From assembly GCA_965205975.1 (NCBI GenBank), contig OZ242195.1:768001-832000 (forward strand): a DNA stretch of 64,000 bases, given 5' to 3'. The first letter of the stretch is position 1; the number at the start of each line of letters is the position of its first letter. Source of the DNA: Candidatus Latescibacterota bacterium (GTDB lineage: Bacteria > Latescibacterota > UBA2968). The translations under genes and the position numbers were made by a program. A model generated the notes under the pieces. The model had not been told where the DNA came from, did not search any database, and worked only from the letters and a program-made list of their open reading frames with translations. Of the stretch, positions 1-64,000 are shown piece after piece.

Positions 1-355
1 GCCGCATCTCCGGGGGCATGGCCTGGGTCAGCCGGCGAATCGCCGACCGCAGGTGCTCGCCGAATGGTGTTCCCACCAACCCCATGCCCGCCTGCTCAGC
101 AAAGATCATCGCCGCGATTTCCATAATCGGAAAGTTTAGCGGCAGCTTGGTGTCCTTCTGTAGTTGGTAGTAGATGCGCTGATCGGCGCGCCGTGTTTCG
201 TGCAGTATAAATCCGGCCTCGCGCAGGTCACCCAAATCGCGCTGTATGGTGCGCCTATCTACGTTGTACTCGTCCGCCAGTTCGCGTACACTCATCCCGT
301 AACGCCGCGCCTGCAACTCCCGCAGGATGTCCAGTTGTCGCACAATCTGCTTCAT
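1..355 (-). CDS. HTH (DeoR/HTH_11-like) transcriptional regulator, probably YafY/WYL family; partial, runs off the window
   Basis: Not in the ORF track. Manual translation from ATG 355: MKQIVRQLDILRELQARRYGMSVRELADEYNVDRRTIQRDLGDLREAGF...LPLNFPIMEIAAM. The ELA-x4-V-xx-RTIxRDL motif is typical of YafY/PafC N-termini. The WYL domain itself would lie outside the window. Confidence 0.8.
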   Translation of the reverse strand, partial: MKQIVRQLDILRELQARRYGMSVRELADEYNVDRRTIQRDLGDLREAGFILHETRRADQRIYYQLQKDTKLPLNFPIMEIAAMIFAEQAGMGLVGTPFGEHLRSAIRRLTQAMPPEMR

Positions 356-368
356 TGAATCAACGCCC

Positions 369-602
369 CTATTCCGCCGCTCGTTTCACTAAGTAATCAA
401 ATAGCTTTACCCAAATCGTCTTAGGCATCCGCTCCGGGTGAAACTGCACGCCGATCAAGCGGCCATCCGCGCATTCATTGCGTTTTGTCCGGTCGAGGTC
501 ACACACCCCAACAAGGTCAAAATGATCAGAATCGAGATATGGCTTCACATAAATTTTGCCTCTGCCACCAAGGCCGAGTTGGGCAACACGGTGCTTTTTC
601 AT
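369..602 (-). pseudogene. In-frame chimera: Gfo/Idh/MocA oxidoreductase N-terminus fused to class I glutamine amidotransferase (peptidase C26-like) C-terminus
   Basis: The first ~46 aa (RVAQLGLGGRG...DLVGVCDLD) are a Rossmann start. The last ~31 aa (LIGVQFHPE...LFDYLVKRAAE) are a GATase-I end. Total length is only 77 aa. Confidence 0.75.
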
Positions 603-611
603 AAATTCTCT

Positions 612-1283
612 CTATGCTATCAGCCATGTAATTGCGTTGTCAATAAGCTTCGCAGTCATTGGATGCATAAGAATAGCCTGATCGTGCCCGGGCACCAGCA
701 TCATCACACGTCCACTTCCATACTCATGACACCAACCTTGCACATGCCGTCCATTGGTCACAGAATAGCTCTCAAGAAATACAGATGTTTGCGATTCATC
801 CAGGTCCATAATGTACTCTTCTTCTTGAACACAATAGGGTTCAACACCATCGGTCAGTTCGGGTAATACGCCCGTCGGACGGATTTCGACATCGATTCGC
901 TTTGGATGGTTGTGAAAACGAGACTTTGAGACGCGCTGAATACCGCCACCTTCGGAATAAAACGCAACGGCATCGTGGTGAAGAAATAGTCGGCCGCCAT
1001 TTTGTGCATATGCCTCAATGAGCGTTTCCTCATCTTCAGAAAGCCACTTGTGTTTATGCCCTTGCTGAAGAGTAAACTGCAACTCACGAGCATTTCGTAC
1101 ATCGTCGAATGCATATCGGCTAATGAGCACCATATCAAAAGATGAGAGATCGTCCCAGGGCACCGCGTTGTCAAATACAATTGTCGGATCATACCCTCGC
1201 ACCTGTAGTGGTCTCACAAGCGCAGTAACCAGATGCGCCGGACAGTGGTAAGCGTCTCCAAGAACTGCGAGTAATTTTTTCAT
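612..1283 (-). CDS. ThuA-like (trehalose utilization) domain protein
   Basis: LGDAYH start, GGRLFLHH, NHP, EEEY and GW-x4-GSGRV-x4-PGH motifs; AGGAG RBS. Confidence 0.8.
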   Translation of the reverse strand: MKKLLAVLGDAYHCPAHLVTALVRPLQVRGYDPTIVFDNAVPWDDLSSFDMVLISRYAFDDVRNARELQFTLQQGHKHKWLSEDEETLIEAYAQNGGRLFLHHDAVAFYSEGGGIQRVSKSRFHNHPKRIDVEIRPTGVLPELTDGVEPYCVQEEEYIMDLDESQTSVFLESYSVTNGRHVQGWCHEYGSGRVMMLVPGHDQAILMHPMTAKLIDNAITWLIA

Positions 1284-1330
1284 AACCTGCTCCTTTTGGC
1301 GGTCAGGACGGCAACCGCATAACTAAAGCC

Positions 1331-2491
1331 CTACTCATAGACCATCTCCCCGGTCTTGTGGTTTTCGATCCAGTCCCGGTCGAACTCCACCCCCAGTCCC
1401 GGCCCCTCCGGCACTTCGACACAGCCGTTCTCATCGACCGAATCCAACTCGTCGAGCCAGCGTCTTTCTGGATAGACCGCCGGCTTGGTATCGGGCACCA
1501 GGGGATGCACCAGGCCCAATTCGTAGTAATTGGCGTTGCGCAGGGTCGCCATGATATGCCGGTGCGCCAGATTGCCACCATGCAACTCCACGTCCAGCCC
1601 GTGTGCCTCGGCCATAGCAGCGATCTTCATTACCCCGGTGATGCCGCCGTCGGTCTGGGCGTTGGCGCGTACGAAGTCGGTGGCGCCGGCAGTAATCGTA
1701 TCGGCCTTGGCTTCAAGCCCACGCACGTGTTCGCCCATCAGCATCGGCGTATTGATCAGTTCGCGCAGCTTGGCGTGGGCAAAGCGCGAAAAGCCGCCGC
1801 CCCTAAACGGGTCTTCATACCACATATAACGCGCCTCGTCGCAGGCGCGCCCCACCTTGAGCACGTCCTCGAATGTGGGAAAACACCCGGCCGGATCGAG
1901 CAACAGATCCATATCGTCGCCCACCGCTTCGCGGATGGCTAATACCGCCGCTACCTCGCGATCGATCGGCCCGTTGACCCAGCCGTGGATCTTAAACGCT
2001 GGATAGCCGTATTGCTCCTTGCAGCGCAACGCGAATTGCGCAAAGTCGTCCGGCGTCGTCAAACCGCCGTTTTCATCGCCGTGGTAGGTCGAGGCGTAGG
2101 CCGGTAGCTTCTTGCGCCAGCCCCCGCCCAACAGTTCGTAGATCGGCGCGTCGTAGAGCTTGCCAGCGAAATCCCACAGCGCGATATCTACCGCGCCCGG
2201 CGGCGTGCCGTCCTGCCCGCGGCGCGAGCGCTTGAGGTCGTGCCAGATGATCTCGCGGTCCAGCGGGTTGCGGCCGAGCAAGTACTGCGCCGGGCGGGAA
2301 TCGATGCCACCGGACGCAATGCCGCTGATGCCGACGCTGGTCTCTATGGTCAGCAAGCCGCCCCCCAGAGTCAGGCGGCCGCCCTTGCGATAGACCGTGT
2401 CGAAGCCCAATTGCTCCTCCAACTCCATATCGGCGATCTCGTAGGCGAAACTCGTCGAGGTAATGCGGGTGATCTCAATATCTCGCGCCAT
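1331..2491 (-). CDS. Mandelate racemase/muconate lactonizing enzyme (enolase superfamily)
   Basis: VDIALWDFAGK, PAYAST, FKIHG, LLLD, WYEDP, GE and PEGPGLGVEFD motifs; AAGGAG RBS. Confidence 0.9.
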   Translation of the reverse strand: MARDIEITRITSTSFAYEIADMELEEQLGFDTVYRKGGRLTLGGGLLTIETSVGISGIASGGIDSRPAQYLLGRNPLDREIIWHDLKRSRRGQDGTPPGAVDIALWDFAGKLYDAPIYELLGGGWRKKLPAYASTYHGDENGGLTTPDDFAQFALRCKEQYGYPAFKIHGWVNGPIDREVAAVLAIREAVGDDMDLLLDPAGCFPTFEDVLKVGRACDEARYMWYEDPFRGGGFSRFAHAKLRELINTPMLMGEHVRGLEAKADTITAGATDFVRANAQTDGGITGVMKIAAMAEAHGLDVELHGGNLAHRHIMATLRNANYYELGLVHPLVPDTKPAVYPERRWLDELDSVDENGCVEVPEGPGLGVEFDRDWIENHKTGEMVYE

Positions 2492-2543
2492 GGTGCTCTC
2501 TCCTTCGCTGTGTGTTTGGTTTTAACTTCTGCTCCACGGCTAC

Positions 2544-3428
2544 TCATCTCACGATCTGAGGTGACGCATAAAGATCGGGCCTGGCCTCGTTCGCTGTGAA
2601 GCAACCGGATGATCGCGCTTTCTCTATTAAATCTCTCGAGACCTCGGTCACGATCATGCCTTCCACTGGCGCGTGTTCGTCGATGAACTGGCCGTTCGGA
2701 TCGATCGCGAAGGCGAGCCCTGGAAACCAGGCGTTGCCGCTTTTTCCCGCCTGGTTGGCGTAGAAAATGTAGAGCGCATTGTCCACTGCCCTTGCTGGCA
2801 AGACCTGGGCGGCAAGCTGTCGATGTTCGGCTGCCTGTTCGGTCTGATCGCCGTCAGGGGTGACGTTGTCAGCGCGGCCGCTTGCACCTACGGCGAGGAG
2901 GAAAAAGTCCGCGCCCTCCTGTGCGGCGGTTCGGAAGATCTCCGGAAACCTCAGGTCGTAGCAGATCCCCACGCCGAAGGTCCAGCCTTGCGATGTCACG
3001 ATAGGGAGTTGGCTCCCCGGTTCGAACCAGGCCCGCTCGGTTTCATTCGGGATGTGCAGTTTGGTGAAGGTCGCGAGGTAACCGCTGGGCCCTACGATGT
3101 AGGCGCTGTTGCGATAGCGTTCGCCCGCTGGCTCGATGGTACCGACGACAAGGGTCATGTCGAGTTCGCTGCAGAGCGATTCGAGGAACGGAATTGATTT
3201 CTCGGCCGCTGCTTCTGCGATCCGCAGGGACTCCTCGGGAGGAATGTCCGATTTGTTCATCGAGCCCGTGATGCACTCTTCGGGAAAGAGCGCAAACGCG
3301 GCACCTTGCCTGTGAGCCTCTCTCGACCACTCGGCAATCCGGTCGAGGTTGGTCGTGGGGTCGCCCATCGCGCTGTGCATGGCGACCGATGCGATACGTG
3401 TTTTTGTGTTGTTCATGGGATCTGCCAT
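2544..3428 (-). CDS. Carbon-nitrogen hydrolase (nitrilase family)
   Basis: Catalytic E-K-C motifs LFPEE, FTKLH and GICYDLRFPE. Confidence 0.9.
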   Translation of the reverse strand: MADPMNNTKTRIASVAMHSAMGDPTTNLDRIAEWSREAHRQGAAFALFPEECITGSMNKSDIPPEESLRIAEAAAEKSIPFLESLCSELDMTLVVGTIEPAGERYRNSAYIVGPSGYLATFTKLHIPNETERAWFEPGSQLPIVTSQGWTFGVGICYDLRFPEIFRTAAQEGADFFLLAVGASGRADNVTPDGDQTEQAAEHRQLAAQVLPARAVDNALYIFYANQAGKSGNAWFPGLAFAIDPNGQFIDEHAPVEGMIVTEVSRDLIEKARSSGCFTANEARPDLYASPQIVR

Positions 3429-3466
3429 TCGACCCTTTCTCCGATGCGTGGTTATTCATGTGTACT

Positions 3467-4432
3467 TCATACAGCCGAACGGACCGAATAAACCGCTTCG
3501 AGCGAACCGACGTTCGGACGGCGGTTCTCATCGTTCTGCCGGATGTTGCGGGCGAAGAAATCGTCGAACAGTTCCAACTCAAATTCTCTCGCAATGTCTA
3601 TGGCCGAGCGCTTATCCGAATTGCTGTGGATCAAGGCGGTCCCGATATAGCTCGGTATGTCGATTGTGACCTCATCCTGGTATTTCTTCTCGATCAGCGG
3701 AAACTTGCTGGAGTTTCCGCTGCGTTTGACCAGCACGCGGTCCAGGTTGATTGTTGCGCACATCGTGCGTGAATAGTTGGTGTTTAGTTTCACGGGCTGG
3801 CCGAGGGGATTGATCACCCCGCCTCCGTAGAACCGAAGCGCGGTCAGATAGTAGCACTGGCATTCGTACGCCCATTGCTGCTGAAGGAATCCGCCGTGAT
3901 AGGCACTGGGAAATGTGAGGATGTCCGGTTTCAGGTCCCGGTAATCGAACCGAAGTTGTTCGAATTTCTGGTCGAAACAAACCACCCCTCCAAGGCGACC
4001 GATCGCGGTGTCGAAAACTTTGGGGCCGTCACCCGAGCGCAGCCCTTGTTTTCGTTCGTTATCCGTCAGGAACGTCTTGTGATAGGCACCGATCACTGAG
4101 CCATCAGGGCCGATATACACAATAGAATTGAACACATCGTCGCCTTCGCGGAGCTTGATGGATCCGGCCACATGGCATGACTCGGTCCTGGCGAAATCCC
4201 GGTACATTGACAAAAACGGACCCGGCTGTTCCACGGTCTCGGCCGTTTCCAGGGTCTGGCCGTATCCTTCGACCAGCTCACAGGTCAACACGAGGTCCAG
4301 GTTGTATCCTTTCAATGAATTGAGGTCGTTTCGGGTCATGCGCAGTACTTTTTCCATGCTCTCGGGTTCACCCCGCTGCAAATCGGCAAATGCACTGAAC
4401 TGAATCGACCCCACTCTTACGAATCGTGCCAT
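3467..4432 (-). CDS. Carbon-nitrogen hydrolase (nitrilase family)
   Basis: LTCE, YHKT and GGVVCFD motifs; GGAG RBS. Confidence 0.85.
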   Translation of the reverse strand: MARFVRVGSIQFSAFADLQRGEPESMEKVLRMTRNDLNSLKGYNLDLVLTCELVEGYGQTLETAETVEQPGPFLSMYRDFARTESCHVAGSIKLREGDDVFNSIVYIGPDGSVIGAYHKTFLTDNERKQGLRSGDGPKVFDTAIGRLGGVVCFDQKFEQLRFDYRDLKPDILTFPSAYHGGFLQQQWAYECQCYYLTALRFYGGGVINPLGQPVKLNTNYSRTMCATINLDRVLVKRSGNSSKFPLIEKKYQDEVTIDIPSYIGTALIHSNSDKRSAIDIAREFELELFDDFFARNIRQNDENRRPNVGSLEAVYSVRSAV

Positions 4433-4473
4433 ATATCTCTCCTTTCACAATGCTAATCGTGCTGGACCGTCCA

Positions 4474-4893
4474 TTAGAGCGCGGCGTTGCCCGCCTCCGT
4501 CCGCAAGCTGTGTCGGCCCTCTATATGCGCGTGCCAGTCCATGCCGATCTCCGGTCGTGATCGGGTCGGTCTGGGCAGCGCATGCCGCAGCGGACACACC
4601 TCGTCCATTACCTTGCGAACGAAGCTCCAGGAGATGCCGCCGACCTGGTCGCCATTTTCGCACATCCGCGTGATATGGGGCAACTCGGACCAGTAGTCCA
4701 CCACCGAACGCCCCAGATTCCAAACCAGATGGTCGCAGCCCGCTTGCAGGTGCAGGTCGATGCACTCGTCCAGTGCTTTGGGGCCCGGGCACGGCTTGTC
4801 GTAGTTGGCGTAGTAGCACATCCACTCCGAAATGCCGAACACCGGTTTTTCGTTGCCGCTTGCCGCGCGCAATTCGAGTTGCTCTCGCGCCAT
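4474..4893 (-). pseudogene. Truncated N-terminus of a putative TIM-barrel glycoside-hydrolase-like protein, followed by unrelated sequence
   Basis: Strong RBS (AGGAGG). The protein-like N-terminus (AGCDHLVWNLGRSVVDYWS...VCPLRHAL) is followed by a low-quality tail. At 139 aa it is too short for a complete barrel. Confidence 0.5.
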
Positions 4894-4932
4894 TTGATAT
4901 GACCTCCTGATCGGGTGTATTTATCGAAAGCA

Positions 4933-5868
4933 TTAAGCGGACCATCGCGCGGTGCCGATGGCGTAATACTTGTGTACAAAAGGTGGTTTGGTGCGCGAAG
5001 CGTACCACAGGCGCAGGGAGCCGTCGGTTAGGCGCAAGAGCGAATGGCTGGTGGTAAAGTGCGATTCCCAGGACCGCGAAGGGTCGGGGCCGAAGATCGG
5101 ATTGCGAGGGCTTTTCGTCCAGTTGAAGCCGTCTTCGCTGATGGCAAATCCGATGGAGGTTTTCATGACCTCGGGCGGATAGCTGCTATAGCTGCCGTAC
5201 CACATCAGATAATAACCGTCTTCTTTGAGAACGGTTGGATAGACCAGGCGCTGGAACTCCCATTCCTGATCCAATTCCAGCACTGGCTGGGGATGGACTT
5301 GCCACTCAAAGCCGTCGTCGCTGGTGGCAGCGCGTATGGTCCAGGGGTCGGCGGTCACATCGGTGTACCACAGGCGGTAGTGGTCGTCTTCCCAAAACAG
5401 GGTGGGGGCGTAGGCGTTTTCTAATAGGGGAGGGGAGGGCGTCTCCCAGCGGAGTCCGTCGTCGCTGGTCATGGCGTGCAGGGTGTGGCGTGTGTCGCCA
5501 GAAGGAAAATCGGTCGAGGAAAAAAACATACGCAGCTTGCCCGCCTCGCGTCTCAGGGAGCCGTCCGGGTGGCGTACCAGGGTGGGGGTGAGGATGGAGT
5601 GGTCGGTCTCCAGGGTGCAAACCGGGGAGGCGGGGTGTCGTGTAAAATGCAGGCCGTCGTCGCTGGTGGCCAGCCCCAGAGCAAAAACCCGCAGATCTAC
5701 TTCGCCGCGCGAGCCGCTGTACCACATGTAATAGCGCCCGTCTTCCAAAGCGACACAGGGAGCAAAAATGTGGGTGTCGTCAAATTGACCGGCTGCGCCC
5801 AGGGACAGACAAGGTGCATCAATGTCTCGCTCCCAGGGTTGTGGATCCAGCCATTGGTTTTTGTCCAT
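4933..5868 (-). CDS. Five-bladed beta-propeller glycosidase-like protein (GH43/32/130 clan-like)
   Basis: Repeated P-x-V/L...Y-x-MWYSG...G-x-A-x-SDDG-xx-W/F blades. Confidence 0.75.
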   Translation of the reverse strand: MDKNQWLDPQPWERDIDAPCLSLGAAGQFDDTHIFAPCVALEDGRYYMWYSGSRGEVDLRVFALGLATSDDGLHFTRHPASPVCTLETDHSILTPTLVRHPDGSLRREAGKLRMFFSSTDFPSGDTRHTLHAMTSDDGLRWETPSPPLLENAYAPTLFWEDDHYRLWYTDVTADPWTIRAATSDDGFEWQVHPQPVLELDQEWEFQRLVYPTVLKEDGYYLMWYGSYSSYPPEVMKTSIGFAISEDGFNWTKSPRNPIFGPDPSRSWESHFTTSHSLLRLTDGSLRLWYASRTKPPFVHKYYAIGTARWSA

Positions 5869-5885
5869 GATCTATTTTCCTCATT

Positions 5886-7310
5886 TTACCTCGCCGTATA
5901 ATCCCCCTCCAAAATACAGGGGAGACCATCGCGGGCCATCAGTGCAATCCGCGCCAATCCATGCTGTAAAAAACTCGGTCCCATCTGCGACTCGTACCAA
6001 TCAATTCCCGACGCACCTCTCGGCAGATCGCCGTCCATATAAATGGCCACAAGCTTCTCGGCAAGGGCCAGGCCCCCGTCCAGCCACCTGGTTTCTCCCG
6101 TCAGATCATATAAATCTGCCAATAACTCCAATCCTAATCCGGCATCCATCGCCGGTACGGCAATGTCATCCGGGAAATCGGTTTCCAAATAGCTCTTTCC
6201 AACTGCGAGGGTCCACTCTAAAAGCCCTTGATAGGGCCGAATGCGATGGCCACACAGGGCAAATAGTGCGGCATAACAGGCGGGCCAGTTTCCATATACG
6301 CTGCCCCAAACCGGCATCGTCCCTTTCGCCTCGTTGGAACCCCGGTGAAAGGAATTCACATAGATACCCCGTTCCAGATCGTGGGGAGCTTTTAAAAATC
6401 CGTCGATATAAACGGCCGCCCGTTCTCTCATGCGGGTGGCCAGATCTGGTAACGCACCTGCAATCAACTCGGCGGATTCAAGCAGGCTCACCCCCAGGGA
6501 GAGCGTCTGTCCAGGCGCATTGATTTGATAAAAATCCACATCGTCCTCGGGCGACCGGCTCTCCGTCTGTAGCAGGCCCAGGTCGTCTCGCTTCTCCCAC
6601 CAGTAGTCCAGCATGGTTTCGATCTGTTGTACAAAATCCGTCCGACCCGTCTTCAAGTGGGCAAACGCCCAATCGAAAATGTAAAATCCCCCATGCCTCG
6701 GGAAATCGCAGGACCGCGTCCCCCGGGCATAGGGTCGTTTCTCATCGATATATGCATGCCGAATGTATTCCAGTGGCTCTCCTTCGGTCCAATGTCCGTT
6801 GATTCCCTCGGCAAAGCGCTCGACGCATGGCGGATTGAAGGCATACAGTTTTTCCCACAGCCAGAGCGGTGCCTGTCGCAGGTGATCGTGTGTCGTCTTG
6901 CTGGGCATTGCTCCCTCCCGCAACTGATAGCTGTCTGCCACCCGATCTTCCAATAGGTGCCAGTACGCGTGTTCTCCCCAGGGAAAAATACCCGTTATTG
7001 TATTCGTACAGTGGGTTGCAAACCGCTGCAAATACCGGTCTGCCGCCTGTGCATAATCCGGGCGGTCCAGCGCCTCGGCAAGCGCGTACATTGTCTTTAG
7101 CGCCGCCTGATCGTGGATCAGATTGCTGCCCAAGTGTGACCGATCGCCGTCCCGCTGTCCCGCAATCCCCGGCGGCATTTTCGTCATCATCTGATGGGTC
7201 GATCGATCAATAATCGAGGGGAATAACCCCTCATAGATCGCTCCCAATGCGACCAGAATATCCAGCGAACGGCACACTTTCTCAAGCATGGTTTCGGGGT
7301 TCATCAGCAT
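5886..7310 (-). CDS. Hypothetical (alpha/alpha)-toroid protein with weak PL2 pectate-lyase-like motifs
   Basis: 474-aa ORF with GGAGG RBS. SNLIHDQ and TGIFPWGEH recall PL2-type SNL...GLLxWGGH; LYDLTGETRWL is a typical toroid helix motif. Confidence 0.5.
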   Translation of the reverse strand: MLMNPETMLEKVCRSLDILVALGAIYEGLFPSIIDRSTHQMMTKMPPGIAGQRDGDRSHLGSNLIHDQAALKTMYALAEALDRPDYAQAADRYLQRFATHCTNTITGIFPWGEHAYWHLLEDRVADSYQLREGAMPSKTTHDHLRQAPLWLWEKLYAFNPPCVERFAEGINGHWTEGEPLEYIRHAYIDEKRPYARGTRSCDFPRHGGFYIFDWAFAHLKTGRTDFVQQIETMLDYWWEKRDDLGLLQTESRSPEDDVDFYQINAPGQTLSLGVSLLESAELIAGALPDLATRMRERAAVYIDGFLKAPHDLERGIYVNSFHRGSNEAKGTMPVWGSVYGNWPACYAALFALCGHRIRPYQGLLEWTLAVGKSYLETDFPDDIAVPAMDAGLGLELLADLYDLTGETRWLDGGLALAEKLVAIYMDGDLPRGASGIDWYESQMGPSFLQHGLARIALMARDGLPCILEGDYTAR

Positions 7311-7330
7311 CCTCCGATCTAAAGAAAAGA

Positions 7331-7361
7331 ATTATATATAGCCTTTTAGGGGTCAGGTCAA
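7331..7361 (-). promoter_or_regulatory. Putative sigma70 promoter
   Basis: Minus strand TTGACC-N17-TATATA (or N19-TATAAT), about 20 bp upstream of ATG 7310. Confidence 0.5.
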
Positions 7362-7416
7362 GTGGTGTAAGGCGTGGATTGAAAGGCAGAGAGGCAATAA
7401 TTTTCCACTGCTATGC

Positions 7417-8781
7417 TCAGGTTACCGATTCAATAAACCACTTTTCCCGAGACAGTTGGTAAATTAGCTGGGCAAAAAGGGAATTTGCGGTTCCGAAGCC
7501 ACGGGTGGGAGAGTTGTGGGGAATCCTGTTTGAGGAATCGTTTGGATCGACACACTCAAGCATATACTCAGTGTTGTCATCTGTTGCTTCGAGATAATCA
7601 ACAACAGTGAGGATTTCGTCATGGTCTGAAGTCGTGAGGGCTTGCATGACCAACCCCATTGGCCAGAGCCAGCCTATCTTTCCAAAATGCATTCCCCCCA
7701 GCCCTTTACCGAGAGATCCTTCGGCATAATAAGGGTTATCATGGCTCAAAATGAAGTTCCGTGTATTGCAGTAAACCGGATCGTTCTTATCGCAGAAACC
7801 GAAATAGGGCATAGAGAGCAGATTGGGGATATAACCTTCATCTGCAAGCTCGTAATGTCCAAAACCGTCTGTCTCATAACAATAGATTTTGCCATGACGC
7901 GGATGCTCAACAGTAGCATAGAGCGCAATCCCATCATCGATTTCTGTTTTGAGGTTTACCGCATAATCGGCCAGGCTTTCGTCACTGTAAATTGAGGTGG
8001 CAATTTCAACGATGTGGCTGAGCGTGACAGAGGCAAACATGTTGGATGGAATATAGTAACCGTATTTGCAGGTGTCATCACTCGGTCTGAAACCAGACCA
8101 GCTCATACCGGTATAGGTAACAGGCATACCCAAGCCGTCATTGGGCAATGACTCAATCTTATTGGGGCATTGGTAACGGTAAACTGAACGTTCGGTGTGA
8201 CGCTGTTCGAGCTTCCACTGTTCAACCAGCCGTCGGATTATTGCGTGAAACCAGAAGTCAAAAACATTGATCCGGCCAGTGGCTTGCCAATATTTAGCTG
8301 CCAGCCAGATGGGATAGCAGACGGCATCCAGTTCATACTTGCGCCGCCAGATCCAGGGATTCTCAAATGCGATTTCCCCCTCTCGTCGGACTTCCGGATT
8401 GGGTTCACGTTTAAAACTGTGAGCGTATGAATCGAGCAGCATGCACCTGACCTGTCGGCGAATTAAACCCGCAATCATACGGGCAAGGTTTTCATCTTTA
8501 GCTGCAAAAGGGAGGTACGGGATAACCCCGATAGCCATGTCCCGATGGTGGTTGATCGGCACCTGACCGATAAACGTTGTACCATCTTCAAGCAGTGTTG
8601 CTCTGCCTGCGGTAAACATCAGGCAATTGCTGTACATCTGCGCAAGTTTCGGTCGTTTGGCAAACAACTGTAAGACCCGTTCTGTTTCTTGGGTCAGGAC
8701 GGTCGGCTGAGGAAAATTTGCTGTCCACTGAGGACCAGGGGGATCATGCCACAGATTTGCCATTGGTGATTTTTTTCCCAT
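7417..8781 (-). CDS. Glycoside hydrolase family 125-like (metal-independent alpha-mannosidase), divergent
   Basis: RKYELD, GMSWSGFRPSDD, YYIPSNMFA, YETDGFG, LLSMPY, WPM and ANSLF motifs. Start likely ATG 8781 or 8763, not 9051. Confidence 0.85.
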   Translation of the reverse strand: MGKKSPMANLWHDPPGPQWTANFPQPTVLTQETERVLQLFAKRPKLAQMYSNCLMFTAGRATLLEDGTTFIGQVPINHHRDMAIGVIPYLPFAAKDENLARMIAGLIRRQVRCMLLDSYAHSFKREPNPEVRREGEIAFENPWIWRRKYELDAVCYPIWLAAKYWQATGRINVFDFWFHAIIRRLVEQWKLEQRHTERSVYRYQCPNKIESLPNDGLGMPVTYTGMSWSGFRPSDDTCKYGYYIPSNMFASVTLSHIVEIATSIYSDESLADYAVNLKTEIDDGIALYATVEHPRHGKIYCYETDGFGHYELADEGYIPNLLSMPYFGFCDKNDPVYCNTRNFILSHDNPYYAEGSLGKGLGGMHFGKIGWLWPMGLVMQALTTSDHDEILTVVDYLEATDDNTEYMLECVDPNDSSNRIPHNSPTRGFGTANSLFAQLIYQLSREKWFIESVT

Positions 8782-8782
8782 A

Positions 8783-9742
8783 TCAGATCCTTGTACGGCG
8801 ACTTTCGTCTGACCAGGATAGGTGGATTTGGTCGGCAACGGAATCGCCGGTTTGAATGAGATCGAGAATCCAGTCATCGCAGTCATTGGGTGTGTGAAGC
8901 TGGTCTTTTGATGTGACGAGGCCGATTTCTTTGCGCTCGGTTGGGTGTTGTGGATTGATCCATTCGGCGCGATAGGTTCCTTCGCAGGTGATGTTGAAAG
9001 AGGTCTGCGTATGGAAATAGACCACGATGCGTTGGGCTTCGGCATCGGCAAGGCAATAGCCGTTGGTCACGAGATCCCGATTGGGGCTGAGAATGTAGAA
9101 CGGGAAGGTTTCAAACGCGTCCCAAACACGGTGAATGATGTCGTGAATGGGTTGCTTTTTGAGTGCGAGGTCTGGGCGTCCACTAAAACCCGAAGATGAG
9201 AGCCCGTCCATGTCGGCAAAGTTAATGGTTGCCCCAGAGAAAAGCATGGTAAACGCATTTTTGCGAATGTCGTCAGGCGTATAATCATGCCCGATGCGAT
9301 TGCCGTGCAATTCGTTGCCCGGCCAAAGCGTTTCTTGTGCATAGAGTGGTTTGGCGGGATAGCTGTTGCGAATGTGATCTTTGTAGAGCTTTTCTCTGTC
9401 AACCGTTTTGGGGCCTTGCAGAATGACGTAAGAGACCCAATCTTCTTGTCGAAAATAATCATCGCCTGTGGGGTTGTGTACCGATACCAGATGATCGAAT
9501 GGGTCGTTATCGCGAATGAACCGACCGATGCGGTTCACATCTTCGGGTGTGAGGTAACGACCGTTTTTCATGTGGGGTTCTGGGCCGCCTACCATGAACA
9601 GCACATTCCAGTAGGGTGCCAGGCGTGCGATTGTGTAGCGGATATAAGCTTCTTGTCTGGCGGGGTCTTTGGGGTGGTTAGACTCTCGGCCTAAAAAGCC
9701 AGCGAATGGATATTCGAACATGTCCCATTGGCCGACTTGCAT
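8783..9742 (-). pseudogene. DUF5060/DUF4038 (apiosidase-like) multidomain protein, internally deleted and 3'-truncated
   Basis: VGQWDMFE (DUF5060-like start) is joined directly to a mid-domain segment YPFAGFLGR...YIRYTIARLAPYWNV. It then has a collagen-binding-like WINP...DDWIL segment and ends just after ADQIHLSW, a purple-acid-phosphatase FN3-like start. Confidence 0.55.
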
Positions 9743-9770
9743 GACTCATTCCTTTGTTCTTCCTGTTTTT

Positions 9771-12700
9771 TTAAAATCCGTCCGTCGAACGGCTCAAGCT
9801 GTACCGGGCATTTGTGACCAGAGAGATAATATCCTCCAGAATCATATACAGACAGGGCACTAACAAAAGAATTATAGACGTTGCGAAAACAATACCAAAT
9901 CCGAGAGAGATTGCCATAGGAATGAGATAATAAGCCTGGCGGGATGTCTCCAAAATAATCGGTGTCAAACCACCGAACGTTGTCAACGTCGTCAGAATAA
10001 TAGGCTTGAAGCGCCGAAGCCCAGCAGTATGAATCGCCTCAAAAGCCGAACTATGGGCACGCCTTTTATTTGCATAATCGATCATAATCAGTGAGTCATT
10101 TACCACAACACCCGACAGGGCGATCACCCCCATCAAACTGATAAGCGACAAATCATAACCGAGCAAAATATGACCGATCACAGCGCCCACAATTCCAAAC
10201 GGAATCGCCGCCATCACAATCAAGGGCTGGACATAGCTGCCAAATGCAATGGCGAGTAACATATACACAATGGCCATCGCCATGGCAAACCCGCCCCATA
10301 GTGCCTGCGTTGACTCGCGCATCTCAGCCTGCGTCCCCTGAAACGTCCAGGTTAATCCGGGATACTCAGCGCGAATTTGTGGCAACACATCGGTTTTAAT
10401 CGCTTCCATAACGCGCGTCATCGCTCGCTTGGGTTCCACATCCATACTCACCGTCACCACGCGCCGACCATCTCGCCGATTAATACTTGTAAACGCTTCG
10501 CCGCGCTCAATATCTACCACATCCATCAAAGGTGCTTCTGTGCCATCAGGTGTACGCACAACAAATTCTTCGAGATGGCGAATATCCTTTCGCTCTGCCA
10601 TCGGTAATTTCACGCGCATTTCAATTTCATTTGTACCGCGCAACTGACGCATCGCCAGTGCGCCGAAAAATGCATCGCGCAACTGACGCCCTACCTCAAC
10701 CGGCGTCAATCCCAAATTTCGGCCTTCCGGACGCAATACAAAATCAAACTGCGCTTTGCCTTTATTGTAATTGTCACTCACATCGTGCGTCTCTTCAAAC
10801 CCTTCGGCGCGCTCTAAAAATGCTCGACTGGCTTTGGCCAACACGTCAATATCCGAATGGCTCAAATCGACACTGATATCCTGTTGCCAGCCGCCCGGCC
10901 CACTCTCGGCCTCAAACGTAATCTGATTGACACCATCAATATCCCCGATGTTATCGCGCCATAGTGAGATGATCTCTCCTGTCGTCATATCGTGTTCATC
11001 GGGCGGTTTCATCACAATTTCTACATCGATAAAACTCCCCCTGCGCACATTGGTTTTAATCCCTTCGGCCACGCGATAAAGGTTGTGCGCTTCAAACATG
11101 TGATGGGTCGATTCGGTCACATCATGTGCAACCCGCGCTGCTTGATCCCGCGTGGTCCCCACAGGCAATCGGATACCCGCCTCAATCTCATCGGCAGAAA
11201 CTTCGGGCATCATAATCATACCCATATGATCGCTGTATCCATAACCGCCCACCATCACCAGCAAAGCAACAGCAGATGCAACCGTAACGTACCGATACCG
11301 AATGCATACATCCAGAAACCTGCGATAGTGTTGGTCGATAAACCGATTGAAATGGCTGGCAATAGATCGTTGCCAGCGATGCACAGTGCCATTTACCGGG
11401 GAAACAGCGCGTTTTGAAAGGTGCCCGAGATGCGCAGGCAAAATAAATAGCGCCTCCAAAAGAGACACGGCCAGCACAGTGATCACAACCGCAGGCAATG
11501 GCCACCAGAATTTTCCCGTGGTGCCGGGCATAAATAAAAGCGGCACAAAAGCCACAATCGTAGTCAAAATGCTGAACGTAACCGGCTTGGCAATATCGCG
11601 TGTACCCGCAATGGCCGCCTGCATCGGACCCATACCTTGTTCCCGATATTCATGCACATTTTCACCCACAACAATCGCATCATCCACCACAATGCCGAGC
11701 ACCACCAAAAATGCAAACATAGAAACCATATTGATGCTTACATCAATAGCAGGCAGAAACACCAGACTGCCTATGAAAGAAATGGCCATCCCCATCATCA
11801 CCCAAAATGCAAGCCGAAACTCGAGGAACATCGCCAGAATAAGCAAAACAATCACAATAGCTAGCACCCCGTTTTCGATCAGCAAAAACAACCGATCTTT
11901 GTAATCCTCTGCACTGTTGCTGTCGATCCGATACTTCACACCAGGCGGCAGGGTGGTCTCAAAATCTGCCATGATATTTTTAACGGCCTCGGCAATCTCA
12001 AGTGGCGATTGATTCCCAATCCGATAGATATCCACACCAACTGTAAGCTGCCGATTAAACCGTTCGTGAAATCCGCCTTCTTCAAAGCCATCGGTGATCT
12101 TTGCCAGGTCCGCCAGTGTAACCCCACCGCCTCCTTCTGAAGGGATAATCACAATACGACTATATTCATTGGCCCACTGCTTGCGCTCTTTCATGCGCAA
12201 CAAAATTTCGCCCGTACCCGTCTCCACAGAACCCGCAGGAATGTCTTCACTCGACGCAACAATCACGCGTGCCACATCGCGTAGTGTAAGACCGTATTCA
12301 CGCAACCTGTGCTGAGGAATTTCAATATGCGTCCTGTATTCTGGCACATTGCCAAGCTCAACCTGTGTAATGGTCGGATCGCTCAGCAATCGATCCCTTA
12401 GCTGTTCGGCCAGACTTCTCAGCGTACCGATATCTACATCGCCATACAGCCCAATATCCATCACATTGCGCTGTTGTGCCCTCAGGCTGACTTCGGGTTG
12501 TTCTATATCATCGGGAAATGTCCGAATCCGATTGACTGCCTGATCAATATCCTGAAAGGCTTTCCCCCGGTTGGTGCCTGCCACCAGTTCGATGGTCACA
12601 CTCCCACGCCCTTCGCGAGCCTGCGACGTCATTTCCATGATCCCCTGCACACCGCGCACAGCTTCTTCTATCGGCTGTAAAATCCCCTGTTCTACCTCCG

Positions 12701-12905
12701 CAGGTGCCGCACCCGGATAGCCCACACTGACCGAGACGATATCCAGTTCATACTGCGGATAGACCTCCTTCTGGATATGAAAAGCCGTCCAGATCCCGCC
12801 CCCAACGAGGATGACCATAAACAGATTGGCCGCAATAGCATTGCGCGCCATCCAGGCAATCGGACCTCGTGCTTCTTCAAATGTATCCTGTGTCTCATTC
12901 ATCAC
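9771..12905 (-). CDS. RND efflux permease (AcrB/AcrD/AcrF family)
   Basis: 1044 aa; YPGA-x-P-x-[17 protein letters not shown] and [12 protein letters not shown] motifs. Confidence 0.95.
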
Positions 12906-14101
12906 CGGGTGCCTCCCAGGGTTTTAGGATCTTCCTTTCCAACGCTTTTCACACGCAATTCTGCACCATCAGCCACTCGAGACAAATTGGTCGTAACCAC
13001 CCGATCCTTATCCTGCAACCCATCCGATATATAAGCATAGTCGGCATCTTGAAAAACGATCTCGACAGACCGAATCCGCAACAGACCGTCTTTCATCACC
13101 CAGACCGTATTGCCAGCCCGGATATAATCGCGTGCCAGACGCACCACATTGGGAATTTCGTTGGCCTCAATATACGTCTCGACAAATGCGCCAATCATCA
13201 ATGGAGACAGATGATCAGATCCATCCTGATGGGCAAGCGGATCAGAAACAGAAACCAGTACCCGCGCCATACGCGTCTTTTCTGCCAAAGCACCAATGAG
13301 TCTGTGAAGAGAGCCTGTGCGATAAGCACCTTTTTTTTGGGTCACACGATTGCGAATCTGTACCAACGATCCCCTTTCTGCCTCGCTGCTGGGAAAAGAA
13401 AGCCACGGAATTTTGGAAAGCGGAACGGTTGTCACCACCCAGTATGTATCCAGACCAACCAGACGCCCGAGATTATCGCGTGGAGAAACCAGAGAACCCA
13501 CATTGGCATTGCGACTTAAAATGTGCGCGTCAAAAGGCGCTTTAATGGTTGTTCTCTGCAATTCCAGTTCAGCCTGATTCACTGCCGCCTGCGCCGCTTC
13601 TACCCGTGCCCGAGTTGCATTGAGCTGAGGTTGGCGCAGCACAAGCGCCTCAAGCTCACCAGACAGCGTCTCATTCAGAATCTGATAATCTTTCTGCGCC
13701 ACATTCTGCCGTCCCATCTCAATATTCAAATCAGCAGTGGCACGACGCAGATCGCTCTTTTTTTCCAAAAGTGCATTCTGATAATCTGCCGGATCAATCT
13801 GCAACAGTACCTGACCCTTTTTGACAAACCCACCCGGCGTAAAAGTTGATGACAGCGAAAGTACCCGTCCACCGACTTGTGGACTCAGGATGATATCCTG
13901 TTCTGCTTCAACCGTCCCTGTCGCCACAATCACAGGGCGATACGTGCCGCGTTGCACCTCAAACACATCGACGAGCATCGCGGTTTTCTTAGTCGCCGCA
14001 ACGCGCGTCGCCGTAGGCTCCGTCATAAAAATCAGCGCAGTAATACCTGCACCCACAATCAAAATACAAAAACAAATAATCAGCCCTTTTTTGCTATCCA
14101 C
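12902..14101 (-). CDS. RND periplasmic adaptor (membrane fusion protein)
   Basis: N-terminal TM helix, [11 protein letters not shown] and TTIKAPFD motifs. Start likely GTG 14101; ATGA overlap with the permease. Confidence 0.9.
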
Positions 14102-14117
14102 GTTATGCCATCCGTTT

Positions 14118-15476
14118 TTATAATGATTTGTTACGAGCAATTTCAAAACCACCTGCGAGCGCCCGATAAAGCGCAATGCGGAATTCCAGCAAATCGAGTT
14201 TCGCAGAGATCAACGCTCGCCGGAGCCTCTGTTCGTTTGTCAGCGCGGTAAGCACGTCGAGATAATCGCTGATGCCATTTAAGTACTCCAGCCTTAACTG
14301 ATCATACGTCTGCCTCACCAGAGCGACCTGCGCTTCGAGACTCGCGATGCGTTCAACCTGTTTTTGTTCTTGAACCAATGCATTTTCCACTTCGGCAAAT
14401 GCCGTCAAAACCGTCTGCCCATAAGCCGACAGTTGCGCGCTTTTGTTGGCTTGATTGTGCTTGATTTCTGCCCCCCGTTCACCACCATCGATAACGGGTA
14501 GCAAAAGATTGCCTATCAGATTGCCCACCCAATCTTTAAACAGACCACCGCGATCATCACCCGATGCCAATGCTGCCAGGCTCAAACGCGGATACCGATT
14601 GCTGATAGCAACCGCCACATCGCGATCCGCCGCCAGCAGCAGGTTATAAGCCCTTTTGACATCTGGACGTCGCTGAATCAATTCAACGGGCAAACCCGTA
14701 TCCGGCAGAGGTGGCAGATCTGGCAAAGCGCGATGCGTGTAGGCAATTCCATCCTGAGGGGCATAGCCCGACAGAACAGCGAGTTGGTGTTCTAACACCT
14801 CGATTCTGGATTCTGTCACGATTTTTTGTTCGCGTGTGGATTCGATCAATTGCCTTTGTCGCAAAATATCCACACTGCGAATCTGCCCACTGCCAAAACG
14901 CGCGCGAATCAGACTCAGCACTTGCTGGTTGGTCTCAATCTGATGCTCAAAAAGTTCGTGCTGACTTTGTGCTTCCATCAACTGAAAATAAGTACGCACG
15001 ACCTCTGCTGAAAGCGACAATGCCGCAGTCTGATAATCCGCCTCAGTCGCCCGCATTCGATAACGCGCGGCATCCACACCCGAACGAATCTGCCCCCACA
15101 GATCTATTTCGTATTCGGACGTGATGCCCAAACGGATCTGTGCATTATTTTCAGAATCGGGACGTTGAACCTCACCGCGCCCGGATACTTCCAGCGTTGG
15201 AAACCGGCCAGCCCCTTCGCGATCCACAACAGCCTGTGCACTTCGCAACCGATGCCACGCTGTTTCCAAATTGAAATTGGACTGCAATGCGCGATCGACC
15301 AGGCTGTCCATACGCGCATCTCCAAAAGCGGTCCACCACCGTTCAGAAAGCGCCTGTGAGGCATGACTGGAAAAAGCTGTGGGAGGTTCAAAAGGAAGGG
15401 TGAGATTTGCAGACCTGGGCGAACACCCAAAAACAAACACGGGCCAGATCAAAAGAAATAAGCGAACATATAGCAT
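14118..15476 (-). CDS. RND outer membrane factor lipoprotein (NodT/OprM family)
   Basis: Lipobox VFGC, WWTAFGD, YEIDLWG, RRPDV and LYRALAGG motifs. Start likely ATG 15476. Confidence 0.9.
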   Translation of the reverse strand: MLYVRLFLLIWPVFVFGCSPRSANLTLPFEPPTAFSSHASQALSERWWTAFGDARMDSLVDRALQSNFNLETAWHRLRSAQAVVDREGAGRFPTLEVSGRGEVQRPDSENNAQIRLGITSEYEIDLWGQIRSGVDAARYRMRATEADYQTAALSLSAEVVRTYFQLMEAQSQHELFEHQIETNQQVLSLIRARFGSGQIRSVDILRQRQLIESTREQKIVTESRIEVLEHQLAVLSGYAPQDGIAYTHRALPDLPPLPDTGLPVELIQRRPDVKRAYNLLLAADRDVAVAISNRYPRLSLAALASGDDRGGLFKDWVGNLIGNLLLPVIDGGERGAEIKHNQANKSAQLSAYGQTVLTAFAEVENALVQEQKQVERIASLEAQVALVRQTYDQLRLEYLNGISDYLDVLTALTNEQRLRRALISAKLDLLEFRIALYRALAGGFEIARNKSL

Positions 15477-15613
15477 GTGTAAGATAATTTCCAAATGACA
15501 ACAAAAAAAGTTACTGTAGTGTAAACCGCCACAATATAATAACCAAATAGAATTATGGAAGCAAGTAACCACTTACTTATTTGCCAATTATTTTTCAGGC
15601 GGGCAGATCGGGT

Positions 15614-15733
15614 CTATGCGGAAAACCCCAGGCCCGAAGCGTTGAATACGTCGATGAGGTCGGCGCCGTGCTTGTCGCCGACGCGGTTGAGCAGTTGGCG
15701 GCGAGTGAAGTTGCGGCCAAAGAGCCTGGGCAT
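15614..15733 (-). pseudogene. 39-aa remnant of a DUF4432/aldose-epimerase-like gene
   Basis: AGGAGG RBS then MPRLFGRNFTRRQLLNRVGD|KHGADLIDVFNASGLGFS|A*. Resembles DUF4432 N-termini with an apparent internal deletion and truncation. Confidence 0.6.
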
Positions 15734-15766
15734 GGGGGACCTCCTGTAGGAAATACTAATCGGTTG

Positions 15767-16591
15767 TTAATGATCAAGGATCTGAAATTCGACCTGAACC
15801 GGTTTATGGTCGGATGGATAAACACCGTCAATATTGTAGTCCACGACCTCATACGAACGGACTTCAACGTTCCCTCTGAACAAAATCCAGTCGATTCCGT
15901 TGCCGCCTTCTATACTGTCTTTCAGTACGCCAGGCTCTGCCGAGCCTTTATCCCCGACAAATGTTTTATAGACATCGCTCCCCGGTCTTGCGTTGAAATC
16001 TGCCAACAGAAATACAGGGCGCGGCCTGGTCCATTCACCAAACCGGTCGAGCGCACGGACCCGCTCGACAATTAGTCTTGCACTATTCAGCCTTGCCAGA
16101 GCCATTCCCTCGCCTGGGGCCAGATGCGTGTTGAAGACATACATCTCCTGAGTATTCTCCCAGTGCCCCCTGTAGTCCATTGGGTAGGGACTCGTTTCTC
16201 TATCTGCCGGTCTGTTGATGATCGCGAGGCGGGCCCATGTGACCATACGAGGATTGTTAGCAGGGCCGCTACCGATGACTTCCGGCGTTTCCGATAGCTG
16301 AAAACTGCCCATTTCCCTGAGTCGGAATCTATCGCGCTTGAAGAAGATGGCCATATGCTCGTCATCATCCCCTCCCTTTCGGCCTTCTCCGATGACCACG
16401 TATTCGGGCAAATGATCCATCAGATAGTCGATCTGCTCCTTCAAGCCTTCCTGGGTACCAATGATGTCGGGATTGTGTTTGCGAATCAGTGCCACTTGCA
16501 TATCGCGCCGCACTTCCCAGGGCGGCTCAAACGTGGGACTGGCATATTTCAGGTTATAAGTCATAAACTTGATCGTCTTCTCGTCGGCCAT
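15767..16591 (-). CDS. Endonuclease/exonuclease/phosphatase family protein
   Basis: FMTYN, DIIGTQE, NTHL, ADFN, IDWI and PSDH motifs. Confidence 0.9.
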   Translation of the reverse strand: MADEKTIKFMTYNLKYASPTFEPPWEVRRDMQVALIRKHNPDIIGTQEGLKEQIDYLMDHLPEYVVIGEGRKGGDDDEHMAIFFKRDRFRLREMGSFQLSETPEVIGSGPANNPRMVTWARLAIINRPADRETSPYPMDYRGHWENTQEMYVFNTHLAPGEGMALARLNSARLIVERVRALDRFGEWTRPRPVFLLADFNARPGSDVYKTFVGDKGSAEPGVLKDSIEGGNGIDWILFRGNVEVRSYEVVDYNIDGVYPSDHKPVQVEFQILDH

Positions 16592-16604
16592 CGGATCTCC
16601 TCAT

Positions 16605-18710
16605 TCAATCTTCGATTAGCACGGTGTCCATCGCTGGAATCTGGACCGATCGGTCCGCCAGTTCTATGGACTCGGACACTGTTGTGAAGTTTGCAACGGC
16701 GGTCACGTCGCTGGTGCGGGATCGGAAGCGATAGGCCCTGATCCCGTCCTGGGCTGTTTGCAGTCTCTCCACGCCATGGCCTATGCGGCGCGTTCCGGCA
16801 CGCCCCTGGCGTATGACACACGCGAAGTTCCGGACGGTTCTACCGCTTGCTCCGGGACGCAGGAATACGCGATCCTGGAGCAAGTTCTTCCACCGCTCGG
16901 GCGTATTTCTCTCCGCGGCATCTTCATACAGAAGCTGCTCGCCACACGTCTCGATCCCCAAACATCCCGCGATCTTGATCCAGGTCGAACCAGTTTCGAT
17001 TATCCGTGCTCGTCCGCCGACGCCTCGTATGGTGCGACGACCGCCTTCGAAGGAGATCGGGACCCGGTTGCCGTTCAGGAAATCGTTCATGATATAGACG
17101 CCAAATCCCTCGTTCAGCGAGAGCGCGACATCCGCGACTGTCCAGTCTATTACGAGCGAAGTTTCCCCGTCTTCGAGCGCGACGACGGCGATCGATTGTC
17201 GAATGCGACCATCCGCGTACTCGATTGCGCCCGTGGTTGTGAAGCCTTTTTCCGATGTGTGATCGGTGTGGAAGAGCGGCGTGGGATTCAGACGCTCGCC
17301 GTTGATCTCGAAACGTCCGACGAAGGCGTCCTGGTCCGATCCCAGCGTGTTCTCTCCGCCAGCCGGCACGACCATTCCCATTATGTTGTGTGATAGGGAT
17401 CGCCAGGCGAATGAGAAGAGGCCTTGCTTGCTGCGGCGAACCTGTAGCCAGACATAGGGATAGGTCTCAGTTCCGACCTGCTCGCGTCTGAATTCCTCGA
17501 CGGATATCGGCGAGACATCGGGTATGCCGGCAATCACGAGAGCGCCCAGCTGCCCCATGATGCCCGTTTCGAACTGGAAGTAGCGACCACCAGCCGCGTG
17601 TGGCATTCGGGCGTTGAATCGGCCGTCTTCTGCGTCCCGCATTGACCCGTCGAGATACACGAGGTTCTGCCACAGCATATGACCTGCAAATCGGTCGCCG
17701 AATTCCTCGAACATGACGGCGTGCTGGTAGTTGATGTCGGATTCGTGGTAGGTCCAGTCCTGGCCGGATGGGTAGGCCGTAAATCCGTTGTAGAGAAAGA
17801 AACGCCTCAGCACCTTCCAGGCATCGTGGACGCGGTGCAGGTAGTGGGGGGGAGGTGTCTTGCCCGTCAGTGTGAAGGCGAGGCGCCCCATCATCAGGAG
17901 GACGCCACAGGCGAGGTACCCCGGATGGAAGGAGCCGTGGTTCTCCACGGTGAGGTCGGGGTGGGACGTTTGCGTGCAGATCCAGTCTTTCAGCGGCCTA
18001 CCGTCGAAGAGTCGCGTATCGACCCGATCGAGGTCCGTGGTGAAGGTGTTGATGGCGAACAGCTTGCCCCGGTAGAGCCATTCGTCCGCGTGGGGATGGT
18101 CGGGTAGGAGGCAATGCGCCCAGGCGAGAAGATAGCTGTCCCACGCATTTTCCTCCTCCTTTGTGTCGTGCCAGCGTCCGTCCGGGGGATCGACCCCGAG
18201 AAATCGATCCGCTTCAAAGGCGAGCACGCGATGGAAGGCTTCGAGCACGTCCGGCTCCAGTTCGTCCGCAACGTGGTTGGCCGCCATTGCGATGTCCGCG
18301 ATCCAGAGGGACGATTCCCAGTCGTCGCCCCACTGACCGTTCCATTCGAGCGGCTCCGTCCTTCGCGATCCGCTCAGATGGTGCGCACAGATCCAGCGGA
18401 GACATCGGTTTAATCGGTCGAGCAGGATGGGTTTCTCGATTCCGGCGACCGAGGGGTCGAAGAACGCGCTTTGATGGAGGGCTGCGTAGCCTCGAAGCTC
18501 ATCGCCCAGGGATCGGATGATCATTTCGTTGATCGGTCCGCCCGGGGGTTGAAATTCGTTCACATCGAGGGAGCCGAAGTAGCCGTGTTCCTCGTCCTCA
18601 TAGACCCAGTACTGCTCGATGTAGGGCACGTGCCGACACATGAGGTGAACGAGGTCGGCCTCGGACGGAAAAGTCGGCGCGCTCGTGTCGAGTGGGGGGT
18701 AGTCGATCAT
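16605..18710 (-). CDS. Hypothetical protein (701 aa; possibly alpha-toroid plus beta-sandwich, lyase-like)
   Basis: Long GC-rich ORF with DTKEEENAW and ENHGSFHPGY motifs; no family confidently recognised. Confidence 0.6.
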   Translation of the reverse strand: MIDYPPLDTSAPTFPSEADLVHLMCRHVPYIEQYWVYEDEEHGYFGSLDVNEFQPPGGPINEMIIRSLGDELRGYAALHQSAFFDPSVAGIEKPILLDRLNRCLRWICAHHLSGSRRTEPLEWNGQWGDDWESSLWIADIAMAANHVADELEPDVLEAFHRVLAFEADRFLGVDPPDGRWHDTKEEENAWDSYLLAWAHCLLPDHPHADEWLYRGKLFAINTFTTDLDRVDTRLFDGRPLKDWICTQTSHPDLTVENHGSFHPGYLACGVLLMMGRLAFTLTGKTPPPHYLHRVHDAWKVLRRFFLYNGFTAYPSGQDWTYHESDINYQHAVMFEEFGDRFAGHMLWQNLVYLDGSMRDAEDGRFNARMPHAAGGRYFQFETGIMGQLGALVIAGIPDVSPISVEEFRREQVGTETYPYVWLQVRRSKQGLFSFAWRSLSHNIMGMVVPAGGENTLGSDQDAFVGRFEINGERLNPTPLFHTDHTSEKGFTTTGAIEYADGRIRQSIAVVALEDGETSLVIDWTVADVALSLNEGFGVYIMNDFLNGNRVPISFEGGRRTIRGVGGRARIIETGSTWIKIAGCLGIETCGEQLLYEDAAERNTPERWKNLLQDRVFLRPGASGRTVRNFACVIRQGRAGTRRIGHGVERLQTAQDGIRAYRFRSRTSDVTAVANFTTVSESIELADRSVQIPAMDTVLIED

Positions 18711-18946
18711 GTGGACGCTCCCGACTCTACGGTTTCGTGTGGTTCGTCGCAGCGGAAAACGACGAGTTTGCCGCTGTCGATGCGGTTTTTCACATCCCGC
18801 ACGAATTCACGGGCGAGGTTGGTATCGTAGAGTACCAGGGCGCCCGGTGACTGTGTGTGGGTTTGGAGTCGCTCCGATTTTTCACTCCAGGTCGATTGAA
18901 GCGTGTCGGATGCATCTCCTTCTGCGATAAGTATGACGTATGCCAT
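18707..18946 (-). CDS. Small hypothetical protein (possibly a remnant)
   Basis: 79 aa; AGGA RBS; ATGA overlap with 16605-18710. Confidence 0.45.
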   Translation of the reverse strand: MAYVILIAEGDASDTLQSTWSEKSERLQTHTQSPGALVLYDTNLAREFVRDVKNRIDSGKLVVFRCDEPHETVESGAST

Positions 18947-19165
18947 GTGGTTTCTTCCTATTATGTGCTCATATCTAAATGAAGTATTCCTGCCTTTCGG
19001 TTATCAGGGGTATTATACCTAATTATGCGAACTTTTGTTCAAAAAATACGTCGGTTGCATGATGGATCAAAAACATGGCACCAGGCTCGTCAAAAGTCAG
19101 TTGGTAGTCAACGCCATTGAGCGTATCTTCCGTGCGAAATGAGCCATCTTCAGCCATTGAGGAGG

Positions 19166-21022
19166 TCAACTATGGTAGCGGATACAGAACTCCGCAAACA
19201 GCACCAGCGTGATGCGATCCTTCGAGATCGTATGCGGAAGGCATTTGACATGGCGTACGACACGGATGCTGCGCTCATCGTCCGCTGGAATCCGTTCTTT
19301 CCCCGTTTCAACGGCCACACCGTCGCCCAGCAATCCCTGGACTACGCCATCCTCCTGCTGCTGTCCGACGACCGCACCTACGGGACGGACGATGCCGGTG
19401 AGGCCAACCGAATCATTCGCCGAATCCTGGATCACCAGGACCTGCGACCGAAGTCCGAGACCTTCGGCAATTTCTTCTGGCGGTGGTAACGGGAATTCCT
19501 GGAGCATGACGCGGTGCATCATTTCCTTCATTAGTTGCTGACGCGTCTGCTGGTATGCCGGATCATGTACGACGTTGACCAGTTCGTCGGGGTCTCTGGT
19601 GAGATCGAAGAGTTCTTCCCCGTCATCGCGCCCTGGCGTGACCGAGTAGCGGAATTCGCTGTTTCGCAGCGTCTCTTTCCAGGGGAACTTCATGATCCCC
19701 TCATGGAAGGGCGACTCGCACAGGCCGCCGAACGACTCGGAGAATGCCGACTGCCGCCAGTCCGAAACCCGCTCTCCCTTGCACAGGGGCATCAGCGAAC
19801 GGCCGGCACATAGCGGATGGCCATCGCCGACTCCACGCCGCGACAGAGGCCTCGGATGATGTTCTATAAGCGTTTCGTGCATATCCAACACGGTAGGGCA
19901 GATGTCTTCGTGCTGCACGATGAGGTCGCAAGAGCTGCCCTGCTTCAGGCCCGGTCCGGCTACAATCAGCGGGATGCGGATGACGGCGTCGTAGTGTCTG
20001 GCGGATTTTCCGCCCAGATTGTGGTCCATGAGCATCTCGCCGTGGTCAGACACAAAGATGAAGTAGCTGTTCTCCATCCTGCCAACTTGTTCCAGGCGCT
20101 CCAGGATGCGACCGATCTGTTCGTCGAGGTGGATAAAATCGGCAAAGTAGAGCTTGCGGTAGTAGCGCCAGTTGGGGATCCTGTCAGGCCCATTCCAGTG
20201 GTCCGTGTCGTAACCGACAGGGTCGGGGATGAGATCCTCGTTGACCCTCTCCAGGAATCGCTCCGGCGGATGAAATGGGGGGTGGGGCTGAACATAGCTG
20301 ATGTGGGTGTATAGAGGTTGATCTGGGGGCGTTTCATCGATGAAATTCAGGGCATGTTCCGTGATCCAGTTGGTCTGGGAAATCTCTTCAGGGAAGGGTA
20401 GGGGATAGTAGCCTTCGGTGCGGGTTTTGTTCCCTCCGTCATCGCCTTTAGTCCATGCCATTTTCTTCTTTGCCCGGCGCATCCTTTCGGTCAGGTTGAC
20501 TTTCCGCTCGCCATACGCATCGTAATAAGGCAACTGAGAATTCCAGTTTGCCGGGGTTGCCATGATCGCATCATAGTGTTCGGGATGCTCCTTCTCGATC
20601 CAGTCGTGCCACTCGCCAGTCCGGTTGTCTTCGGTGTTGTGGACAACGTCCCAGCCATATTCCCGGTAGTCCGGGTATGGGTAGTATTCCGAGTCAAAGG
20701 GATAGAAGTGGATCTTGCCGAACGCGCCGGTTCGCCATCCGGCCATCTGCAATGTCTTCATGAAAGTGGGGATGTCGGGATTGAGCCGGTAGCCATTGGA
20801 GAGCAGGCCGTGGCCTCGGCTGGTCAGACCCGTGGCAATGCCCGCCCGGGCCGGACAGCAGACCGGGTTGTTGGAAAATGCATTGCTGAAGGTCACGCCC
20901 ATGCTCTGGAGGCGTTTCAGGTTGGGCAGGTCGCAGATGCCATTCATGGCCGCTTCCAGCCACTTGGCCCCCATCTGATCGACCATGAGGAAGATGACGT
21001 TGGGTTTGTTGTTTGAGTTCAT
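19166..21022 (-). CDS. Sulfatase (Cys-type) with lost native stop and ~105-aa read-through tail
   Basis: KPNVIFLMVDQ, CCPAR, FGKIH, SDHGE and ELFDL motifs. The paralog 21051-22685 ends ~9 aa after the equivalent of EFPLPP. Confidence 0.85.
   Translation of the reverse strand: MNSNNKPNVIFLMVDQMGAKWLEAAMNGICDLPNLKRLQSMGVTFSNAFSNNPVCCPARAGIATGLTSRGHGLLSNGYRLNPDIPTFMKTLQMAGWRTGAFGKIHFYPFDSEYYPYPDYREYGWDVVHNTEDNRTGEWHDWIEKEHPEHYDAIMATPANWNSQLPYYDAYGERKVNLTERMRRAKKKMAWTKGDDGGNKTRTEGYYPLPFPEEISQTNWITEHALNFIDETPPDQPLYTHISYVQPHPPFHPPERFLERVNEDLIPDPVGYDTDHWNGPDRIPNWRYYRKLYFADFIHLDEQIGRILERLEQVGRMENSYFIFVSDHGEMLMDHNLGGKSARHYDAVIRIPLIVAGPGLKQGSSCDLIVQHEDICPTVLDMHETLIEHHPRPLSRRGVGDGHPLCAGRSLMPLCKGERVSDWRQSAFSESFGGLCESPFHEGIMKFPWKETLRNSEFRYSVTPGRDDGEELFDLTRDPDELVNVVHDPAYQQTRQQLMKEMMHRVMLQEFPLPPPEEIAEGLGLRSQVLVIQDSANDSVGLTGIVRPVGAVVGQQQEDGVVQGLLGDGVAVETGKERIPADDERSIRVVRHVKCLPHTISKDRITLVLFAEFCIRYHS
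19172..19489 (+). pseudogene. 3'-truncated hypothetical gene
   Basis: GGAGG RBS, ATG 19172, protein-like to ...SETFGNFFW; then abuts the antisense of a sulfatase 3' end at ~19480 and stops. Confidence 0.65.
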
Positions 21023-21050
21023 CGACAAGCCTCTTATCAGGTTACATTTT

Positions 21051-22685
21051 TTAGTGAATACCAAACCAGAACAGATCACGCGGAGACACAGGATAATCCT
21101 GGCGGATAATCTGTTCCATCAGGCGATCTTTCATCTCCCGGCGTAAAGCGGCATGCTCCGGATCATTGACAAGATTCTTCTGCTCGTCCGGATCCGCCTC
21201 GAGATCGAAAAGTTGCTCGCCGTGTCCATCGGGGTAAAATGTATATCGGTATCTGGATGTGCGTACGGTGCGCGCCCAGGCTCCCAGAGTCCCTGGACCG
21301 AAGCATGGAAAAGATTCAACGTACGCCTCTTCCCGCCAATCGTCCGGCACCTCTCCACGGCAAAGCTCAACCAATGACCTTCCTGAAATCGCTGGCGCAC
21401 TGTCGTCCAGGTGGCCACCAAAATGGCGAAAGCGCAGGTGAGGCAGGGGCACGTCGGTCATTTCGAGAATGGTGGGGCAGAGGTCTTCCAGTTGTACGAT
21501 TTCCTGGCATATGGCGTTTTTCTGCAGGCCGGGACCCACAATGATTAGTGGCACTCGAATACCGCCGTCGTAGTGGCGCTCCTGTTTTTGCCAGAAGCCG
21601 TGATCACCGAGAAATTCACCGTGATCAGACACAAAAATGATGTACGTGTTGTCAAGACGCCCGGCGTCTTGCAAAGCCTTCCTGACCCGACCCAGTTGTT
21701 CGTCCAGGTGGGTAATGTCGGCAAAGTAGCAATGACGCTCGTGGCTGAGATCCGGTATCAGGGGGGGCTGTTCATTCGAACTGGATGTAACAGCTATATC
21801 TTTCATCCAGGATGGTCGGTCGTCGCTCTCGCCGTGCAACACCCGCGCCATTTTCTGAAAATATTCGGGTGCGTCAGTATCGTTGAGCCAATCCGCCGGG
21901 ACCGGAGCGGGGATTTTCTCGGGGTTGACGCGGTCCATGAATTCGCCTGGGGGACAAAACGGGCCGTGGGGTGCCACGTAGCTGATATGGACAAAGAAAG
22001 ACTGCTCCGAATGGGTGTCGCGGATGAAATCCAGCGCCCTTGCAGTTATCCACGATGACTGCGATACCTCCTCGGGAAACGGCAGTGTATAGGCCTTGGG
22101 AGAGTTCTTGGGCCACGCCTCTGTGGGGTGTGGATAACGCTCTTTAGCGGCGCGTATGGCCGGTCTCAGATCGACGCCATCGGGACCGTATTCGGCGTAA
22201 CCCGGAACAGCGGGCCAGGCCGTTGAAAGGGCCGCTTCATAATGTTCAGGATGCGCCTCTTTGACCCAGTCGAGCCACTCGCCAGCGCGGTCATCCTCAG
22301 TGCCGTGTACGACATCGAAACCATAGGGGTGGTAGTCGTGTACGAGGCTTTCGTGATGCGGCCTGAGGTGTAGCTTTCCGAAAGCGCCAGTCCGCCACCC
22401 TTCCTTTTGCAGTGCTTGCATGAAGGTCGGAATCTCAGGGTTGAGCGCGTATCCGTTCATGATCAAACCATGCGCTCTCGAACAAAGCCCGGTGGCAATC
22501 GTTGCCCGGGTAGGTGAGCATACCGGATTGCTGGAGAATGTCCGGGCAAAGGACGTGCCGTTTTCACGCAGCCAGTCCAGGTTCGGCAGGGCGCAGATTC
22601 CTCTGTCCCGAGCCACTTCGAGCCACCTGGCCGACAACTGATCGACCATGAAAAGGATGACGTTGGGTTTGTTTTGTGACTGCAT
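21051..22685 (-). CDS. Sulfatase (Cys-type)
   Basis: KPNVILFMVDQ, CSPTR, GKLH, SDHGE and LFDLEADPDE motifs. Confidence 0.95.
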   Translation of the reverse strand: MQSQNKPNVILFMVDQLSARWLEVARDRGICALPNLDWLRENGTSFARTFSSNPVCSPTRATIATGLCSRAHGLIMNGYALNPEIPTFMQALQKEGWRTGAFGKLHLRPHHESLVHDYHPYGFDVVHGTEDDRAGEWLDWVKEAHPEHYEAALSTAWPAVPGYAEYGPDGVDLRPAIRAAKERYPHPTEAWPKNSPKAYTLPFPEEVSQSSWITARALDFIRDTHSEQSFFVHISYVAPHGPFCPPGEFMDRVNPEKIPAPVPADWLNDTDAPEYFQKMARVLHGESDDRPSWMKDIAVTSSSNEQPPLIPDLSHERHCYFADITHLDEQLGRVRKALQDAGRLDNTYIIFVSDHGEFLGDHGFWQKQERHYDGGIRVPLIIVGPGLQKNAICQEIVQLEDLCPTILEMTDVPLPHLRFRHFGGHLDDSAPAISGRSLVELCRGEVPDDWREEAYVESFPCFGPGTLGAWARTVRTSRYRYTFYPDGHGEQLFDLEADPDEQKNLVNDPEHAALRREMKDRLMEQIIRQDYPVSPRDLFWFGIH

Positions 22686-22695
22686 AATGATTTCT

Positions 22696-23634
22696 CTATG
22701 CTGATTTTCCGGACGGGCAGATCGTGTCTATCTTGTCCAGGGTGGCTCTATCGAGTTCCCCATCGGCAGCGGCAGCGTTCTGTTTTGCCTGCTCGGGTGT
22801 CTTCATTCCGGGAATGGGGCAGGTAACGGCAGGATTGGCGAGGGTGAACCTGAGCGCGAGGTCAACCATGTTCATGCCTTTGGGTACTAACTCGCGCAGT
22901 GCCGCAACCTTGTCGAGTTTGGCGAGGAAATCATCGCGTTGACTTTTTCCTGGATTCCAGAGATCTCGAACCGTGTCTTCAAACCTTGTATCTGCGGTGA
23001 ATTTATCCGCCAAAAGACCCTGAGCGATTGGTCCTCGCAGTAACACCCCGATATTGTTGTCCAGACAGTGGGGGAGGATGTCATTTTCAGGTCGCCGGTT
23101 AAGGAGCGAGTAGTTGATTTGGCACGATGCACATGCGCCCTCTGAGTTGAGCGCTTTGAGCGAATTTAGGTCGTTGGTAGATATCGCGTAGTGACGGATC
23201 TTTCCCTCTTTCTTTAACAACTCAAAGGCTTCGACAAAGATCTCGGGATGTTCCGGGGTTCCGATGTGACACTGATACAGGTCGATATAATCTGTATCGA
23301 GACGGTAAAGGCTTGCGTGACAGCAATTGATGATGCTGTATATCGTCCTGTACCCGAGGGGGTCTCCCTGACGGCGTCCCCAGTTGCCAACCTTTGTCGC
23401 GATATAGACCTCAGATCGCTTGCTTTTCAGCGCTTTGCCTGTGTAGATTTCACTCTGACCACAACCGTAGCCATCCGCGGTGTCAAACAAATTAACGCCC
23501 GCGTCGAGAGCCGCGTTGATGGTGTCGAGGGCCTGCTTTTCTTCAACCGGGCCCCACTGGCCGCCGATGCCCCAGCATCCCATGGAGACAGTGCTCACAT
23601 TCCACCCCGTTTTCCCAAGCGTTCTATACTGCAT
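22696..23634 (-). CDS. Aldo/keto reductase
   Basis: YRTLGKTG, FDTADGYG, IATK, YIDLYQCH and PIPGM motifs. Confidence 0.95.
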   Translation of the reverse strand: MQYRTLGKTGWNVSTVSMGCWGIGGQWGPVEEKQALDTINAALDAGVNLFDTADGYGCGQSEIYTGKALKSKRSEVYIATKVGNWGRRQGDPLGYRTIYSIINCCHASLYRLDTDYIDLYQCHIGTPEHPEIFVEAFELLKKEGKIRHYAISTNDLNSLKALNSEGACASCQINYSLLNRRPENDILPHCLDNNIGVLLRGPIAQGLLADKFTADTRFEDTVRDLWNPGKSQRDDFLAKLDKVAALRELVPKGMNMVDLALRFTLANPAVTCPIPGMKTPEQAKQNAAAADGELDRATLDKIDTICPSGKSA

Positions 23635-23647
23635 GGTATTCCTCCGT

Positions 23648-24496
23648 TTATGCTTTTTTCCGACGAGGCGTCACGCGCCAGTCGGTTCGCAGTTTGGCAA
23701 CGCGGTCAGCCGGCTGCTGCAGGAAGCGCTTGACTCTTACACTGGCTTTCGCTTGCAGCTCAGGCCCGGCCAGTTCCCAGGCATTGTAGAACAGCCGGTC
23801 GCCGTTTGGTACGATGCGGATGTTCAGGGTGCGCCGGGGCTTGTGAGTCTGATTTACGCCTGCGCAATGCAGGCCTCCCGCGTTTACAATCAGTAAATCA
23901 CCCGGATCGCCGGTCGCCTGGATCTTGTTGCTGTCTGAATCCGGCTCGGGATCCATCATTTCGGGTTCGTCGGCTTTGAAACAATGTGTGCGCGGAATCA
24001 ACCGGGTGCCGCCATTTTCCGCTGAATAGCCGTCGAGCATAAAGAAGAACCACAGGCCGTTGTGCTTGCCTTCGTCCGTGAGGCCGGGCCTGAAGTCGCG
24101 ATGGAAGCGCCCCTGCCGCGCTTCCGGGTGATAGCGTACAGTGTTGGCAACGAGATCTAAAAAATGGTAGGTGCCCAGAGCGCGTTCGCAGATCCCGTGA
24201 ACGGTGTCGTGGTCGAGCAGATCCATGGCCGCTTTACCCCACATGAAACAGGCGCGGGCGTTCGGATTGATTGTGAAGTTGCGTTTTCCCTTTCCGTCGA
24301 GAATGCGCACTTCGGGCAACTTCATCCCTCCTCGCCACTCGGCGATATAATCATCCGCTGCACGCTGGGCGATATCCCGAAGAGGGTCGAGATACCCGGG
24401 TGCGATTTGCTCCCGCAGGATGACATAACCGTTTTCTTGCAGATCGGCTACATGTGCGTCCAATTCCCCGTCGCTCATTGGATGGACTGGTTGCAT
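23648..24496 (-). CDS. Phytanoyl-CoA dioxygenase (PhyH)-like Fe(II)/2OG enzyme
   Basis: ENGYVIL, FHRD, NGGTRLIP and GDLLI...LHCAGVN...RR motifs. Confidence 0.9.
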   Translation of the reverse strand: MQPVHPMSDGELDAHVADLQENGYVILREQIAPGYLDPLRDIAQRAADDYIAEWRGGMKLPEVRILDGKGKRNFTINPNARACFMWGKAAMDLLDHDTVHGICERALGTYHFLDLVANTVRYHPEARQGRFHRDFRPGLTDEGKHNGLWFFFMLDGYSAENGGTRLIPRTHCFKADEPEMMDPEPDSDSNKIQATGDPGDLLIVNAGGLHCAGVNQTHKPRRTLNIRIVPNGDRLFYNAWELAGPELQAKASVRVKRFLQQPADRVAKLRTDWRVTPRRKKA

Positions 24497-24511
24497 AGGT
24501 TGATCTCCTTA
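24478..24511. repeat. 34-bp direct repeat copy A (RBS plus first 6 codons of PhyH 23648-24496)
   Basis: ttggatggactggttgcataggTtgatctcCtta; 32/34 identical to 28463-28496. Confidence 0.95.
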
Positions 24512-24535
24512 TTGTTCGTCCACAATGTTTGTCCT

Positions 24536-27043
24536 TCAGTCTTTTTTTAACTCGGGAATATTGTTCGGCATAAAAGATAGCTCTCGCATACCTTCGTCGC
24601 CCAAAAACTGAATTGTAACACCACCTATGGATAGCATGTGCTGCAAATCCTCAATATTTCTCACCTTCTCATTGTCCACAGACAAAATCACAGTATCGCC
24701 TAATAACCCTACCTGAGCGGCTTCTGACTCTGCTGGAACATCAATTACCAAAACACCATCATTGTGCTCTAATTCCACAGCCCCGATCACCGCAGATTCC
24801 CGACCATAATTTACCAGACTACGCAAGGTCGCCCCCATCCAGTCATACAGATCAGCATTGACATAGGTGCCCCAAAACTCAGCGTTTTTATCAAACGCTT
24901 GCCCCAGACCAGACCAGATGCGCACGTCAGATTTGAACCTCGAATCTTGCACACCAAATTGATCCATAGGGAAATTTTCAAATCCGACCTCAGATCCAAA
25001 TTCCGCCCGATAATCTCCAGATGATGGATTGTAAAAACCTGGATCACATGTTTTCGAATGCACGTCCAGACCCAACGCCCTGTGCTCTTCCGGAGGCTCA
25101 TAAACCGCAAACAGATTTTCATCCACCAAATTATCTTCTCCCTGGCAACCCGCCATTCCCATTCCGCGCGGTGAATAAGCTTCTCGACGAACAAGAATAT
25201 TTCGCCAAACCACATCGCCGCTATTGGGATACCAAACGTGTGGGCTGAATAAGGTAGAAATATTGTTCTCTACAGTTCGAAAAAAGCCTTCACGCAACTT
25301 GATACCACCTTGCAAACACAAATTGCCATAAATGTGATAATGCCCGGACCCATCGTCTAAATCAATATCGTATCCATGCGCACATTGAATCCGATTGTGG
25401 CGCAAAACAATTGGATCGACACAATCCAGCTTCGCCATCGTGCGCATGCGGGCGAATTCTTCAGGTGTTGCCTCGCCCTTTAGCTTCATCCAGTACCGAT
25501 CCCGTCCCCACGAATTATAAGCTCCGTGTTCTCGCGTGGCCATTGACGTATCAAAAATATCGTTCCATTCAATCACATGTCCACCCCAACATCCATCGTT
25601 CACATTGATCGCAGCACGCGGCACATCGTAAATACTATTATGGCTGACTGTAATCTCTTTGGCCTTAGAAATGAACACACCTGCAATCTGTTTCTCTACA
25701 CTGCCCAACTGCGTCATCAAATTGTCGTGAATCACACACCGGGCCGGATAATTGTTGTTCTGAGGCCCTGCTTCTAAATCGACCAACTCATGTCCTTCAT
25801 CCAGCATTTCAGACGGCAACTTTGCCATACTCTCATTCTCAAATGGCCTGCCATTTACCATCGGTGTTTCACCCCGCATACCTTCAGGCCACCCCCACCA
25901 ATGTGCCCATCGCGACCTCACGGCAGAATTATTTCCCTCAAGTAAAACAGCACTCGCACCCGTCTTTACAAACCGACACCCGCTCACAGTGACGTCCCGA
26001 CTATAATTTTGAATAAAAACCCCATTCCCACCTATGCGCTCAAACGAGCAATTTTGAACGGTGCACAATTCAGCGCCTTCAAAAACAACAGCGCCTCCCC
26101 GATACACCTTCCAATCGCCACCACTTGGTATGACATCCGTTTCCATAAACGTGTAAGACGTATGGGTCAGTGTCAGCCCATCCAGAGTGATATAACAAAC
26201 GGGGTTGTCCTCCGACCCTCGAAACTCAAACAAATGCCTCAGCACCACGACTTCCACTGTGGCATCGTCAAGAGTCTGTCCTTCTTCAGGCTTGAAATAC
26301 AGTGTATGCGTTTTTCGATCTAAAAACCATTCTTTAGGAGCGTCCAATTCTTCAAACACGTTTTCAATAAACATCCGTCCTTCAGCCAACACATCATACG
26401 GATTGGTTCTTCGCCCACTGTTTTGCCACCCACCTTCTACCTTCCGATCCTTCTCGTACTCAAAGGTATAAACCCCATCTGGATCTTTTTCCAAAATACG
26501 AAAGTGCAATGTACCCCACCCCATCGACATCATCCCGTGTACAAAAGCACCCACCGGATTGGCATATCCTTTTAAGCGCGCCGAATCAATGGCATCTTGA
26601 GAGGTCTCTGGCGAAATCCATCGAATGCTGCCATCAAAAAACCCATCTCGCGGATCAGCATTTGGATAGCGACAGCGAACCATCTTTTCACCATTGATAA
26701 AAAGCTGATCAAAATCCAAGCCCTCAGGCACCTTAGCCTTCACCAGCCCATCTCCGGCGTCTTCCCAAATCAAGTCCACAGACTCTGCCCCACTAACAAC
26801 AACCTCTTCGTCCTCATAAGCCCGATAAACAATGGGCGCATCTTTCGTCCCAGAATCTTCTGCACCAAAAATGAGTGTCTCGTTCAAATAATAAGTTCCC
26901 TGTCTCAAGCACACTGTTATCGGCCCGTTTTGTTTGCATGCACGAACAACCTCTTGCGCCTGTTTTAGCGTAGCAAGAGGTTGTTCTTCGGTGCCAGAAT
27001 TTCTATCATCACCTTTAGATGAAACAAAAAGCGTCTGACCCAT
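24536..27043 (-). CDS. Right-handed parallel beta-helix protein with C-terminal PDZ-like domain (GH141-like)
   Basis: FVSSKGDDRNSGTEEQPLAT, LRQGTYY, HNSIYDVPR and DIDLDDGS motifs; PDZ-like tail AAQVGL-x-GDTVILSVD. Confidence 0.8.
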   Translation of the reverse strand: MGQTLFVSSKGDDRNSGTEEQPLATLKQAQEVVRACKQNGPITVCLRQGTYYLNETLIFGAEDSGTKDAPIVYRAYEDEEVVVSGAESVDLIWEDAGDGLVKAKVPEGLDFDQLFINGEKMVRCRYPNADPRDGFFDGSIRWISPETSQDAIDSARLKGYANPVGAFVHGMMSMGWGTLHFRILEKDPDGVYTFEYEKDRKVEGGWQNSGRRTNPYDVLAEGRMFIENVFEELDAPKEWFLDRKTHTLYFKPEEGQTLDDATVEVVVLRHLFEFRGSEDNPVCYITLDGLTLTHTSYTFMETDVIPSGGDWKVYRGGAVVFEGAELCTVQNCSFERIGGNGVFIQNYSRDVTVSGCRFVKTGASAVLLEGNNSAVRSRWAHWWGWPEGMRGETPMVNGRPFENESMAKLPSEMLDEGHELVDLEAGPQNNNYPARCVIHDNLMTQLGSVEKQIAGVFISKAKEITVSHNSIYDVPRAAINVNDGCWGGHVIEWNDIFDTSMATREHGAYNSWGRDRYWMKLKGEATPEEFARMRTMAKLDCVDPIVLRHNRIQCAHGYDIDLDDGSGHYHIYGNLCLQGGIKLREGFFRTVENNISTLFSPHVWYPNSGDVVWRNILVRREAYSPRGMGMAGCQGEDNLVDENLFAVYEPPEEHRALGLDVHSKTCDPGFYNPSSGDYRAEFGSEVGFENFPMDQFGVQDSRFKSDVRIWSGLGQAFDKNAEFWGTYVNADLYDWMGATLRSLVNYGRESAVIGAVELEHNDGVLVIDVPAESEAAQVGLLGDTVILSVDNEKVRNIEDLQHMLSIGGVTIQFLGDEGMRELSFMPNNIPELKKD

Positions 27044-27100
27044 AAAATCACTCCTTGCACACCTGGTTTTGAATAAGGGGTCATACTTATTTGGCGGAAA

Positions 27101-27256
27101 TCAGGATTGGAAAATCGTCCCGGGCCACGGGTATGCGTTGGATCCAGCATCATCGTCGATGGGGCCTTCCGGCAGTGTGGCTTGCCAATCCATGACCTGC
27201 TCTGACATCTGCTTGACCAGGGGCTCTTCAAATTTGGCGTGATTGACGAGTTCCAT
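27101..27256. repeat. 156-bp direct repeat copy A (sulfatase 3' end)
   Basis: 151/156 identical to 32138-32293. Confidence 0.95.
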
Positions 27257-28447
27257 TGGGTCTGCGGGAATGTTGTAAAGTTCAACACGACTTCTGTCCG
27301 GGTTGAGAAGCAGCTTCCAGTCACCCTCGCGGATTGAAAGGATCGGGCTTTTGTGAAGGCAATGGCCGTGAACCCGAAATCGCCACTCCCACATCAACGG
27401 CGTCGTGCGATCTACTGAGTTACCTCGAAAGGCGGCTGTCATATCCTCGCCTTGCAGACCAATGTTGTCGGGAATTTCTACACCAGCGATAGAACAAAAA
27501 GTAGGCAACAGATCTACAGCACATAAGGGCGTCGTGTTGTCAACTTTGCCTTTTGGTCCGCCACTGCCTGGCCACCGAAGAATGAAAGGGGTTCGCACGC
27601 CGCCTTCGTAGAGGCTTCTTTTTCGACCTCGAAAGGGACCAGAAGAACCGACGCCACTGTGTGACGCATTTCGAACGTGGATATCCTCAGGGCCGTTGTC
27701 AGCTGAGAAGATGACAATCGTGTTGTCGGAAAGGCCCAGTTGGTCCAGCCGATCCATGAGCCGTCCAATGTGGTAATCTGCGTTGGTAACGACAGAATAG
27801 TAGATGCGTAGTGCACCTTTGTGTTTGTCTTCCAGGCCTTGAGCGGTAAAATTCATATAGGGTTCCATCTGCTCCTCTGTAGGATCCAGAGTGGCGTGGG
27901 TATCGAGCAACCACGCTTGAACAAAGAAAGGCTCATCCCGATGTCTTTCGATGAAGGATACGGTTTCATCTATAATTACCTCTGTAGATTGAGATCTGCC
28001 TTCGGGGGTCTCAATGGGGGGTCCGACCGCATTGAATGTTTTGGATTCGTCAATCCCATAAGCCGTGGTATCGGGTGCTTCTTCGCCCCTTCCCAGGTGC
28101 CACTTGCCAAAGTGTCCAACAGCATAGCCACTTTGTTGCAGGAGACCCGTGATGGTCGTTGCATCGGGATCCAACCAGTCTGGCATGCCGCGTTGGGCGT
28201 TCTGCTCGTGACCGGCAAAATGGCCATGTATGCCCCAGTGGGCAGGAAATCGACCCGTCATGACCGCTGCCCGGCTGGGTGAGCACACACCCGAGCACAC
28301 ATAGAATTGTGAGAAGAGAATACCCTGCGAAGCGAGCCGATCCAGATTTGGCGTTTTTACAAACTGGTGGCCGTAGCAACTCAAGTCACCCCACCCCCAA
28401 TCGTCGGCGAAGACAAATACGATATTGGGTCTTTTCGATTCAGCCAT
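27101..28447 (-). CDS. Sulfatase (Cys-type, arylsulfatase-like)
   Basis: RPNIVFVFADD, CSPSR, GKWHLG and DNGP...RGRKRSLYEGG motifs. Confidence 0.95.
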   Translation of the reverse strand: MAESKRPNIVFVFADDWGWGDLSCYGHQFVKTPNLDRLASQGILFSQFYVCSGVCSPSRAAVMTGRFPAHWGIHGHFAGHEQNAQRGMPDWLDPDATTITGLLQQSGYAVGHFGKWHLGRGEEAPDTTAYGIDESKTFNAVGPPIETPEGRSQSTEVIIDETVSFIERHRDEPFFVQAWLLDTHATLDPTEEQMEPYMNFTAQGLEDKHKGALRIYYSVVTNADYHIGRLMDRLDQLGLSDNTIVIFSADNGPEDIHVRNASHSGVGSSGPFRGRKRSLYEGGVRTPFILRWPGSGGPKGKVDNTTPLCAVDLLPTFCSIAGVEIPDNIGLQGEDMTAAFRGNSVDRTTPLMWEWRFRVHGHCLHKSPILSIREGDWKLLLNPDRSRVELYNIPADPMELVNHAKFEEPLVKQMSEQVMDWQATLPEGPIDDDAGSNAYPWPGTIFQS

Positions 28448-28462
28448 TGCGATTCTCCTTTG

Positions 28463-28496
28463 TTGGATGGACTGGTTGCATAGGATGATCTCTTTA
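28463..28496. repeat. 34-bp direct repeat copy B: orphan 5' stub of the PhyH gene (mini-ORF MQPVHPTKENRNG*, 28481-28440)
   Basis: ttggatggactggttgcataggAtgatctcTtta, in the intergenic space upstream of sulfatase 27101-28447. Confidence 0.95.
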
Positions 28497-28504
28497 ATTT
28501 CGAT

Positions 28505-29653
28505 TCACGAGTTCAGTGCATTGCAGATGACGGCAGGTGGCGCAACTGTTACCGTTTCGCTCAAGGCAAACGGTGCACCTACTGGCGCGGCCACCCAGGA
28601 CTGATCCGGTTGGACATCGTCCAGCGCCGACCAGAAGCCGCGCTCGAGGCGGGGCGAGGACGATGCTTTGATCTCCACCGCGACGAGCTTATTTCTCCGT
28701 CGGATCAGCAGATCGATCTCAGCGCCAGCCGAGGTCCGGTAGAAGCTCAGTTCGGCGTCGGGCACCGCCGCGGCGATTTGCTCGATGACGTATCCTTCCC
28801 AGGAGTTGCCGCGAACCGGATGGCCATCCAGGTCGTCGAAAGAATCCAAACGCAGCAACCGGTGAAGGATGCCGGTATCTCTGAGATAAACACGGGGGCT
28901 CTTCACCAGGCGCTTCTTGACGTTGGCCGCGCAGGGCGAAAGCCGCCTTACCATGTAGGCCTGCTCAAGGATGCGGAGGTAATGTCCAACCGTCTTGCCC
29001 GTTACGCCCAGGGAAGAAGCCACTTTGGCGTGGTTCCACAGATCCCCGTGCAGGTGAGCGCACATCTCCCAGAATTGTCGCAGCGTTATCGCGGGTATGC
29101 GGATACCCAGTTGAGGAATGTCGCGTTCGAGAAACGTCTGGATGAAACTGTCCAGCCACGCCCGGCTCATTTCGTCTGATGGGGCTAGGTAGCTTCGCGG
29201 GAATCCGCCTCGTAGCCAGAGCCTTGACTGATTCTCCGCCCCGATCTCTTCTTCGATAAAGGGTGCCAGTTCGATGAAACCGATACGACCAGCGAGCGTC
29301 TCAGACGACTGCTGGAGCAGAGCTGGAGAAGCCGACCCCAGCACCATGAACTGTCCCGGAGAACCGGTCTCATCGCAAAGCCCGCGAAGTACGCGGAACA
29401 ATTCGGGGACGCGCTGGATCTCGTCGAGGCAGACGATGTGATCCCGATGGCGGCGGAGGTAATCTTCAGGCTCGACCAGACGTGCGACGTCGGAGGGGAG
29501 CTCAAGGTCGAGATAGTGTGACGCCGGCTGTTCAGCAAGCCACGTCTTGGCCAGGGTGGTCTTTCCACACTGGCGAGGCCCCAGAATTGCCGTGACAGGG
29601 AAGTACCTCGCGTATTCAGAGACCTTTGTCTGAATTTTTCTGTTGATGTTCAT
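28505..29653 (-). CDS. AAA_14 ATPase with C-terminal DUF4143 domain
   Basis: GPRQCGKTT Walker A, LDEIQ, LGSAS, RGGFP, KSPRVYLRDTG and EIDL...EIK motifs. Confidence 0.92.
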   Translation of the reverse strand: MNINRKIQTKVSEYARYFPVTAILGPRQCGKTTLAKTWLAEQPASHYLDLELPSDVARLVEPEDYLRRHRDHIVCLDEIQRVPELFRVLRGLCDETGSPGQFMVLGSASPALLQQSSETLAGRIGFIELAPFIEEEIGAENQSRLWLRGGFPRSYLAPSDEMSRAWLDSFIQTFLERDIPQLGIRIPAITLRQFWEMCAHLHGDLWNHAKVASSLGVTGKTVGHYLRILEQAYMVRRLSPCAANVKKRLVKSPRVYLRDTGILHRLLRLDSFDDLDGHPVRGNSWEGYVIEQIAAAVPDAELSFYRTSAGAEIDLLIRRRNKLVAVEIKASSSPRLERGFWSALDDVQPDQSWVAAPVGAPFALSETVTVAPPAVICNALNS

Positions 29654-29654
29654 T

Positions 29655-29689
29655 CTTGTAATATGGGAGTCTATCTCCCGATTTGCAAG
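29655..29689. promoter_or_regulatory. Imperfect inverted repeat immediately upstream of the AAA ATPase (possible operator or hairpin)
   Basis: cttgtaatatgggag-tctat-ctcccgatttgcaag. Confidence 0.45.
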
Positions 29690-29715
29690 GATAAAACAAA
29701 GTAGGCGGTAAGCCT

Positions 29716-29859
29716 TTACGCCCCTACGGTGCAGTTTTCAAACCTGGTGGCTTCGCTGGCAAAGCGATCCAGATGAGGTGTCGCTCCGACGGGATTGCCA
29801 TAGCATCCTAATGCGCGAGCGGCAAGATGCTCAATGGTGATCACCACAATGTTTTTCAT
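29716..29859 (-). pseudogene. 47-aa N-terminal sulfatase stub
   Basis: MKNIVVITIEHLAARALGCYGNPVGATPHLDRFASEATRFENCTVGA*; stops before the CxPxR motif. Confidence 0.85.
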
Positions 29860-29939
29860 CTCTTATCCAGTCTCTGTGGATGTGTAAAAGGGCTGATCAC
29901 GATATTCGGGTAGGAACCGCTGTTGTTATCACCCATCAT
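29856..29939 (-). pseudogene. 27-aa chimeric mini-ORF (sulfatase-like start plus foreign end)
   Basis: MMGDNNSGSYPNIVI-SPFTHPQRLDKR*; TGATG overlap upstream and ATGA overlap downstream. Confidence 0.6.
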
Positions 29940-31255
29940 CACGATCCTTTCGCCCGTTGAAACCAGTCAATGAGTTGGCTTTTAAGATCGTTATAAATCT
30001 CAGGATATTGACTGGCCAAATCATTGGCTTCGCCAATATCCTGATCGAGCTTGTACAATTCAAATTGCAATTCTTCAATAGCCGGAATAGCCTCGGCAAA
30101 TTGCCCGCGATGATTAGGGCCTGTACCAACCAGTTTCCAATCGTCTTTTACCGCTCCCATTTTCCCAAACAAATCCCAAAACACATACCGCCCTGGCAAA
30201 TCTTCTTGCCCATGTGATCTCAAATGCGCAAGCAAACTCACTCCATGAACTGGATGCTGTCCATTCATTTTGGGAATCTCAATGCCAGCCGCATCCAGCA
30301 CAGTGGCAAACAAATCAAAATGCACAGCACCTGCATCAGATACCATCCCTTTGGGAATAACACCCGGCCACTGCATCACCGCAGGCACGCGGATTCCACC
30401 TTCATATGTCATTCCTTTTTGCCCGCGTAAAGGGCCATTATTGCCCGGAAATTTATCAATCATTGCACCATTATCGCTCAAGTAGATGACAAGTGTGTTA
30501 TCTACGATAGCCAACTCATGCAATGTCGCCATGATTTTACCCACACCATCATCCATATGATCCAGCACCGCAAAATAGTCGCGCTTGGGGAACTCAATAC
30601 CGCGATCTTCATACTTTTTTAACCACTCGGCTTTGCCCGATGTTTTGGGTGCCTGTTCTCGCCACAAGGGACCATGCACAGCATTGTAAGGCACATAACA
30701 AAAAAACGGCTTATCACGATGTTTCCGAATAAAGTCAATCGCATAACCAGTAAACACATCCGTCAAATGATCTTCATGCACCAGGGGCTGGTCATTGTGC
30801 AAAAGGCGACTACCATCAAAAGGCCAATAGGGGTGTGCACCACCCAAAAATCCGACAAATTCTTCAAAACCGCGTTCATTGGGCACATTGGGTGCATCAT
30901 ATCCCAAATGCCACTTGCCAAACATGCCAGTTTTATATCCTGCTTCCTTCAAAAACTCGGGCAAAAGTTTTACATCATCATGAATGCGCCTTGGCAACGT
31001 ATCTGTTTTCTGCCCCGGCAGTGATGGGCCACGCCACATGCCGCATTCCAAAGAATACTGCCCAGAAAAAAGAGATGCACGCGTTGGCGCACAAAGTGGA
31101 TTGACCCTCAACTGTGTAAAACGCACCCCATTTTTTGCAATCGCATCCATCGTTGGTGTATCGACCTCTGTATCCCAATAACAACCCGCATCTCCATACC
31201 CCTGATCGTCTGTAACAATGATGAGAAAATTTGGTTTTGTGGCCATAATGATCAT
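29939..31255 (-). CDS. Sulfatase (Cys-type)
   Basis: KPNFLIIVTDDQGYGD, CAPTR, GKWHLG and RGQKGMTYEGG motifs; start 31255 or 31246. Confidence 0.95.
   Translation of the reverse strand: MIIMATKPNFLIIVTDDQGYGDAGCYWDTEVDTPTMDAIAKNGVRFTQLRVNPLCAPTRASLFSGQYSLECGMWRGPSLPGQKTDTLPRRIHDDVKLLPEFLKEAGYKTGMFGKWHLGYDAPNVPNERGFEEFVGFLGGAHPYWPFDGSRLLHNDQPLVHEDHLTDVFTGYAIDFIRKHRDKPFFCYVPYNAVHGPLWREQAPKTSGKAEWLKKYEDRGIEFPKRDYFAVLDHMDDGVGKIMATLHELAIVDNTLVIYLSDNGAMIDKFPGNNGPLRGQKGMTYEGGIRVPAVMQWPGVIPKGMVSDAGAVHFDLFATVLDAAGIEIPKMNGQHPVHGVSLLAHLRSHGQEDLPGRYVFWDLFGKMGAVKDDWKLVGTGPNHRGQFAEAIPAIEELQFELYKLDQDIGEANDLASQYPEIYNDLKSQLIDWFQRAKGS
31200..31254. repeat. 55-bp direct repeat copy A (sulfatase 5' end)
   Basis: 54/55 identical to 33648-33702. 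Confidence 0.95.
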
Positions 31256-32094
31256 TCCTTGAGTGCGGCAGCATCCTCAGCGATCCACTCTTCCCATCTT
31301 TCTTCGTCGGGTTGCATAAATCCACTGTTGGCTCGCCGAAATACATTTGCATCTTCGCCCAGGAGGCGCAGTAGTCGACGATTGCCAGTCTCTCGTGCTC
31401 GCGCTTTGACTGCTTGAGAAATTGGGCCTGAATAATTGGCTCTGTGTTTAAGCCAGGAGTGATTCATCGTTAAAAAGAAAAGGTATCGGTATTCCTTTGA
31501 GTAATTGGCCGTTCCCGAGTGTACTATCGCATTGTGAAATACGGCGATATCTCCAGATTTGGGATAAAGGATGACTTCGTCGGGGTGGGGTTGCTTTCTT
31601 TCTTCTTGTGTTAAAGATATTGCCTTCATGTGAGAACCTGGAATAATACGCAGGGGGCCAATTTCATCATCGAGATCCTGCAAATAGCTCAGAGCATTGA
31701 AGAGTAAGGGCCTTTGGTAGATGCCTTCTTGAGGAAACTCGGCGAACATGTCCCGGTGAAAACCCAGTACCGGGTTTGTGTTTGGGTCCTGTGGTGCCGT
31801 GCGCCGATATGTGATGGATTCGAGCTGGACATGCGGGCCCACGATCATTTCACAAAAATCCAATAGGCGATCATTTTGTAAGGCCGAAAGAATGAGATCG
31901 GGTTTGTGTTCGAGCACATCGACAAAGACCTGGGGTCGGCTGCCATCGGGATTGGGGAGGCGATCACCGATTTCTTCAAATGAATTTCGCATGGCTTTGA
32001 CCCAGACATCGTCCAGCATCTTTGGGAAAAGTGTAAATCCAACTGTTTTGAATTCTTTTAGGTGTTCTTCGAGGGATTTGGGATCTTTTTGCAT
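31252..32094 (-). CDS. PhyH-like dioxygenase
   Basis: GFHRD, GPLRIIPGSH and GDIAVFH...VHSG motifs; AGGAGG RBS. Confidence 0.9.
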   Translation of the reverse strand: MQKDPKSLEEHLKEFKTVGFTLFPKMLDDVWVKAMRNSFEEIGDRLPNPDGSRPQVFVDVLEHKPDLILSALQNDRLLDFCEMIVGPHVQLESITYRRTAPQDPNTNPVLGFHRDMFAEFPQEGIYQRPLLFNALSYLQDLDDEIGPLRIIPGSHMKAISLTQEERKQPHPDEVILYPKSGDIAVFHNAIVHSGTANYSKEYRYLFFLTMNHSWLKHRANYSGPISQAVKARARETGNRRLLRLLGEDANVFRRANSGFMQPDEERWEEWIAEDAAALKE

Positions 32095-32137
32095 TTCAGC
32101 CTCCTGGTGTTTCAGTTTTCTTCATTTTGGGCAGAAT

Positions 32138-32305
32138 TCAGGATTGGAAAATCGTCCCGGGCCACGGATAAGCGTTGGATCCAGCCTCATCATCGATGGG
32201 GCCTTCCGGCAGTGTGGCTTGCCAATCCATGACCTGCTCTGACATCTGCTTGACCAGGGTCTCTTCAAATTTGGCGTGATTGACGAGTTCCATAATGTTT
32301 TTCAT
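32138..32305 (-). pseudogene. In-frame chimera: MKNI (start of the 29716-29859 sulfatase) plus the last 51 aa of an allele of sulfatase 27101-28447
   Basis: The 18 bp at 32294-32311 equal 29848-29865; 32138-32293 is about 97% identical to 27101-27256. Confidence 0.9.
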
Positions 32306-32308
32306 CTC

Positions 32309-33694
32309 TTAGCTCCTATCGACTTCCTCAGACCAGGCTCTGTACAATTCCTGCAGGCGTTCCACGACTTCGGGATGCTGATCAATCAGATCTTGACTCT
32401 CGGAGGGATCTTCCTTCAGGTTAAATAGGCAGGTATTCTGGAGAAGCTCTGTGCGTTCAACGATCCCATCGCAGGGCTCTCGACCTCTCCTGCCACCTTT
32501 ATGCAACAGCTTCCAGTCACCAGAGCGCACGGCATAACTGTCGCCCCAGCGCCAGAAGAGGTCTCGCTGGTCTGCGATTTTTGTGACATCTTTTGGGATG
32601 GCTTGACCATCCAAACCTTCTGGCAGTTCGATCCCTGCCGCCTGTAAACAGGTTGGAAGAATATCGAGCGTTGAGATCGTCCTGTCACAGATCGTTCCAG
32701 ATGCCGACTCATTTGGACGGGCGAGGATAAATGGCACGCGAATCCCGCCCTCCCAGAGCGTAAACTTGCTCCCGGCAAGCGGCAGGTTGCAGGCACCGGT
32801 GTTCGGTGCGCCTCCGTTGTCTGAAAACATGATCACGATGGTGTTGTCGGCAAGCGATAGCTGATCCAACGTGTCCAGGAGGCGACCGATATTGTCGTCG
32901 AGGCAGTTGAGGTTCGCCAGATAGTATCTGCGAAACTCGTCGGCATTGATCTCGCCGAGGGTGACATACCTTTTGAACCAGTCTTCATAACTGCCCATGG
33001 TCTCCGGGTCGTAGTTTGGAATCTCCCTTACGCCGTGCTTGTCGAGGTATCGCCTGGGTACCTGATGAATCAGGTGATGCACGGAGTTGTAGGAGAGCGT
33101 TACAAAGAAAGGTTCTTCCTGATGGCTCTCGAGAAAATCGATTGTCGCATCGGTGAAGATCTCCGTCAGATAACCTTCTCCAAATTCTTTGTAACCCCGG
33201 TTGTGCATGAGTGGGCCGACAACCGCGCTGTGCCCTTTTGGATCGGGCGTGCGATCTTCGATATCTCTGGTGAGGAGGAAATAGTCGTGGCCGTGTGCCG
33301 AGAAGCCGAGAAACTCGTCGTAGCCGTGGTTCAGCGGGTATTCGCGAGCTTCGTGATCGTGAAAGCCCAGGCCGTAATCGTTCTTGCCGAAACGCGCTGT
33401 GGTATAGCCGTTAGCCTTCATGATTTCGGCGATGTTCTTTTCTGTTTCAGGATGTCCGCAAAAAAAGGAGGATTTCGGGTCCCAGCGCACCTGGTGCCGC
33501 CCCGTATTCCATCCAGCACGCGAAGGGCTGCATACGGGAGCTGTCACATAGGCCTGTGAAAAGAGAACGCCGCGCTCAGCAAGCCGATCCATGTTTGGCG
33601 TTTGCACGTCTGGCGCATGGTGTTTGAATGCGGTCAGGTCGCCGTAGCCCTGATCGTCTGTAACAATGATGAGAAAATTTGGTTTTGTGCCCAT
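32309..33694 (-). CDS. Sulfatase (Cys-type)
   Basis: KPNFLIIVTDDQGYGD, CSPSR, SDNGG and GSKFTLWEGG motifs. Likely start ATG 33694 (ORF open to 33721). Confidence 0.95.
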   Translation of the reverse strand: MGTKPNFLIIVTDDQGYGDLTAFKHHAPDVQTPNMDRLAERGVLFSQAYVTAPVCSPSRAGWNTGRHQVRWDPKSSFFCGHPETEKNIAEIMKANGYTTARFGKNDYGLGFHDHEAREYPLNHGYDEFLGFSAHGHDYFLLTRDIEDRTPDPKGHSAVVGPLMHNRGYKEFGEGYLTEIFTDATIDFLESHQEEPFFVTLSYNSVHHLIHQVPRRYLDKHGVREIPNYDPETMGSYEDWFKRYVTLGEINADEFRRYYLANLNCLDDNIGRLLDTLDQLSLADNTIVIMFSDNGGAPNTGACNLPLAGSKFTLWEGGIRVPFILARPNESASGTICDRTISTLDILPTCLQAAGIELPEGLDGQAIPKDVTKIADQRDLFWRWGDSYAVRSGDWKLLHKGGRRGREPCDGIVERTELLQNTCLFNLKEDPSESQDLIDQHPEVVERLQELYRAWSEEVDRS

Positions 33695-33702
33695 AATGAT
33701 CA
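33648..33702. repeat. 55-bp direct repeat copy B
   Basis: 54/55 identical to 31200-31254. Confidence 0.95.
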
Positions 33703-33723
33703 CCCGCTCCAATCCCCGCATTG

Positions 33724-35205
33724 TTACCTGTCAGCCCCGCCGGGAAGCTGCTCTCTGGTCATCACCTTGATTGGTGGCAGGTTATCGACCATTCCCGCGT
33801 CCGTGCGTCGAAGCTCATCAATGGTCCCTTGTCGAAGTTGGGCGAGCAACTCGTGGTAATCGGATTCCAAAGCGAGGTTTTCCAGTTCCTCGGGATCATT
33901 CTCGAGATCGTACATCTCTTCGATCTCCCCGGGGACGAGCCAGCGGATATATTTGTACTTTCCCGTGCACAGAGATACCCACCAGGGGATAGGAGGATTG
34001 CCTATTGGCTCGCCACAGCCGACATCGGTGTCTTCTCCAAAATAATGACCCGTACACTCCATCAGCAGCGGGCGATCCCATTCGGCGTTGGGATCGGAGA
34101 GCAATGGTGTCAGGTCCTCCCCGTGCATCTTCCAGGGTTGTTCCATGCCGATTAACGAGAGAAAGGTAGGCGGGATATCCTGACCGCCGATTGGCACATC
34201 GCATACTGTGCCTGCGGGAATCTGTCCCGGCAGCCGCATGATCATCGGCGCTTTGATATTGGCATCATAGGGCGCCACCTTGAGTCGAAAGCCGTGCTGT
34301 CCCCAGGCGAATCCCTGGTCCGACGTAAAGACGACCAGGGTATCATCCAATTGCCCCATCTCCTCTATGGCGCTGATCACCCTGCCAACCCCTTCATCCA
34401 GGGCGCGAACGCCCCGGTTGTATTGTTGTTCCCAATCTGTGAGGGTCCGTCCATCCCGGATGCCTACCGGTTGGCCCAGATCTCCCTCGCGCCAAACACC
34501 ATAGTCCCGCATATGTGTCGCCTTGGTCGGGCGCGGCGGGTAGATGTCTTCTGGCGTGGGGACCTGGGAAACATCTGGATAATCGTGGAGATGGCGGTCA
34601 GCCACTTCCCAGGGTCCGTGTACTGCATCATAGCACAGCCAGAGGTGCCAGGGCTTATCCGGTTCTTCTGCCCGTCCACGGAGAAATTCAAGTGCATACT
34701 CCGTGTAGTTATCGGTAGAATAGCCGCCAACCGGTTCCGGCGGTCCTCCGTTGATACTCATGCTCTGATTGACATAATAGGGCCCGTATTTCTCGGGTTG
34801 GCTGTGGTCCCAGATGGCAGAAAAATCCCAGTACCGACCGTGACCATGATCGGGACCTGTGTGCCATTTGCCGACGATGCCTGTGTACCAACCGTTCTCA
34901 CGGAGATTCTCGAGCCAGTACGGACACTGGTCTGGATCGCGGACATAGTTTGGGTAGCTCGTGGGCAGGTGCATGCTCATCACGCCATGTGGCAATTTTC
35001 CGGTCAGGTACGTGGCGCGTGAAGGCGCACACCAGGCACTGGTATAGCAGTTGGAAAAACGCATCCCCTCATGGGCGAGGCGGTCGATGTTTGGCGTACT
35101 GATCCACGAATGCGCCTCGGGATAGCAACTCACAGACCGAAAGCTCTGATCGTCGGTGAAGATGTATAAAATGTTGCGAGGATGGTTCAATTGATCATCG
35201 TTCAT
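33724..35205 (-). CDS. Sulfatase (Cys-type)
   Basis: NILYIFTDDQ, CAPSR, GKWH, SDQG and MYDLENDPEE motifs. Confidence 0.95.
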   Translation of the reverse strand: MNDDQLNHPRNILYIFTDDQSFRSVSCYPEAHSWISTPNIDRLAHEGMRFSNCYTSAWCAPSRATYLTGKLPHGVMSMHLPTSYPNYVRDPDQCPYWLENLRENGWYTGIVGKWHTGPDHGHGRYWDFSAIWDHSQPEKYGPYYVNQSMSINGGPPEPVGGYSTDNYTEYALEFLRGRAEEPDKPWHLWLCYDAVHGPWEVADRHLHDYPDVSQVPTPEDIYPPRPTKATHMRDYGVWREGDLGQPVGIRDGRTLTDWEQQYNRGVRALDEGVGRVISAIEEMGQLDDTLVVFTSDQGFAWGQHGFRLKVAPYDANIKAPMIMRLPGQIPAGTVCDVPIGGQDIPPTFLSLIGMEQPWKMHGEDLTPLLSDPNAEWDRPLLMECTGHYFGEDTDVGCGEPIGNPPIPWWVSLCTGKYKYIRWLVPGEIEEMYDLENDPEELENLALESDYHELLAQLRQGTIDELRRTDAGMVDNLPPIKVMTREQLPGGADR

Positions 35206-35276
35206 TGTGATTCTCCGTAATCTATGTGGTCAGGTAAACCAGACCCTGGTTCGCTTCTATTTTCTCTGTTCTGCAT
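35202..35276 (-). other. 24-aa junction mini-ORF coupled by ATGA to the sulfatase
   Basis: MQNRENRSEPGSGLPDHIDYGESQ*; the stop overlaps ATG 35205. Confidence 0.4.
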
Positions 35277-35298
35277 CTATCCGAATTTGCGCCCACGA

Positions 35299-36366
35299 TT
35301 AGAACTCAGAGCCTGCAACAGTGCGAACGGCCTCGCTCCAGTCATCCCAAAGTCTCGGACCTTCCGGGCGTGGTTCAGGAGGCGGGACGGCTGGCCCAAG
35401 TTCAAGTTCGTGGAGTTTTCTCACGTTGGGCGGTGGCGATGGTCGTGGCCCTTTGACATAACGGCCGTTGTATGTTCTGTCATATACAGACTTTTTGTAG
35501 GCATCATAAAGAATCATCTGTCGAATCTGCGGAGGGTTGCTGTAGTTCCGCGTTGCCGAGTGGAACATTCGCCCGTGCCACAAAACCACATCGCCCTCGT
35601 CACCAAAAAATTCAAAGGGTTCAATGTCGGCGAGTGCGTCCTTGAGTCCTGCAGGCTGCGGCAAAACAAATGCCGCAGCGCCGCTTTCCGGATGGGGTGA
35701 ATGTAGAATTGAATAGCGGGCGAGGTCTGCGGAGTCCGGCTCTGCTTCGTAGAGCAAGCGGTGACTGCCGGGAAAAAGGGCGATGCCACCTCCACCCTGG
35801 GGAACCTGGTCAACGTATGCGCTTGCCACCAGATGCACCGGCTCGGGATCAATGTGTGCACCGGCACGGACGGCATCCGCCAGAGCAGGTGAGTCGCTCG
35901 GACGCTCTCTCGGCAGCACGCAATACATACCGCGCAACTCCTTGCCACCCCAGACCGGCCAACCACGCAACCGACTTCCACGCGGATCTGGATCGGCCGC
36001 GGAGGAAGTTACCTCTGGTGTCACAACTTCACCTTCACCGAGAAGTTGCTCAAACCACGGGAATACACGGCGTGGAAGCAAGTTGATTAAGTCCTCGTCG
36101 CCGGAGAGTTCACGCAGTCGCCAGCCGTGGTCACCGGTGCGATCATTCATGCCATCAGGGGTGCTTTGACGATCTGCCTCCGGGAGACCGTTTAGCCATG
36201 TTTGAGGATCGTCTCGGCGCAAATGACTTGAGGTATTCCCTGCCCATAACCTATCTCGTGCTGCAGCACAAAGTTTGGGGTCGAGGATCTTTCGTTTCAC
36301 GAGGAATCCGTTCGTAATAAATTGTTGGATCTCTTCTGTACTCAGTGCTGCCAATGCTGTATTCAT
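35299..36366 (-). CDS. PhyH-like dioxygenase
   Basis: LSTEEIQQFITNGFLV, AHID, FPGSH and GDVVLWH...FHS motifs. Confidence 0.88.
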   Translation of the reverse strand: MNTALAALSTEEIQQFITNGFLVKRKILDPKLCAAARDRLWAGNTSSHLRRDDPQTWLNGLPEADRQSTPDGMNDRTGDHGWRLRELSGDEDLINLLPRRVFPWFEQLLGEGEVVTPEVTSSAADPDPRGSRLRGWPVWGGKELRGMYCVLPRERPSDSPALADAVRAGAHIDPEPVHLVASAYVDQVPQGGGGIALFPGSHRLLYEAEPDSADLARYSILHSPHPESGAAAFVLPQPAGLKDALADIEPFEFFGDEGDVVLWHGRMFHSATRNYSNPPQIRQMILYDAYKKSVYDRTYNGRYVKGPRPSPPPNVRKLHELELGPAVPPPEPRPEGPRLWDDWSEAVRTVAGSEF

Positions 36367-36383
36367 GGAAATAACCCTTCTTT

Positions 36384-36430
36384 CTTCAATACTGAACCAT
36401 TATACGGACTTCAATACCGAACCATTGTAC
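36384..36430. repeat. Tandem 22-bp duplication (period 25) containing -10-like hexamers
   Basis: Minus strand gTACAATggttcggtattgaag and gTATAATggttcagtattgaag, 2 mismatches, just upstream of PhyH ATG 36366. Confidence 0.85.
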
Positions 36431-36523
36431 ATCGTTGGGAGTAGTCACGGATGGTGATGAATCCTCAGGATCGTGCTGGAGAATAGAGCTATAATCAGAA
36501 ATCCCAAAAACACAGAGGGGATT

Positions 36524-37951
36524 CTAAACACTCGGCAAAGGCACAGTATCTCCTGTTTCATGTTGCCACAATCGAATTTTCGCCGCCATATCGCGAATGC
36601 GATCGCGATGTTCAGGAACATCAAACAGATTGTTTTCTTCATAAGGATCTGTATTAAGGTCGAACAACTCACACTGGTCACCAGCACACAAATTCAACTT
36701 CCAGCGATCACCTGTCACCACAGATCGCCAGGGCAATGTCGCCATCAAGTTAATGCTTGGATTCCCTAAATTGCGATCGCCAATCCCATTCCACTCCATA
36801 AATGCAACGTGATCCTTCAAATTGCGCTCACCGGTGAGTGCACCAGCTAAACTCTTCCCTTCACACTGATCTGAAACTTCAACGCCCGCCAGATCCAAAA
36901 GTGTCGGCACCAAATCCGCATGCCCAAACACACCATCGATTCGTTTCTGTTCCTTATTCAACCACGGCACACTGAGCAAAAACGGCACTCGCGCAGACTC
37001 TTCGTAAAAAGTCCGCTTTTCCATCATCGCATGATCGCCCACCATTTCTCCATGATCACTCGTGTAAGCAATAATCGTATTCTCCAGTTGCCCTGTCTCT
37101 TCCAATGCCTGAATGATCCGCCCCACAGCATCATCCACAATCTTCATATTTCCGAAGTATTGCGATCTCACTTTCCGCCATCCCAATTCCGTACTTAAAT
37201 CTTCACCTGCCTCCTTCTTCGTTGCATAATGCTCTGCTCGCACCCGATTAAATCGCGAATGCCCTTCAGGATGTTTCAAAAACGTCGGGCCAACCGGCAA
37301 TTCCTCAGGATCATACAAACCGTCATACGGCCCTGTATATGGAGGGTGCGGTTCAAACGTACTGCACACCAATAACCAGGGCTGATCGACATTTTCTCGA
37401 ATAAACCGATCCGCTTCCTGCGCGACAAACGCCCCGACCTGTTGTTCCGCTGGCAAACGCGCGCGATCACCTGCAGAAAATTGTTTCAAGTCCGGCGCCA
37501 AATGCGAGGGTGGTTCAACGCCCTGCGCCACCAACCACTCATAGTGGGAACTCATCGGCGCATCTTGAATCGTATTCAAATGCCGCAAATTATCCTGAAT
37601 ACTGATCCACTCATCAAACCCATGTTGGCGAACGGTATCGTTGCCCAAATGCCATTTGCCCATATATGCCTTGCGATATGTATCTGGCATCATTTCCGCA
37701 ATCGACTTTGTATCTTCCCGCAGATGAATCCCATTCGCCACACATCCGTGCGAATGAGGGTACAGCCCAGACATCAACGTACCCCGCGATGGCGTACACA
37801 CAGCCTGACCAACATACGTATTCTCAAAAACAAAAGACCGCTCCGAAAGCGCATTCAAATGCGGCGATTGAATCCAATCATTGCCGTAACACGACATGGT
37901 ATCTGTGCGTTGCTGATCTGTGAACACAAAAAGAATATTCGGTTGATTCAT
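36524..37951 (-). CDS. Sulfatase (Cys-type)
   Basis: QPNILFVFTDQ, CTPSR, GKWHLG and SDHGE motifs. Confidence 0.95.
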   Translation of the reverse strand: MNQPNILFVFTDQQRTDTMSCYGNDWIQSPHLNALSERSFVFENTYVGQAVCTPSRGTLMSGLYPHSHGCVANGIHLREDTKSIAEMMPDTYRKAYMGKWHLGNDTVRQHGFDEWISIQDNLRHLNTIQDAPMSSHYEWLVAQGVEPPSHLAPDLKQFSAGDRARLPAEQQVGAFVAQEADRFIRENVDQPWLLVCSTFEPHPPYTGPYDGLYDPEELPVGPTFLKHPEGHSRFNRVRAEHYATKKEAGEDLSTELGWRKVRSQYFGNMKIVDDAVGRIIQALEETGQLENTIIAYTSDHGEMVGDHAMMEKRTFYEESARVPFLLSVPWLNKEQKRIDGVFGHADLVPTLLDLAGVEVSDQCEGKSLAGALTGERNLKDHVAFMEWNGIGDRNLGNPSINLMATLPWRSVVTGDRWKLNLCAGDQCELFDLNTDPYEENNLFDVPEHRDRIRDMAAKIRLWQHETGDTVPLPSV

Positions 37952-37991
37952 ATTTACCCCTCAAATTTGTCGTTCGCGGTATTCCCGATTC

Positions 37992-39980
37992 CTACGCAGA
38001 GGACAGTTCGATTCTCTTCATCACCCGCTCCAATACCCACTCCCTGACGATGCCATCCCGCTGCCCACCGAGCCCGCTTGTGTAATTGTTCTTTTCGACC
38101 TGCGCGTTGTGTTCCGGTCCGAACATCTCCTGTTTGTTTATGGCCTGCGCCAGGGCGGGAATAAGCGGTGCCATAGGTTGCAGTTCTTCGCGGCTGCGGT
38201 ATGACAGATAGGCACCTGCCCGTAGCCGCGCCCAGAGGATATCGCTCGATAGCGCGCGCTCAAAAGCGGGCAGGGCAAGGACGCCTTCACCTGCCCGCAC
38301 CAGATAGTCCCCAGCGGCCAGGCTGACGCTGATTGCGGGATCGTCCAGTAGGGGGGATAGGTGCTCGATCATCGCGCGTTCTACACCGAGTGAGCAAAGG
38401 CCGGTAACAGCCCAGAAACGCACGGCGCTGTCGGGATCGCCAAGTCGTTTTGCGAGTTCTTCCTTTGCTTCTTCGCCCATGCGCGCCAGGTCTGCTGTTT
38501 CCAGAATACGCTCGTAATTGTCACAATGCGCCCCGACTGCATGACTCACACCATTGTACTGCTCAGCTCGCGCGGCAATTTCCGGTTCATCAATCAACCC
38601 CAGGTCGCGGGTCTCGATCATCCAGTCGAACAATTTTTGCCGCAACTCATCCTTCACATTGCTGTAAGCGGGGTCATCTGCCAGGTTATTTATCTCTTCG
38701 GGATCGTTCTCGATGTCATACAATTCTTCGGCGGGTTTGTGATCCTGCCAGATCTGAAACTGCCGGTAATGCTCAGGCAACCCGTCCTGTTTGATCATGA
38801 CCGGCGGGCCGAGCATCAGAAATACGCCGTCGGGGTCGTGGACCTTTTGTTTGCCTGGCAGGCAAGAGGTCTCCCAGAAGGCGCGTTCCGGCGTTCCTTT
38901 CTCCGGGACCTTCGCGAAGAACCCGCCGTCTGGATAAAACGAAGCATAAGGTTGGTGGGGGAGGAAGTTGCGGATATAACGGTATTTTTCGGTGCGGATT
39001 GTGCGGATCACTTCCGGGTTGTTGTCCAGCCGATCCCTGGCACTGCAGACGAAATCTCTCGGTTCATCTCTGTTGGGGCCGCACAGGTTGCGACTCTGGA
39101 TGTGTTCGGCGATAGGAATGCCTGATAGCTGCAGGGTCGTCGCGCAGAGGTCCATGTGCAAGACGGGTTCATCAACCGCGGCGCCGGGTTCTGCCGGGGA
39201 TAGGTGCTGATATTTTTCAGGGAATCGCATGATCAGTGGGATATTCAGCCCGTCGTCGTAGGCGTGGATCTTGCCCCGGGGATAACCTGCGCCGTGGTCT
39301 CCCCAATAGACCACAATGGTGTCTTCACTGTGCCCCTGTGCTTCAAGCTCATTCAGGATCTCCCCGACCTGCTTATCGACGTTGGTAAGGGCGTCGTAGA
39401 AGAGCGCCATCCGTTCCCTGAACAGGGGGGTGTCGGGAACAAAGCTCGGAACCGGCACCTCATTCGGGTCGTGCAACTCGTCGTCGCTCAAGAGTGAGGA
39501 ACGCGCTTTCCGCGCATCCTCGGGCGTCAGTTTGAATACACTGGCGTGGGAACTGCCCAGTCTGTAATACATGAAGAACGGCTTGTCTTCAGGGCGATTC
39601 TCCCAGAAATCTTCAGCGTTGTAATACTGTTCACGCTCCTCTTTGGAGACGTATAGGTTGATGTCATTGTCCGGCTGCGTGCAGGCATAACCGGCGTCCG
39701 TCAGCATTGTGTTTAACAACTCAACTCCTGCGGGGCGGATGATCGCGCTGCGGTGATGATGCGTGCCCAGCGTGGTCGGATGCATGCCGGTATAGATGCC
39801 CGTGCGCGATGGTGAGCAGATTGGGCCAGCGGTGAACGCGTTTGTGTAGCGCACACCTTCTGCCGCCATGCGGTCAATATTTGGGGTATGTGCGTATTGA
39901 TCTCCGTAGCAACCGTAGTTCCAGGCACTGGAATCGTGGTTGCTGATCCACAGGAAATTGGGTCTGTCTTGTTTTGTCAT
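37992..39980 (-). CDS. Sulfatase (Cys-type) with C-terminal HEAT-like repeats
   Basis: RPNFLWI, CSPSR, GDHG and ELYD motifs, then LGDPDSAVRFWAV and LLDDPAISVSLAA repeats. Confidence 0.92.
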   Translation of the reverse strand: MTKQDRPNFLWISNHDSSAWNYGCYGDQYAHTPNIDRMAAEGVRYTNAFTAGPICSPSRTGIYTGMHPTTLGTHHHRSAIIRPAGVELLNTMLTDAGYACTQPDNDINLYVSKEEREQYYNAEDFWENRPEDKPFFMYYRLGSSHASVFKLTPEDARKARSSLLSDDELHDPNEVPVPSFVPDTPLFRERMALFYDALTNVDKQVGEILNELEAQGHSEDTIVVYWGDHGAGYPRGKIHAYDDGLNIPLIMRFPEKYQHLSPAEPGAAVDEPVLHMDLCATTLQLSGIPIAEHIQSRNLCGPNRDEPRDFVCSARDRLDNNPEVIRTIRTEKYRYIRNFLPHQPYASFYPDGGFFAKVPEKGTPERAFWETSCLPGKQKVHDPDGVFLMLGPPVMIKQDGLPEHYRQFQIWQDHKPAEELYDIENDPEEINNLADDPAYSNVKDELRQKLFDWMIETRDLGLIDEPEIAARAEQYNGVSHAVGAHCDNYERILETADLARMGEEAKEELAKRLGDPDSAVRFWAVTGLCSLGVERAMIEHLSPLLDDPAISVSLAAGDYLVRAGEGVLALPAFERALSSDILWARLRAGAYLSYRSREELQPMAPLIPALAQAINKQEMFGPEHNAQVEKNNYTSGLGGQRDGIVREWVLERVMKRIELSSA

Positions 39981-40043
39981 CTATCTGGTTCTCCAAATGT
40001 ATCAGACGATAAAAATGCGAACTGTCAATCGCGTTGTAACCCC

Positions 40044-41471
40044 TCACCATTTCTGATCTATAATCAGAAATCCTTTCGCTTTACACAGTTCACTGTCTTT
40101 CCACCCGTAAAAGAGGAGCAGGCCATCTCTTACATTTCCTTCTGGATCTTTAACCGGTTGAATATTGTTAAATTTCCAACCGGCATACTCCGGGGCACGT
40201 GGCGTCAAATCTCTCACTCTTTGCCAGGTAAATCCACTATCGGTGGAGATCCACTCTTCAATATCTCCTCCACCTCTGGAGTCCATGTTGCCACGTTTTT
40301 CTTTTATAAATTTGTGATCACCTACTATCAGATAAGCATGTAGCGTGCCACTTTCATCCTGCCTGAGATAGCAACTGTTCCAATCATCAGTGGCAGGGGT
40401 GATAACCGTCTGTATCCATTGGTGATTGATATACCTCACATAATAGTAATTGCACCTGTCGGGCACATCTTCCGATAGCACATGCAAAAAGGCCGGATTG
40501 TCATTTTCATCTATGACAATATCAGGTGGAACGCCTGCCCCTCGCCAATCGGTATCCCAAATTTTGCATTTGTCATTTGCAGTGCCAATATCAATGGGCG
40601 TTCTGACTGTCTCGCCATCAAAATTCGCAACCTCATGCGTTTGCAGGTTGATTTTTACATAATAGAGGTTGTATTTGAGCCCGAGATTCTTTTTGCTTCC
40701 ATAACGAGGATTGTAAAACTTTTCTGGGATATCCTTCTTATTGTCATCATAAGAACAAAATACGGCGTGCAAAAACTTTCCATCTTTACTCGGAAAGCAA
40801 GTGTGATAAGAAGACCACTCATTCAAGTCCATCGGATCATCTACTGTTGCTGTTTCTTCCCCCATGTTTAAATCTGTGACATCATTTTCAGGCCCTGACC
40901 AGGTCTTACCTTCATCGTCTGAAATTAAATATGACCACGAACTTCTGTGCTCTCCTGTTCGGAAATAAACCACTTGTCTATTATTGTATATGTGATAAAC
41001 CGTAGGGTAAGAAAGCGAGTTTCTTATTTCAGGGGCTGGAGACCAGTCTTCTACACCGGTTCCAATATCCGCTACCTTTTTGGATATTAAATGTGTTCCT
41101 GGCGTTTTGTGACAACCCGACAAAATATGTAAAAAGTCATCATTATCAGCCCAGATTATGGGGCAATAATGCTGGTCGTTTGAGCCTTTGGTTCCCAGTT
41201 GTAGGGGAGACGAAAAAGACTTTGTCTCGGGGTTAAAAGAGATAACAAAAGGATATGTCTTTTCCCTGGTTTCAGCATCCATTGGTGCCCCGCCATTATA
41301 AACGATATATACTCGATTGTTGATAAAGATGGCTTGAGGGCGCTGCCTTCTGTCATAGATCATTTTTAATTGTCCCCCACTTCCAAAGGGAACAACAGAA
41401 AAATCCGTTTGTTTCTCAGTGTCCACAGCCTGATCTCCCAATGTAATCGGTGAAATAAAAAGGACTCTCAA
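40044..41471 (-). CDS. BNR-4 repeat / beta-propeller protein
   Basis: DQHYCP...LHILSGCH, SYP, and Asp-boxes SDDEGKTW and STDSGFTW. Confidence 0.75.
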   Translation of the reverse strand: MRVLFISPITLGDQAVDTEKQTDFSVVPFGSGGQLKMIYDRRQRPQAIFINNRVYIVYNGGAPMDAETREKTYPFVISFNPETKSFSSPLQLGTKGSNDQHYCPIIWADNDDFLHILSGCHKTPGTHLISKKVADIGTGVEDWSPAPEIRNSLSYPTVYHIYNNRQVVYFRTGEHRSSWSYLISDDEGKTWSGPENDVTDLNMGEETATVDDPMDLNEWSSYHTCFPSKDGKFLHAVFCSYDDNKKDIPEKFYNPRYGSKKNLGLKYNLYYVKINLQTHEVANFDGETVRTPIDIGTANDKCKIWDTDWRGAGVPPDIVIDENDNPAFLHVLSEDVPDRCNYYYVRYINHQWIQTVITPATDDWNSCYLRQDESGTLHAYLIVGDHKFIKEKRGNMDSRGGGDIEEWISTDSGFTWQRVRDLTPRAPEYAGWKFNNIQPVKDPEGNVRDGLLLFYGWKDSELCKAKGFLIIDQKW

Positions 41472-43432
41472 TTTTCAGAAGTGCGGCCATCTACTTCCTG
41501 GTGGGGGTTGTCTTCTGCCTGTTTTGTAAAATCGAGGATCTTCTTTCGCGTCCCCTTGCTGATGGTGACAACCCCGCTGTTCCACTCAGCATTGAGAAAG
41601 GGGCTTTCAAAGACTTTCTTTGGCGCGTAGTCGATCAGCTTGCCATTGATTGAGGGTACCGCTTTGGCGCTGGTATCAAAGGTCAACTGATCGCCATAGA
41701 TGGTTTTGTAGCGCAGCACCGTTCCATCCATCTGAACTTCACAGGCTTTCACCTTTTTTTTAAAAGCGTCGAAACTCGTGACATCGCTCCTGGCCATGAC
41801 TTCAATGATCACTGGTGCGTATTCGTCATTGGGGATCATGGTCGTGTTTTCGGGAACAAAGCGATCCGTGTCAAACTCGCCATCCATCCACTTGAAACCG
41901 CCTGTGGCTACACGGATCGCCGCATAAGCACCTTTGGCCTCCACATAGACCACGCCATCCTCTTCTACTGGCGTACTCAATCCGCTCTTCGACATCCAGA
42001 TGATCATCTCGGCACCGTCCTTATGGTGCTTGAGCTTCTGGATAATTAAGCTGCCTTTGCTCTGTACAGACCACTGTGCGTTCATGGCCACCCGGTTGTC
42101 TTTGGGGCGAACGATGGGAACAATACGCGCATCGTGTTCGCCGGCAAAGATCACGCCTTGCCAGCGATTTTGTGCACTGATCGCAGCCCAATCCTCCAGG
42201 GGCCTCGCTTCCGTCATTGGCGTTCCCATGATGAAGGCGGGATCGCAGTAGCTGTAGCGCAGAATACCACCCTTATCGGTTCGCATCCTGGTCGGCACTT
42301 GTGTATCAGCAGTCTTCAAAGGGCGACCCGTTTTTCCCAGACCCTGGGGACGCTGTCGCACCTCGTAGCGTCCTCGTCCTGCCACGTCGATTGCGATATC
42401 GGCTACCACGGCTGGTGGACGGTAGTCGCTGAGAGCCGCGTTTACGTCATGACCGTAAACAGCAGGCTGCTTGCCGATGCCAAAGTAGAACCAGGCCAGC
42501 GGCGCATTGCCATGATCCCGATTTTGCTGAAGCCCTTTCCAGAAATAGACGCGAGACCGCCCACCACCTTGAACGCCGTCAATCTGTTCCTGCGCCCAAT
42601 AGGCAAAATAAAGATCGAGCAACAGCCCGGCTGACCGTCTCACCTGCGGGTCACCAAAGTCGTAGAAATTGTAGAACCCCTTGATCAATGTGCTGTTATA
42701 GTCGTCGCACATCATCTCGATGCACAGGCTTTTGCGCGCACGTTCACGGCAGTAGATCACAAAATACGCATTCCAGGCCCGATAGTGTTCCGCCGCTGTA
42801 GCGCCGTCATCATACTTGAGATTCTTGTATTCGGGCCGATCTTTCGCGATCCTGGCAAACTGCCAGCAGACCGTAAAACTCATGGCATGATGATTCTCTG
42901 ACAGGTAGATGTGCCAGGTCTTAGATTTCTCGTATTCCGCCTTATCAAGTCGGGAAACCTTCCTGACGTATTCCCAAATTGGCTTGAGAGCGAGGGCTTC
43001 GGTCTTTTTGGTGATGCGATTACTACCGTTGGTGCCGTACATCTCAATCAGCCGCATGACGATCTCCGCATGCCAGTGAAAACTGTCACGGTCATTGATG
43101 TCCAGAGGGTTGTCGAGATAATGCTGGGCATTTTCGATAAGTGCGGCATTGGCTTCTTCCAGCATCTCGTTCAGGTAGAGGCAACGTGCGGCAAACCCCA
43201 CCATGGAATAGGAATAGGCCCGCACATAATTTCCTCGCCCGGGATCGAGTGGCTTCTGTTTTTTTGCCCGCACCAACGGCTTGCCAGATTCAGCGCGAAA
43301 CATCGCATCCACTCGCTGGTCAAAGCCAGCTACGACCGCTTCGGGGGTAAAATTCTTCTTCACTGGTTCCGCTCCTTGTGTCTGCCCAGTTATAAGTATA
43401 ACGATCAGCATTATGCGGTTTATAATTCGCAT
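41468..43432 (-). CDS. Secreted hypothetical protein (heparinase/lyase-like architecture possible)
   Basis: Signal-like MRIINRIMLIVILITG; SENH motif; start ATG 43432 (upstream extension overlaps rhaM). Confidence 0.6.
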   Translation of the reverse strand: MRIINRIMLIVILITGQTQGAEPVKKNFTPEAVVAGFDQRVDAMFRAESGKPLVRAKKQKPLDPGRGNYVRAYSYSMVGFAARCLYLNEMLEEANAALIENAQHYLDNPLDINDRDSFHWHAEIVMRLIEMYGTNGSNRITKKTEALALKPIWEYVRKVSRLDKAEYEKSKTWHIYLSENHHAMSFTVCWQFARIAKDRPEYKNLKYDDGATAAEHYRAWNAYFVIYCRERARKSLCIEMMCDDYNSTLIKGFYNFYDFGDPQVRRSAGLLLDLYFAYWAQEQIDGVQGGGRSRVYFWKGLQQNRDHGNAPLAWFYFGIGKQPAVYGHDVNAALSDYRPPAVVADIAIDVAGRGRYEVRQRPQGLGKTGRPLKTADTQVPTRMRTDKGGILRYSYCDPAFIMGTPMTEARPLEDWAAISAQNRWQGVIFAGEHDARIVPIVRPKDNRVAMNAQWSVQSKGSLIIQKLKHHKDGAEMIIWMSKSGLSTPVEEDGVVYVEAKGAYAAIRVATGGFKWMDGEFDTDRFVPENTTMIPNDEYAPVIIEVMARSDVTSFDAFKKKVKACEVQMDGTVLRYKTIYGDQLTFDTSAKAVPSINGKLIDYAPKKVFESPFLNAEWNSGVVTISKGTRKKILDFTKQAEDNPHQEVDGRTSEN

Positions 43433-43445
43433 TATAAATACTCTG

Positions 43446-43760
43446 TTAATCCTGGTGAAAAACTTCCTGCAGCGGTATGCAGACTGGCGAGTTGTCGGGA
43501 TTGGTGTCCATGATATCGGCCATGTAGGCCCACCATTTCTTGACGATTTCGGTCTCTGGCAACTCATCTGCAGTATTGTCGTCGGTCAGCTTTTGCACCG
43601 CAAAGAGTGTCAGCGTCTCCTCATCGAGAAAAATTGAATAGTCCGAGACGCCAGCTTTGCCCAATTCTTCAGCTAGTTCGGGCCAAATTTCGTCGTGGCG
43701 CTTTTTGTACTCGGCTTCGTAACCGGGCTTTAGCTGCATCTTGAAAGCATTGCGTTGCAT
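43446..43760 (-). CDS. rhaM: L-rhamnose mutarotase
   Basis: AFKMQLKPG-x3-EYKKRHDEIWPEL...DYSIFLDE...KWWAYMADIM...EVFH. Confidence 0.93.
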   Translation of the reverse strand: MQRNAFKMQLKPGYEAEYKKRHDEIWPELAEELGKAGVSDYSIFLDEETLTLFAVQKLTDDNTADELPETEIVKKWWAYMADIMDTNPDNSPVCIPLQEVFHQD

Positions 43761-43820
43761 GATATTTTACTCCTGACTTCGAGGATGAAGGGTTTTAGCA
43801 TTCATCGCCTTCATTTGCGC

Positions 43821-46055
43821 TCACGCTGAGCAGTCCCCGGCGTCTGTTGTACCGGTATCAAATGCCCATCCGTCCCACATGTTGTCAACGGTCGCTGGCA
43901 CATCCTCTCGAAAGTTTCGGGTATCGACCCACCACTGACGGTTTGGTGCTGGTCCATGCGACAGGTTAAAATATGGCGTCATACCATCTCGTTGATACTC
44001 ACAGGGAACGACGAGACGCACGACAGGCCGATCGCGGTCAGCAGAGCGATTGACACCTCCCCCGTGAATAAGGCGAGGATGCCAGAAAACAACGTCCCCT
44101 GCTTTGCCGGAAAACTCCACTGGCGCGATCTCTCTCAGCACATTGTCACGGGCTTTGCTATACGGCTCTGCGAGGTCGGGGTCAAGGGGACCGTAAACAG
44201 TAGTGTGATACAAGTGACTCATGTAATGTGACCCCGGCCAGATTGTAAAGCCACCAGAGTGCGGCGGCACCGTATCTACAAAAACCATTGCAGACAATTG
44301 AGCCGCTGTATGGTCTCCATGGGGGGCCAAACGACTTTCTGAATTTGGTGGTTTTGGAAATATACAATAGACCCCGCGCACCCGGTTTGAACGCTTAACC
44401 GGGTCGCCGATAAACAATGAGACCAACTGCCGCATACGTGGATGGTTGGCGATCTTATCGACAAAAAAAGGCTCTGTACCAATTTTGCGCGAGCGCATCT
44501 TCCAGGTGCCGCGCGAAAAGTGCCCTGCATTTTCGGCATCCGCCTCTGTCCACTGCCCGTGTGGCGCATCGAACCACGTTTGCACATCGTCGCGTTTGAC
44601 AATTTCACGCGGCACATTTTCCCACACATAATCCACGATCCGGTCAAACGTCTCCTTCTCTTGCAGAAACCCGCGTTTCACAATAAAACCATTCTCTTTG
44701 AAAAACGCGACTTCGGCTTCACTGAGGGTTGGGTCTCCGTTCACAAATTCTGGATCGGGCAAGAGGGCTGGGTCTCCGTTCGCAAATTCTGGATTGACCA
44801 ATACCTGGGGATCGCGGATGACGACGTCTTCGGAAATTCTGAGTGCGTGTAAACCGCTCCCTTCAAATGGCGGCACCAAAAGATTGTAGAATTGTTGCGC
44901 TTTCTCTTTCTGATTCATGCATGCCAATTCGGCTTTCACAGGCTCAAAGTCCATATTTAAATAAAGGTAAGCGGCGAGCCTCATACATCTAAATGCGGGC
45001 TCCCCAGAAAAGGGTTGGATCTGTGGAAGCGTCCACTCGAGATCGCCCGTCCAGTAGGGATAAAGCCAATCAAAGGCGCGTCGCATGGATCGTCCATCGG
45101 CAGATTCAAAATTGGCGAGATCAATACCCCACTGTCGGCCAATTTCAGCGAGTTCTAAAAGCAGCTCCAAATTCATACTCGCGTATCCAAGTGATTTTGT
45201 GCGTGCGAGTTCCAGAGGCTGTTGACCATCTGGCTCAATCTGATTGGCAATTCTTCTTTCTCCCACCCCTTTTAATATCATTCGCGCAAGGTCTGATTGC
45301 CCCACAAAAAGCGCGAATGTCACAACCTGAACATCATAAGAACTCGAATGGTTATTGCCATGACGCGCTTCATCAACGCCATAAGGATGCTTCAACATCC
45401 ATTCGAGAAAGGCATGAAACCAGGCCTGCAAATTTTCCATATCTTTTTTGGACCAGTTCCTGGAGTCGCGCAAAAAACTGACCGCAGGGAGCATATCGCG
45501 TGCAAATGCAGCCGTCTCAATAAGCCCAATACCTCGCCCTTCGCATATCCCGGGTATGGCCTGTCCAAACAACAGGTTTGGGTTCATCCTGGTTTCGGGA
45601 TTCATAAACCATGTTCGCAACAACAATGCAGCATGAGCCGCGTAGTCTTCTCGATGTGTAAAACCATACGCAAACCCCAGCGTTTTTACCGTTGAAATGA
45701 ATTTTGCCAACAAAGGGCGGTCCGTTTTCTCGACCTCGGGATTGACCTCGCCATCTCGTCGGATATAAGGCAAACCGTCAGGCTTATCGGGGTCAGGCCA
45801 CCAGTAAGGTCCAACACTCATGTAATCGTGTTTGTCACTACTGGTAGGCAAGATCGGTTTGTTCACAATGGTCAGCGGTTCCTGCTTCAAAGCGGCATCC
45901 GCTTTCACAAGCAAGGCTTTTAGAGCTTGCCCACACGGGTTATCTTCTTGTTTGCTCAACGAGCGCGCCCGCTTGATGTAATCGGGATCTACTGTAAATA
46001 TGGGTTCAGCAGGTGAAAACGCCTCGAGCAGATCAGCTTCTTTGTCCGGATACAT
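43821..46055 (-). CDS. Alginate lyase (PL5-like alpha/alpha) fused to a PhyH-like dioxygenase
   Basis: N-terminal KHDYMSVGPYWWP, RMNPNL, GRGIGLI, NNH and QPLELART motifs. C-terminal LSEAEVAFFKENGFIV, PHGD, WPGSH and GDVVFWH...IH motifs. Confidence 0.85.
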   Translation of the reverse strand: MYPDKEADLLEAFSPAEPIFTVDPDYIKRARSLSKQEDNPCGQALKALLVKADAALKQEPLTIVNKPILPTSSDKHDYMSVGPYWWPDPDKPDGLPYIRRDGEVNPEVEKTDRPLLAKFISTVKTLGFAYGFTHREDYAAHAALLLRTWFMNPETRMNPNLLFGQAIPGICEGRGIGLIETAAFARDMLPAVSFLRDSRNWSKKDMENLQAWFHAFLEWMLKHPYGVDEARHGNNHSSSYDVQVVTFALFVGQSDLARMILKGVGERRIANQIEPDGQQPLELARTKSLGYASMNLELLLELAEIGRQWGIDLANFESADGRSMRRAFDWLYPYWTGDLEWTLPQIQPFSGEPAFRCMRLAAYLYLNMDFEPVKAELACMNQKEKAQQFYNLLVPPFEGSGLHALRISEDVVIRDPQVLVNPEFANGDPALLPDPEFVNGDPTLSEAEVAFFKENGFIVKRGFLQEKETFDRIVDYVWENVPREIVKRDDVQTWFDAPHGQWTEADAENAGHFSRGTWKMRSRKIGTEPFFVDKIANHPRMRQLVSLFIGDPVKRSNRVRGVYCIFPKPPNSESRLAPHGDHTAAQLSAMVFVDTVPPHSGGFTIWPGSHYMSHLYHTTVYGPLDPDLAEPYSKARDNVLREIAPVEFSGKAGDVVFWHPRLIHGGGVNRSADRDRPVVRLVVPCEYQRDGMTPYFNLSHGPAPNRQWWVDTRNFREDVPATVDNMWDGWAFDTGTTDAGDCSA
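44724..44794. repeat. In-frame tandem duplication (32 bp, period 39) at the domain boundary
   Basis: NPEFANGDPAL / DPEFVNGDPTL; 2 nt mismatches. Confidence 0.9.
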
Positions 46056-46115
46056 GTGAATACTCCTGTTTTAAGTTGGTCATTGTAAAATGAAACTCGC
46101 CTGGCTTTGACTCAG

Positions 46116-47171
46116 CTACCGCTCAGGATCTACTGTAGCACCTGTTACAAATAATAAAGCATCTTTGGAAAGTTTCTTGCCTCCCACGTACATCCCCCAT
46201 CGAAAGGCACTGCGACCACTGGGCCTTGCCCAGTCGTGGCGTCCTACAAATTCCCCATTGATGTAGCATTCAGATGTATAGCCGTTGTCGCGAATGCGGA
46301 CATCAAAAGACTTGCCTTCCATGTTCTTTAATACAGTCTTAGGGGTCGCTCTGCGCGGCTGGAATACGACGTCACCTTCAGCGGTCATAGCCAAATGTAT
46401 GGACCAGTCTTCGCCATCGTTTTTCACCTGAAAAATGGCACACCCTTGTGCCTTCACAATCGTGTAGGTGCCAATCCATTCATGCCAGGTCCCGCGGTCC
46501 CACCTCTTTTTGCTAAACGCCTCTATCCGAGCCGCATTGGCACGTGCATTGCGCACATTGTGCTCACCATCAAAAAGGCGAAACACCTGTGTGTTTCCGT
46601 CCTCCTGATACCATCGCGACCATTTGTGAAAATCGCGTCGAGGAATCAAACTGTTGCCCAGCGTGTGAATGTTGATTTCACTTTCTATGGGGCGTAATGC
46701 ATAGGGCCCCTTTTCTACCACCTCGTTATTGACGTCAATTATTGAACCTGTTATTCCCGCAGATGAGTTCGCACCGATCGGAATCTGTTTCTCTTCGAGA
46801 ATGGACGACCATGAAGGATCACTACCCTGCCTGGTGTAAAGGAACCGATCGGGGCTACCACCGCCACCACCGCCAGAGGTGGAGGTAGCAAAGGCATTGA
46901 CAAAGAGCAGAAAATCGCCAAAATCTATCATACCATTTCCGTCCAGATCAACCGGGGCGTCATACTTGTCATCGCCTTGATTTGCTCCAAACTTGCTTGC
47001 TAAAAATAAAAAATCTGCAAAGTTAACCATCTCATCGCCATTGAAATCCCCAGGCTGCGCAGTATCATCTGTCTGATTGCCCACGAGACCATCAGAGGCT
47101 TGCCCCGCGCATAGCAGCAACACAAGAGCGGCAATAAACGCTATTCCTTTGTTCAAAGACATTTGCGACAT
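46116..47171 (-). CDS. Secreted protein: dockerin/EF-hand-like repeats, Gly linker, and PL7-like jelly-roll polysaccharide lyase domain
   Basis: Signal peptide; GDFNGDEMVNFADF and DLDGNGMIDFGDF; GGGGGGS; RIE...IFQVK...FRWGMY. Confidence 0.65.
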   Translation of the reverse strand: MSQMSLNKGIAFIAALVLLLCAGQASDGLVGNQTDDTAQPGDFNGDEMVNFADFLFLASKFGANQGDDKYDAPVDLDGNGMIDFGDFLLFVNAFATSTSGGGGGGSPDRFLYTRQGSDPSWSSILEEKQIPIGANSSAGITGSIIDVNNEVVEKGPYALRPIESEINIHTLGNSLIPRRDFHKWSRWYQEDGNTQVFRLFDGEHNVRNARANAARIEAFSKKRWDRGTWHEWIGTYTIVKAQGCAIFQVKNDGEDWSIHLAMTAEGDVVFQPRRATPKTVLKNMEGKSFDVRIRDNGYTSECYINGEFVGRHDWARPSGRSAFRWGMYVGGKKLSKDALLFVTGATVDPER

Positions 47172-47259
47172 CCTTTCTCAATTTTTCTGAAGACCCTGCC
47201 CAATCCAATTTTTTTGAACATTTTGTGTTTTTCTATGAGGCGCTGCACAACGAAATGTC

Positions 47260-47289
47260 TTGATTGAGGTTCATTTTTGTATGTACTAT
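47260..47289 (+). promoter_or_regulatory. Putative sigma70 promoter
   Basis: TTGATT-N18-TACTAT in the AT-rich divergent intergenic region. Confidence 0.35.
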
Positions 47290-47370
47290 GCATATACGCA
47301 GTAGTTCTTTATATTGCGCTACACCGATCTGGTAGCGCGGGCTGAACTCAAAACAATGGGAAGAATATAT

Positions 47371-48786
47371 ATGGCACAGGCACAAAAACGACCACACATA
47401 CTCATTCTCACGGCGGACCAGCTACGGGCGGATTCCATGGGCTGCGCCGGTCATCCGCGGGTCAAAACGCCGGTCATCGACTCGCTTGCCAACGACGGCA
47501 TGCGGTTCAGCAATTGCCACACCGTGTCACCGGTCTGCCAGCCGTCGCGGGTATCGTTCATCACTGGCACCTACCCTCACAACCACGGCATCTGGTACAA
47601 CCGCGGCGAGCTGCCGATCAACTACCCGACGCTGTTCTCCCAATTGCGGGACGCTGGCTACCACACGGCAACCGTCGGCAAGTCGCACCTCTGGAGCCAC
47701 AAGAAGGTGTCTCATTTGTGCGAAGGCGAGCCGTATCTGCAAGCGCTCGGCTTTGACGTCATCGACGAACTCGGAGGACCGCGGGGGAGTCTCAACTCGG
47801 ACTCGTACTTCACCGACTACCTGCGCGAGAAGGATCTGTTCGAACTCTTTGTCAGCGACACGCGCGAACGGGTTCGCGACCCAAAGCTCGTCAAACCGGC
47901 GGCGTTTGAGGAGGACGATCACATGGACGGGTACGTGGGCAGGCGCTCGGTCGAGTTCGTCGATTCTGCGCCCGAGGATCGTCCGACCTGTCTGTTCGTC
48001 AACTTCCCCGGACCACATGATCCGTGGGACGCGCCGGGGAAGTACGCCACTATGTATGATCCGGCTGATTCGCCGCCCGCCATCGGCGTGCCACCACGCC
48101 CTGCCACGCTCCCCGACGAAGTCGCTCAGAAGGAGGACTTCAAGACGGAGCCGGGCCTGACTGCCGAAATCGCCGCTGCGATCCGGGCAAATTACGATGG
48201 CAAGATCACATTTGTCGATCACTGGTGCGGTGAGATCCTTGCGGCGTATGAACGGCGCGGCTGGCTCGATGATCTCTGCGTCGTGTTCTGGTCCGATCAC
48301 GGCGAAATGACCGGCGATCACGGCAGGGTGTTCAAACGCACCTTTCACGAATCTGCGTTGCGGGTCCCCCTGATCCTGCGCTGGCCTGGACGGATACCGT
48401 CGGGTACTGTCTGCGATGCTCTGGTGGAGACCATCGACGTCGGTCCTGCCTTGCTGGAAGCTTTGGGGCTCGACCAGTTGCAGATGTCCCTTGGGCAGTC
48501 GCTGGGGCATCTGTTCGCGGAGCCGACCGCGCACCACCGCACCGAGGTGCTGTCAGAGATTTTTTACGGCGGTTCGCGCAATACGATGGTGAAAACCGAA
48601 CGCTACAAGTACGTGATGGATCAGCACGGCATGGGGTACATGCTATACGACATGCAGCAGGACCCGGATGAACAGCACAATCTGATCGGCGATCCCGAGC
48701 ATCGGAGTACGGAGAACGAGATGCGGGACACGCTGCTTCGCCGCCTCGCGGCCAGCGCGTTTGTCATGGACAGCGTGAACCTTTGA
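47371..48786 (+). CDS. Sulfatase (Cys-type); the only intact plus-strand gene
   Basis: RPHILILTADQ, CQPSR, GKSH, SDHGE and LYDMQQDPDE motifs. Confidence 0.95.
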   Translation: MAQAQKRPHILILTADQLRADSMGCAGHPRVKTPVIDSLANDGMRFSNCHTVSPVCQPSRVSFITGTYPHNHGIWYNRGELPINYPTLFSQLRDAGYHTATVGKSHLWSHKKVSHLCEGEPYLQALGFDVIDELGGPRGSLNSDSYFTDYLREKDLFELFVSDTRERVRDPKLVKPAAFEEDDHMDGYVGRRSVEFVDSAPEDRPTCLFVNFPGPHDPWDAPGKYATMYDPADSPPAIGVPPRPATLPDEVAQKEDFKTEPGLTAEIAAAIRANYDGKITFVDHWCGEILAAYERRGWLDDLCVVFWSDHGEMTGDHGRVFKRTFHESALRVPLILRWPGRIPSGTVCDALVETIDVGPALLEALGLDQLQMSLGQSLGHLFAEPTAHHRTEVLSEIFYGGSRNTMVKTERYKYVMDQHGMGYMLYDMQQDPDEQHNLIGDPEHRSTENEMRDTLLRRLAASAFVMDSVNL

Positions 48787-48810
48787 AAATAGCCTCCGAG
48801 ACCGGCACGT

Positions 48811-49737
48811 CTAATTAGCAACGACTCTCTGATCAGAAGTACGCGTTTCGCCATCTTCAGCCCCAAAAGCCGCGTTGTCTTCGTCGTAATACCTGTTGTA
48901 TCGTATGTTATTCCCTCCGCTTACCCACACGGCGCGAAACAGCGTTTGTCGTTTTGGCGGCATTGTAGCAATCACTTCTTTGGGTACGCTGCGACCGCCC
49001 CATCTGCTGTTTACGGCATTGTAGAGGTGGAACAAGCTCAACCGCTGGCGATTTTTGTTTGTCCACCGAGTGCCGGTATGGCATAGTGCTTCTGTGAAGA
49101 TCAGCGCAGAACCTGCAGGACACGTATATGTATCCCAAATTTCGCTCTCGCGGGTGCTCAATGACTCAGGTCGTTGAAATGCTGCCTTGTGGCTGCCAGA
49201 AGCCAGCATGGTGCCCCCGTCGCCCGGTCCGATCTCATTCAATTCCCAAACCACGCGTGTCAATCCTGAATGCACCTTGCCCGGAAGCATCTGGTAGATG
49301 TGTGAATTTCCGATGAGATTAAAATAGCCGCTGCCCCCGTGAGGCTTGTATCGATCGTATCCCACCTCGCGATAGTCCGTGCGTGTGCGCTCAAATGTAA
49401 ACCCATAACAGTCCTCGGTTGCCAACTGCTGACTTGCAACGATCTCATTCAAAATCCCGACAATCACGGGATGATCCAGCAGTGCTTGGGAAGGGCCTCC
49501 CACCGGATTCCGTTCTTCTGGTGGGAGTGACTCAGGCTCCTTAACGAGCTTCATCTGGTGTTCGTGGATCTCTGCCAACTGATCGCCCTCAATTAATCCC
49601 GGCAGACAAATCCAGCCCTTCATATCAAACAGGTACTTGTGCTCTTCGCTCATGGGAACGACCGGGAGCCCATCGGCATTGGTTGTCGGTAACATTTTGC
49701 CCACATCAGGCTCCAGGTTTGGACGTCCTCGATTCAT
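48811..49737 (-). CDS. PhyH-like Fe(II)/2OG enzyme with HGG motif
   Basis: EHKYLFDMKGW, PHGG, GGT...GSHK and GSALIFTEALCH motifs. Confidence 0.85.
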   Translation of the reverse strand: MNRGRPNLEPDVGKMLPTTNADGLPVVPMSEEHKYLFDMKGWICLPGLIEGDQLAEIHEHQMKLVKEPESLPPEERNPVGGPSQALLDHPVIVGILNEIVASQQLATEDCYGFTFERTRTDYREVGYDRYKPHGGSGYFNLIGNSHIYQMLPGKVHSGLTRVVWELNEIGPGDGGTMLASGSHKAAFQRPESLSTRESEIWDTYTCPAGSALIFTEALCHTGTRWTNKNRQRLSLFHLYNAVNSRWGGRSVPKEVIATMPPKRQTLFRAVWVSGGNNIRYNRYYDEDNAAFGAEDGETRTSDQRVVAN

Positions 49738-49739
49738 AG

Positions 49740-50729
49740 CTAACTCCTTTCTTTTTTGGGTGAAAGCAGAAAATGGTCAAACCAGGCGACCATCTGCTCG
49801 AAGTACTCTACGAGAAAGCGATGATTGCCGTCGGGTTGATAGACTTTGAAACGATCGTCGTGCCCTGTTGCTACATAGGCTTTTTGTACAACGGGTATAA
49901 GAGCATCGACGCCTTGATGGGGCATGTCTTCGTCCCGGGTGGGCGAGATCATCATAAAAGGTCGCGGGGGCATGCAGGTGGCTACGACGCGCGGATGATC
50001 AAAATGACACAGGAAGTTGGGGATGTAGTAATAAGCACTGTGTCGTTCGTTGTCGCTCTGGTGAATGACGCTGGCCAGGCTGCCAAGGCCACCACAGACA
50101 GTTACGCCTGCTGCGATCCAGGATGCACACGCCATTGAATACCAGGTCGCGTTGCCGCCAAGCGACATGCCTGTCAGGCCAATGCGGCTTTTGTCAACGC
50201 CATTTATCGCGCAAAGAATTCGAGCGGCTCTGAGTGTTTCTTCGACGAGAATGCCCATCTGGCTTCGTCCATACGGAGCCAGGAGCTTGTTCTCGGTTGC
50301 CCATTCTTCAATGCTGCGGCGCCTTCCTTCTGTGCCTTTGATCGAGATGGCCAGTGTCGTGAACCCTCTTCGCGCGAGTTCACGTCCCCAGCCAATCAAT
50401 GGACCATCGGGAGATTGATGGAAGTGTGGATGCGCGACCCGTTCTGCAGAACCCGATGTGCCAGAAATGCATACGATTCCCGGTCGCAATTTTCCCGTAT
50501 GTCCAGGTGGTTCCATGAGGATGGCGGGAACGGTTTCGCGCAGTGAGTTCTGGTAGCTCAGATGGGTGACGCGAATGTCTTCGGTTTCGCGCGTTTCTGA
50601 GGTTGTAAAATCTACATTGTCAGGGACTGTAACCAGCCCCAGAAGCTCTATGAGCTTTGCACGGATATCTGAGTCGGCAAGGTCAGATGCGAATGCTGGC
50701 TGGATGTCAGGTGGTATGATAGGTGACAT
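49740..50729 (-). CDS. Alpha/beta hydrolase (dienelactone hydrolase-like)
   Basis: RIGLTGMSLGG nucleophile elbow, PRPF motif and C-terminal His (GNHRF). Confidence 0.85.
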   Translation of the reverse strand: MSPIIPPDIQPAFASDLADSDIRAKLIELLGLVTVPDNVDFTTSETRETEDIRVTHLSYQNSLRETVPAILMEPPGHTGKLRPGIVCISGTSGSAERVAHPHFHQSPDGPLIGWGRELARRGFTTLAISIKGTEGRRRSIEEWATENKLLAPYGRSQMGILVEETLRAARILCAINGVDKSRIGLTGMSLGGNATWYSMACASWIAAGVTVCGGLGSLASVIHQSDNERHSAYYYIPNFLCHFDHPRVVATCMPPRPFMMISPTRDEDMPHQGVDALIPVVQKAYVATGHDDRFKVYQPDGNHRFLVEYFEQMVAWFDHFLLSPKKERS

Positions 50730-50749
50730 ATCGAGAAACCTTTGTCATC

Positions 50750-51034
50750 TCACGGTTTTTGCACGACAAATTCCGGCCGTGGAATCATGCGTTCCGGATT
50801 TCGTTCGTAACCTCGTTTCCACAACTCCTCCACAAGCCTTCCACTTTTAGCCAGTTCTTCGCGAAGTGCCTGCTGGTCTGCCTTTGCCCTCTGATCAATC
50901 GCTTCCGGGCAGCACACCTGGTATAGCATTCGCCGAAGCCGAGCCAGTTTCTGAGACGCATCGGGATGTTCCGCAAGATCTCGCATCTCCAAAGGATCCT
51001 CTGCAAGGTCATCTTCGAAGATGATGGGTCTCAT
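50750..51034 (-). pseudogene. In-frame chimera: short foreign start plus choline-sulfatase-like C-terminus
   Basis: MRPIIFED|DLAEDPLEMRDLA...PEAIDQRAKADQ matches the terminal segment of sulfatases; the catalytic domain is missing. Confidence 0.75.
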
Positions 51035-51066
51035 TGTCCAGTCTCGGTCAGGATTGACAGCAGGTC

Positions 51067-51095
51067 AGTATAAAATTTAATCCAGCAAAGCACAA
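51067..51095 (-). promoter_or_regulatory. Putative sigma70 promoter
   Basis: TTGTGC-N17-TATACT. Confidence 0.5.
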
Positions 51096-51141
51096 GCGAA
51101 TCCAAATCTCTTTGGGCTTCCCGGGATTCTTTGGTTGCGGG

Positions 51142-52176
51142 CTATTCAAACCAATGAGGGGATTGCGGGCGCTTCGTGCGAATCGAATCCAGTGCTGCCT
51201 CACAGATAGAAACTATGCGCGCACCCCATCGAGCCGGGATCGGATTACTGATTTTGCCATCGAGCAGATTCAGATAATCGACCACAGAGCGTCCCCAGCC
51301 GTGTCCTCCAATCACTTCATGAACAGATGATTCTTCAATTGGAACTGGCTCATGGCCACGGCGGAAAAGTTGCCCTTTCCACAACGTGCCCTCGGTGCCA
51401 TATACGGCCAGAAAGCCACCGCCCATTCCCTCGCCCATGCCATGTCCGGAGCAGCCGCTTGTCACAAAGACTTTGCCTGTGACGCCATTTTCAAATTGAA
51501 GGATCACAATATAACAGTCATCATCTGGAAATACCGGGATGCTGAGCTTATTGCTATAGGCATAGACCTCCGCAACCGGGGATTCGACGGTCCACAAAAT
51601 CAGATCAAGGGGGTGGCAGCCGCCGCCCAGCAGGATATTCTGAGGATTTTGCCGATCAATGCGCCAGGGTGTGTGGTTTTTGCCCTCGGGTGAATAATGA
51701 CTCCACATGTCGTGGATGTAATCGCCCTGGACAAAGAAAACATCGCCGATCTCACCGGATTGGGCCATCAGTGCCATTTCGTGCCAGGGATGCAGGTAGC
51801 GCATGGTTTGGTCGGTCATGACGTGCCGGCCACTCTTTGCTTCTGCGTTGAGGATGCGTTGGGCATCTGCCACTGTGGTGGCAAGCGGTTTTTCCACCAG
51901 GACGTGGCAGCCCTGCTCCAATGCCATGACAGTCTGGCCGGCGTGCAAGTGATCCGGTCCTGCCACGACTACAACATCGGGTTGCGTTTCTCGTAAGAGT
52001 TGAGCGTACTCGTGGCCAGTCGAGGCATCGGGATATTGCTCATGCATCATGTCCAACTGTGCCTGCTGTGGATCGACGAGCCCCACAATTTCTCCACGTC
52101 CATCAGCGGCGGCTACCCGGGCCACGTTACGGCCAGCGCTTCCACAGCCGCTAATCAAGAATTTGTAAGGTTTCAT
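51142..52176 (-). CDS. Gfo/Idh/MocA oxidoreductase
   Basis: GCGSAG, HVLVEKP and GCHPLD motifs; likely start ATG 52176. Confidence 0.92.
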   Translation of the reverse strand: MKPYKFLISGCGSAGRNVARVAAADGRGEIVGLVDPQQAQLDMMHEQYPDASTGHEYAQLLRETQPDVVVVAGPDHLHAGQTVMALEQGCHVLVEKPLATTVADAQRILNAEAKSGRHVMTDQTMRYLHPWHEMALMAQSGEIGDVFFVQGDYIHDMWSHYSPEGKNHTPWRIDRQNPQNILLGGGCHPLDLILWTVESPVAEVYAYSNKLSIPVFPDDDCYIVILQFENGVTGKVFVTSGCSGHGMGEGMGGGFLAVYGTEGTLWKGQLFRRGHEPVPIEESSVHEVIGGHGWGRSVVDYLNLLDGKISNPIPARWGARIVSICEAALDSIRTKRPQSPHWFE

Positions 52177-52216
52177 GGCAAATATCTCAATTTTTCTGAA
52201 AACCGAATGTTCACTA

Positions 52217-52999
52217 TCACCTTTTTGCACTAATTTCAGCGATGGTGTCGCCGGTTATTTTGACGGTGTGGGTATCTACTCGCTCAACGTCCTCACGGGT
52301 AGCCCTGGCTTCGGCACTATCAGCGGACTGATATTCGGTCGCGAAAATATACGGAGATGGGATTGTATAAGGTGCGATTTCCCCGATTCGCCCCATGGCC
52401 TTGCGAGCGCGTTCTCGGAGCAGATCCCGAGCTTTGGTGGGGGAGAGGGTGAGTGCAGCTGTGCGGCTGAGCCCCTCTTTCACGACAACGCCTTCTATGT
52501 CGGGAACATAACGGCGGGCCTCATCTACAGCAGCCCGATCCCCACTGACGAAAACCGTAGGCACGCCAACCTCACCGGCATGCGCTATGTTGAAACCAAT
52601 TTCGCCGATCAGTTCATCGTTCAACCAGCAGTTGGCAATGCTTCGAGAACTCCAACTGTGACACAGCACGCCATCAGGTGTATTTTCCATCGCGTGATGG
52701 CCATACAAAAACTGCGCCTCAAATGTCAATCCCATCTCCCACGCAGAGCCTCTGGGGCGACCGAATATCACCCGGGCTTCACGGTGGATATGTTCGATAT
52801 TGATTCCGCCGCTGCCGTGTCCGTCCAGCACGATAGGGTCAGTGGCGCCTCCTTCCATAGCACCGTCTATGAGGGCGTTGATCTCCAGAGTGGCCAGATA
52901 TTTGGCCTGTTCGTTGTCGCGCCCCCCGTCGTATGTCTGAGTTTTGAAATCTACGACGCCAGCAGTGCCTTCCAAATCGCATAAGATAAGAATTCTCAT
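52217..52999 (-). CDS. M55 family D-aminopeptidase
   Basis: DLEG, DGHG, GHHA, HS, IGE and VSGD motifs. Confidence 0.9.
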   Translation of the reverse strand: MRILILCDLEGTAGVVDFKTQTYDGGRDNEQAKYLATLEINALIDGAMEGGATDPIVLDGHGSGGINIEHIHREARVIFGRPRGSAWEMGLTFEAQFLYGHHAMENTPDGVLCHSWSSRSIANCWLNDELIGEIGFNIAHAGEVGVPTVFVSGDRAAVDEARRYVPDIEGVVVKEGLSRTAALTLSPTKARDLLRERARKAMGRIGEIAPYTIPSPYIFATEYQSADSAEARATREDVERVDTHTVKITGDTIAEISAKR

Positions 53000-53126
53000 G
53001 GAAAGTCTCCTGATGAAATTGACGATGTTTCAAGTTGCCAAAATACATGATTGTGGGGCACTCCTGCAAGCAGAGATGCGCCCGCCTCTCTTCCGAAAGA
53101 TGCTTCGCCCAATTGCGTTTGACTTC

Positions 53127-53585
53127 GGCCTGGCGAGTTCGTATTCGCCGCCGAGGCAGATTCCGAGCACGGGCGACTTGCTGTGTGTGTGGAACCAGGT
53201 GTCGCGGGATGAGATCAAACGGGGCTATCGGCGGGGACGACTATCGGCGGCGATTTCCAGGGATAGTGGCGCGAATTGGGAGCGGTTCAAGGCAATTGAG
53301 GTGAGCGATGGTATGGAGGACGTGGAGCGGGTGGTGCCTCAGGAGCCGATTACGCCGGTGGTCGGGCTACCCGACGTGGGCACGTTGCCGGAGGGTTTCG
53401 CCACCTTCGACTATCCCAATGTGTGGTTTGCGGGCGATAAGGTGTACCTGACCTACCACCGGAGCTGGGTCGAAGTAGATGAGGACGCCGGGGAAGCGGT
53501 GACACTGGGGGAACGGAAAGGGAGGACGAGAAAGCCGCGCGAGATGGTGCTGCGCATTTATCCACTGGCGGAATTTTACCGCTGA
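53127..53585 (+). pseudogene. 5'-truncated sialidase/BNR_2 C-terminal remnant
   Basis: SPPRQIPSTGDLLCVWN...LSAAISRDSGANW...FDYP; no native start or N-terminal blades. Confidence 0.8.
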
Positions 53586-53593
53586 AATGTCGT

Positions 53594-54832
53594 TTATTCT
53601 ATTTCTGTATAGTCGGAGGTGAGGGTTAAATCACCCGACTTCACATTCATAAAGCAGGCGGTTGTTCCTTCTGGCTGCGTGGCGGTTACTACCCACTGCT
53701 CGGCCATCCTTTCCAGCTTTGCAGGTGATTCAATCCACTTCCTTTTGCCGGTTATCCCGGTATCAGCAGTTGATATCAGAAAAGCCTCATCCAATGGTCT
53801 TGATGATTCAAAAATTACTGTGAACTGTCGGCCCTTAGTCCTGGATGAAATTTGCCTGGCCCAGGGTTTGCCCTCTTTGACAACGCTGTCTGCGAAGGCA
53901 TAGCTGTCCGGAGGTTTCCAGCCGGCCTGGTGCCCGTGTCTCATGCCGGGGATCAGACATACCATGTATGGCCCAGATACAGTGCGATAGCAGGAGGCCT
54001 GCTTGTCCAATGGAAAGTGCTGGTCTCCTGGCCAGGAGAGCCACAGGGTCGGGGTTTTTACTTTTTTTAAGCGTAGCACAGGATCCCAGACCTGCTTGTA
54101 AAGGTCATTATTTCCAAGTGCCCTGCCGTATTGATTGGCCGCCTGGGACAGGTTCCCGCATCCGTACGTGGGAATGGCAAAAGCAAAGCGGTCGTCGATA
54201 CCGATAACCGTGCTTGCAATAATGCCTCCCCAGGAGATACCCATCAGGCCGACTTTCGTACTATCTACCTGTGGCAAGGAACGAAGGAGCGAGTTCGCGA
54301 GGATTGCATCGGCAACGGCGTGATACATCCATTGTTCTTCAATCGGTTTGTCGGAGTCACCGTAAATACCTGTGCGGGCGGGTCCTGACCATGGGTGTTT
54401 TTTCCACCTGTTGCGCCTATTGTCGCCGGGTTTCCCTATCTCCCGTTCATCTATCTGCCCTTCCACTGCGATACTGATTGCCGCGTATCCGTGAGCATTC
54501 CACTTTTCAACCCACTCCTTAAAGGCGGTTCCGCCACCGCCATGGATTAACACGATTCCCGGGACCTTGTGGCTCGACGATGCACCCTCAGGGATACCGA
54601 TCCATGCATAGACGCGGGTTGGTTTTCCCGCGTACATAAGCGCATCAAAGTAGATCGTTTTCAACTCTCCAGCACCAATACTGACGATTTGTTCCTTTTC
54701 ATTGCGGACAACAGGCGCATTTGTCAACTCTGCCAGTGCGCGTATTTTCAATTCCTCTGTGCGGTAATCAGCTTGCACGCTCAAAGTCCTCAACATTGCT
54801 GTTAGAATAATCGTCCAGTTAATCATTCTCAT
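53594..54832 (-). CDS. Secreted alpha/beta hydrolase (acetyl xylan esterase-like)
   Basis: Signal peptide, VLIHGGGGT, GLMGISWGG, DQHF and HGH motifs. Confidence 0.8.
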   Translation of the reverse strand: MRMINWTIILTAMLRTLSVQADYRTEELKIRALAELTNAPVVRNEKEQIVSIGAGELKTIYFDALMYAGKPTRVYAWIGIPEGASSSHKVPGIVLIHGGGGTAFKEWVEKWNAHGYAAISIAVEGQIDEREIGKPGDNRRNRWKKHPWSGPARTGIYGDSDKPIEEQWMYHAVADAILANSLLRSLPQVDSTKVGLMGISWGGIIASTVIGIDDRFAFAIPTYGCGNLSQAANQYGRALGNNDLYKQVWDPVLRLKKVKTPTLWLSWPGDQHFPLDKQASCYRTVSGPYMVCLIPGMRHGHQAGWKPPDSYAFADSVVKEGKPWARQISSRTKGRQFTVIFESSRPLDEAFLISTADTGITGKRKWIESPAKLERMAEQWVVTATQPEGTTACFMNVKSGDLTLTSDYTEIE

Positions 54833-54867
54833 TGTATTACTTCTGTTCTCCAAAAGTCTTGATCGCC

Positions 54868-56328
54868 CTATCTCCTGAAGGGCTTCCGCCTCATCGAAGA
54901 ATAGACGTCTTCCAAAGTTCCGGCCTTTTTATGCCATGCCAATGCCTGTTCATTGGCGTCTTTGACATACTTGAGCGCCTCGGTAATAGGCTTCCCCATA
55001 GGATCGAAATACCCGGTCTGAGACTTACCCGTAGCGTCATGCGTTCCAGCCCAGGTTTCGATATACCCACACGTCTGCCAGCCCAGCATAAAGGGCAGGT
55101 TCATGATGCCCTTTAAATATACGGCGTACTGTTTGCCTTTATCCTCAATTGTGGGGACTTCCACCCCTTTCACCTTATCCATATGGGGGCGCAGGAATCC
55201 ATAGGCGTGATCGCCGTTGATGATGGGCTTTCCAGTCTTTTCATAAATTCTCCGCAGTTTTTGTTCGTGAGCCGGCGTATAGAAATCGTAATCCTGGATC
55301 AGCACCACATCTACGTAATTTTTCACAATATCCCACACCCAATCGGGTTGGGGCCTCGCATTTTGTATTTTATCGCCAAAAATCAAATGATTGGAGTCGT
55401 GTTTCCTGATGGCATCGTGGTGAGCCTTGAGATAAGCGTCAACGATTTTTGCATTCATAAGTGCCTGATCGGTAAACCCCCTTTTGGGATCCTCGGGCAT
55501 ACCATACGCGCTTATTTCGAAAAAATCCTCCCACGCATTCACATTTAATCCGTACATTTCCCCAGCCTCAGCAGCGGAAGAATACTGACCCTGTAACACT
55601 CCAATCCAAACTCTCTTCCCTGGTGTCTTGCCGGGGCGAGACAAGATGTCCATGATCCAGGGATGGTGCTCAAAATTTCTAATTGGCTTTCCCAAATTGT
55701 AAATTGTGTAAGCGGGTAGGTCTTCGTAACTGTATCCTAACAGGTACTTTGAGTCCCTGTGCTTTGAAGTGTAAGCTTTGACAAAATGGTCGAGTTTTTG
55801 TTTCCAGGCAGGATCAAATACGTCGGGGAAGCGCTTGTCGGCTGACCACTGTTTGACCCGTTTGGGATGAACATGGCTCATTCTCAGCTTGCCGAAATAA
55901 TACAACTTCAATTCGTTGCAGTAATCCGTGGGCATTACGTGTGGATGATGAAAGGATAGGGTATTGAAACCGTAATCTTTGTGATCTTTAGCTATAATCT
56001 CCAGCCAGGTCCTGGCTCCTTCGGACTTAAAATCGACTCTTTTTCCCTTCATGATCCCGCCGCCGATTTTCTCGATCCAGTGTTCTTTGTTGTAACTGGC
56101 AAATCTGTGCAGGGGTCCCACGTGATTCATTCCAAGAGGAATAAAGGGTTCGCCATCACCGTTAATCATGGTCCAGATGCCGCCTACCTCTTCCAGGTGG
56201 ACAAAGTCTTTGTTCCCAATGATTCTAACTGCGTCTTCCTTGTCGATCTGAGCAAACGAATGACTAAACGCGGCTGTACAAAACAAGAAGAGCGTTGTTG
56301 ATCTGAATAGCGCTTGTGAAAGTATCAT
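54868..56328 (-). CDS. Secreted clan GH-A-like glycoside hydrolase (agarase/GH50-like)
   Basis: Signal peptide; GMNHV, GFNT, FPDVFDP, LLGY, HD-x-NHLIFG and KTGKPII motifs. Confidence 0.6.
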   Translation of the reverse strand: MILSQALFRSTTLFLFCTAAFSHSFAQIDKEDAVRIIGNKDFVHLEEVGGIWTMINGDGEPFIPLGMNHVGPLHRFASYNKEHWIEKIGGGIMKGKRVDFKSEGARTWLEIIAKDHKDYGFNTLSFHHPHVMPTDYCNELKLYYFGKLRMSHVHPKRVKQWSADKRFPDVFDPAWKQKLDHFVKAYTSKHRDSKYLLGYSYEDLPAYTIYNLGKPIRNFEHHPWIMDILSRPGKTPGKRVWIGVLQGQYSSAAEAGEMYGLNVNAWEDFFEISAYGMPEDPKRGFTDQALMNAKIVDAYLKAHHDAIRKHDSNHLIFGDKIQNARPQPDWVWDIVKNYVDVVLIQDYDFYTPAHEQKLRRIYEKTGKPIINGDHAYGFLRPHMDKVKGVEVPTIEDKGKQYAVYLKGIMNLPFMLGWQTCGYIETWAGTHDATGKSQTGYFDPMGKPITEALKYVKDANEQALAWHKKAGTLEDVYSSMRRKPFRR

Positions 56329-56375
56329 AACTGTTTCCTTTGGACCTGTTAGAAGTAGTGGCGGCTCGACGCCTT

Positions 56376-57545
56376 TTACATCTGTTTTGGAGCGTGCGAT
56401 TCCCGCAAAAACGCAGAGATCACAAAGAGTGCAAGGAATGCTGGAAGGACTGCCAGCAACAATGGATAGGCCATTTCACCTGTCACCCCGAGTGCTGCGA
56501 CTCCAAGCAGCGGCGCAATTAACAAAGAGAGATCCATGAGGGAATCAAATGCCCCCATGGCGGCTCCTATATATGACGTGTCAAACGCCTCCGAAGCGTA
56601 CACGAATGATAATAAGTATGGCACTGCATTTGTAAGACAGAAGAGAACGTAGAACCCTATCAGCAGGGATAGACTGTCGGCATAGACCAGTCCCACTCCC
56701 GATAGAACCAGGAGTCCGAGAGACGCGAGAACATAGATTTTTCGTCCCACTTTCTCAGAGATTGCTCCGGTGAAGTATGAGGATACACTGAATGCAAATG
56801 AACCGGTTGCCAGAATTAGCCCGATCTCCCAGGCCTCGAGTCCCAACACCTCGCCCTTTGTCGGCACAAACACTCCGAAAATCCCGAAGGCAAACAGACC
56901 TGCGAATCCCATCAGAAGATAGACGAATACGTGACTATTTCTAAAGGTTGCACCAAGGCTGCGAAAAACTCCCAGATTGTGCTCTGATGAGGCCCGTTCT
57001 CCGCCCTTGATCAGATAGAAAGCAGCACAGAAGGCCACGAGTGAGAGAAGCCCGTCCACAAGGAATGGTGCCCGAAGTGAAGCCAACGAAAGTGCTGCTC
57101 CTATGGCGGGGCCAACCACGAAGGACAGTCCCTGACTACTTCTGAGAATCCCGAAGAACCGCCCCGGAGCATCCTTGCCAAGCGTTGAAGTGATTGCCAG
57201 GAGAGCGGGCATTGAGATGGCATCAGCGACACCACCGAGGACTCGAAGAATTACCAAATGGCCCCAGTCGCTCGCAATCAGACACAAAAGAGATGAAACT
57301 GAACCGAGGGCCGTGCCTATCAGAATGAGACGTTTCCGTGAGAAGCGATCCGCAAGGGCACCTGCGAAGAATTGGGCGACTACCACTGTGGCAAGGGCGG
57401 CCGACACGACTATGGGTATCTGGTACGTTTCAGCTCCGAGTTCCGTGCTGAGTCTCGGCAATACGGGAAGGCTGACGAGAGTACTCAGAAAGATGATGAA
57501 CGCCATCAAGCCAATGGCATACATCCTGTGCAGATCAGATGTCAT
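56376..57545 (-). CDS. MFS transporter
   Basis: About 12 TM segments; GALADRFSRK motif A. Confidence 0.92.
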   Translation of the reverse strand: MTSDLHRMYAIGLMAFIIFLSTLVSLPVLPRLSTELGAETYQIPIVVSAALATVVVAQFFAGALADRFSRKRLILIGTALGSVSSLLCLIASDWGHLVILRVLGGVADAISMPALLAITSTLGKDAPGRFFGILRSSQGLSFVVGPAIGAALSLASLRAPFLVDGLLSLVAFCAAFYLIKGGERASSEHNLGVFRSLGATFRNSHVFVYLLMGFAGLFAFGIFGVFVPTKGEVLGLEAWEIGLILATGSFAFSVSSYFTGAISEKVGRKIYVLASLGLLVLSGVGLVYADSLSLLIGFYVLFCLTNAVPYLLSFVYASEAFDTSYIGAAMGAFDSLMDLSLLIAPLLGVAALGVTGEMAYPLLLAVLPAFLALFVISAFLRESHAPKQM

Positions 57546-57642
57546 TCCCCCTCCTCTATAGGGTAGGTTGTCGAATGGCAGAAGGAGTGCAGCGACTGAA
57601 GCACGGACACATGGTTAAGCGTCCGTATTGTTTTTTGTTATC

Positions 57643-58797
57643 TTATTTTTGGGTGGGAAATAAGTGTTGCAGAGAATTCTTGGCAGATAGCGTATCATCA
57701 AATGGTTCAATTTTATTATTCTCAACAATAACTGATGAACGATCTCTTGGAGCAACATCAATTTCAACAACTAATATCTTTGGATCGTTGGTATAAAAAA
57801 CATTGTTCACAACAGTGTTATCCCGCCCTGTTGGAGCAGGGATATTTTTCTGATCAAGATAGTCCACCCTTACTGGATCGTCCGTTTTTTTATTAAAAAT
57901 CTGAATATATCGAGTCAGGTTCTTATTAGATCCGATGAATTTATTATCCTTTATGATGTTGGCAAATCCCGCCAGTTTGACAATCTCTTCATTGTAGGAT
58001 TTTTCATAACAGTATAGAATATTATTCCGGACGGTTACAAATGAGGCCGCGTATTTGATATCGATATATTGCCCCAGTAATCCCGGTCCCAATATGCTTT
58101 CCTCAATTATGATATTATGGGCTCTTGCCATTTTTCCTCTTTCTTCAAGCCCTTTTGATGAACCAATATAAAAGCCTTCTCCTTCATGAGCGTTATAATC
58201 TTTATCCAGCCATTCTCCAATATGATGGATTTTCATTCTTCTAAAGGTGTTATGGTGACTTTCATTCCTGATAGCTACAGCAGTGTTATGTGTATGATGT
58301 ATATGCACATCTTCAATAACATTATGGTGTGATCCCGATCCCAATAAATATAAACCGATACGAAAACCCTGCGTGTTCCAATACCCCTTGTCCAGAGACA
58401 CTTTCTTCCCGGTTATTTCTATGCGGGAAATGTTCCAGAACGAGCCACTGAGTTTGATTGCTACCAAATCCTCTTCCTTTTTTTGGCCAACCGTGGAAAT
58501 TACAGCATATCGACCCTGGCCTGTGCTGTCTTTTGATGTAAGGGTGATTCTATTTTTAGCGGACCCATTTGCATGTAGCTTAAAACTCTTATCGATTTCA
58601 TACACTTTGCCGCCCTGAAGCACAATCGTATCACCAGGCTTGACGGTATCCAATGCATCGTAAACATCCTTGCTTGTAGCGCATTGATAAATATCGCTGG
58701 CGTAAAGCACATTGATATTGGCAATCAACAGGGAAAAGGAAATAATCAAAGGAGGCAAGAGTCGTTTCGGGGCTAAATTGTTAATGACGTTTTTCAT
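57643..58797 (-). CDS. Secreted right-handed beta-helix (pectin-lyase fold) protein
   Basis: VKPGDTIVL, GEGFYIG, IDIK and VRNN repeats; AT-rich. Confidence 0.7.
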   Translation of the reverse strand: MKNVINNLAPKRLLPPLIISFSLLIANINVLYASDIYQCATSKDVYDALDTVKPGDTIVLQGGKVYEIDKSFKLHANGSAKNRITLTSKDSTGQGRYAVISTVGQKKEEDLVAIKLSGSFWNISRIEITGKKVSLDKGYWNTQGFRIGLYLLGSGSHHNVIEDVHIHHTHNTAVAIRNESHHNTFRRMKIHHIGEWLDKDYNAHEGEGFYIGSSKGLEERGKMARAHNIIIEESILGPGLLGQYIDIKYAASFVTVRNNILYCYEKSYNEEIVKLAGFANIIKDNKFIGSNKNLTRYIQIFNKKTDDPVRVDYLDQKNIPAPTGRDNTVVNNVFYTNDPKILVVEIDVAPRDRSSVIVENNKIEPFDDTLSAKNSLQHLFPTQK

Positions 58798-59807
58798 ACA
58801 TCCCTCACCATATCGTTCTCAGCCGACAGCCGTGCGACCTCCCCGCGCAGTCGGGCATTCTCTGTTACGATCTTGCCAGCGCGAATGTCCTCCTCCCTGA
58901 ACCTTGCCATGAAAACTGCTCCGGTTGGCGTGCGATTGTAATCGTAAATGATGTAGATTGTTCCATCGTCTGCCTGCACGCCATCGGGATAGGTGACCTT
59001 CTCCCGTTCATCCAGCATGAGTCCACCCTGCCACGTCTGGCCTTCATCGTCGGATACAAACGCCACCAGTTTCTCGCGTCTCGTCTTTTCGTTCATGGAT
59101 CCATGTTTGACCAATAACAATGCGCCAGACTTCAAACGACGCACAAAAAATCGGGTGGTAGGATGTGGTATTTTAAGACGTTCAACGGGCGTCCAGGTCT
59201 TTCCAAGATCGTAAGAAACTGTCTGGCCGATGCCACGGACTCGCACCAGCATCCAGAGTGAGCCATCCTTTCGCTCAACAATCATCGGTTCATCAGGTCC
59301 CCGCAATTCCGAGTTGACAATATTAGCAGTACTACGAAGCTCGAAGGTCTTGCCCTGATCGCGCGAGGCATAGACCTTGATGCTGTTGTCAGTCTTCCAT
59401 ACAGACGAGGTAAAGAGCCAATCGCCATTCGATAGTACCGTTGGTTTGTTCAGCATGATGCCATTACCCAATCGACGCGGTTTCGACCATGTTGGGTTCT
59501 CTGCATCTGGATCGCTGGTGACAATAGCCCATATGCCGTAACGGCCATCTTGTTGACCAAAACTCTGTCCCCAGAAAACCCACATCCGATCCTTGGGGTC
59601 GGTCCAGATGGAAGCGGACATAGCCCGAACGTCCCTGCGAGGCATTACCATGACTTTTGGATCTGACCAGGTGTGTCCATCGTCATCACTACGAATCAAG
59701 ACCTGGTAGTTTCGAGGGCTTTCGACATCCCGCCCGTAAACTGCCCACAACCGTCCCTTTGCGGTGCGTTCGATGCCTGGCACGCCCTGTCGTGTGGTTG
59801 GCGGCAC
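58794..59807 (-). CDS. Sialidase/BNR_2 family protein, probably 5'-truncated
   Basis: RQGVPGIER, SDDDGHTW, DEP and TYPD motifs. The reading frame (VIVNPWKQHVPP) extends to ~59834 without an ATG or signal peptide; only a GTG start at 59807. Confidence 0.8.
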   Translation of the reverse strand: MPPTTRQGVPGIERTAKGRLWAVYGRDVESPRNYQVLIRSDDDGHTWSDPKVMVMPRRDVRAMSASIWTDPKDRMWVFWGQSFGQQDGRYGIWAIVTSDPDAENPTWSKPRRLGNGIMLNKPTVLSNGDWLFTSSVWKTDNSIKVYASRDQGKTFELRSTANIVNSELRGPDEPMIVERKDGSLWMLVRVRGIGQTVSYDLGKTWTPVERLKIPHPTTRFFVRRLKSGALLLVKHGSMNEKTRREKLVAFVSDDEGQTWQGGLMLDEREKVTYPDGVQADDGTIYIIYDYNRTPTGAVFMARFREEDIRAGKIVTENARLRGEVARLSAENDMVRDV

Positions 59808-59834
59808 ATGCTGTTTCCACGGATTGACAATGAC

Positions 59835-59941
59835 CGTCGTGCGTCCAATCCACCCTGAAACCCAAAGCGTTCTGATAATAGGCTGCTATCAAGGTCTGAG
59901 CAACTGAGACTCGGGATTATGACCTCTGCCATCTTTTGCAT
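59835..59941 (-). pseudogene. VOC/glyoxalase-family remnant, frameshifted and truncated
   Basis: AAGGAG RBS; MQKMAEVIIPSLSCSDLDSS, a frameshift near 59880, then YYQNALGFRVDW; joined to the sialidase body. Confidence 0.7.
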
Positions 59942-60028
59942 GAGAACCTCTCCTTTCAAATTTCTTTACAAGATTCCTGTCCCAGTCGGCAGGTAAGGCA
60001 CACAAGTCCTTCTTCACTCAGTGTTCTG

Positions 60029-60628
60029 TCAACCCAAGATCCCTCTGGATACCAGATGGGATTCGAGTCTCTCTACAGTTGTATAGTGATGGGTTTTCAG
60101 CCCAACGGAAATGGTAGTTTCAATATTTGGCAGCCTGTCGTCGATGAACAGGGATTCCTCTGCAGCAACATCCATGGTTCGCAGCACATGTGTGAACGCC
60201 CGTGGATCGCTCTTGGTGAATCCAGTCTCATAGGAATAAAACTGCCGCTTAAAGACCTGCAAAAAAGGGTGATTTTGTCTGACGAAATCAGCCCATTCTC
60301 TTCCATGATCTGAAAGGATGACTACATCCATCTTCTCCGCCAGCGATGTAACGAGTGCGATTGCGCGATTGTCGGATTGAAGAAGGTTTCGCCTTATCGT
60401 TTCTCTCAGCCCTTCTACAGTGATCGGCCAGCACCTCTCAGAGATTATCTCGCTAAGATACTCGTCCTCTGTTATACGCCCTACGAACAAAGTTGTGAGC
60501 AGATTTCCACCAAAGCATGGCAGGATTTCATTTTGTGGGATTCCCAGTATTGGCTGAAGTTCTACTTCTATTCCGTACAGGCCAGAAACAAGTACCTCAG
60601 AGAGATCGGAAATGATGAGCCTTATCAT
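60029..60628 (-). CDS. HAD-family hydrolase
   Basis: LIISDLSEVL (atypical motif I), ILSD, TKSDP and LFIDD motifs. Confidence 0.8.
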   Translation of the reverse strand: MIRLIISDLSEVLVSGLYGIEVELQPILGIPQNEILPCFGGNLLTTLFVGRITEDEYLSEIISERCWPITVEGLRETIRRNLLQSDNRAIALVTSLAEKMDVVILSDHGREWADFVRQNHPFLQVFKRQFYSYETGFTKSDPRAFTHVLRTMDVAAEESLFIDDRLPNIETTISVGLKTHHYTTVERLESHLVSRGILG

Positions 60629-60766
60629 GGTCTGTGATTCTTTCGGCAAATAAGCCTTGTGGTTTCAAAGCCGAATGGCAGGTAATGTCTTCGACATGCC
60701 CGAATTGGGATGGTTGGGCGTCTTTCAATTAATACGGCTGCTATTGCCGACGCAGGTGTGACAATT

Positions 60767-61363
60767 TTACCACTCATCCAGATTGCGATCAAAAAAACTC
60801 ATAATAGCCCTGGAATCAGGCCTATCCATATAAGCCATGTCTGAAAAATAACATCTACTATCGAGATCACACATTATCGAATTGAGAGGCGCGCCAAGAA
60901 TAGTTTTTAGGCTCTGATTTGAAGTAAATAGCACTTCCATTTGCCAACTGTGAAGAAGGGGTGCAGATTCACTGTGAACCAGAGCAATACAATTGTACCA
61001 GGTGCCAAAAGTTGAGTCACCAACAGAACATATTTTTTTTACATAATGGTCAATAATCTGCTGATCTGTGGCCTCTTGCTCTTGGGAACAAATTCGCCGG
61101 ACAAAAACGTTAGGTTGCTCCTTATTTGACAATCCATTGATCACCAGTCCAGAATCGATTGCAAAAGATGGGAGGCCCGATGTTTGATAATAAGCTATTG
61201 CCTTTTTGATCGCATTCTTTTCAGGGGTATCACCGTCTTCAGTTACATCTAATTTTAGTCCCAATTGGATAGGATCTATAATTTCAATTGAAAACGGCGA
61301 TAAAATATGTCTAACATGACGAATTTTTTCTTTATTGGCCGTTCCAAATAGAATCTTCTTCAT
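60767..61363 (-). CDS. Non-canonical purine NTP pyrophosphatase (Ham1/ITPase-like)
   Basis: FGTANKEK, EDGDTPEKNAIKKA and IDSGL motifs. Confidence 0.8.
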   Translation of the reverse strand: MKKILFGTANKEKIRHVRHILSPFSIEIIDPIQLGLKLDVTEDGDTPEKNAIKKAIAYYQTSGLPSFAIDSGLVINGLSNKEQPNVFVRRICSQEQEATDQQIIDHYVKKICSVGDSTFGTWYNCIALVHSESAPLLHSWQMEVLFTSNQSLKTILGAPLNSIMCDLDSRCYFSDMAYMDRPDSRAIMSFFDRNLDEW

Positions 61364-61423
61364 AAAAAATTAAACCTCTGTTCTGTCTCGAACTCATCAA
61401 ACCCCTGGTCAACACGACTCTAC

Positions 61424-63490
61424 CTAAAATCGACCAAAATCTGGGAAACTGGCTTCAAAGAGATACGCGAGCTTTGTAAATACGGCGCGCCCACCTGGCA
61501 GTCTATCAACAAACACAAAGTAAAAGTGGCTTTCTGGGGTGAACTCGTAGTCGAAGATTGCGTTGAAATTGTAGCTGATCTCATCTTGCAACCGCTCATC
61601 TACGCGTTCAAAAAAAATGCGCCAACCGATCTTTTGGGTCAATTGATAGTTACTGCGGAGCCGGAAAATTAGCGTATTTCGATGTGTACGCCAAAAGAAA
61701 TTATCCAGGTCGAGATCAGCGGTCAGCTTGCCAAAGAGGTTGACACCCGCAGAGAAGCTGGTAAATCGGTTGAATTCATCTCGACGAGTTCCGAAACGAT
61801 TTGAAACCTCCAGGTGCCACCACGGTGCCTGATAATCAATCACTGAGCCGATAAACCTGGTATCGAAAAGTTGACCGACTTCGCGAAGGGCGCCAAACCC
61901 ACCATAGGTAAAGAAATCAAATCGGCCAATATCAATATCAAAACGGAACTCACTCCGCCGTTCCCGCAGCAATTTTTGTGCATTGGTTTGGTAAAAATGG
62001 CGCATATCAGCACCTAATGACTGCACGAGATTCGCCTCTGGAAACTCGTGTCTGTACCTCACGCGAGCACGCCCCCGACGGAATGCCTCATCTTCAAGCC
62101 CCATCTCATTTGGACGAAAACCGTCCTGAATCTCTTCAAACGCGATTTCGGTGAGCCAACCTTCATGAAGCCATTCCATTTCAGTGTGATACGCCCGATG
62201 CGTTTCGCCATCGATGAAATCGACAGCATACTGCGACGTTACCGTCCAGTCTCGATGAAGTCCAAATCGACCATTGAGTGATAGGAGTGCCACATCTCGA
62301 TCTGCCTGATGTTTATGGATTCCCATTGCGCCGATGACAGTGCGCTCGCCGATATCGTAATTAACCCGCCCGGCCAAAAGATTTGCCTGCTTTTTTTTGT
62401 CTGCATCATACCGATCGATCATTTTGCCGTAAGTGTTGATGACCGCGAAATTAGAACCACCAATTTTGCCTGCGGTTTTTACACCAAAATCGATTTCTTG
62501 AACACGGCGAGTATAGAATAAATTGAGCGGCAACCTGAACAGTTCAGCACCTTCCCGGAAGAATGGACGGCGTTCAGGGAGAGACAACTCCCGATCACTT
62601 GATATGTTAATTTGCGTCGGGTCACTTTCCAATTGTGAAAAATCGGGATTGAAAGTCACATTCGAGGTGAGGTGCGTCGAAATCGGGAGAATCAGGTCTA
62701 AACCACCATCGTGGTCATTGGAACGATTTTCTATTGCACGATAGGTCCCGTAGGGGAGAATACCGATCTTCTGCTCTGTTTTGATCTTTTCGAAATTCAA
62801 TCCAGTCAAATCGCCAAACTCCGATACGCGCCCGAAAAAATCGGTGCGTGCCCACGAATAGGATTGACCATTTATCGGATGTGTCCGCCAAAAGTTGATT
62901 CCCCACGTCGTATTGTGCCGATTAAAACGGAGCACGCGAAACGGGATCGCAAATTCTGCTGTCCAGTGATTTCGGTGTTTTTTTATTTTTGATTCCCATT
63001 TTGCATCCCAACTCAGGTCGAAAACACTCTCATTACTGACCCGCTCGTCCATCTGTGTGCCGAGTGTATTGATTCCAAATACGTAGCAGTTGCGACGGTC
63101 GCGATAGGTATCAAGCATCACTTCGATACAGTCATTCTGCCAGATGGCGGAATCCCGGCGAATTTTCGTCTCGCGCAAACTCTTCATGTCCGGCTCATCG
63201 CAACGCACGCCGATATAGAGCATGTGCTCATCGTACAGCATCCTGACTTCCGTGTTCAATTGCGCCGGATGGATGCTTCCCTCCTTTGCACGAAAGAAAT
63301 TGGTTGCAATTTGGGCGCGTTGCCAGACACTATCTGTAAGCTCGCCATCAATAATGGGGGGATTGTCCGTCCATGTGGCACTGATGGTGCGCGTTGAGCT
63401 TTGCGTTTCTGCGAAAAGCGGTAGCGTCAGCAGCACAATTGGCACCCAAATTATCGCGCATGACCACCGCACCTGTTTGGCTTTCTCCAC
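61424..63490 (-). CDS. CBM9-like plus DUF5916 outer-membrane protein
   Basis: PPIIDGELTD, WTAEFAIPF, NPDFSQLE and PERRPFF motifs; GTG start with AGGAGG RBS. Confidence 0.85.
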   Translation of the reverse strand: MEKAKQVRWSCAIIWVPIVLLTLPLFAETQSSTRTISATWTDNPPIIDGELTDSVWQRAQIATNFFRAKEGSIHPAQLNTEVRMLYDEHMLYIGVRCDEPDMKSLRETKIRRDSAIWQNDCIEVMLDTYRDRRNCYVFGINTLGTQMDERVSNESVFDLSWDAKWESKIKKHRNHWTAEFAIPFRVLRFNRHNTTWGINFWRTHPINGQSYSWARTDFFGRVSEFGDLTGLNFEKIKTEQKIGILPYGTYRAIENRSNDHDGGLDLILPISTHLTSNVTFNPDFSQLESDPTQINISSDRELSLPERRPFFREGAELFRLPLNLFYTRRVQEIDFGVKTAGKIGGSNFAVINTYGKMIDRYDADKKKQANLLAGRVNYDIGERTVIGAMGIHKHQADRDVALLSLNGRFGLHRDWTVTSQYAVDFIDGETHRAYHTEMEWLHEGWLTEIAFEEIQDGFRPNEMGLEDEAFRRGRARVRYRHEFPEANLVQSLGADMRHFYQTNAQKLLRERRSEFRFDIDIGRFDFFTYGGFGALREVGQLFDTRFIGSVIDYQAPWWHLEVSNRFGTRRDEFNRFTSFSAGVNLFGKLTADLDLDNFFWRTHRNTLIFRLRSNYQLTQKIGWRIFFERVDERLQDEISYNFNAIFDYEFTPESHFYFVFVDRLPGGRAVFTKLAYLFEASFPDFGRF

Positions 63491-63681
63491 CGTTTTTGCC
63501 TCCTGATCTGGACATTACAAGTCATAAGGGTGAGGAAGACAAGGTTCATGTGGTTTAGACAAATGGAAGGGGGTTTAGGTTTTCCGACCGAGCTATTGAG
63601 GGAAGTTAGCAATTGAGGATATTGCTTTTGTGCGCGATTTAGCGGGGTGGGATTTGGGAGCTGTTTTTGTCATCAGTGAAG

Positions 63682-63718
63682 AAATAGAGGGACAGCCATC
63701 ACACCCTTCTATTTTTTT
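63682..63718 (-). terminator. Putative intrinsic terminator after trpD
   Basis: Minus strand aatagaaggg-loop-ccctctatt followed by a U-rich tract; a T-run on the plus side suggests it is bidirectional. Confidence 0.55.
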
Positions 63719-63722
63719 GTTT

Positions 63723-64000
63723 TCACTTCTGCTTGCTGGACAGTCGTTTATATTCAAGAAATTTCTCTTGAACCAACCCTTTTGCGAAGAGGTCCTTGCT
63801 CAGATCAAAGCCTTCCTCAATCGAATCGGTTCGTCCAAAACAGTAGAAAGCTGCACCGGCATTCAAACAGACCAGGTCCAGAATTGGTTCGGGGGTCTGG
63901 TGCTGTAAAAGAGATAGGAAGATTTCTGCATTCTCATCACTATCACCACCTGGAATCGTACTGTAATCCCGTTTCGCTATCCCAAAATCTGAAGGCGAAA
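63723..64000 (-). CDS. trpD: Anthranilate phosphoribosyltransferase, 3' end (partial)
   Basis: Not in the ORF track. Manual translation: SPSDFG...PGGDSDENAEI...DLVCLNAGAAFY...SIEEGFDL...QK*. Confidence 0.88.
   Translation of the reverse strand, partial: SPSDFGIAKRDYSTIPGGDSDENAEIFLSLLQHQTPEPILDLVCLNAGAAFYCFGRTDSIEEGFDLSKDLFAKGLVQEKFLEYKRLSSKQK

What the first reader, a model, noticed from the sequence alone, without database searches (positions are those of the whole stretch)
1..63550. Integrase-free, scar-riddled unidirectional catabolic gene array (candidate gene-accretion/turnover system)
Seen: about 45 largely unrelated single catabolic genes, nearly all on the minus strand, tightly packed behind trpD. 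At least a dozen junctions hold gene remnants, and several remnants are diverged copies of gene ends elsewhere in the array. Base composition is patchy (hand counts: 36/60 GC at 18001-18060 vs 18/60 at 57901-57960). No integrase, transposase or conserved attC-like spacer is visible. Inference: the locus behaves like a cassette array without site-specific machinery. Genes enter by recombination anchored in a homologous gene on one side and an illegitimate joint on the other (homology-facilitated illegitimate recombination is established in naturally transformable bacteria). They leave by deletions between genes, giving a rapidly shuffled enzyme library for complex organic matter.
Basis: partly seen in the sequence, partly recalled or inferred. 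Interest (0 to 1): 0.9.

Follow-up and report, generated by a model that had tools for sequence, protein, structure and literature searches.

The report
Fast-shuffling sulfatase gene region, no integrase
This is part of a long one-directional stretch of sugar- and sulfate-ester-degrading genes in an uncultured sponge-associated bacterium; its genes are duplicated, deleted, reordered and swapped among close relatives by ordinary recombination accidents rather than by a dedicated cassette machine.

Summary
44 of 46 genes lie on the minus strand. About 10 junctions carry gene stumps. Four stumps are 94-95% copies of gene ends elsewhere in the window. The GC hand counts are exact. The window has no integrase, tRNA or attC-like hairpin.

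Three points do not hold:
- The genes are not unrelated; they include 9 sulfatases and 4 PhyH dioxygenases.
- The packing is ordinary for this genome.
- "trpD" is an accessory second copy inside a ~100-kb run, not an anchor.

The organism is taken to be a Latescibacterota MAG, because its closest relatives carry that title. Contigs closely matching the stretch occur in sponge metagenomes.

Against five congeners the window breaks into gene-sized blocks of 92-98% identity, with insertions, deletions and same-orientation rotations.
- 17 of 37 clean indel joints share 4-28 nt, which points to short-homology illegitimate recombination.
- Duplicated gene ends and reciprocal stumps fit segmental duplication followed by differential loss.
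- An IS605/TnpB end scar is present.
- Silent-site divergence from the closest congener is about half that of the flanks, and one gene shows transfer between families.

Gene-scale indels also occur in the flanks, so this is a hot, flexible region and not a discrete system. HFIR entry remains unproven.

The parts
1..64000 (-). Middle of a co-oriented run of catabolic genes (whole run: genome 755,454-857,920). 44 of 46 genes in the window are on the minus strand.
63723..64000 (-). 3' part of an accessory second trpD-type gene (full gene 63723-64739). It is not an array anchor.
19166..39980 (-). Eight of the nine sulfatase genes: 19166-21079, 21051-22685, 27101-28447, 29939-31255, 32309-33721, 33724-35205, 36524-37951, 37992-39980. 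They are interleaved with PhyH genes (23648-24496, 31252-32094, 35299-36366), an aldo-keto reductase, a beta-helix protein and a DUF4143 ATPase. All sulfatases have CxPxR and no signal peptide.
47314..48786 (+). Ninth sulfatase, one of only two plus-strand genes.
9771..15572 (-). RND efflux trio (AcrB-like, HlyD-like, outer-membrane factor). In G008 a 1305-bp TnpB element sits between two of its genes, and the trio is rotated relative to genes 15767-18946.
32127..32293 (-). Stump: 167-bp copy (95.2%) of the 3' end of sulfatase 27101-28447 (source 27090-27256). It lies upstream of PhyH 31252-32094, where congeners have the intact gene.
32294..32311 (-). About 17 nt of the start of a sulfatase ('73') that is intact at this place in G008, G010 and G015. 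Here it is fused to the stump above.
29725..29865 (-). Second, longer stump of the same sulfatase '73' (first 45 codons, 93-98% to congeners). It is cut at an 8-nt repeat, GCACCGTA.
28463..28496 (-). 34-bp copy (94%) of the RBS and first codons of PhyH gene 23648-24496 (source 24478-24511).
31191..31254 (-). 64-bp 5' end shared at 93.8% with the 5' end of sulfatase 32309-33721 (33639-33702). The two genes are otherwise diverged paralogs.
50750..51034 (-). Chimeric 94-aa ORF. A new start is fused to the last 93 codons of a 554-aa sulfatase that is intact in G008 and G010 (a shorter 489-aa ORF in G015). The joint is at the 7-nt repeat TGACCTT (51005-51011). Congeners have 6.6-10.5 kb here.
15573..15766 (-). 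Double scar: the first 54 codons of a DUF4432 gene that is intact in G015, plus a 28-nt copy of the 3' end of aldo-keto reductase 22696-23634 (15590-15617).
36434..36446 (-). Isolated end motif of the IS605/TnpB element family. Full copies lie at genome 844,3xx and 500,9xx.
47172..47313 (-). Stump of the N-terminus (residues 22-55) of a 690-aa protein that is intact in G010 and G002.
46116..47171 (-). Chimeric gene. A signal/dockerin-like leader is joined to a 245-aa domain that in G010 and G002 is the C-terminus of the long protein homologous to 41468-43445.
43821..46055 (-). Alginate-lyase/PhyH fusion gene. Its neighbours differ in nearly every congener. G015 has a second, internally deleted copy.
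43446..43760 (-). Intact L-rhamnose mutarotase gene in what looks like a long junction. It is not a scar.
356..611 (-). Junction with short stumps: the last 33 codons of a 254-aa protein family (61% identity) and a weak amidotransferase-like piece.
8783..9742 (-). Apiosidase-like ORF lacking profile positions 1-122. It overlaps the GH125 gene and is probably a remnant.
60767..61363 (-). Ham1/RdgB-like gene that matches only the N-terminal ~120 of ~200 profile positions. Its 3' end (60766-60841) recurs at 66362-66437 (94.7%).
1331..2491 (-). High-GC (62%) enolase-superfamily gene with a laterally transferred distribution.
57643..58797 (-). Low-GC (39%) Pel9A-like beta-helix gene, found only in this genus.

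Best explanation
WHAT IT IS. The window is the middle of a ~100-kb co-oriented run in the flexible part of the chromosome of an uncultured Latescibacterota bacterium. Contigs closely matching it occur in sponge metagenomes. The run holds a pool of enzymes for desulfating and degrading sulfated glycans: cytoplasmic sulfatases, PhyH-type dioxygenases, lyases, glycosidases and sugar oxidoreductases. It is not a mobile element or a cassette machine. It is a paralog-rich, recombination-prone region that changes gene by gene.

SHOWN
1. Deletions between short direct repeats of 4-28 nt remove genes and leave stumps and chimeric ORFs.
2. Gene ends occur twice, and congeners keep reciprocal halves. This is the pattern left by segmental (tandem) duplication followed by differential loss. 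That process rotates blocks of genes while keeping their orientation.
3. IS605/TnpB elements occasionally insert and leave end scars.
4. The region is exchanged with related lineages. Its silent divergence from the closest congener is about half that of the flanks, some genes are 99.5-99.8% identical, and at least one gene is shared across families at 88-92%.

INFERRED
- Deletions arise by replication slippage or RecA-independent short-homology recombination.
- Duplications arise by unequal exchange or slippage.
- Variants spread between lineages by homologous recombination through shared neighbouring genes.
- Selection keeps only joints that spare neighbouring genes, which places many joints at stop codons and ribosome-binding sites.
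For: MOSAIC STRUCTURE. Blocks of 92-98% identity end at gene borders in 4 of 5 congeners, with local permutations. The gene-order map shows 37-36-35-34-33-32 in G000, against 37-73-(scars)-36-35-32 in G008 and 37-73-148-34-33-36-32 in G010.

DUPLICATION AND LOSS
- G000 carries two pieces of the start of gene 73 and two copies of the end of gene 33.
- G008 carries collapsed stumps (212+100+48 bp) of the genes that G000 keeps, plus its own 73-like stump after gene 35.
- Second rotation: 27-26-25 | 24-23-22 in G000 against 24-23-22 | 27-26-25 in G008, with a duplicate of the reductase 3' end at the joint.
- Third case: a 245-aa domain is detached from its protein and fused to a new leader.
- Intermediate duplicates exist in congeners: a second, deleted copy of the lyase gene in G015. 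Of 29 short internal duplicates in the relatives' regions, 28 are direct.

MICROHOMOLOGY. 17 of 37 non-redundant clean joints have 4-28 nt shared by both ends. My own estimate for random joints is under 2% with >=4 nt.

IS ELEMENTS. A 1305-bp TnpB insertion in G008, an end scar in the window and 7 TnpB genes in the genome.

EXCHANGE WITH OTHER LINEAGES
- Third-codon identity to G008 is 93.5% (window) and 94.4% (832-855 kb), against 85.7-90.0% in the flanks. The test compared 53 against 230 genes, Mann-Whitney p=8e-17, but the genes are linked.
- The enolase-type gene is 98-99% identical in most of the 16 of 19 congeners that have a match. It is 88-92% identical in a genus of another family and only 41-58% in the genera of its own family.
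- By comparison, core TrpD is 67% and 82% identical respectively.
- The low-GC beta-helix gene is in 11 of 19 congeners and in 0 of 101 other Latescibacterota searched.

NOT AN ASSEMBLY ARTEFACT. Contigs from another study bridge G000-type joints: X1 records 24001-27185 and 27227-29777. The alternative joints seen in congeners recur in metagenome contigs: 27056>29848 in X15/X16, 41458>43448 in X1, 28461>29696 and a 2104-nt insert at 43803/43848 in X3.

NO SITE-SPECIFIC MACHINERY..
Against: - The region is not sharply special. Gene-scale indels occur in one control (about 6 breakpoints in 20 kb) and across the 480 kb compared. Raw block density is 3.1 per 10 kb here, 1.9 in the right flank and 2.5-3.1 in the left flank; blocks crossing bin edges were dropped.
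- Intragenomic short repeats are not enriched here: 2 and 1 per 100 kb, against a genome mean of 5.
- No event was polarised on a rooted tree. 'Insertion', 'deletion' and the order duplication-then-loss are therefore inferences from parsimony.
- No full tandem duplicate is present in G000 itself.
- Lateral origin was tested for only 2 of 46 genes.
- Gene calls are my own crude longest-ORF calls.
- The relatives are one genome per species, and most records seen are MAGs.
- Lower silent divergence could in part reflect local mutation-rate differences rather than exchange.
Confidence: 0.6

Rival explanations
1. An integrase-free cassette array behind a fixed anchor, into which foreign genes enter by homology-facilitated illegitimate recombination after natural transformation, and from which they leave by deletion.
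For: - No integrase or attC.
- Microhomology joints.
- Several insertions are flanked on one side by a duplicated 13-28-nt piece of a resident gene end.
- Genes of lateral or genus-restricted origin with deviant GC.
- ComEC and DprA are present.
- A 475-bp piece of the lyase/PhyH gene sits at 88% nt identity in an Opitutales MAG.
Against: - The trpD copy is accessory and lies inside the run.
- No joint could be shown to have one long homologous anchor and one illegitimate end.
- Most variable genes belong to the same resident families, and homologues lie together in a more distant Latescibacterota (L054).
- Duplicated ends and reciprocal stumps are explained better by duplication and loss.
- Competence genes also ring in non-transformable controls.
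Confidence: 0.2
2. IS605/TnpB elements or other transposons drive the shuffling by carrying or mobilising neighbouring genes.
For: - A TnpB element is inserted in G008's efflux operon.
- An end scar lies at 36434.
- 7 TnpB genes are in the genome, and an IS3 lies at 853,045-854,321.
Against: - Only 1 of 37 clean indels is an IS.
- The end motif occurs 3 times in the whole genome.
- Other inserts carry no IS ends.
Confidence: 0.05
3. A cryptic site-specific cassette system (integron-like, or a cluster of attC sites without an integrase).
For: Co-oriented, mostly single-gene units with variable content.
Against: - No tyrosine recombinase closer than 1.57 Mb on the chromosome map.
- Spacers of 2-60 nt are too short for attC.
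- No recurrent inverted repeat or shared motif at junctions.
- Joints fall inside genes as well as between them.
Confidence: 0.03
4. Artefact. The scars and mosaics come from chimeric assembly of mixed strains in metagenomes.
For: The genome and the relatives whose record titles I saw are MAGs. Several structural variants co-occur in the same runs.
Against: - The same junctions recur in independent assemblies: the intact '73' gene with identical borders is in G008, G010 and G015.
- Contigs from other studies bridge G000-type joints.
- Stumps are diverged 4-6% from their source copies, which assembly errors do not produce.
Confidence: 0.04

Closest known systems
Flexible genomic islands / 'small variable segments' made by illegitimate recombination (Touzain et al. 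2010, PMC2884548; I read the abstract and passages)
   Same: - Gene-scale variable segments between close genomes.
- They do not correspond to known mobile elements.
- A share of them is flanked by direct repeats under 30 bp, attributed to replication slippage.
- HFIR is discussed as an entry route.
   Different: - Here the comparison is between species of one genus, not between strains.
- The density is high, at about one breakpoint per 3 kb.
- Blocks are also rotated without inversion.
- The region is less diverged than its flanks.
Tandem paralog clusters evolving by recombination between paralogs, such as the S. aureus lpl cluster (Tsuru & Kobayashi 2008, PMC2568036; abstract read)
   Same: - A co-oriented cluster of paralogs.
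- Rearrangements shuffle gene parts.
- The 3' end of one ORF, the spacer and the 5' end of the next ORF travel together. The 64-bp and 167-bp shared ends here fit that pattern.
   Different: - The lpl cluster is one family with a conserved central recombination site.
- This run mixes many families.
- Most joints here use only 4-28 nt.
Integron cassette arrays and integrase-less attC clusters (from my own knowledge)
   Same: Co-oriented, closely spaced, mostly single-gene units. Content varies among relatives.
   Different: No IntI and no attC. Joints fall inside genes. Units carry their own ribosome-binding sites.
Orphan immunity-gene arrays at Vibrio cholerae T6SS loci, built by sequential displacement (Kirchberger et al. 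2017, PMC5361080; only the search listing and the start of the abstract were seen)
   Same: An array that grows without site-specific machinery. The search found the HFIR term 5 times in the paper's text.
   Different: That array has a fixed conserved anchor and one functional class. Here there is no fixed anchor, and duplication-loss is prominent. Whether that paper reports gene remnants I did not read.
Tandem-duplication/random-loss model of gene-order change in animal mitochondria (recalled; all 10 listed of the 24 hits are mitogenome papers)
   Same: Rotation of gene blocks with orientation kept. Leftover pseudogene stumps lie at the predicted joints.
   Different: Here it acts on a bacterial chromosome, in a 100-kb catabolic region, and is combined with lateral exchange.
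Polysaccharide-utilisation loci and sulfatase-rich clusters of marine glycan degraders (from my own knowledge). Sponge Latescibacterota are reported as enriched in glycoside hydrolases and esterases, with lateral transfers of GH33 and CE7 genes among sponge MAGs (Robbins et al. 2021, PMC8163846; passages read)
   Same: Co-located sulfatases, lyases, sialidase-like BNR proteins, an acetyl-xylan-esterase-like protein and sugar oxidoreductases.
   Different: - No SusC/SusD pair.
- All nine sulfatases lack a signal peptide.
- The run is far longer than one substrate-specific locus.

Membership tests
Integron / attC cassette array | Integron-type tyrosine recombinase next to the array | tested here: not met
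   PF00589 gives 6 places in the genome. The nearest is at 1,574,544, more than 740 kb away. None is in the window or in the flanks I annotated.
Integron / attC cassette array | attC-like imperfect inverted repeat between cassettes | tested here: not met
   Spacers are mostly 2-110 nt. There are 24 inverted repeats in 64 kb, and none recurs at junctions. Only 7 short shared strings occur between junction zones, all explained as stumps.
Integron / attC cassette array | Co-oriented gene units with variable content among relatives | tested here: met
   44 of 46 genes are on one strand. Content and order vary.
Flexible genomic island (hypervariable region) | Gene content differs among close relatives while the surrounding chromosome is collinear | tested here: met
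   480 kb of G008 is collinear with G000 592-1053 kb. The window is a mosaic, with 20 blocks and 88% covered when the whole 480 kb is searched. The trpD-anchored 80 kb of the five relatives covers 73% down to 1% of the window.
Flexible genomic island (hypervariable region) | Sharp borders with conserved core, often a tRNA and an integrase | tested here: not met
   There is no tRNA and no integrase. The left flank is as fragmented as the window. Only the right flank, from about 855 kb, has long blocks.
Short-homology-dependent illegitimate recombination | Deletion joints lie at short direct repeats present once in the deleted form and twice in the full form | tested here: met
   17 of 37 clean joints share 4-28 nt. 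GCACCGTA, TGACCTT and CGACGGT were checked by eye in both forms.
Segmental duplication followed by differential loss | Two copies of the same gene part in one genome, at the joints predicted by a rotation | tested here: met
   The end of gene 33 occurs twice and the start of gene 73 occurs twice in G000. A copy of the end of gene 30 lies at 15590-15617.
Segmental duplication followed by differential loss | Relatives keep reciprocal copies; orientation is kept; intermediates with full duplicates exist | tested here: met
   G008 keeps stumps where G000 keeps genes, and the reverse. 28 of 29 internal duplicates in the relatives are direct. G015 has two copies of the lyase gene. The order of events was not tested on a rooted tree.
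Homology-facilitated illegitimate recombination | A foreign insert with one long homologous anchor and one microhomology joint | tested here: inconclusive
   Both flanks of every insert are homologous between congeners, so the two ends cannot be told apart. No donor was identified.
Homology-facilitated illegitimate recombination | Natural transformation in the organism | not testable with these tools
   ComEC and DprA families are present, but they are also present in non-competent controls.
IS200/IS605 (TnpB) element | TnpB gene with the conserved element end | tested here: met
   This holds for elements outside the window: TnpB at genome 844,308-845,447 with the end motif at 844,269. Inside the window only the 13-16-nt end motif is present, at 36434.
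Bacteroidota-type polysaccharide utilisation locus | SusC/SusD-like transporter pair | tested here: not met
   No such family is among the Pfam hits of the 52 window ORFs scanned.
Anthranilate phosphoribosyltransferase (TrpD) | Scores above the curated cut-off of TIGR01245 | tested here: met
   314 bits against a cut-off of 199. It is nonetheless a second copy, 35% identical to the copy at 2.74 Mb; a copy of that canonical type is present in 31 of 31 genomes.

The most novel reading that the evidence does not exclude
The co-oriented run is a true recombination hot region that works as a recombinase-free module library. Gene-sized units are duplicated, rotated, pruned, fused into new proteins and traded among co-resident symbiont lineages. 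Per unit of silent divergence, this happens about three times faster than in the neighbouring chromosome. My own ratio is 3.1 blocks/10 kb at about 3.5% divergence, against 1.9 at about 6-7%.

A possible cause is that the whole run is transcribed head-on to replication. The window lies on the replichore whose leading strand is +, between dnaA at 4.18 Mb and the skew maximum near 1.47 Mb. That orientation would favour fork stalling and slippage. Duplication followed by loss would then be a general, overlooked route of gene-order change in bacterial chromosomes.
Probability: 0.25. Interest if true: 0.7.

Novelty: new member of a known kind. Interest (0 to 1): 0.45.

Why it matters
The region shows, at single-joint resolution, how an uncultured symbiont reshapes its glycan-degrading enzyme set. 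It does so without integrases, by slippage-type deletions, duplication with differential loss, and exchange with neighbouring lineages.

The many closed genomes of one genus make each step traceable, including the birth of chimeric genes such as 46116-47171 and 50750-51034.

The processes themselves are textbook ones. The value therefore lies in a clean natural example and in a test bed for rates of illegitimate recombination, not in a new mechanism.

Tried and rejected
- Junction k-mer enrichment: the random-coding control was flawed because sampled zones could overlap. Only the list of shared strings is used.
- Rfam: no match.
- Inverted repeats: nothing at junctions.
- Repair-defect explanations: Ku is absent, so NHEJ is unlikely. 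MutS and MutL are present, so there is no mismatch-repair loss.
- Competence genes: present but uninformative.
- ESM Atlas: the nearest cluster of the high-GC gene is commonest in Chloroflexota, and that of the low-GC gene is commonest in Pseudomonadota. These are leads only and are not used as evidence of a donor.
- Packing: 'tight packing' as a special feature is rejected.
- GC patchiness at 2-kb scale: ordinary for this genome.
- Scar density: 'scar-riddled' relative to the rest of the genome is rejected.
- Rhamnose mutarotase 'remnant': the gene is intact.
- Read laying: only Logan contigs were available, so there is no depth or raw-read evidence. Stretches without a listed bridging contig, such as 32095-32308, remain unverified.
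- Literature: a search for tandem duplication/random loss in bacterial genomes listed 10 of 24 hits, all on mitochondria. A search for Latescibacterota + sponge + symbiont + sulfatases found 0 papers. Neither search covers subscription journals.

Full report
WHAT IS THERE

The window is G000:C1:768,001-832,000 of a closed 5.56-Mb chromosome with 50.9% GC. I genes, 44 of them on the minus strand.

Pfam and NCBIfam annotation gives:
- 9 sulfatases and 4 PhyH-type dioxygenases, one of them fused to an alginate lyase
- 2 nitrilase-type hydrolases, 2 BNR/sialidase-like proteins and 2 beta-helix proteins
- GH125, an enolase-superfamily enzyme, an aldo-keto reductase, a GFO/IDH/MocA oxidoreductase and esterases
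- an MFS transporter, an RND efflux trio, a DUF4143 ATPase and rhaM
- several large proteins without any family

All nine sulfatases keep the CxPxR motif and lack a signal peptide. The genes are therefore a functionally coherent, paralog-rich pool, not 'largely unrelated' genes.

The minus-strand run extends well beyond the window, over genome 755,454-857,920. Sulfatase, PhyH, GH4 and apiosidase genes lie on the far side of the 'trpD' gene.

That gene (63723-64739) passes the TrpD model but is a second copy:
- The canonical gene lies at 2.74 Mb in G000, and a canonical-type copy is present in 31 of 31 genomes searched.
- This copy is in 10 of 18 congeners, with broken pieces in several.

The relatives at 93-97% protein identity carry record titles naming Candidatus Latescibacterota MAGs. 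The stretch is held by sponge-metagenome runs of about 10 studies. Of these I laid four runs.

CHECK OF THE OBSERVATION

- The GC hand counts are exact.
- Gene GC ranges from 38.7 to 62.4%, SD 5.3 against 4.2 genome-wide. At 2-kb scale the window ranks only at the 80th percentile.
- One-strandedness is unusual: 1.3% of 50-gene windows reach 90%. This is in a genome with a clean GC-skew V and no leading-strand gene bias.
- Packing is ordinary.
- There is no tRNA, no tyrosine recombinase closer than 1.57 Mb on the chromosome map, no Rfam family and no recurrent hairpin at junctions.

Stumps are real. Of 29 gaps >=36 bp, 7 hold protein-level remnants. Three further decayed features are an IS605 end scar, a truncated apiosidase-like ORF and a truncated Ham1-like gene.

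Four pairs of 34-167 bp at 94-95% identity link stumps or gene ends to gene ends elsewhere. One long 'junction' is in fact an intact rhaM gene.

COMPARISON WITH RELATIVES

I fetched 80 kb around the accessory trpD copy in five congeners. Against four of them the window is a mosaic of blocks at 92-98% identity that end at gene borders, with insertions, deletions and local permutations. The fifth, G016, shares only a single 648-bp block inside the window. Coverage of the window is 73, 58, 50, 30 and 1%.

An ortholog map shows a shared backbone interrupted by lineage-specific genes and by rotations that keep orientation.

The relative-specific genes are of the same families. Of 54 scanned, 9 are sulfatases and 6 are PhyH, alongside reductases, enolase-type enzymes, GH10, esterases and one TnpB.

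In 15 loci around the lyase/PhyH gene, that gene has at least 8 different upstream and 7 different downstream neighbours. Some of those loci are probably the same genomes as the handles, so they are not all independent.

IS THE REGION SPECIAL?

- A control around the canonical trpD is mostly collinear in long blocks.
- A second control is collinear but has about 6 breakpoints in 20 kb.
- 480 kb of G008 is collinear with G000 592-1053 kb, with gene-scale indels throughout. Density is 3.1 blocks/10 kb in the window, 2.5-3.1 to the left and 1.9 to the right (blocks crossing bin edges were dropped).
- Permutations number 2 in the 64-kb window and 4 in the other 416 kb.
- Short local repeats are common genome-wide (280 pairs, 240 of them direct) and are not enriched here.

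This is therefore the hottest part of a broadly fluid chromosome arm, not a discrete locus.

MECHANISMS

Deletion. I listed 51 clean indel joints, 37 after removing repeats of the same event. Seventeen have 4-28 nt shared by both ends. Examples are GCACCGTA, which truncates a sulfatase to 45 codons, and TGACCTT, which fuses a new start to the last 93 codons of another sulfatase where congeners have 6.6-10.5 kb. These are the marks of short-homology illegitimate recombination. Ku is absent.

Duplication and differential loss.
- G000 has the order 37-[stump of 33]-36-35-[stump of 73]-34-33-32. G008 has 37-73-[stumps of 34 and 33]-36-35-[tiny 73-like stump]-32. G010 has 37-73-148-34-33-36-32.
- Two copies of the start of gene 73 and of the end of gene 33 in one genome, with reciprocal retention in relatives, fit a tandem duplication of the block that predates the split, followed by different losses.
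- The same logic fits the rotation of 27-26-25 against the efflux trio, which has a copy of the reductase 3' end at the joint.
- It also fits the detachment of a 245-aa domain that in G010 and G002 ends a 937-991-aa protein. In G000 that domain is fused to a dockerin-like leader upstream of the lyase gene.
- Intermediates exist. G015 has a second, internally deleted lyase gene. Of 29 short duplicates in the relatives' regions, 28 are direct.

IS elements. One 1305-bp TnpB element splits G008's efflux operon. Its end motif survives as a scar at 36434.

Exchange.
- Third-codon identity to G008 is 93.5-94.4% across 768-855 kb, against 85.7-90.0% in the flanks. Single genes reach 99.5-99.8%.
- The 62%-GC enolase-type gene is 98-99% identical in most of the 16 of 19 congeners that have a match. 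It is 88-92% identical in a genus of another family and only 41-58% in the genera of its own family.
- Core TrpD shows 67% and 82% respectively.
- The 39%-GC beta-helix gene is confined to the genus: 11 of 19 congeners and 0 of 101 other genomes of the phylum.
- A 475-bp piece of the lyase/PhyH gene lies at 88% nt identity in an Opitutales MAG.

NOT ARTEFACTS

Contigs of another study bridge G000-type joints. The alternative joints of the congeners recur in metagenome contigs, some in the same runs as the G000 form. Only contigs were available, so frequencies cannot be given.

VERDICT

The 'system' reading is too strong. There is no anchor, no borders and no machinery, and the processes are known ones.

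HFIR remains possible for primary gains but is not shown.

I rate it a new, well-resolved member of the known class of flexible, recombination-shaped catabolic regions.

Noticed in passing
L056:10000-10474 (Opitutales MAG record) against window 43848-44322: A 475-bp fragment, 88% nt and 85% aa identical to the PhyH end of the lyase/PhyH gene, sits in a closed chromosome of another phylum. Its neighbours there are unrelated. This may be a cross-phylum import of a gene fragment.
   Followed up: partly
L036:200-277 (G000 2,729,200-2,729,277) and many places in G008, G015 and G016: A short dispersed repeat, partly in arrays with a ~40-nt period, has dozens of near-identical copies across the congeners' genomes. 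It was not characterised.
   Followed up: no
window 1-355 and L001:15179-19971 (genome 763,179-768,355): The left edge of the window adjoins a defence-like trio: an HTH-WYL-WCX regulator, a PD-(D/E)XK nuclease-family protein and a double AAA ATPase.
   Followed up: no
window 19166-39980 and 47314-48786: All nine sulfatases have the formylglycine motif but no signal peptide, so they look cytoplasmic. PhyH genes sit next to them; 31252-32094 overlaps the next sulfatase by 4 nt. The pairing hints at a joint desulfation/oxidation chemistry.
   Followed up: partly
window 1-64000; genome-wide skew: dnaA is at 4.18 Mb and the skew maximum near 1.47 Mb. This puts the window on the replichore whose leading strand is +, so the whole run is transcribed head-on to replication. 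Local GC skew is negative, opposite to its replichore.
   Followed up: partly
window 29939-31255 and 64827-66086 (just past the window end); genome 848,688-851,225: A sulfatase, two small unknown genes and a MacB/FtsX-type permease are 99.2-99.8% identical between G000 and G008. The core genes are about 93% identical. This points to very recent exchange.
   Followed up: partly
window 16605-18710, 41468-43445, 48811-49737, 54868-56328: Large conserved proteins with no Pfam or NCBIfam match. The 701-aa one is 78% identical in a more distant Latescibacterota (L054), where it lies next to homologues of the lyase and a sulfatase.
   Followed up: no
L003:1373-3710 (genome 852,373-854,710): An IS3-type transposase pair is flanked by a truncated M24 peptidase and a truncated methyltransferase, near the right end of the co-oriented run.
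   Followed up: no
window 37992-39980: A 662-aa sulfatase whose domain matches in separate stretches with an unmatched middle. The architecture is conserved in congeners and in L054, so it is an established variant and not a fresh scar.
   Followed up: partly
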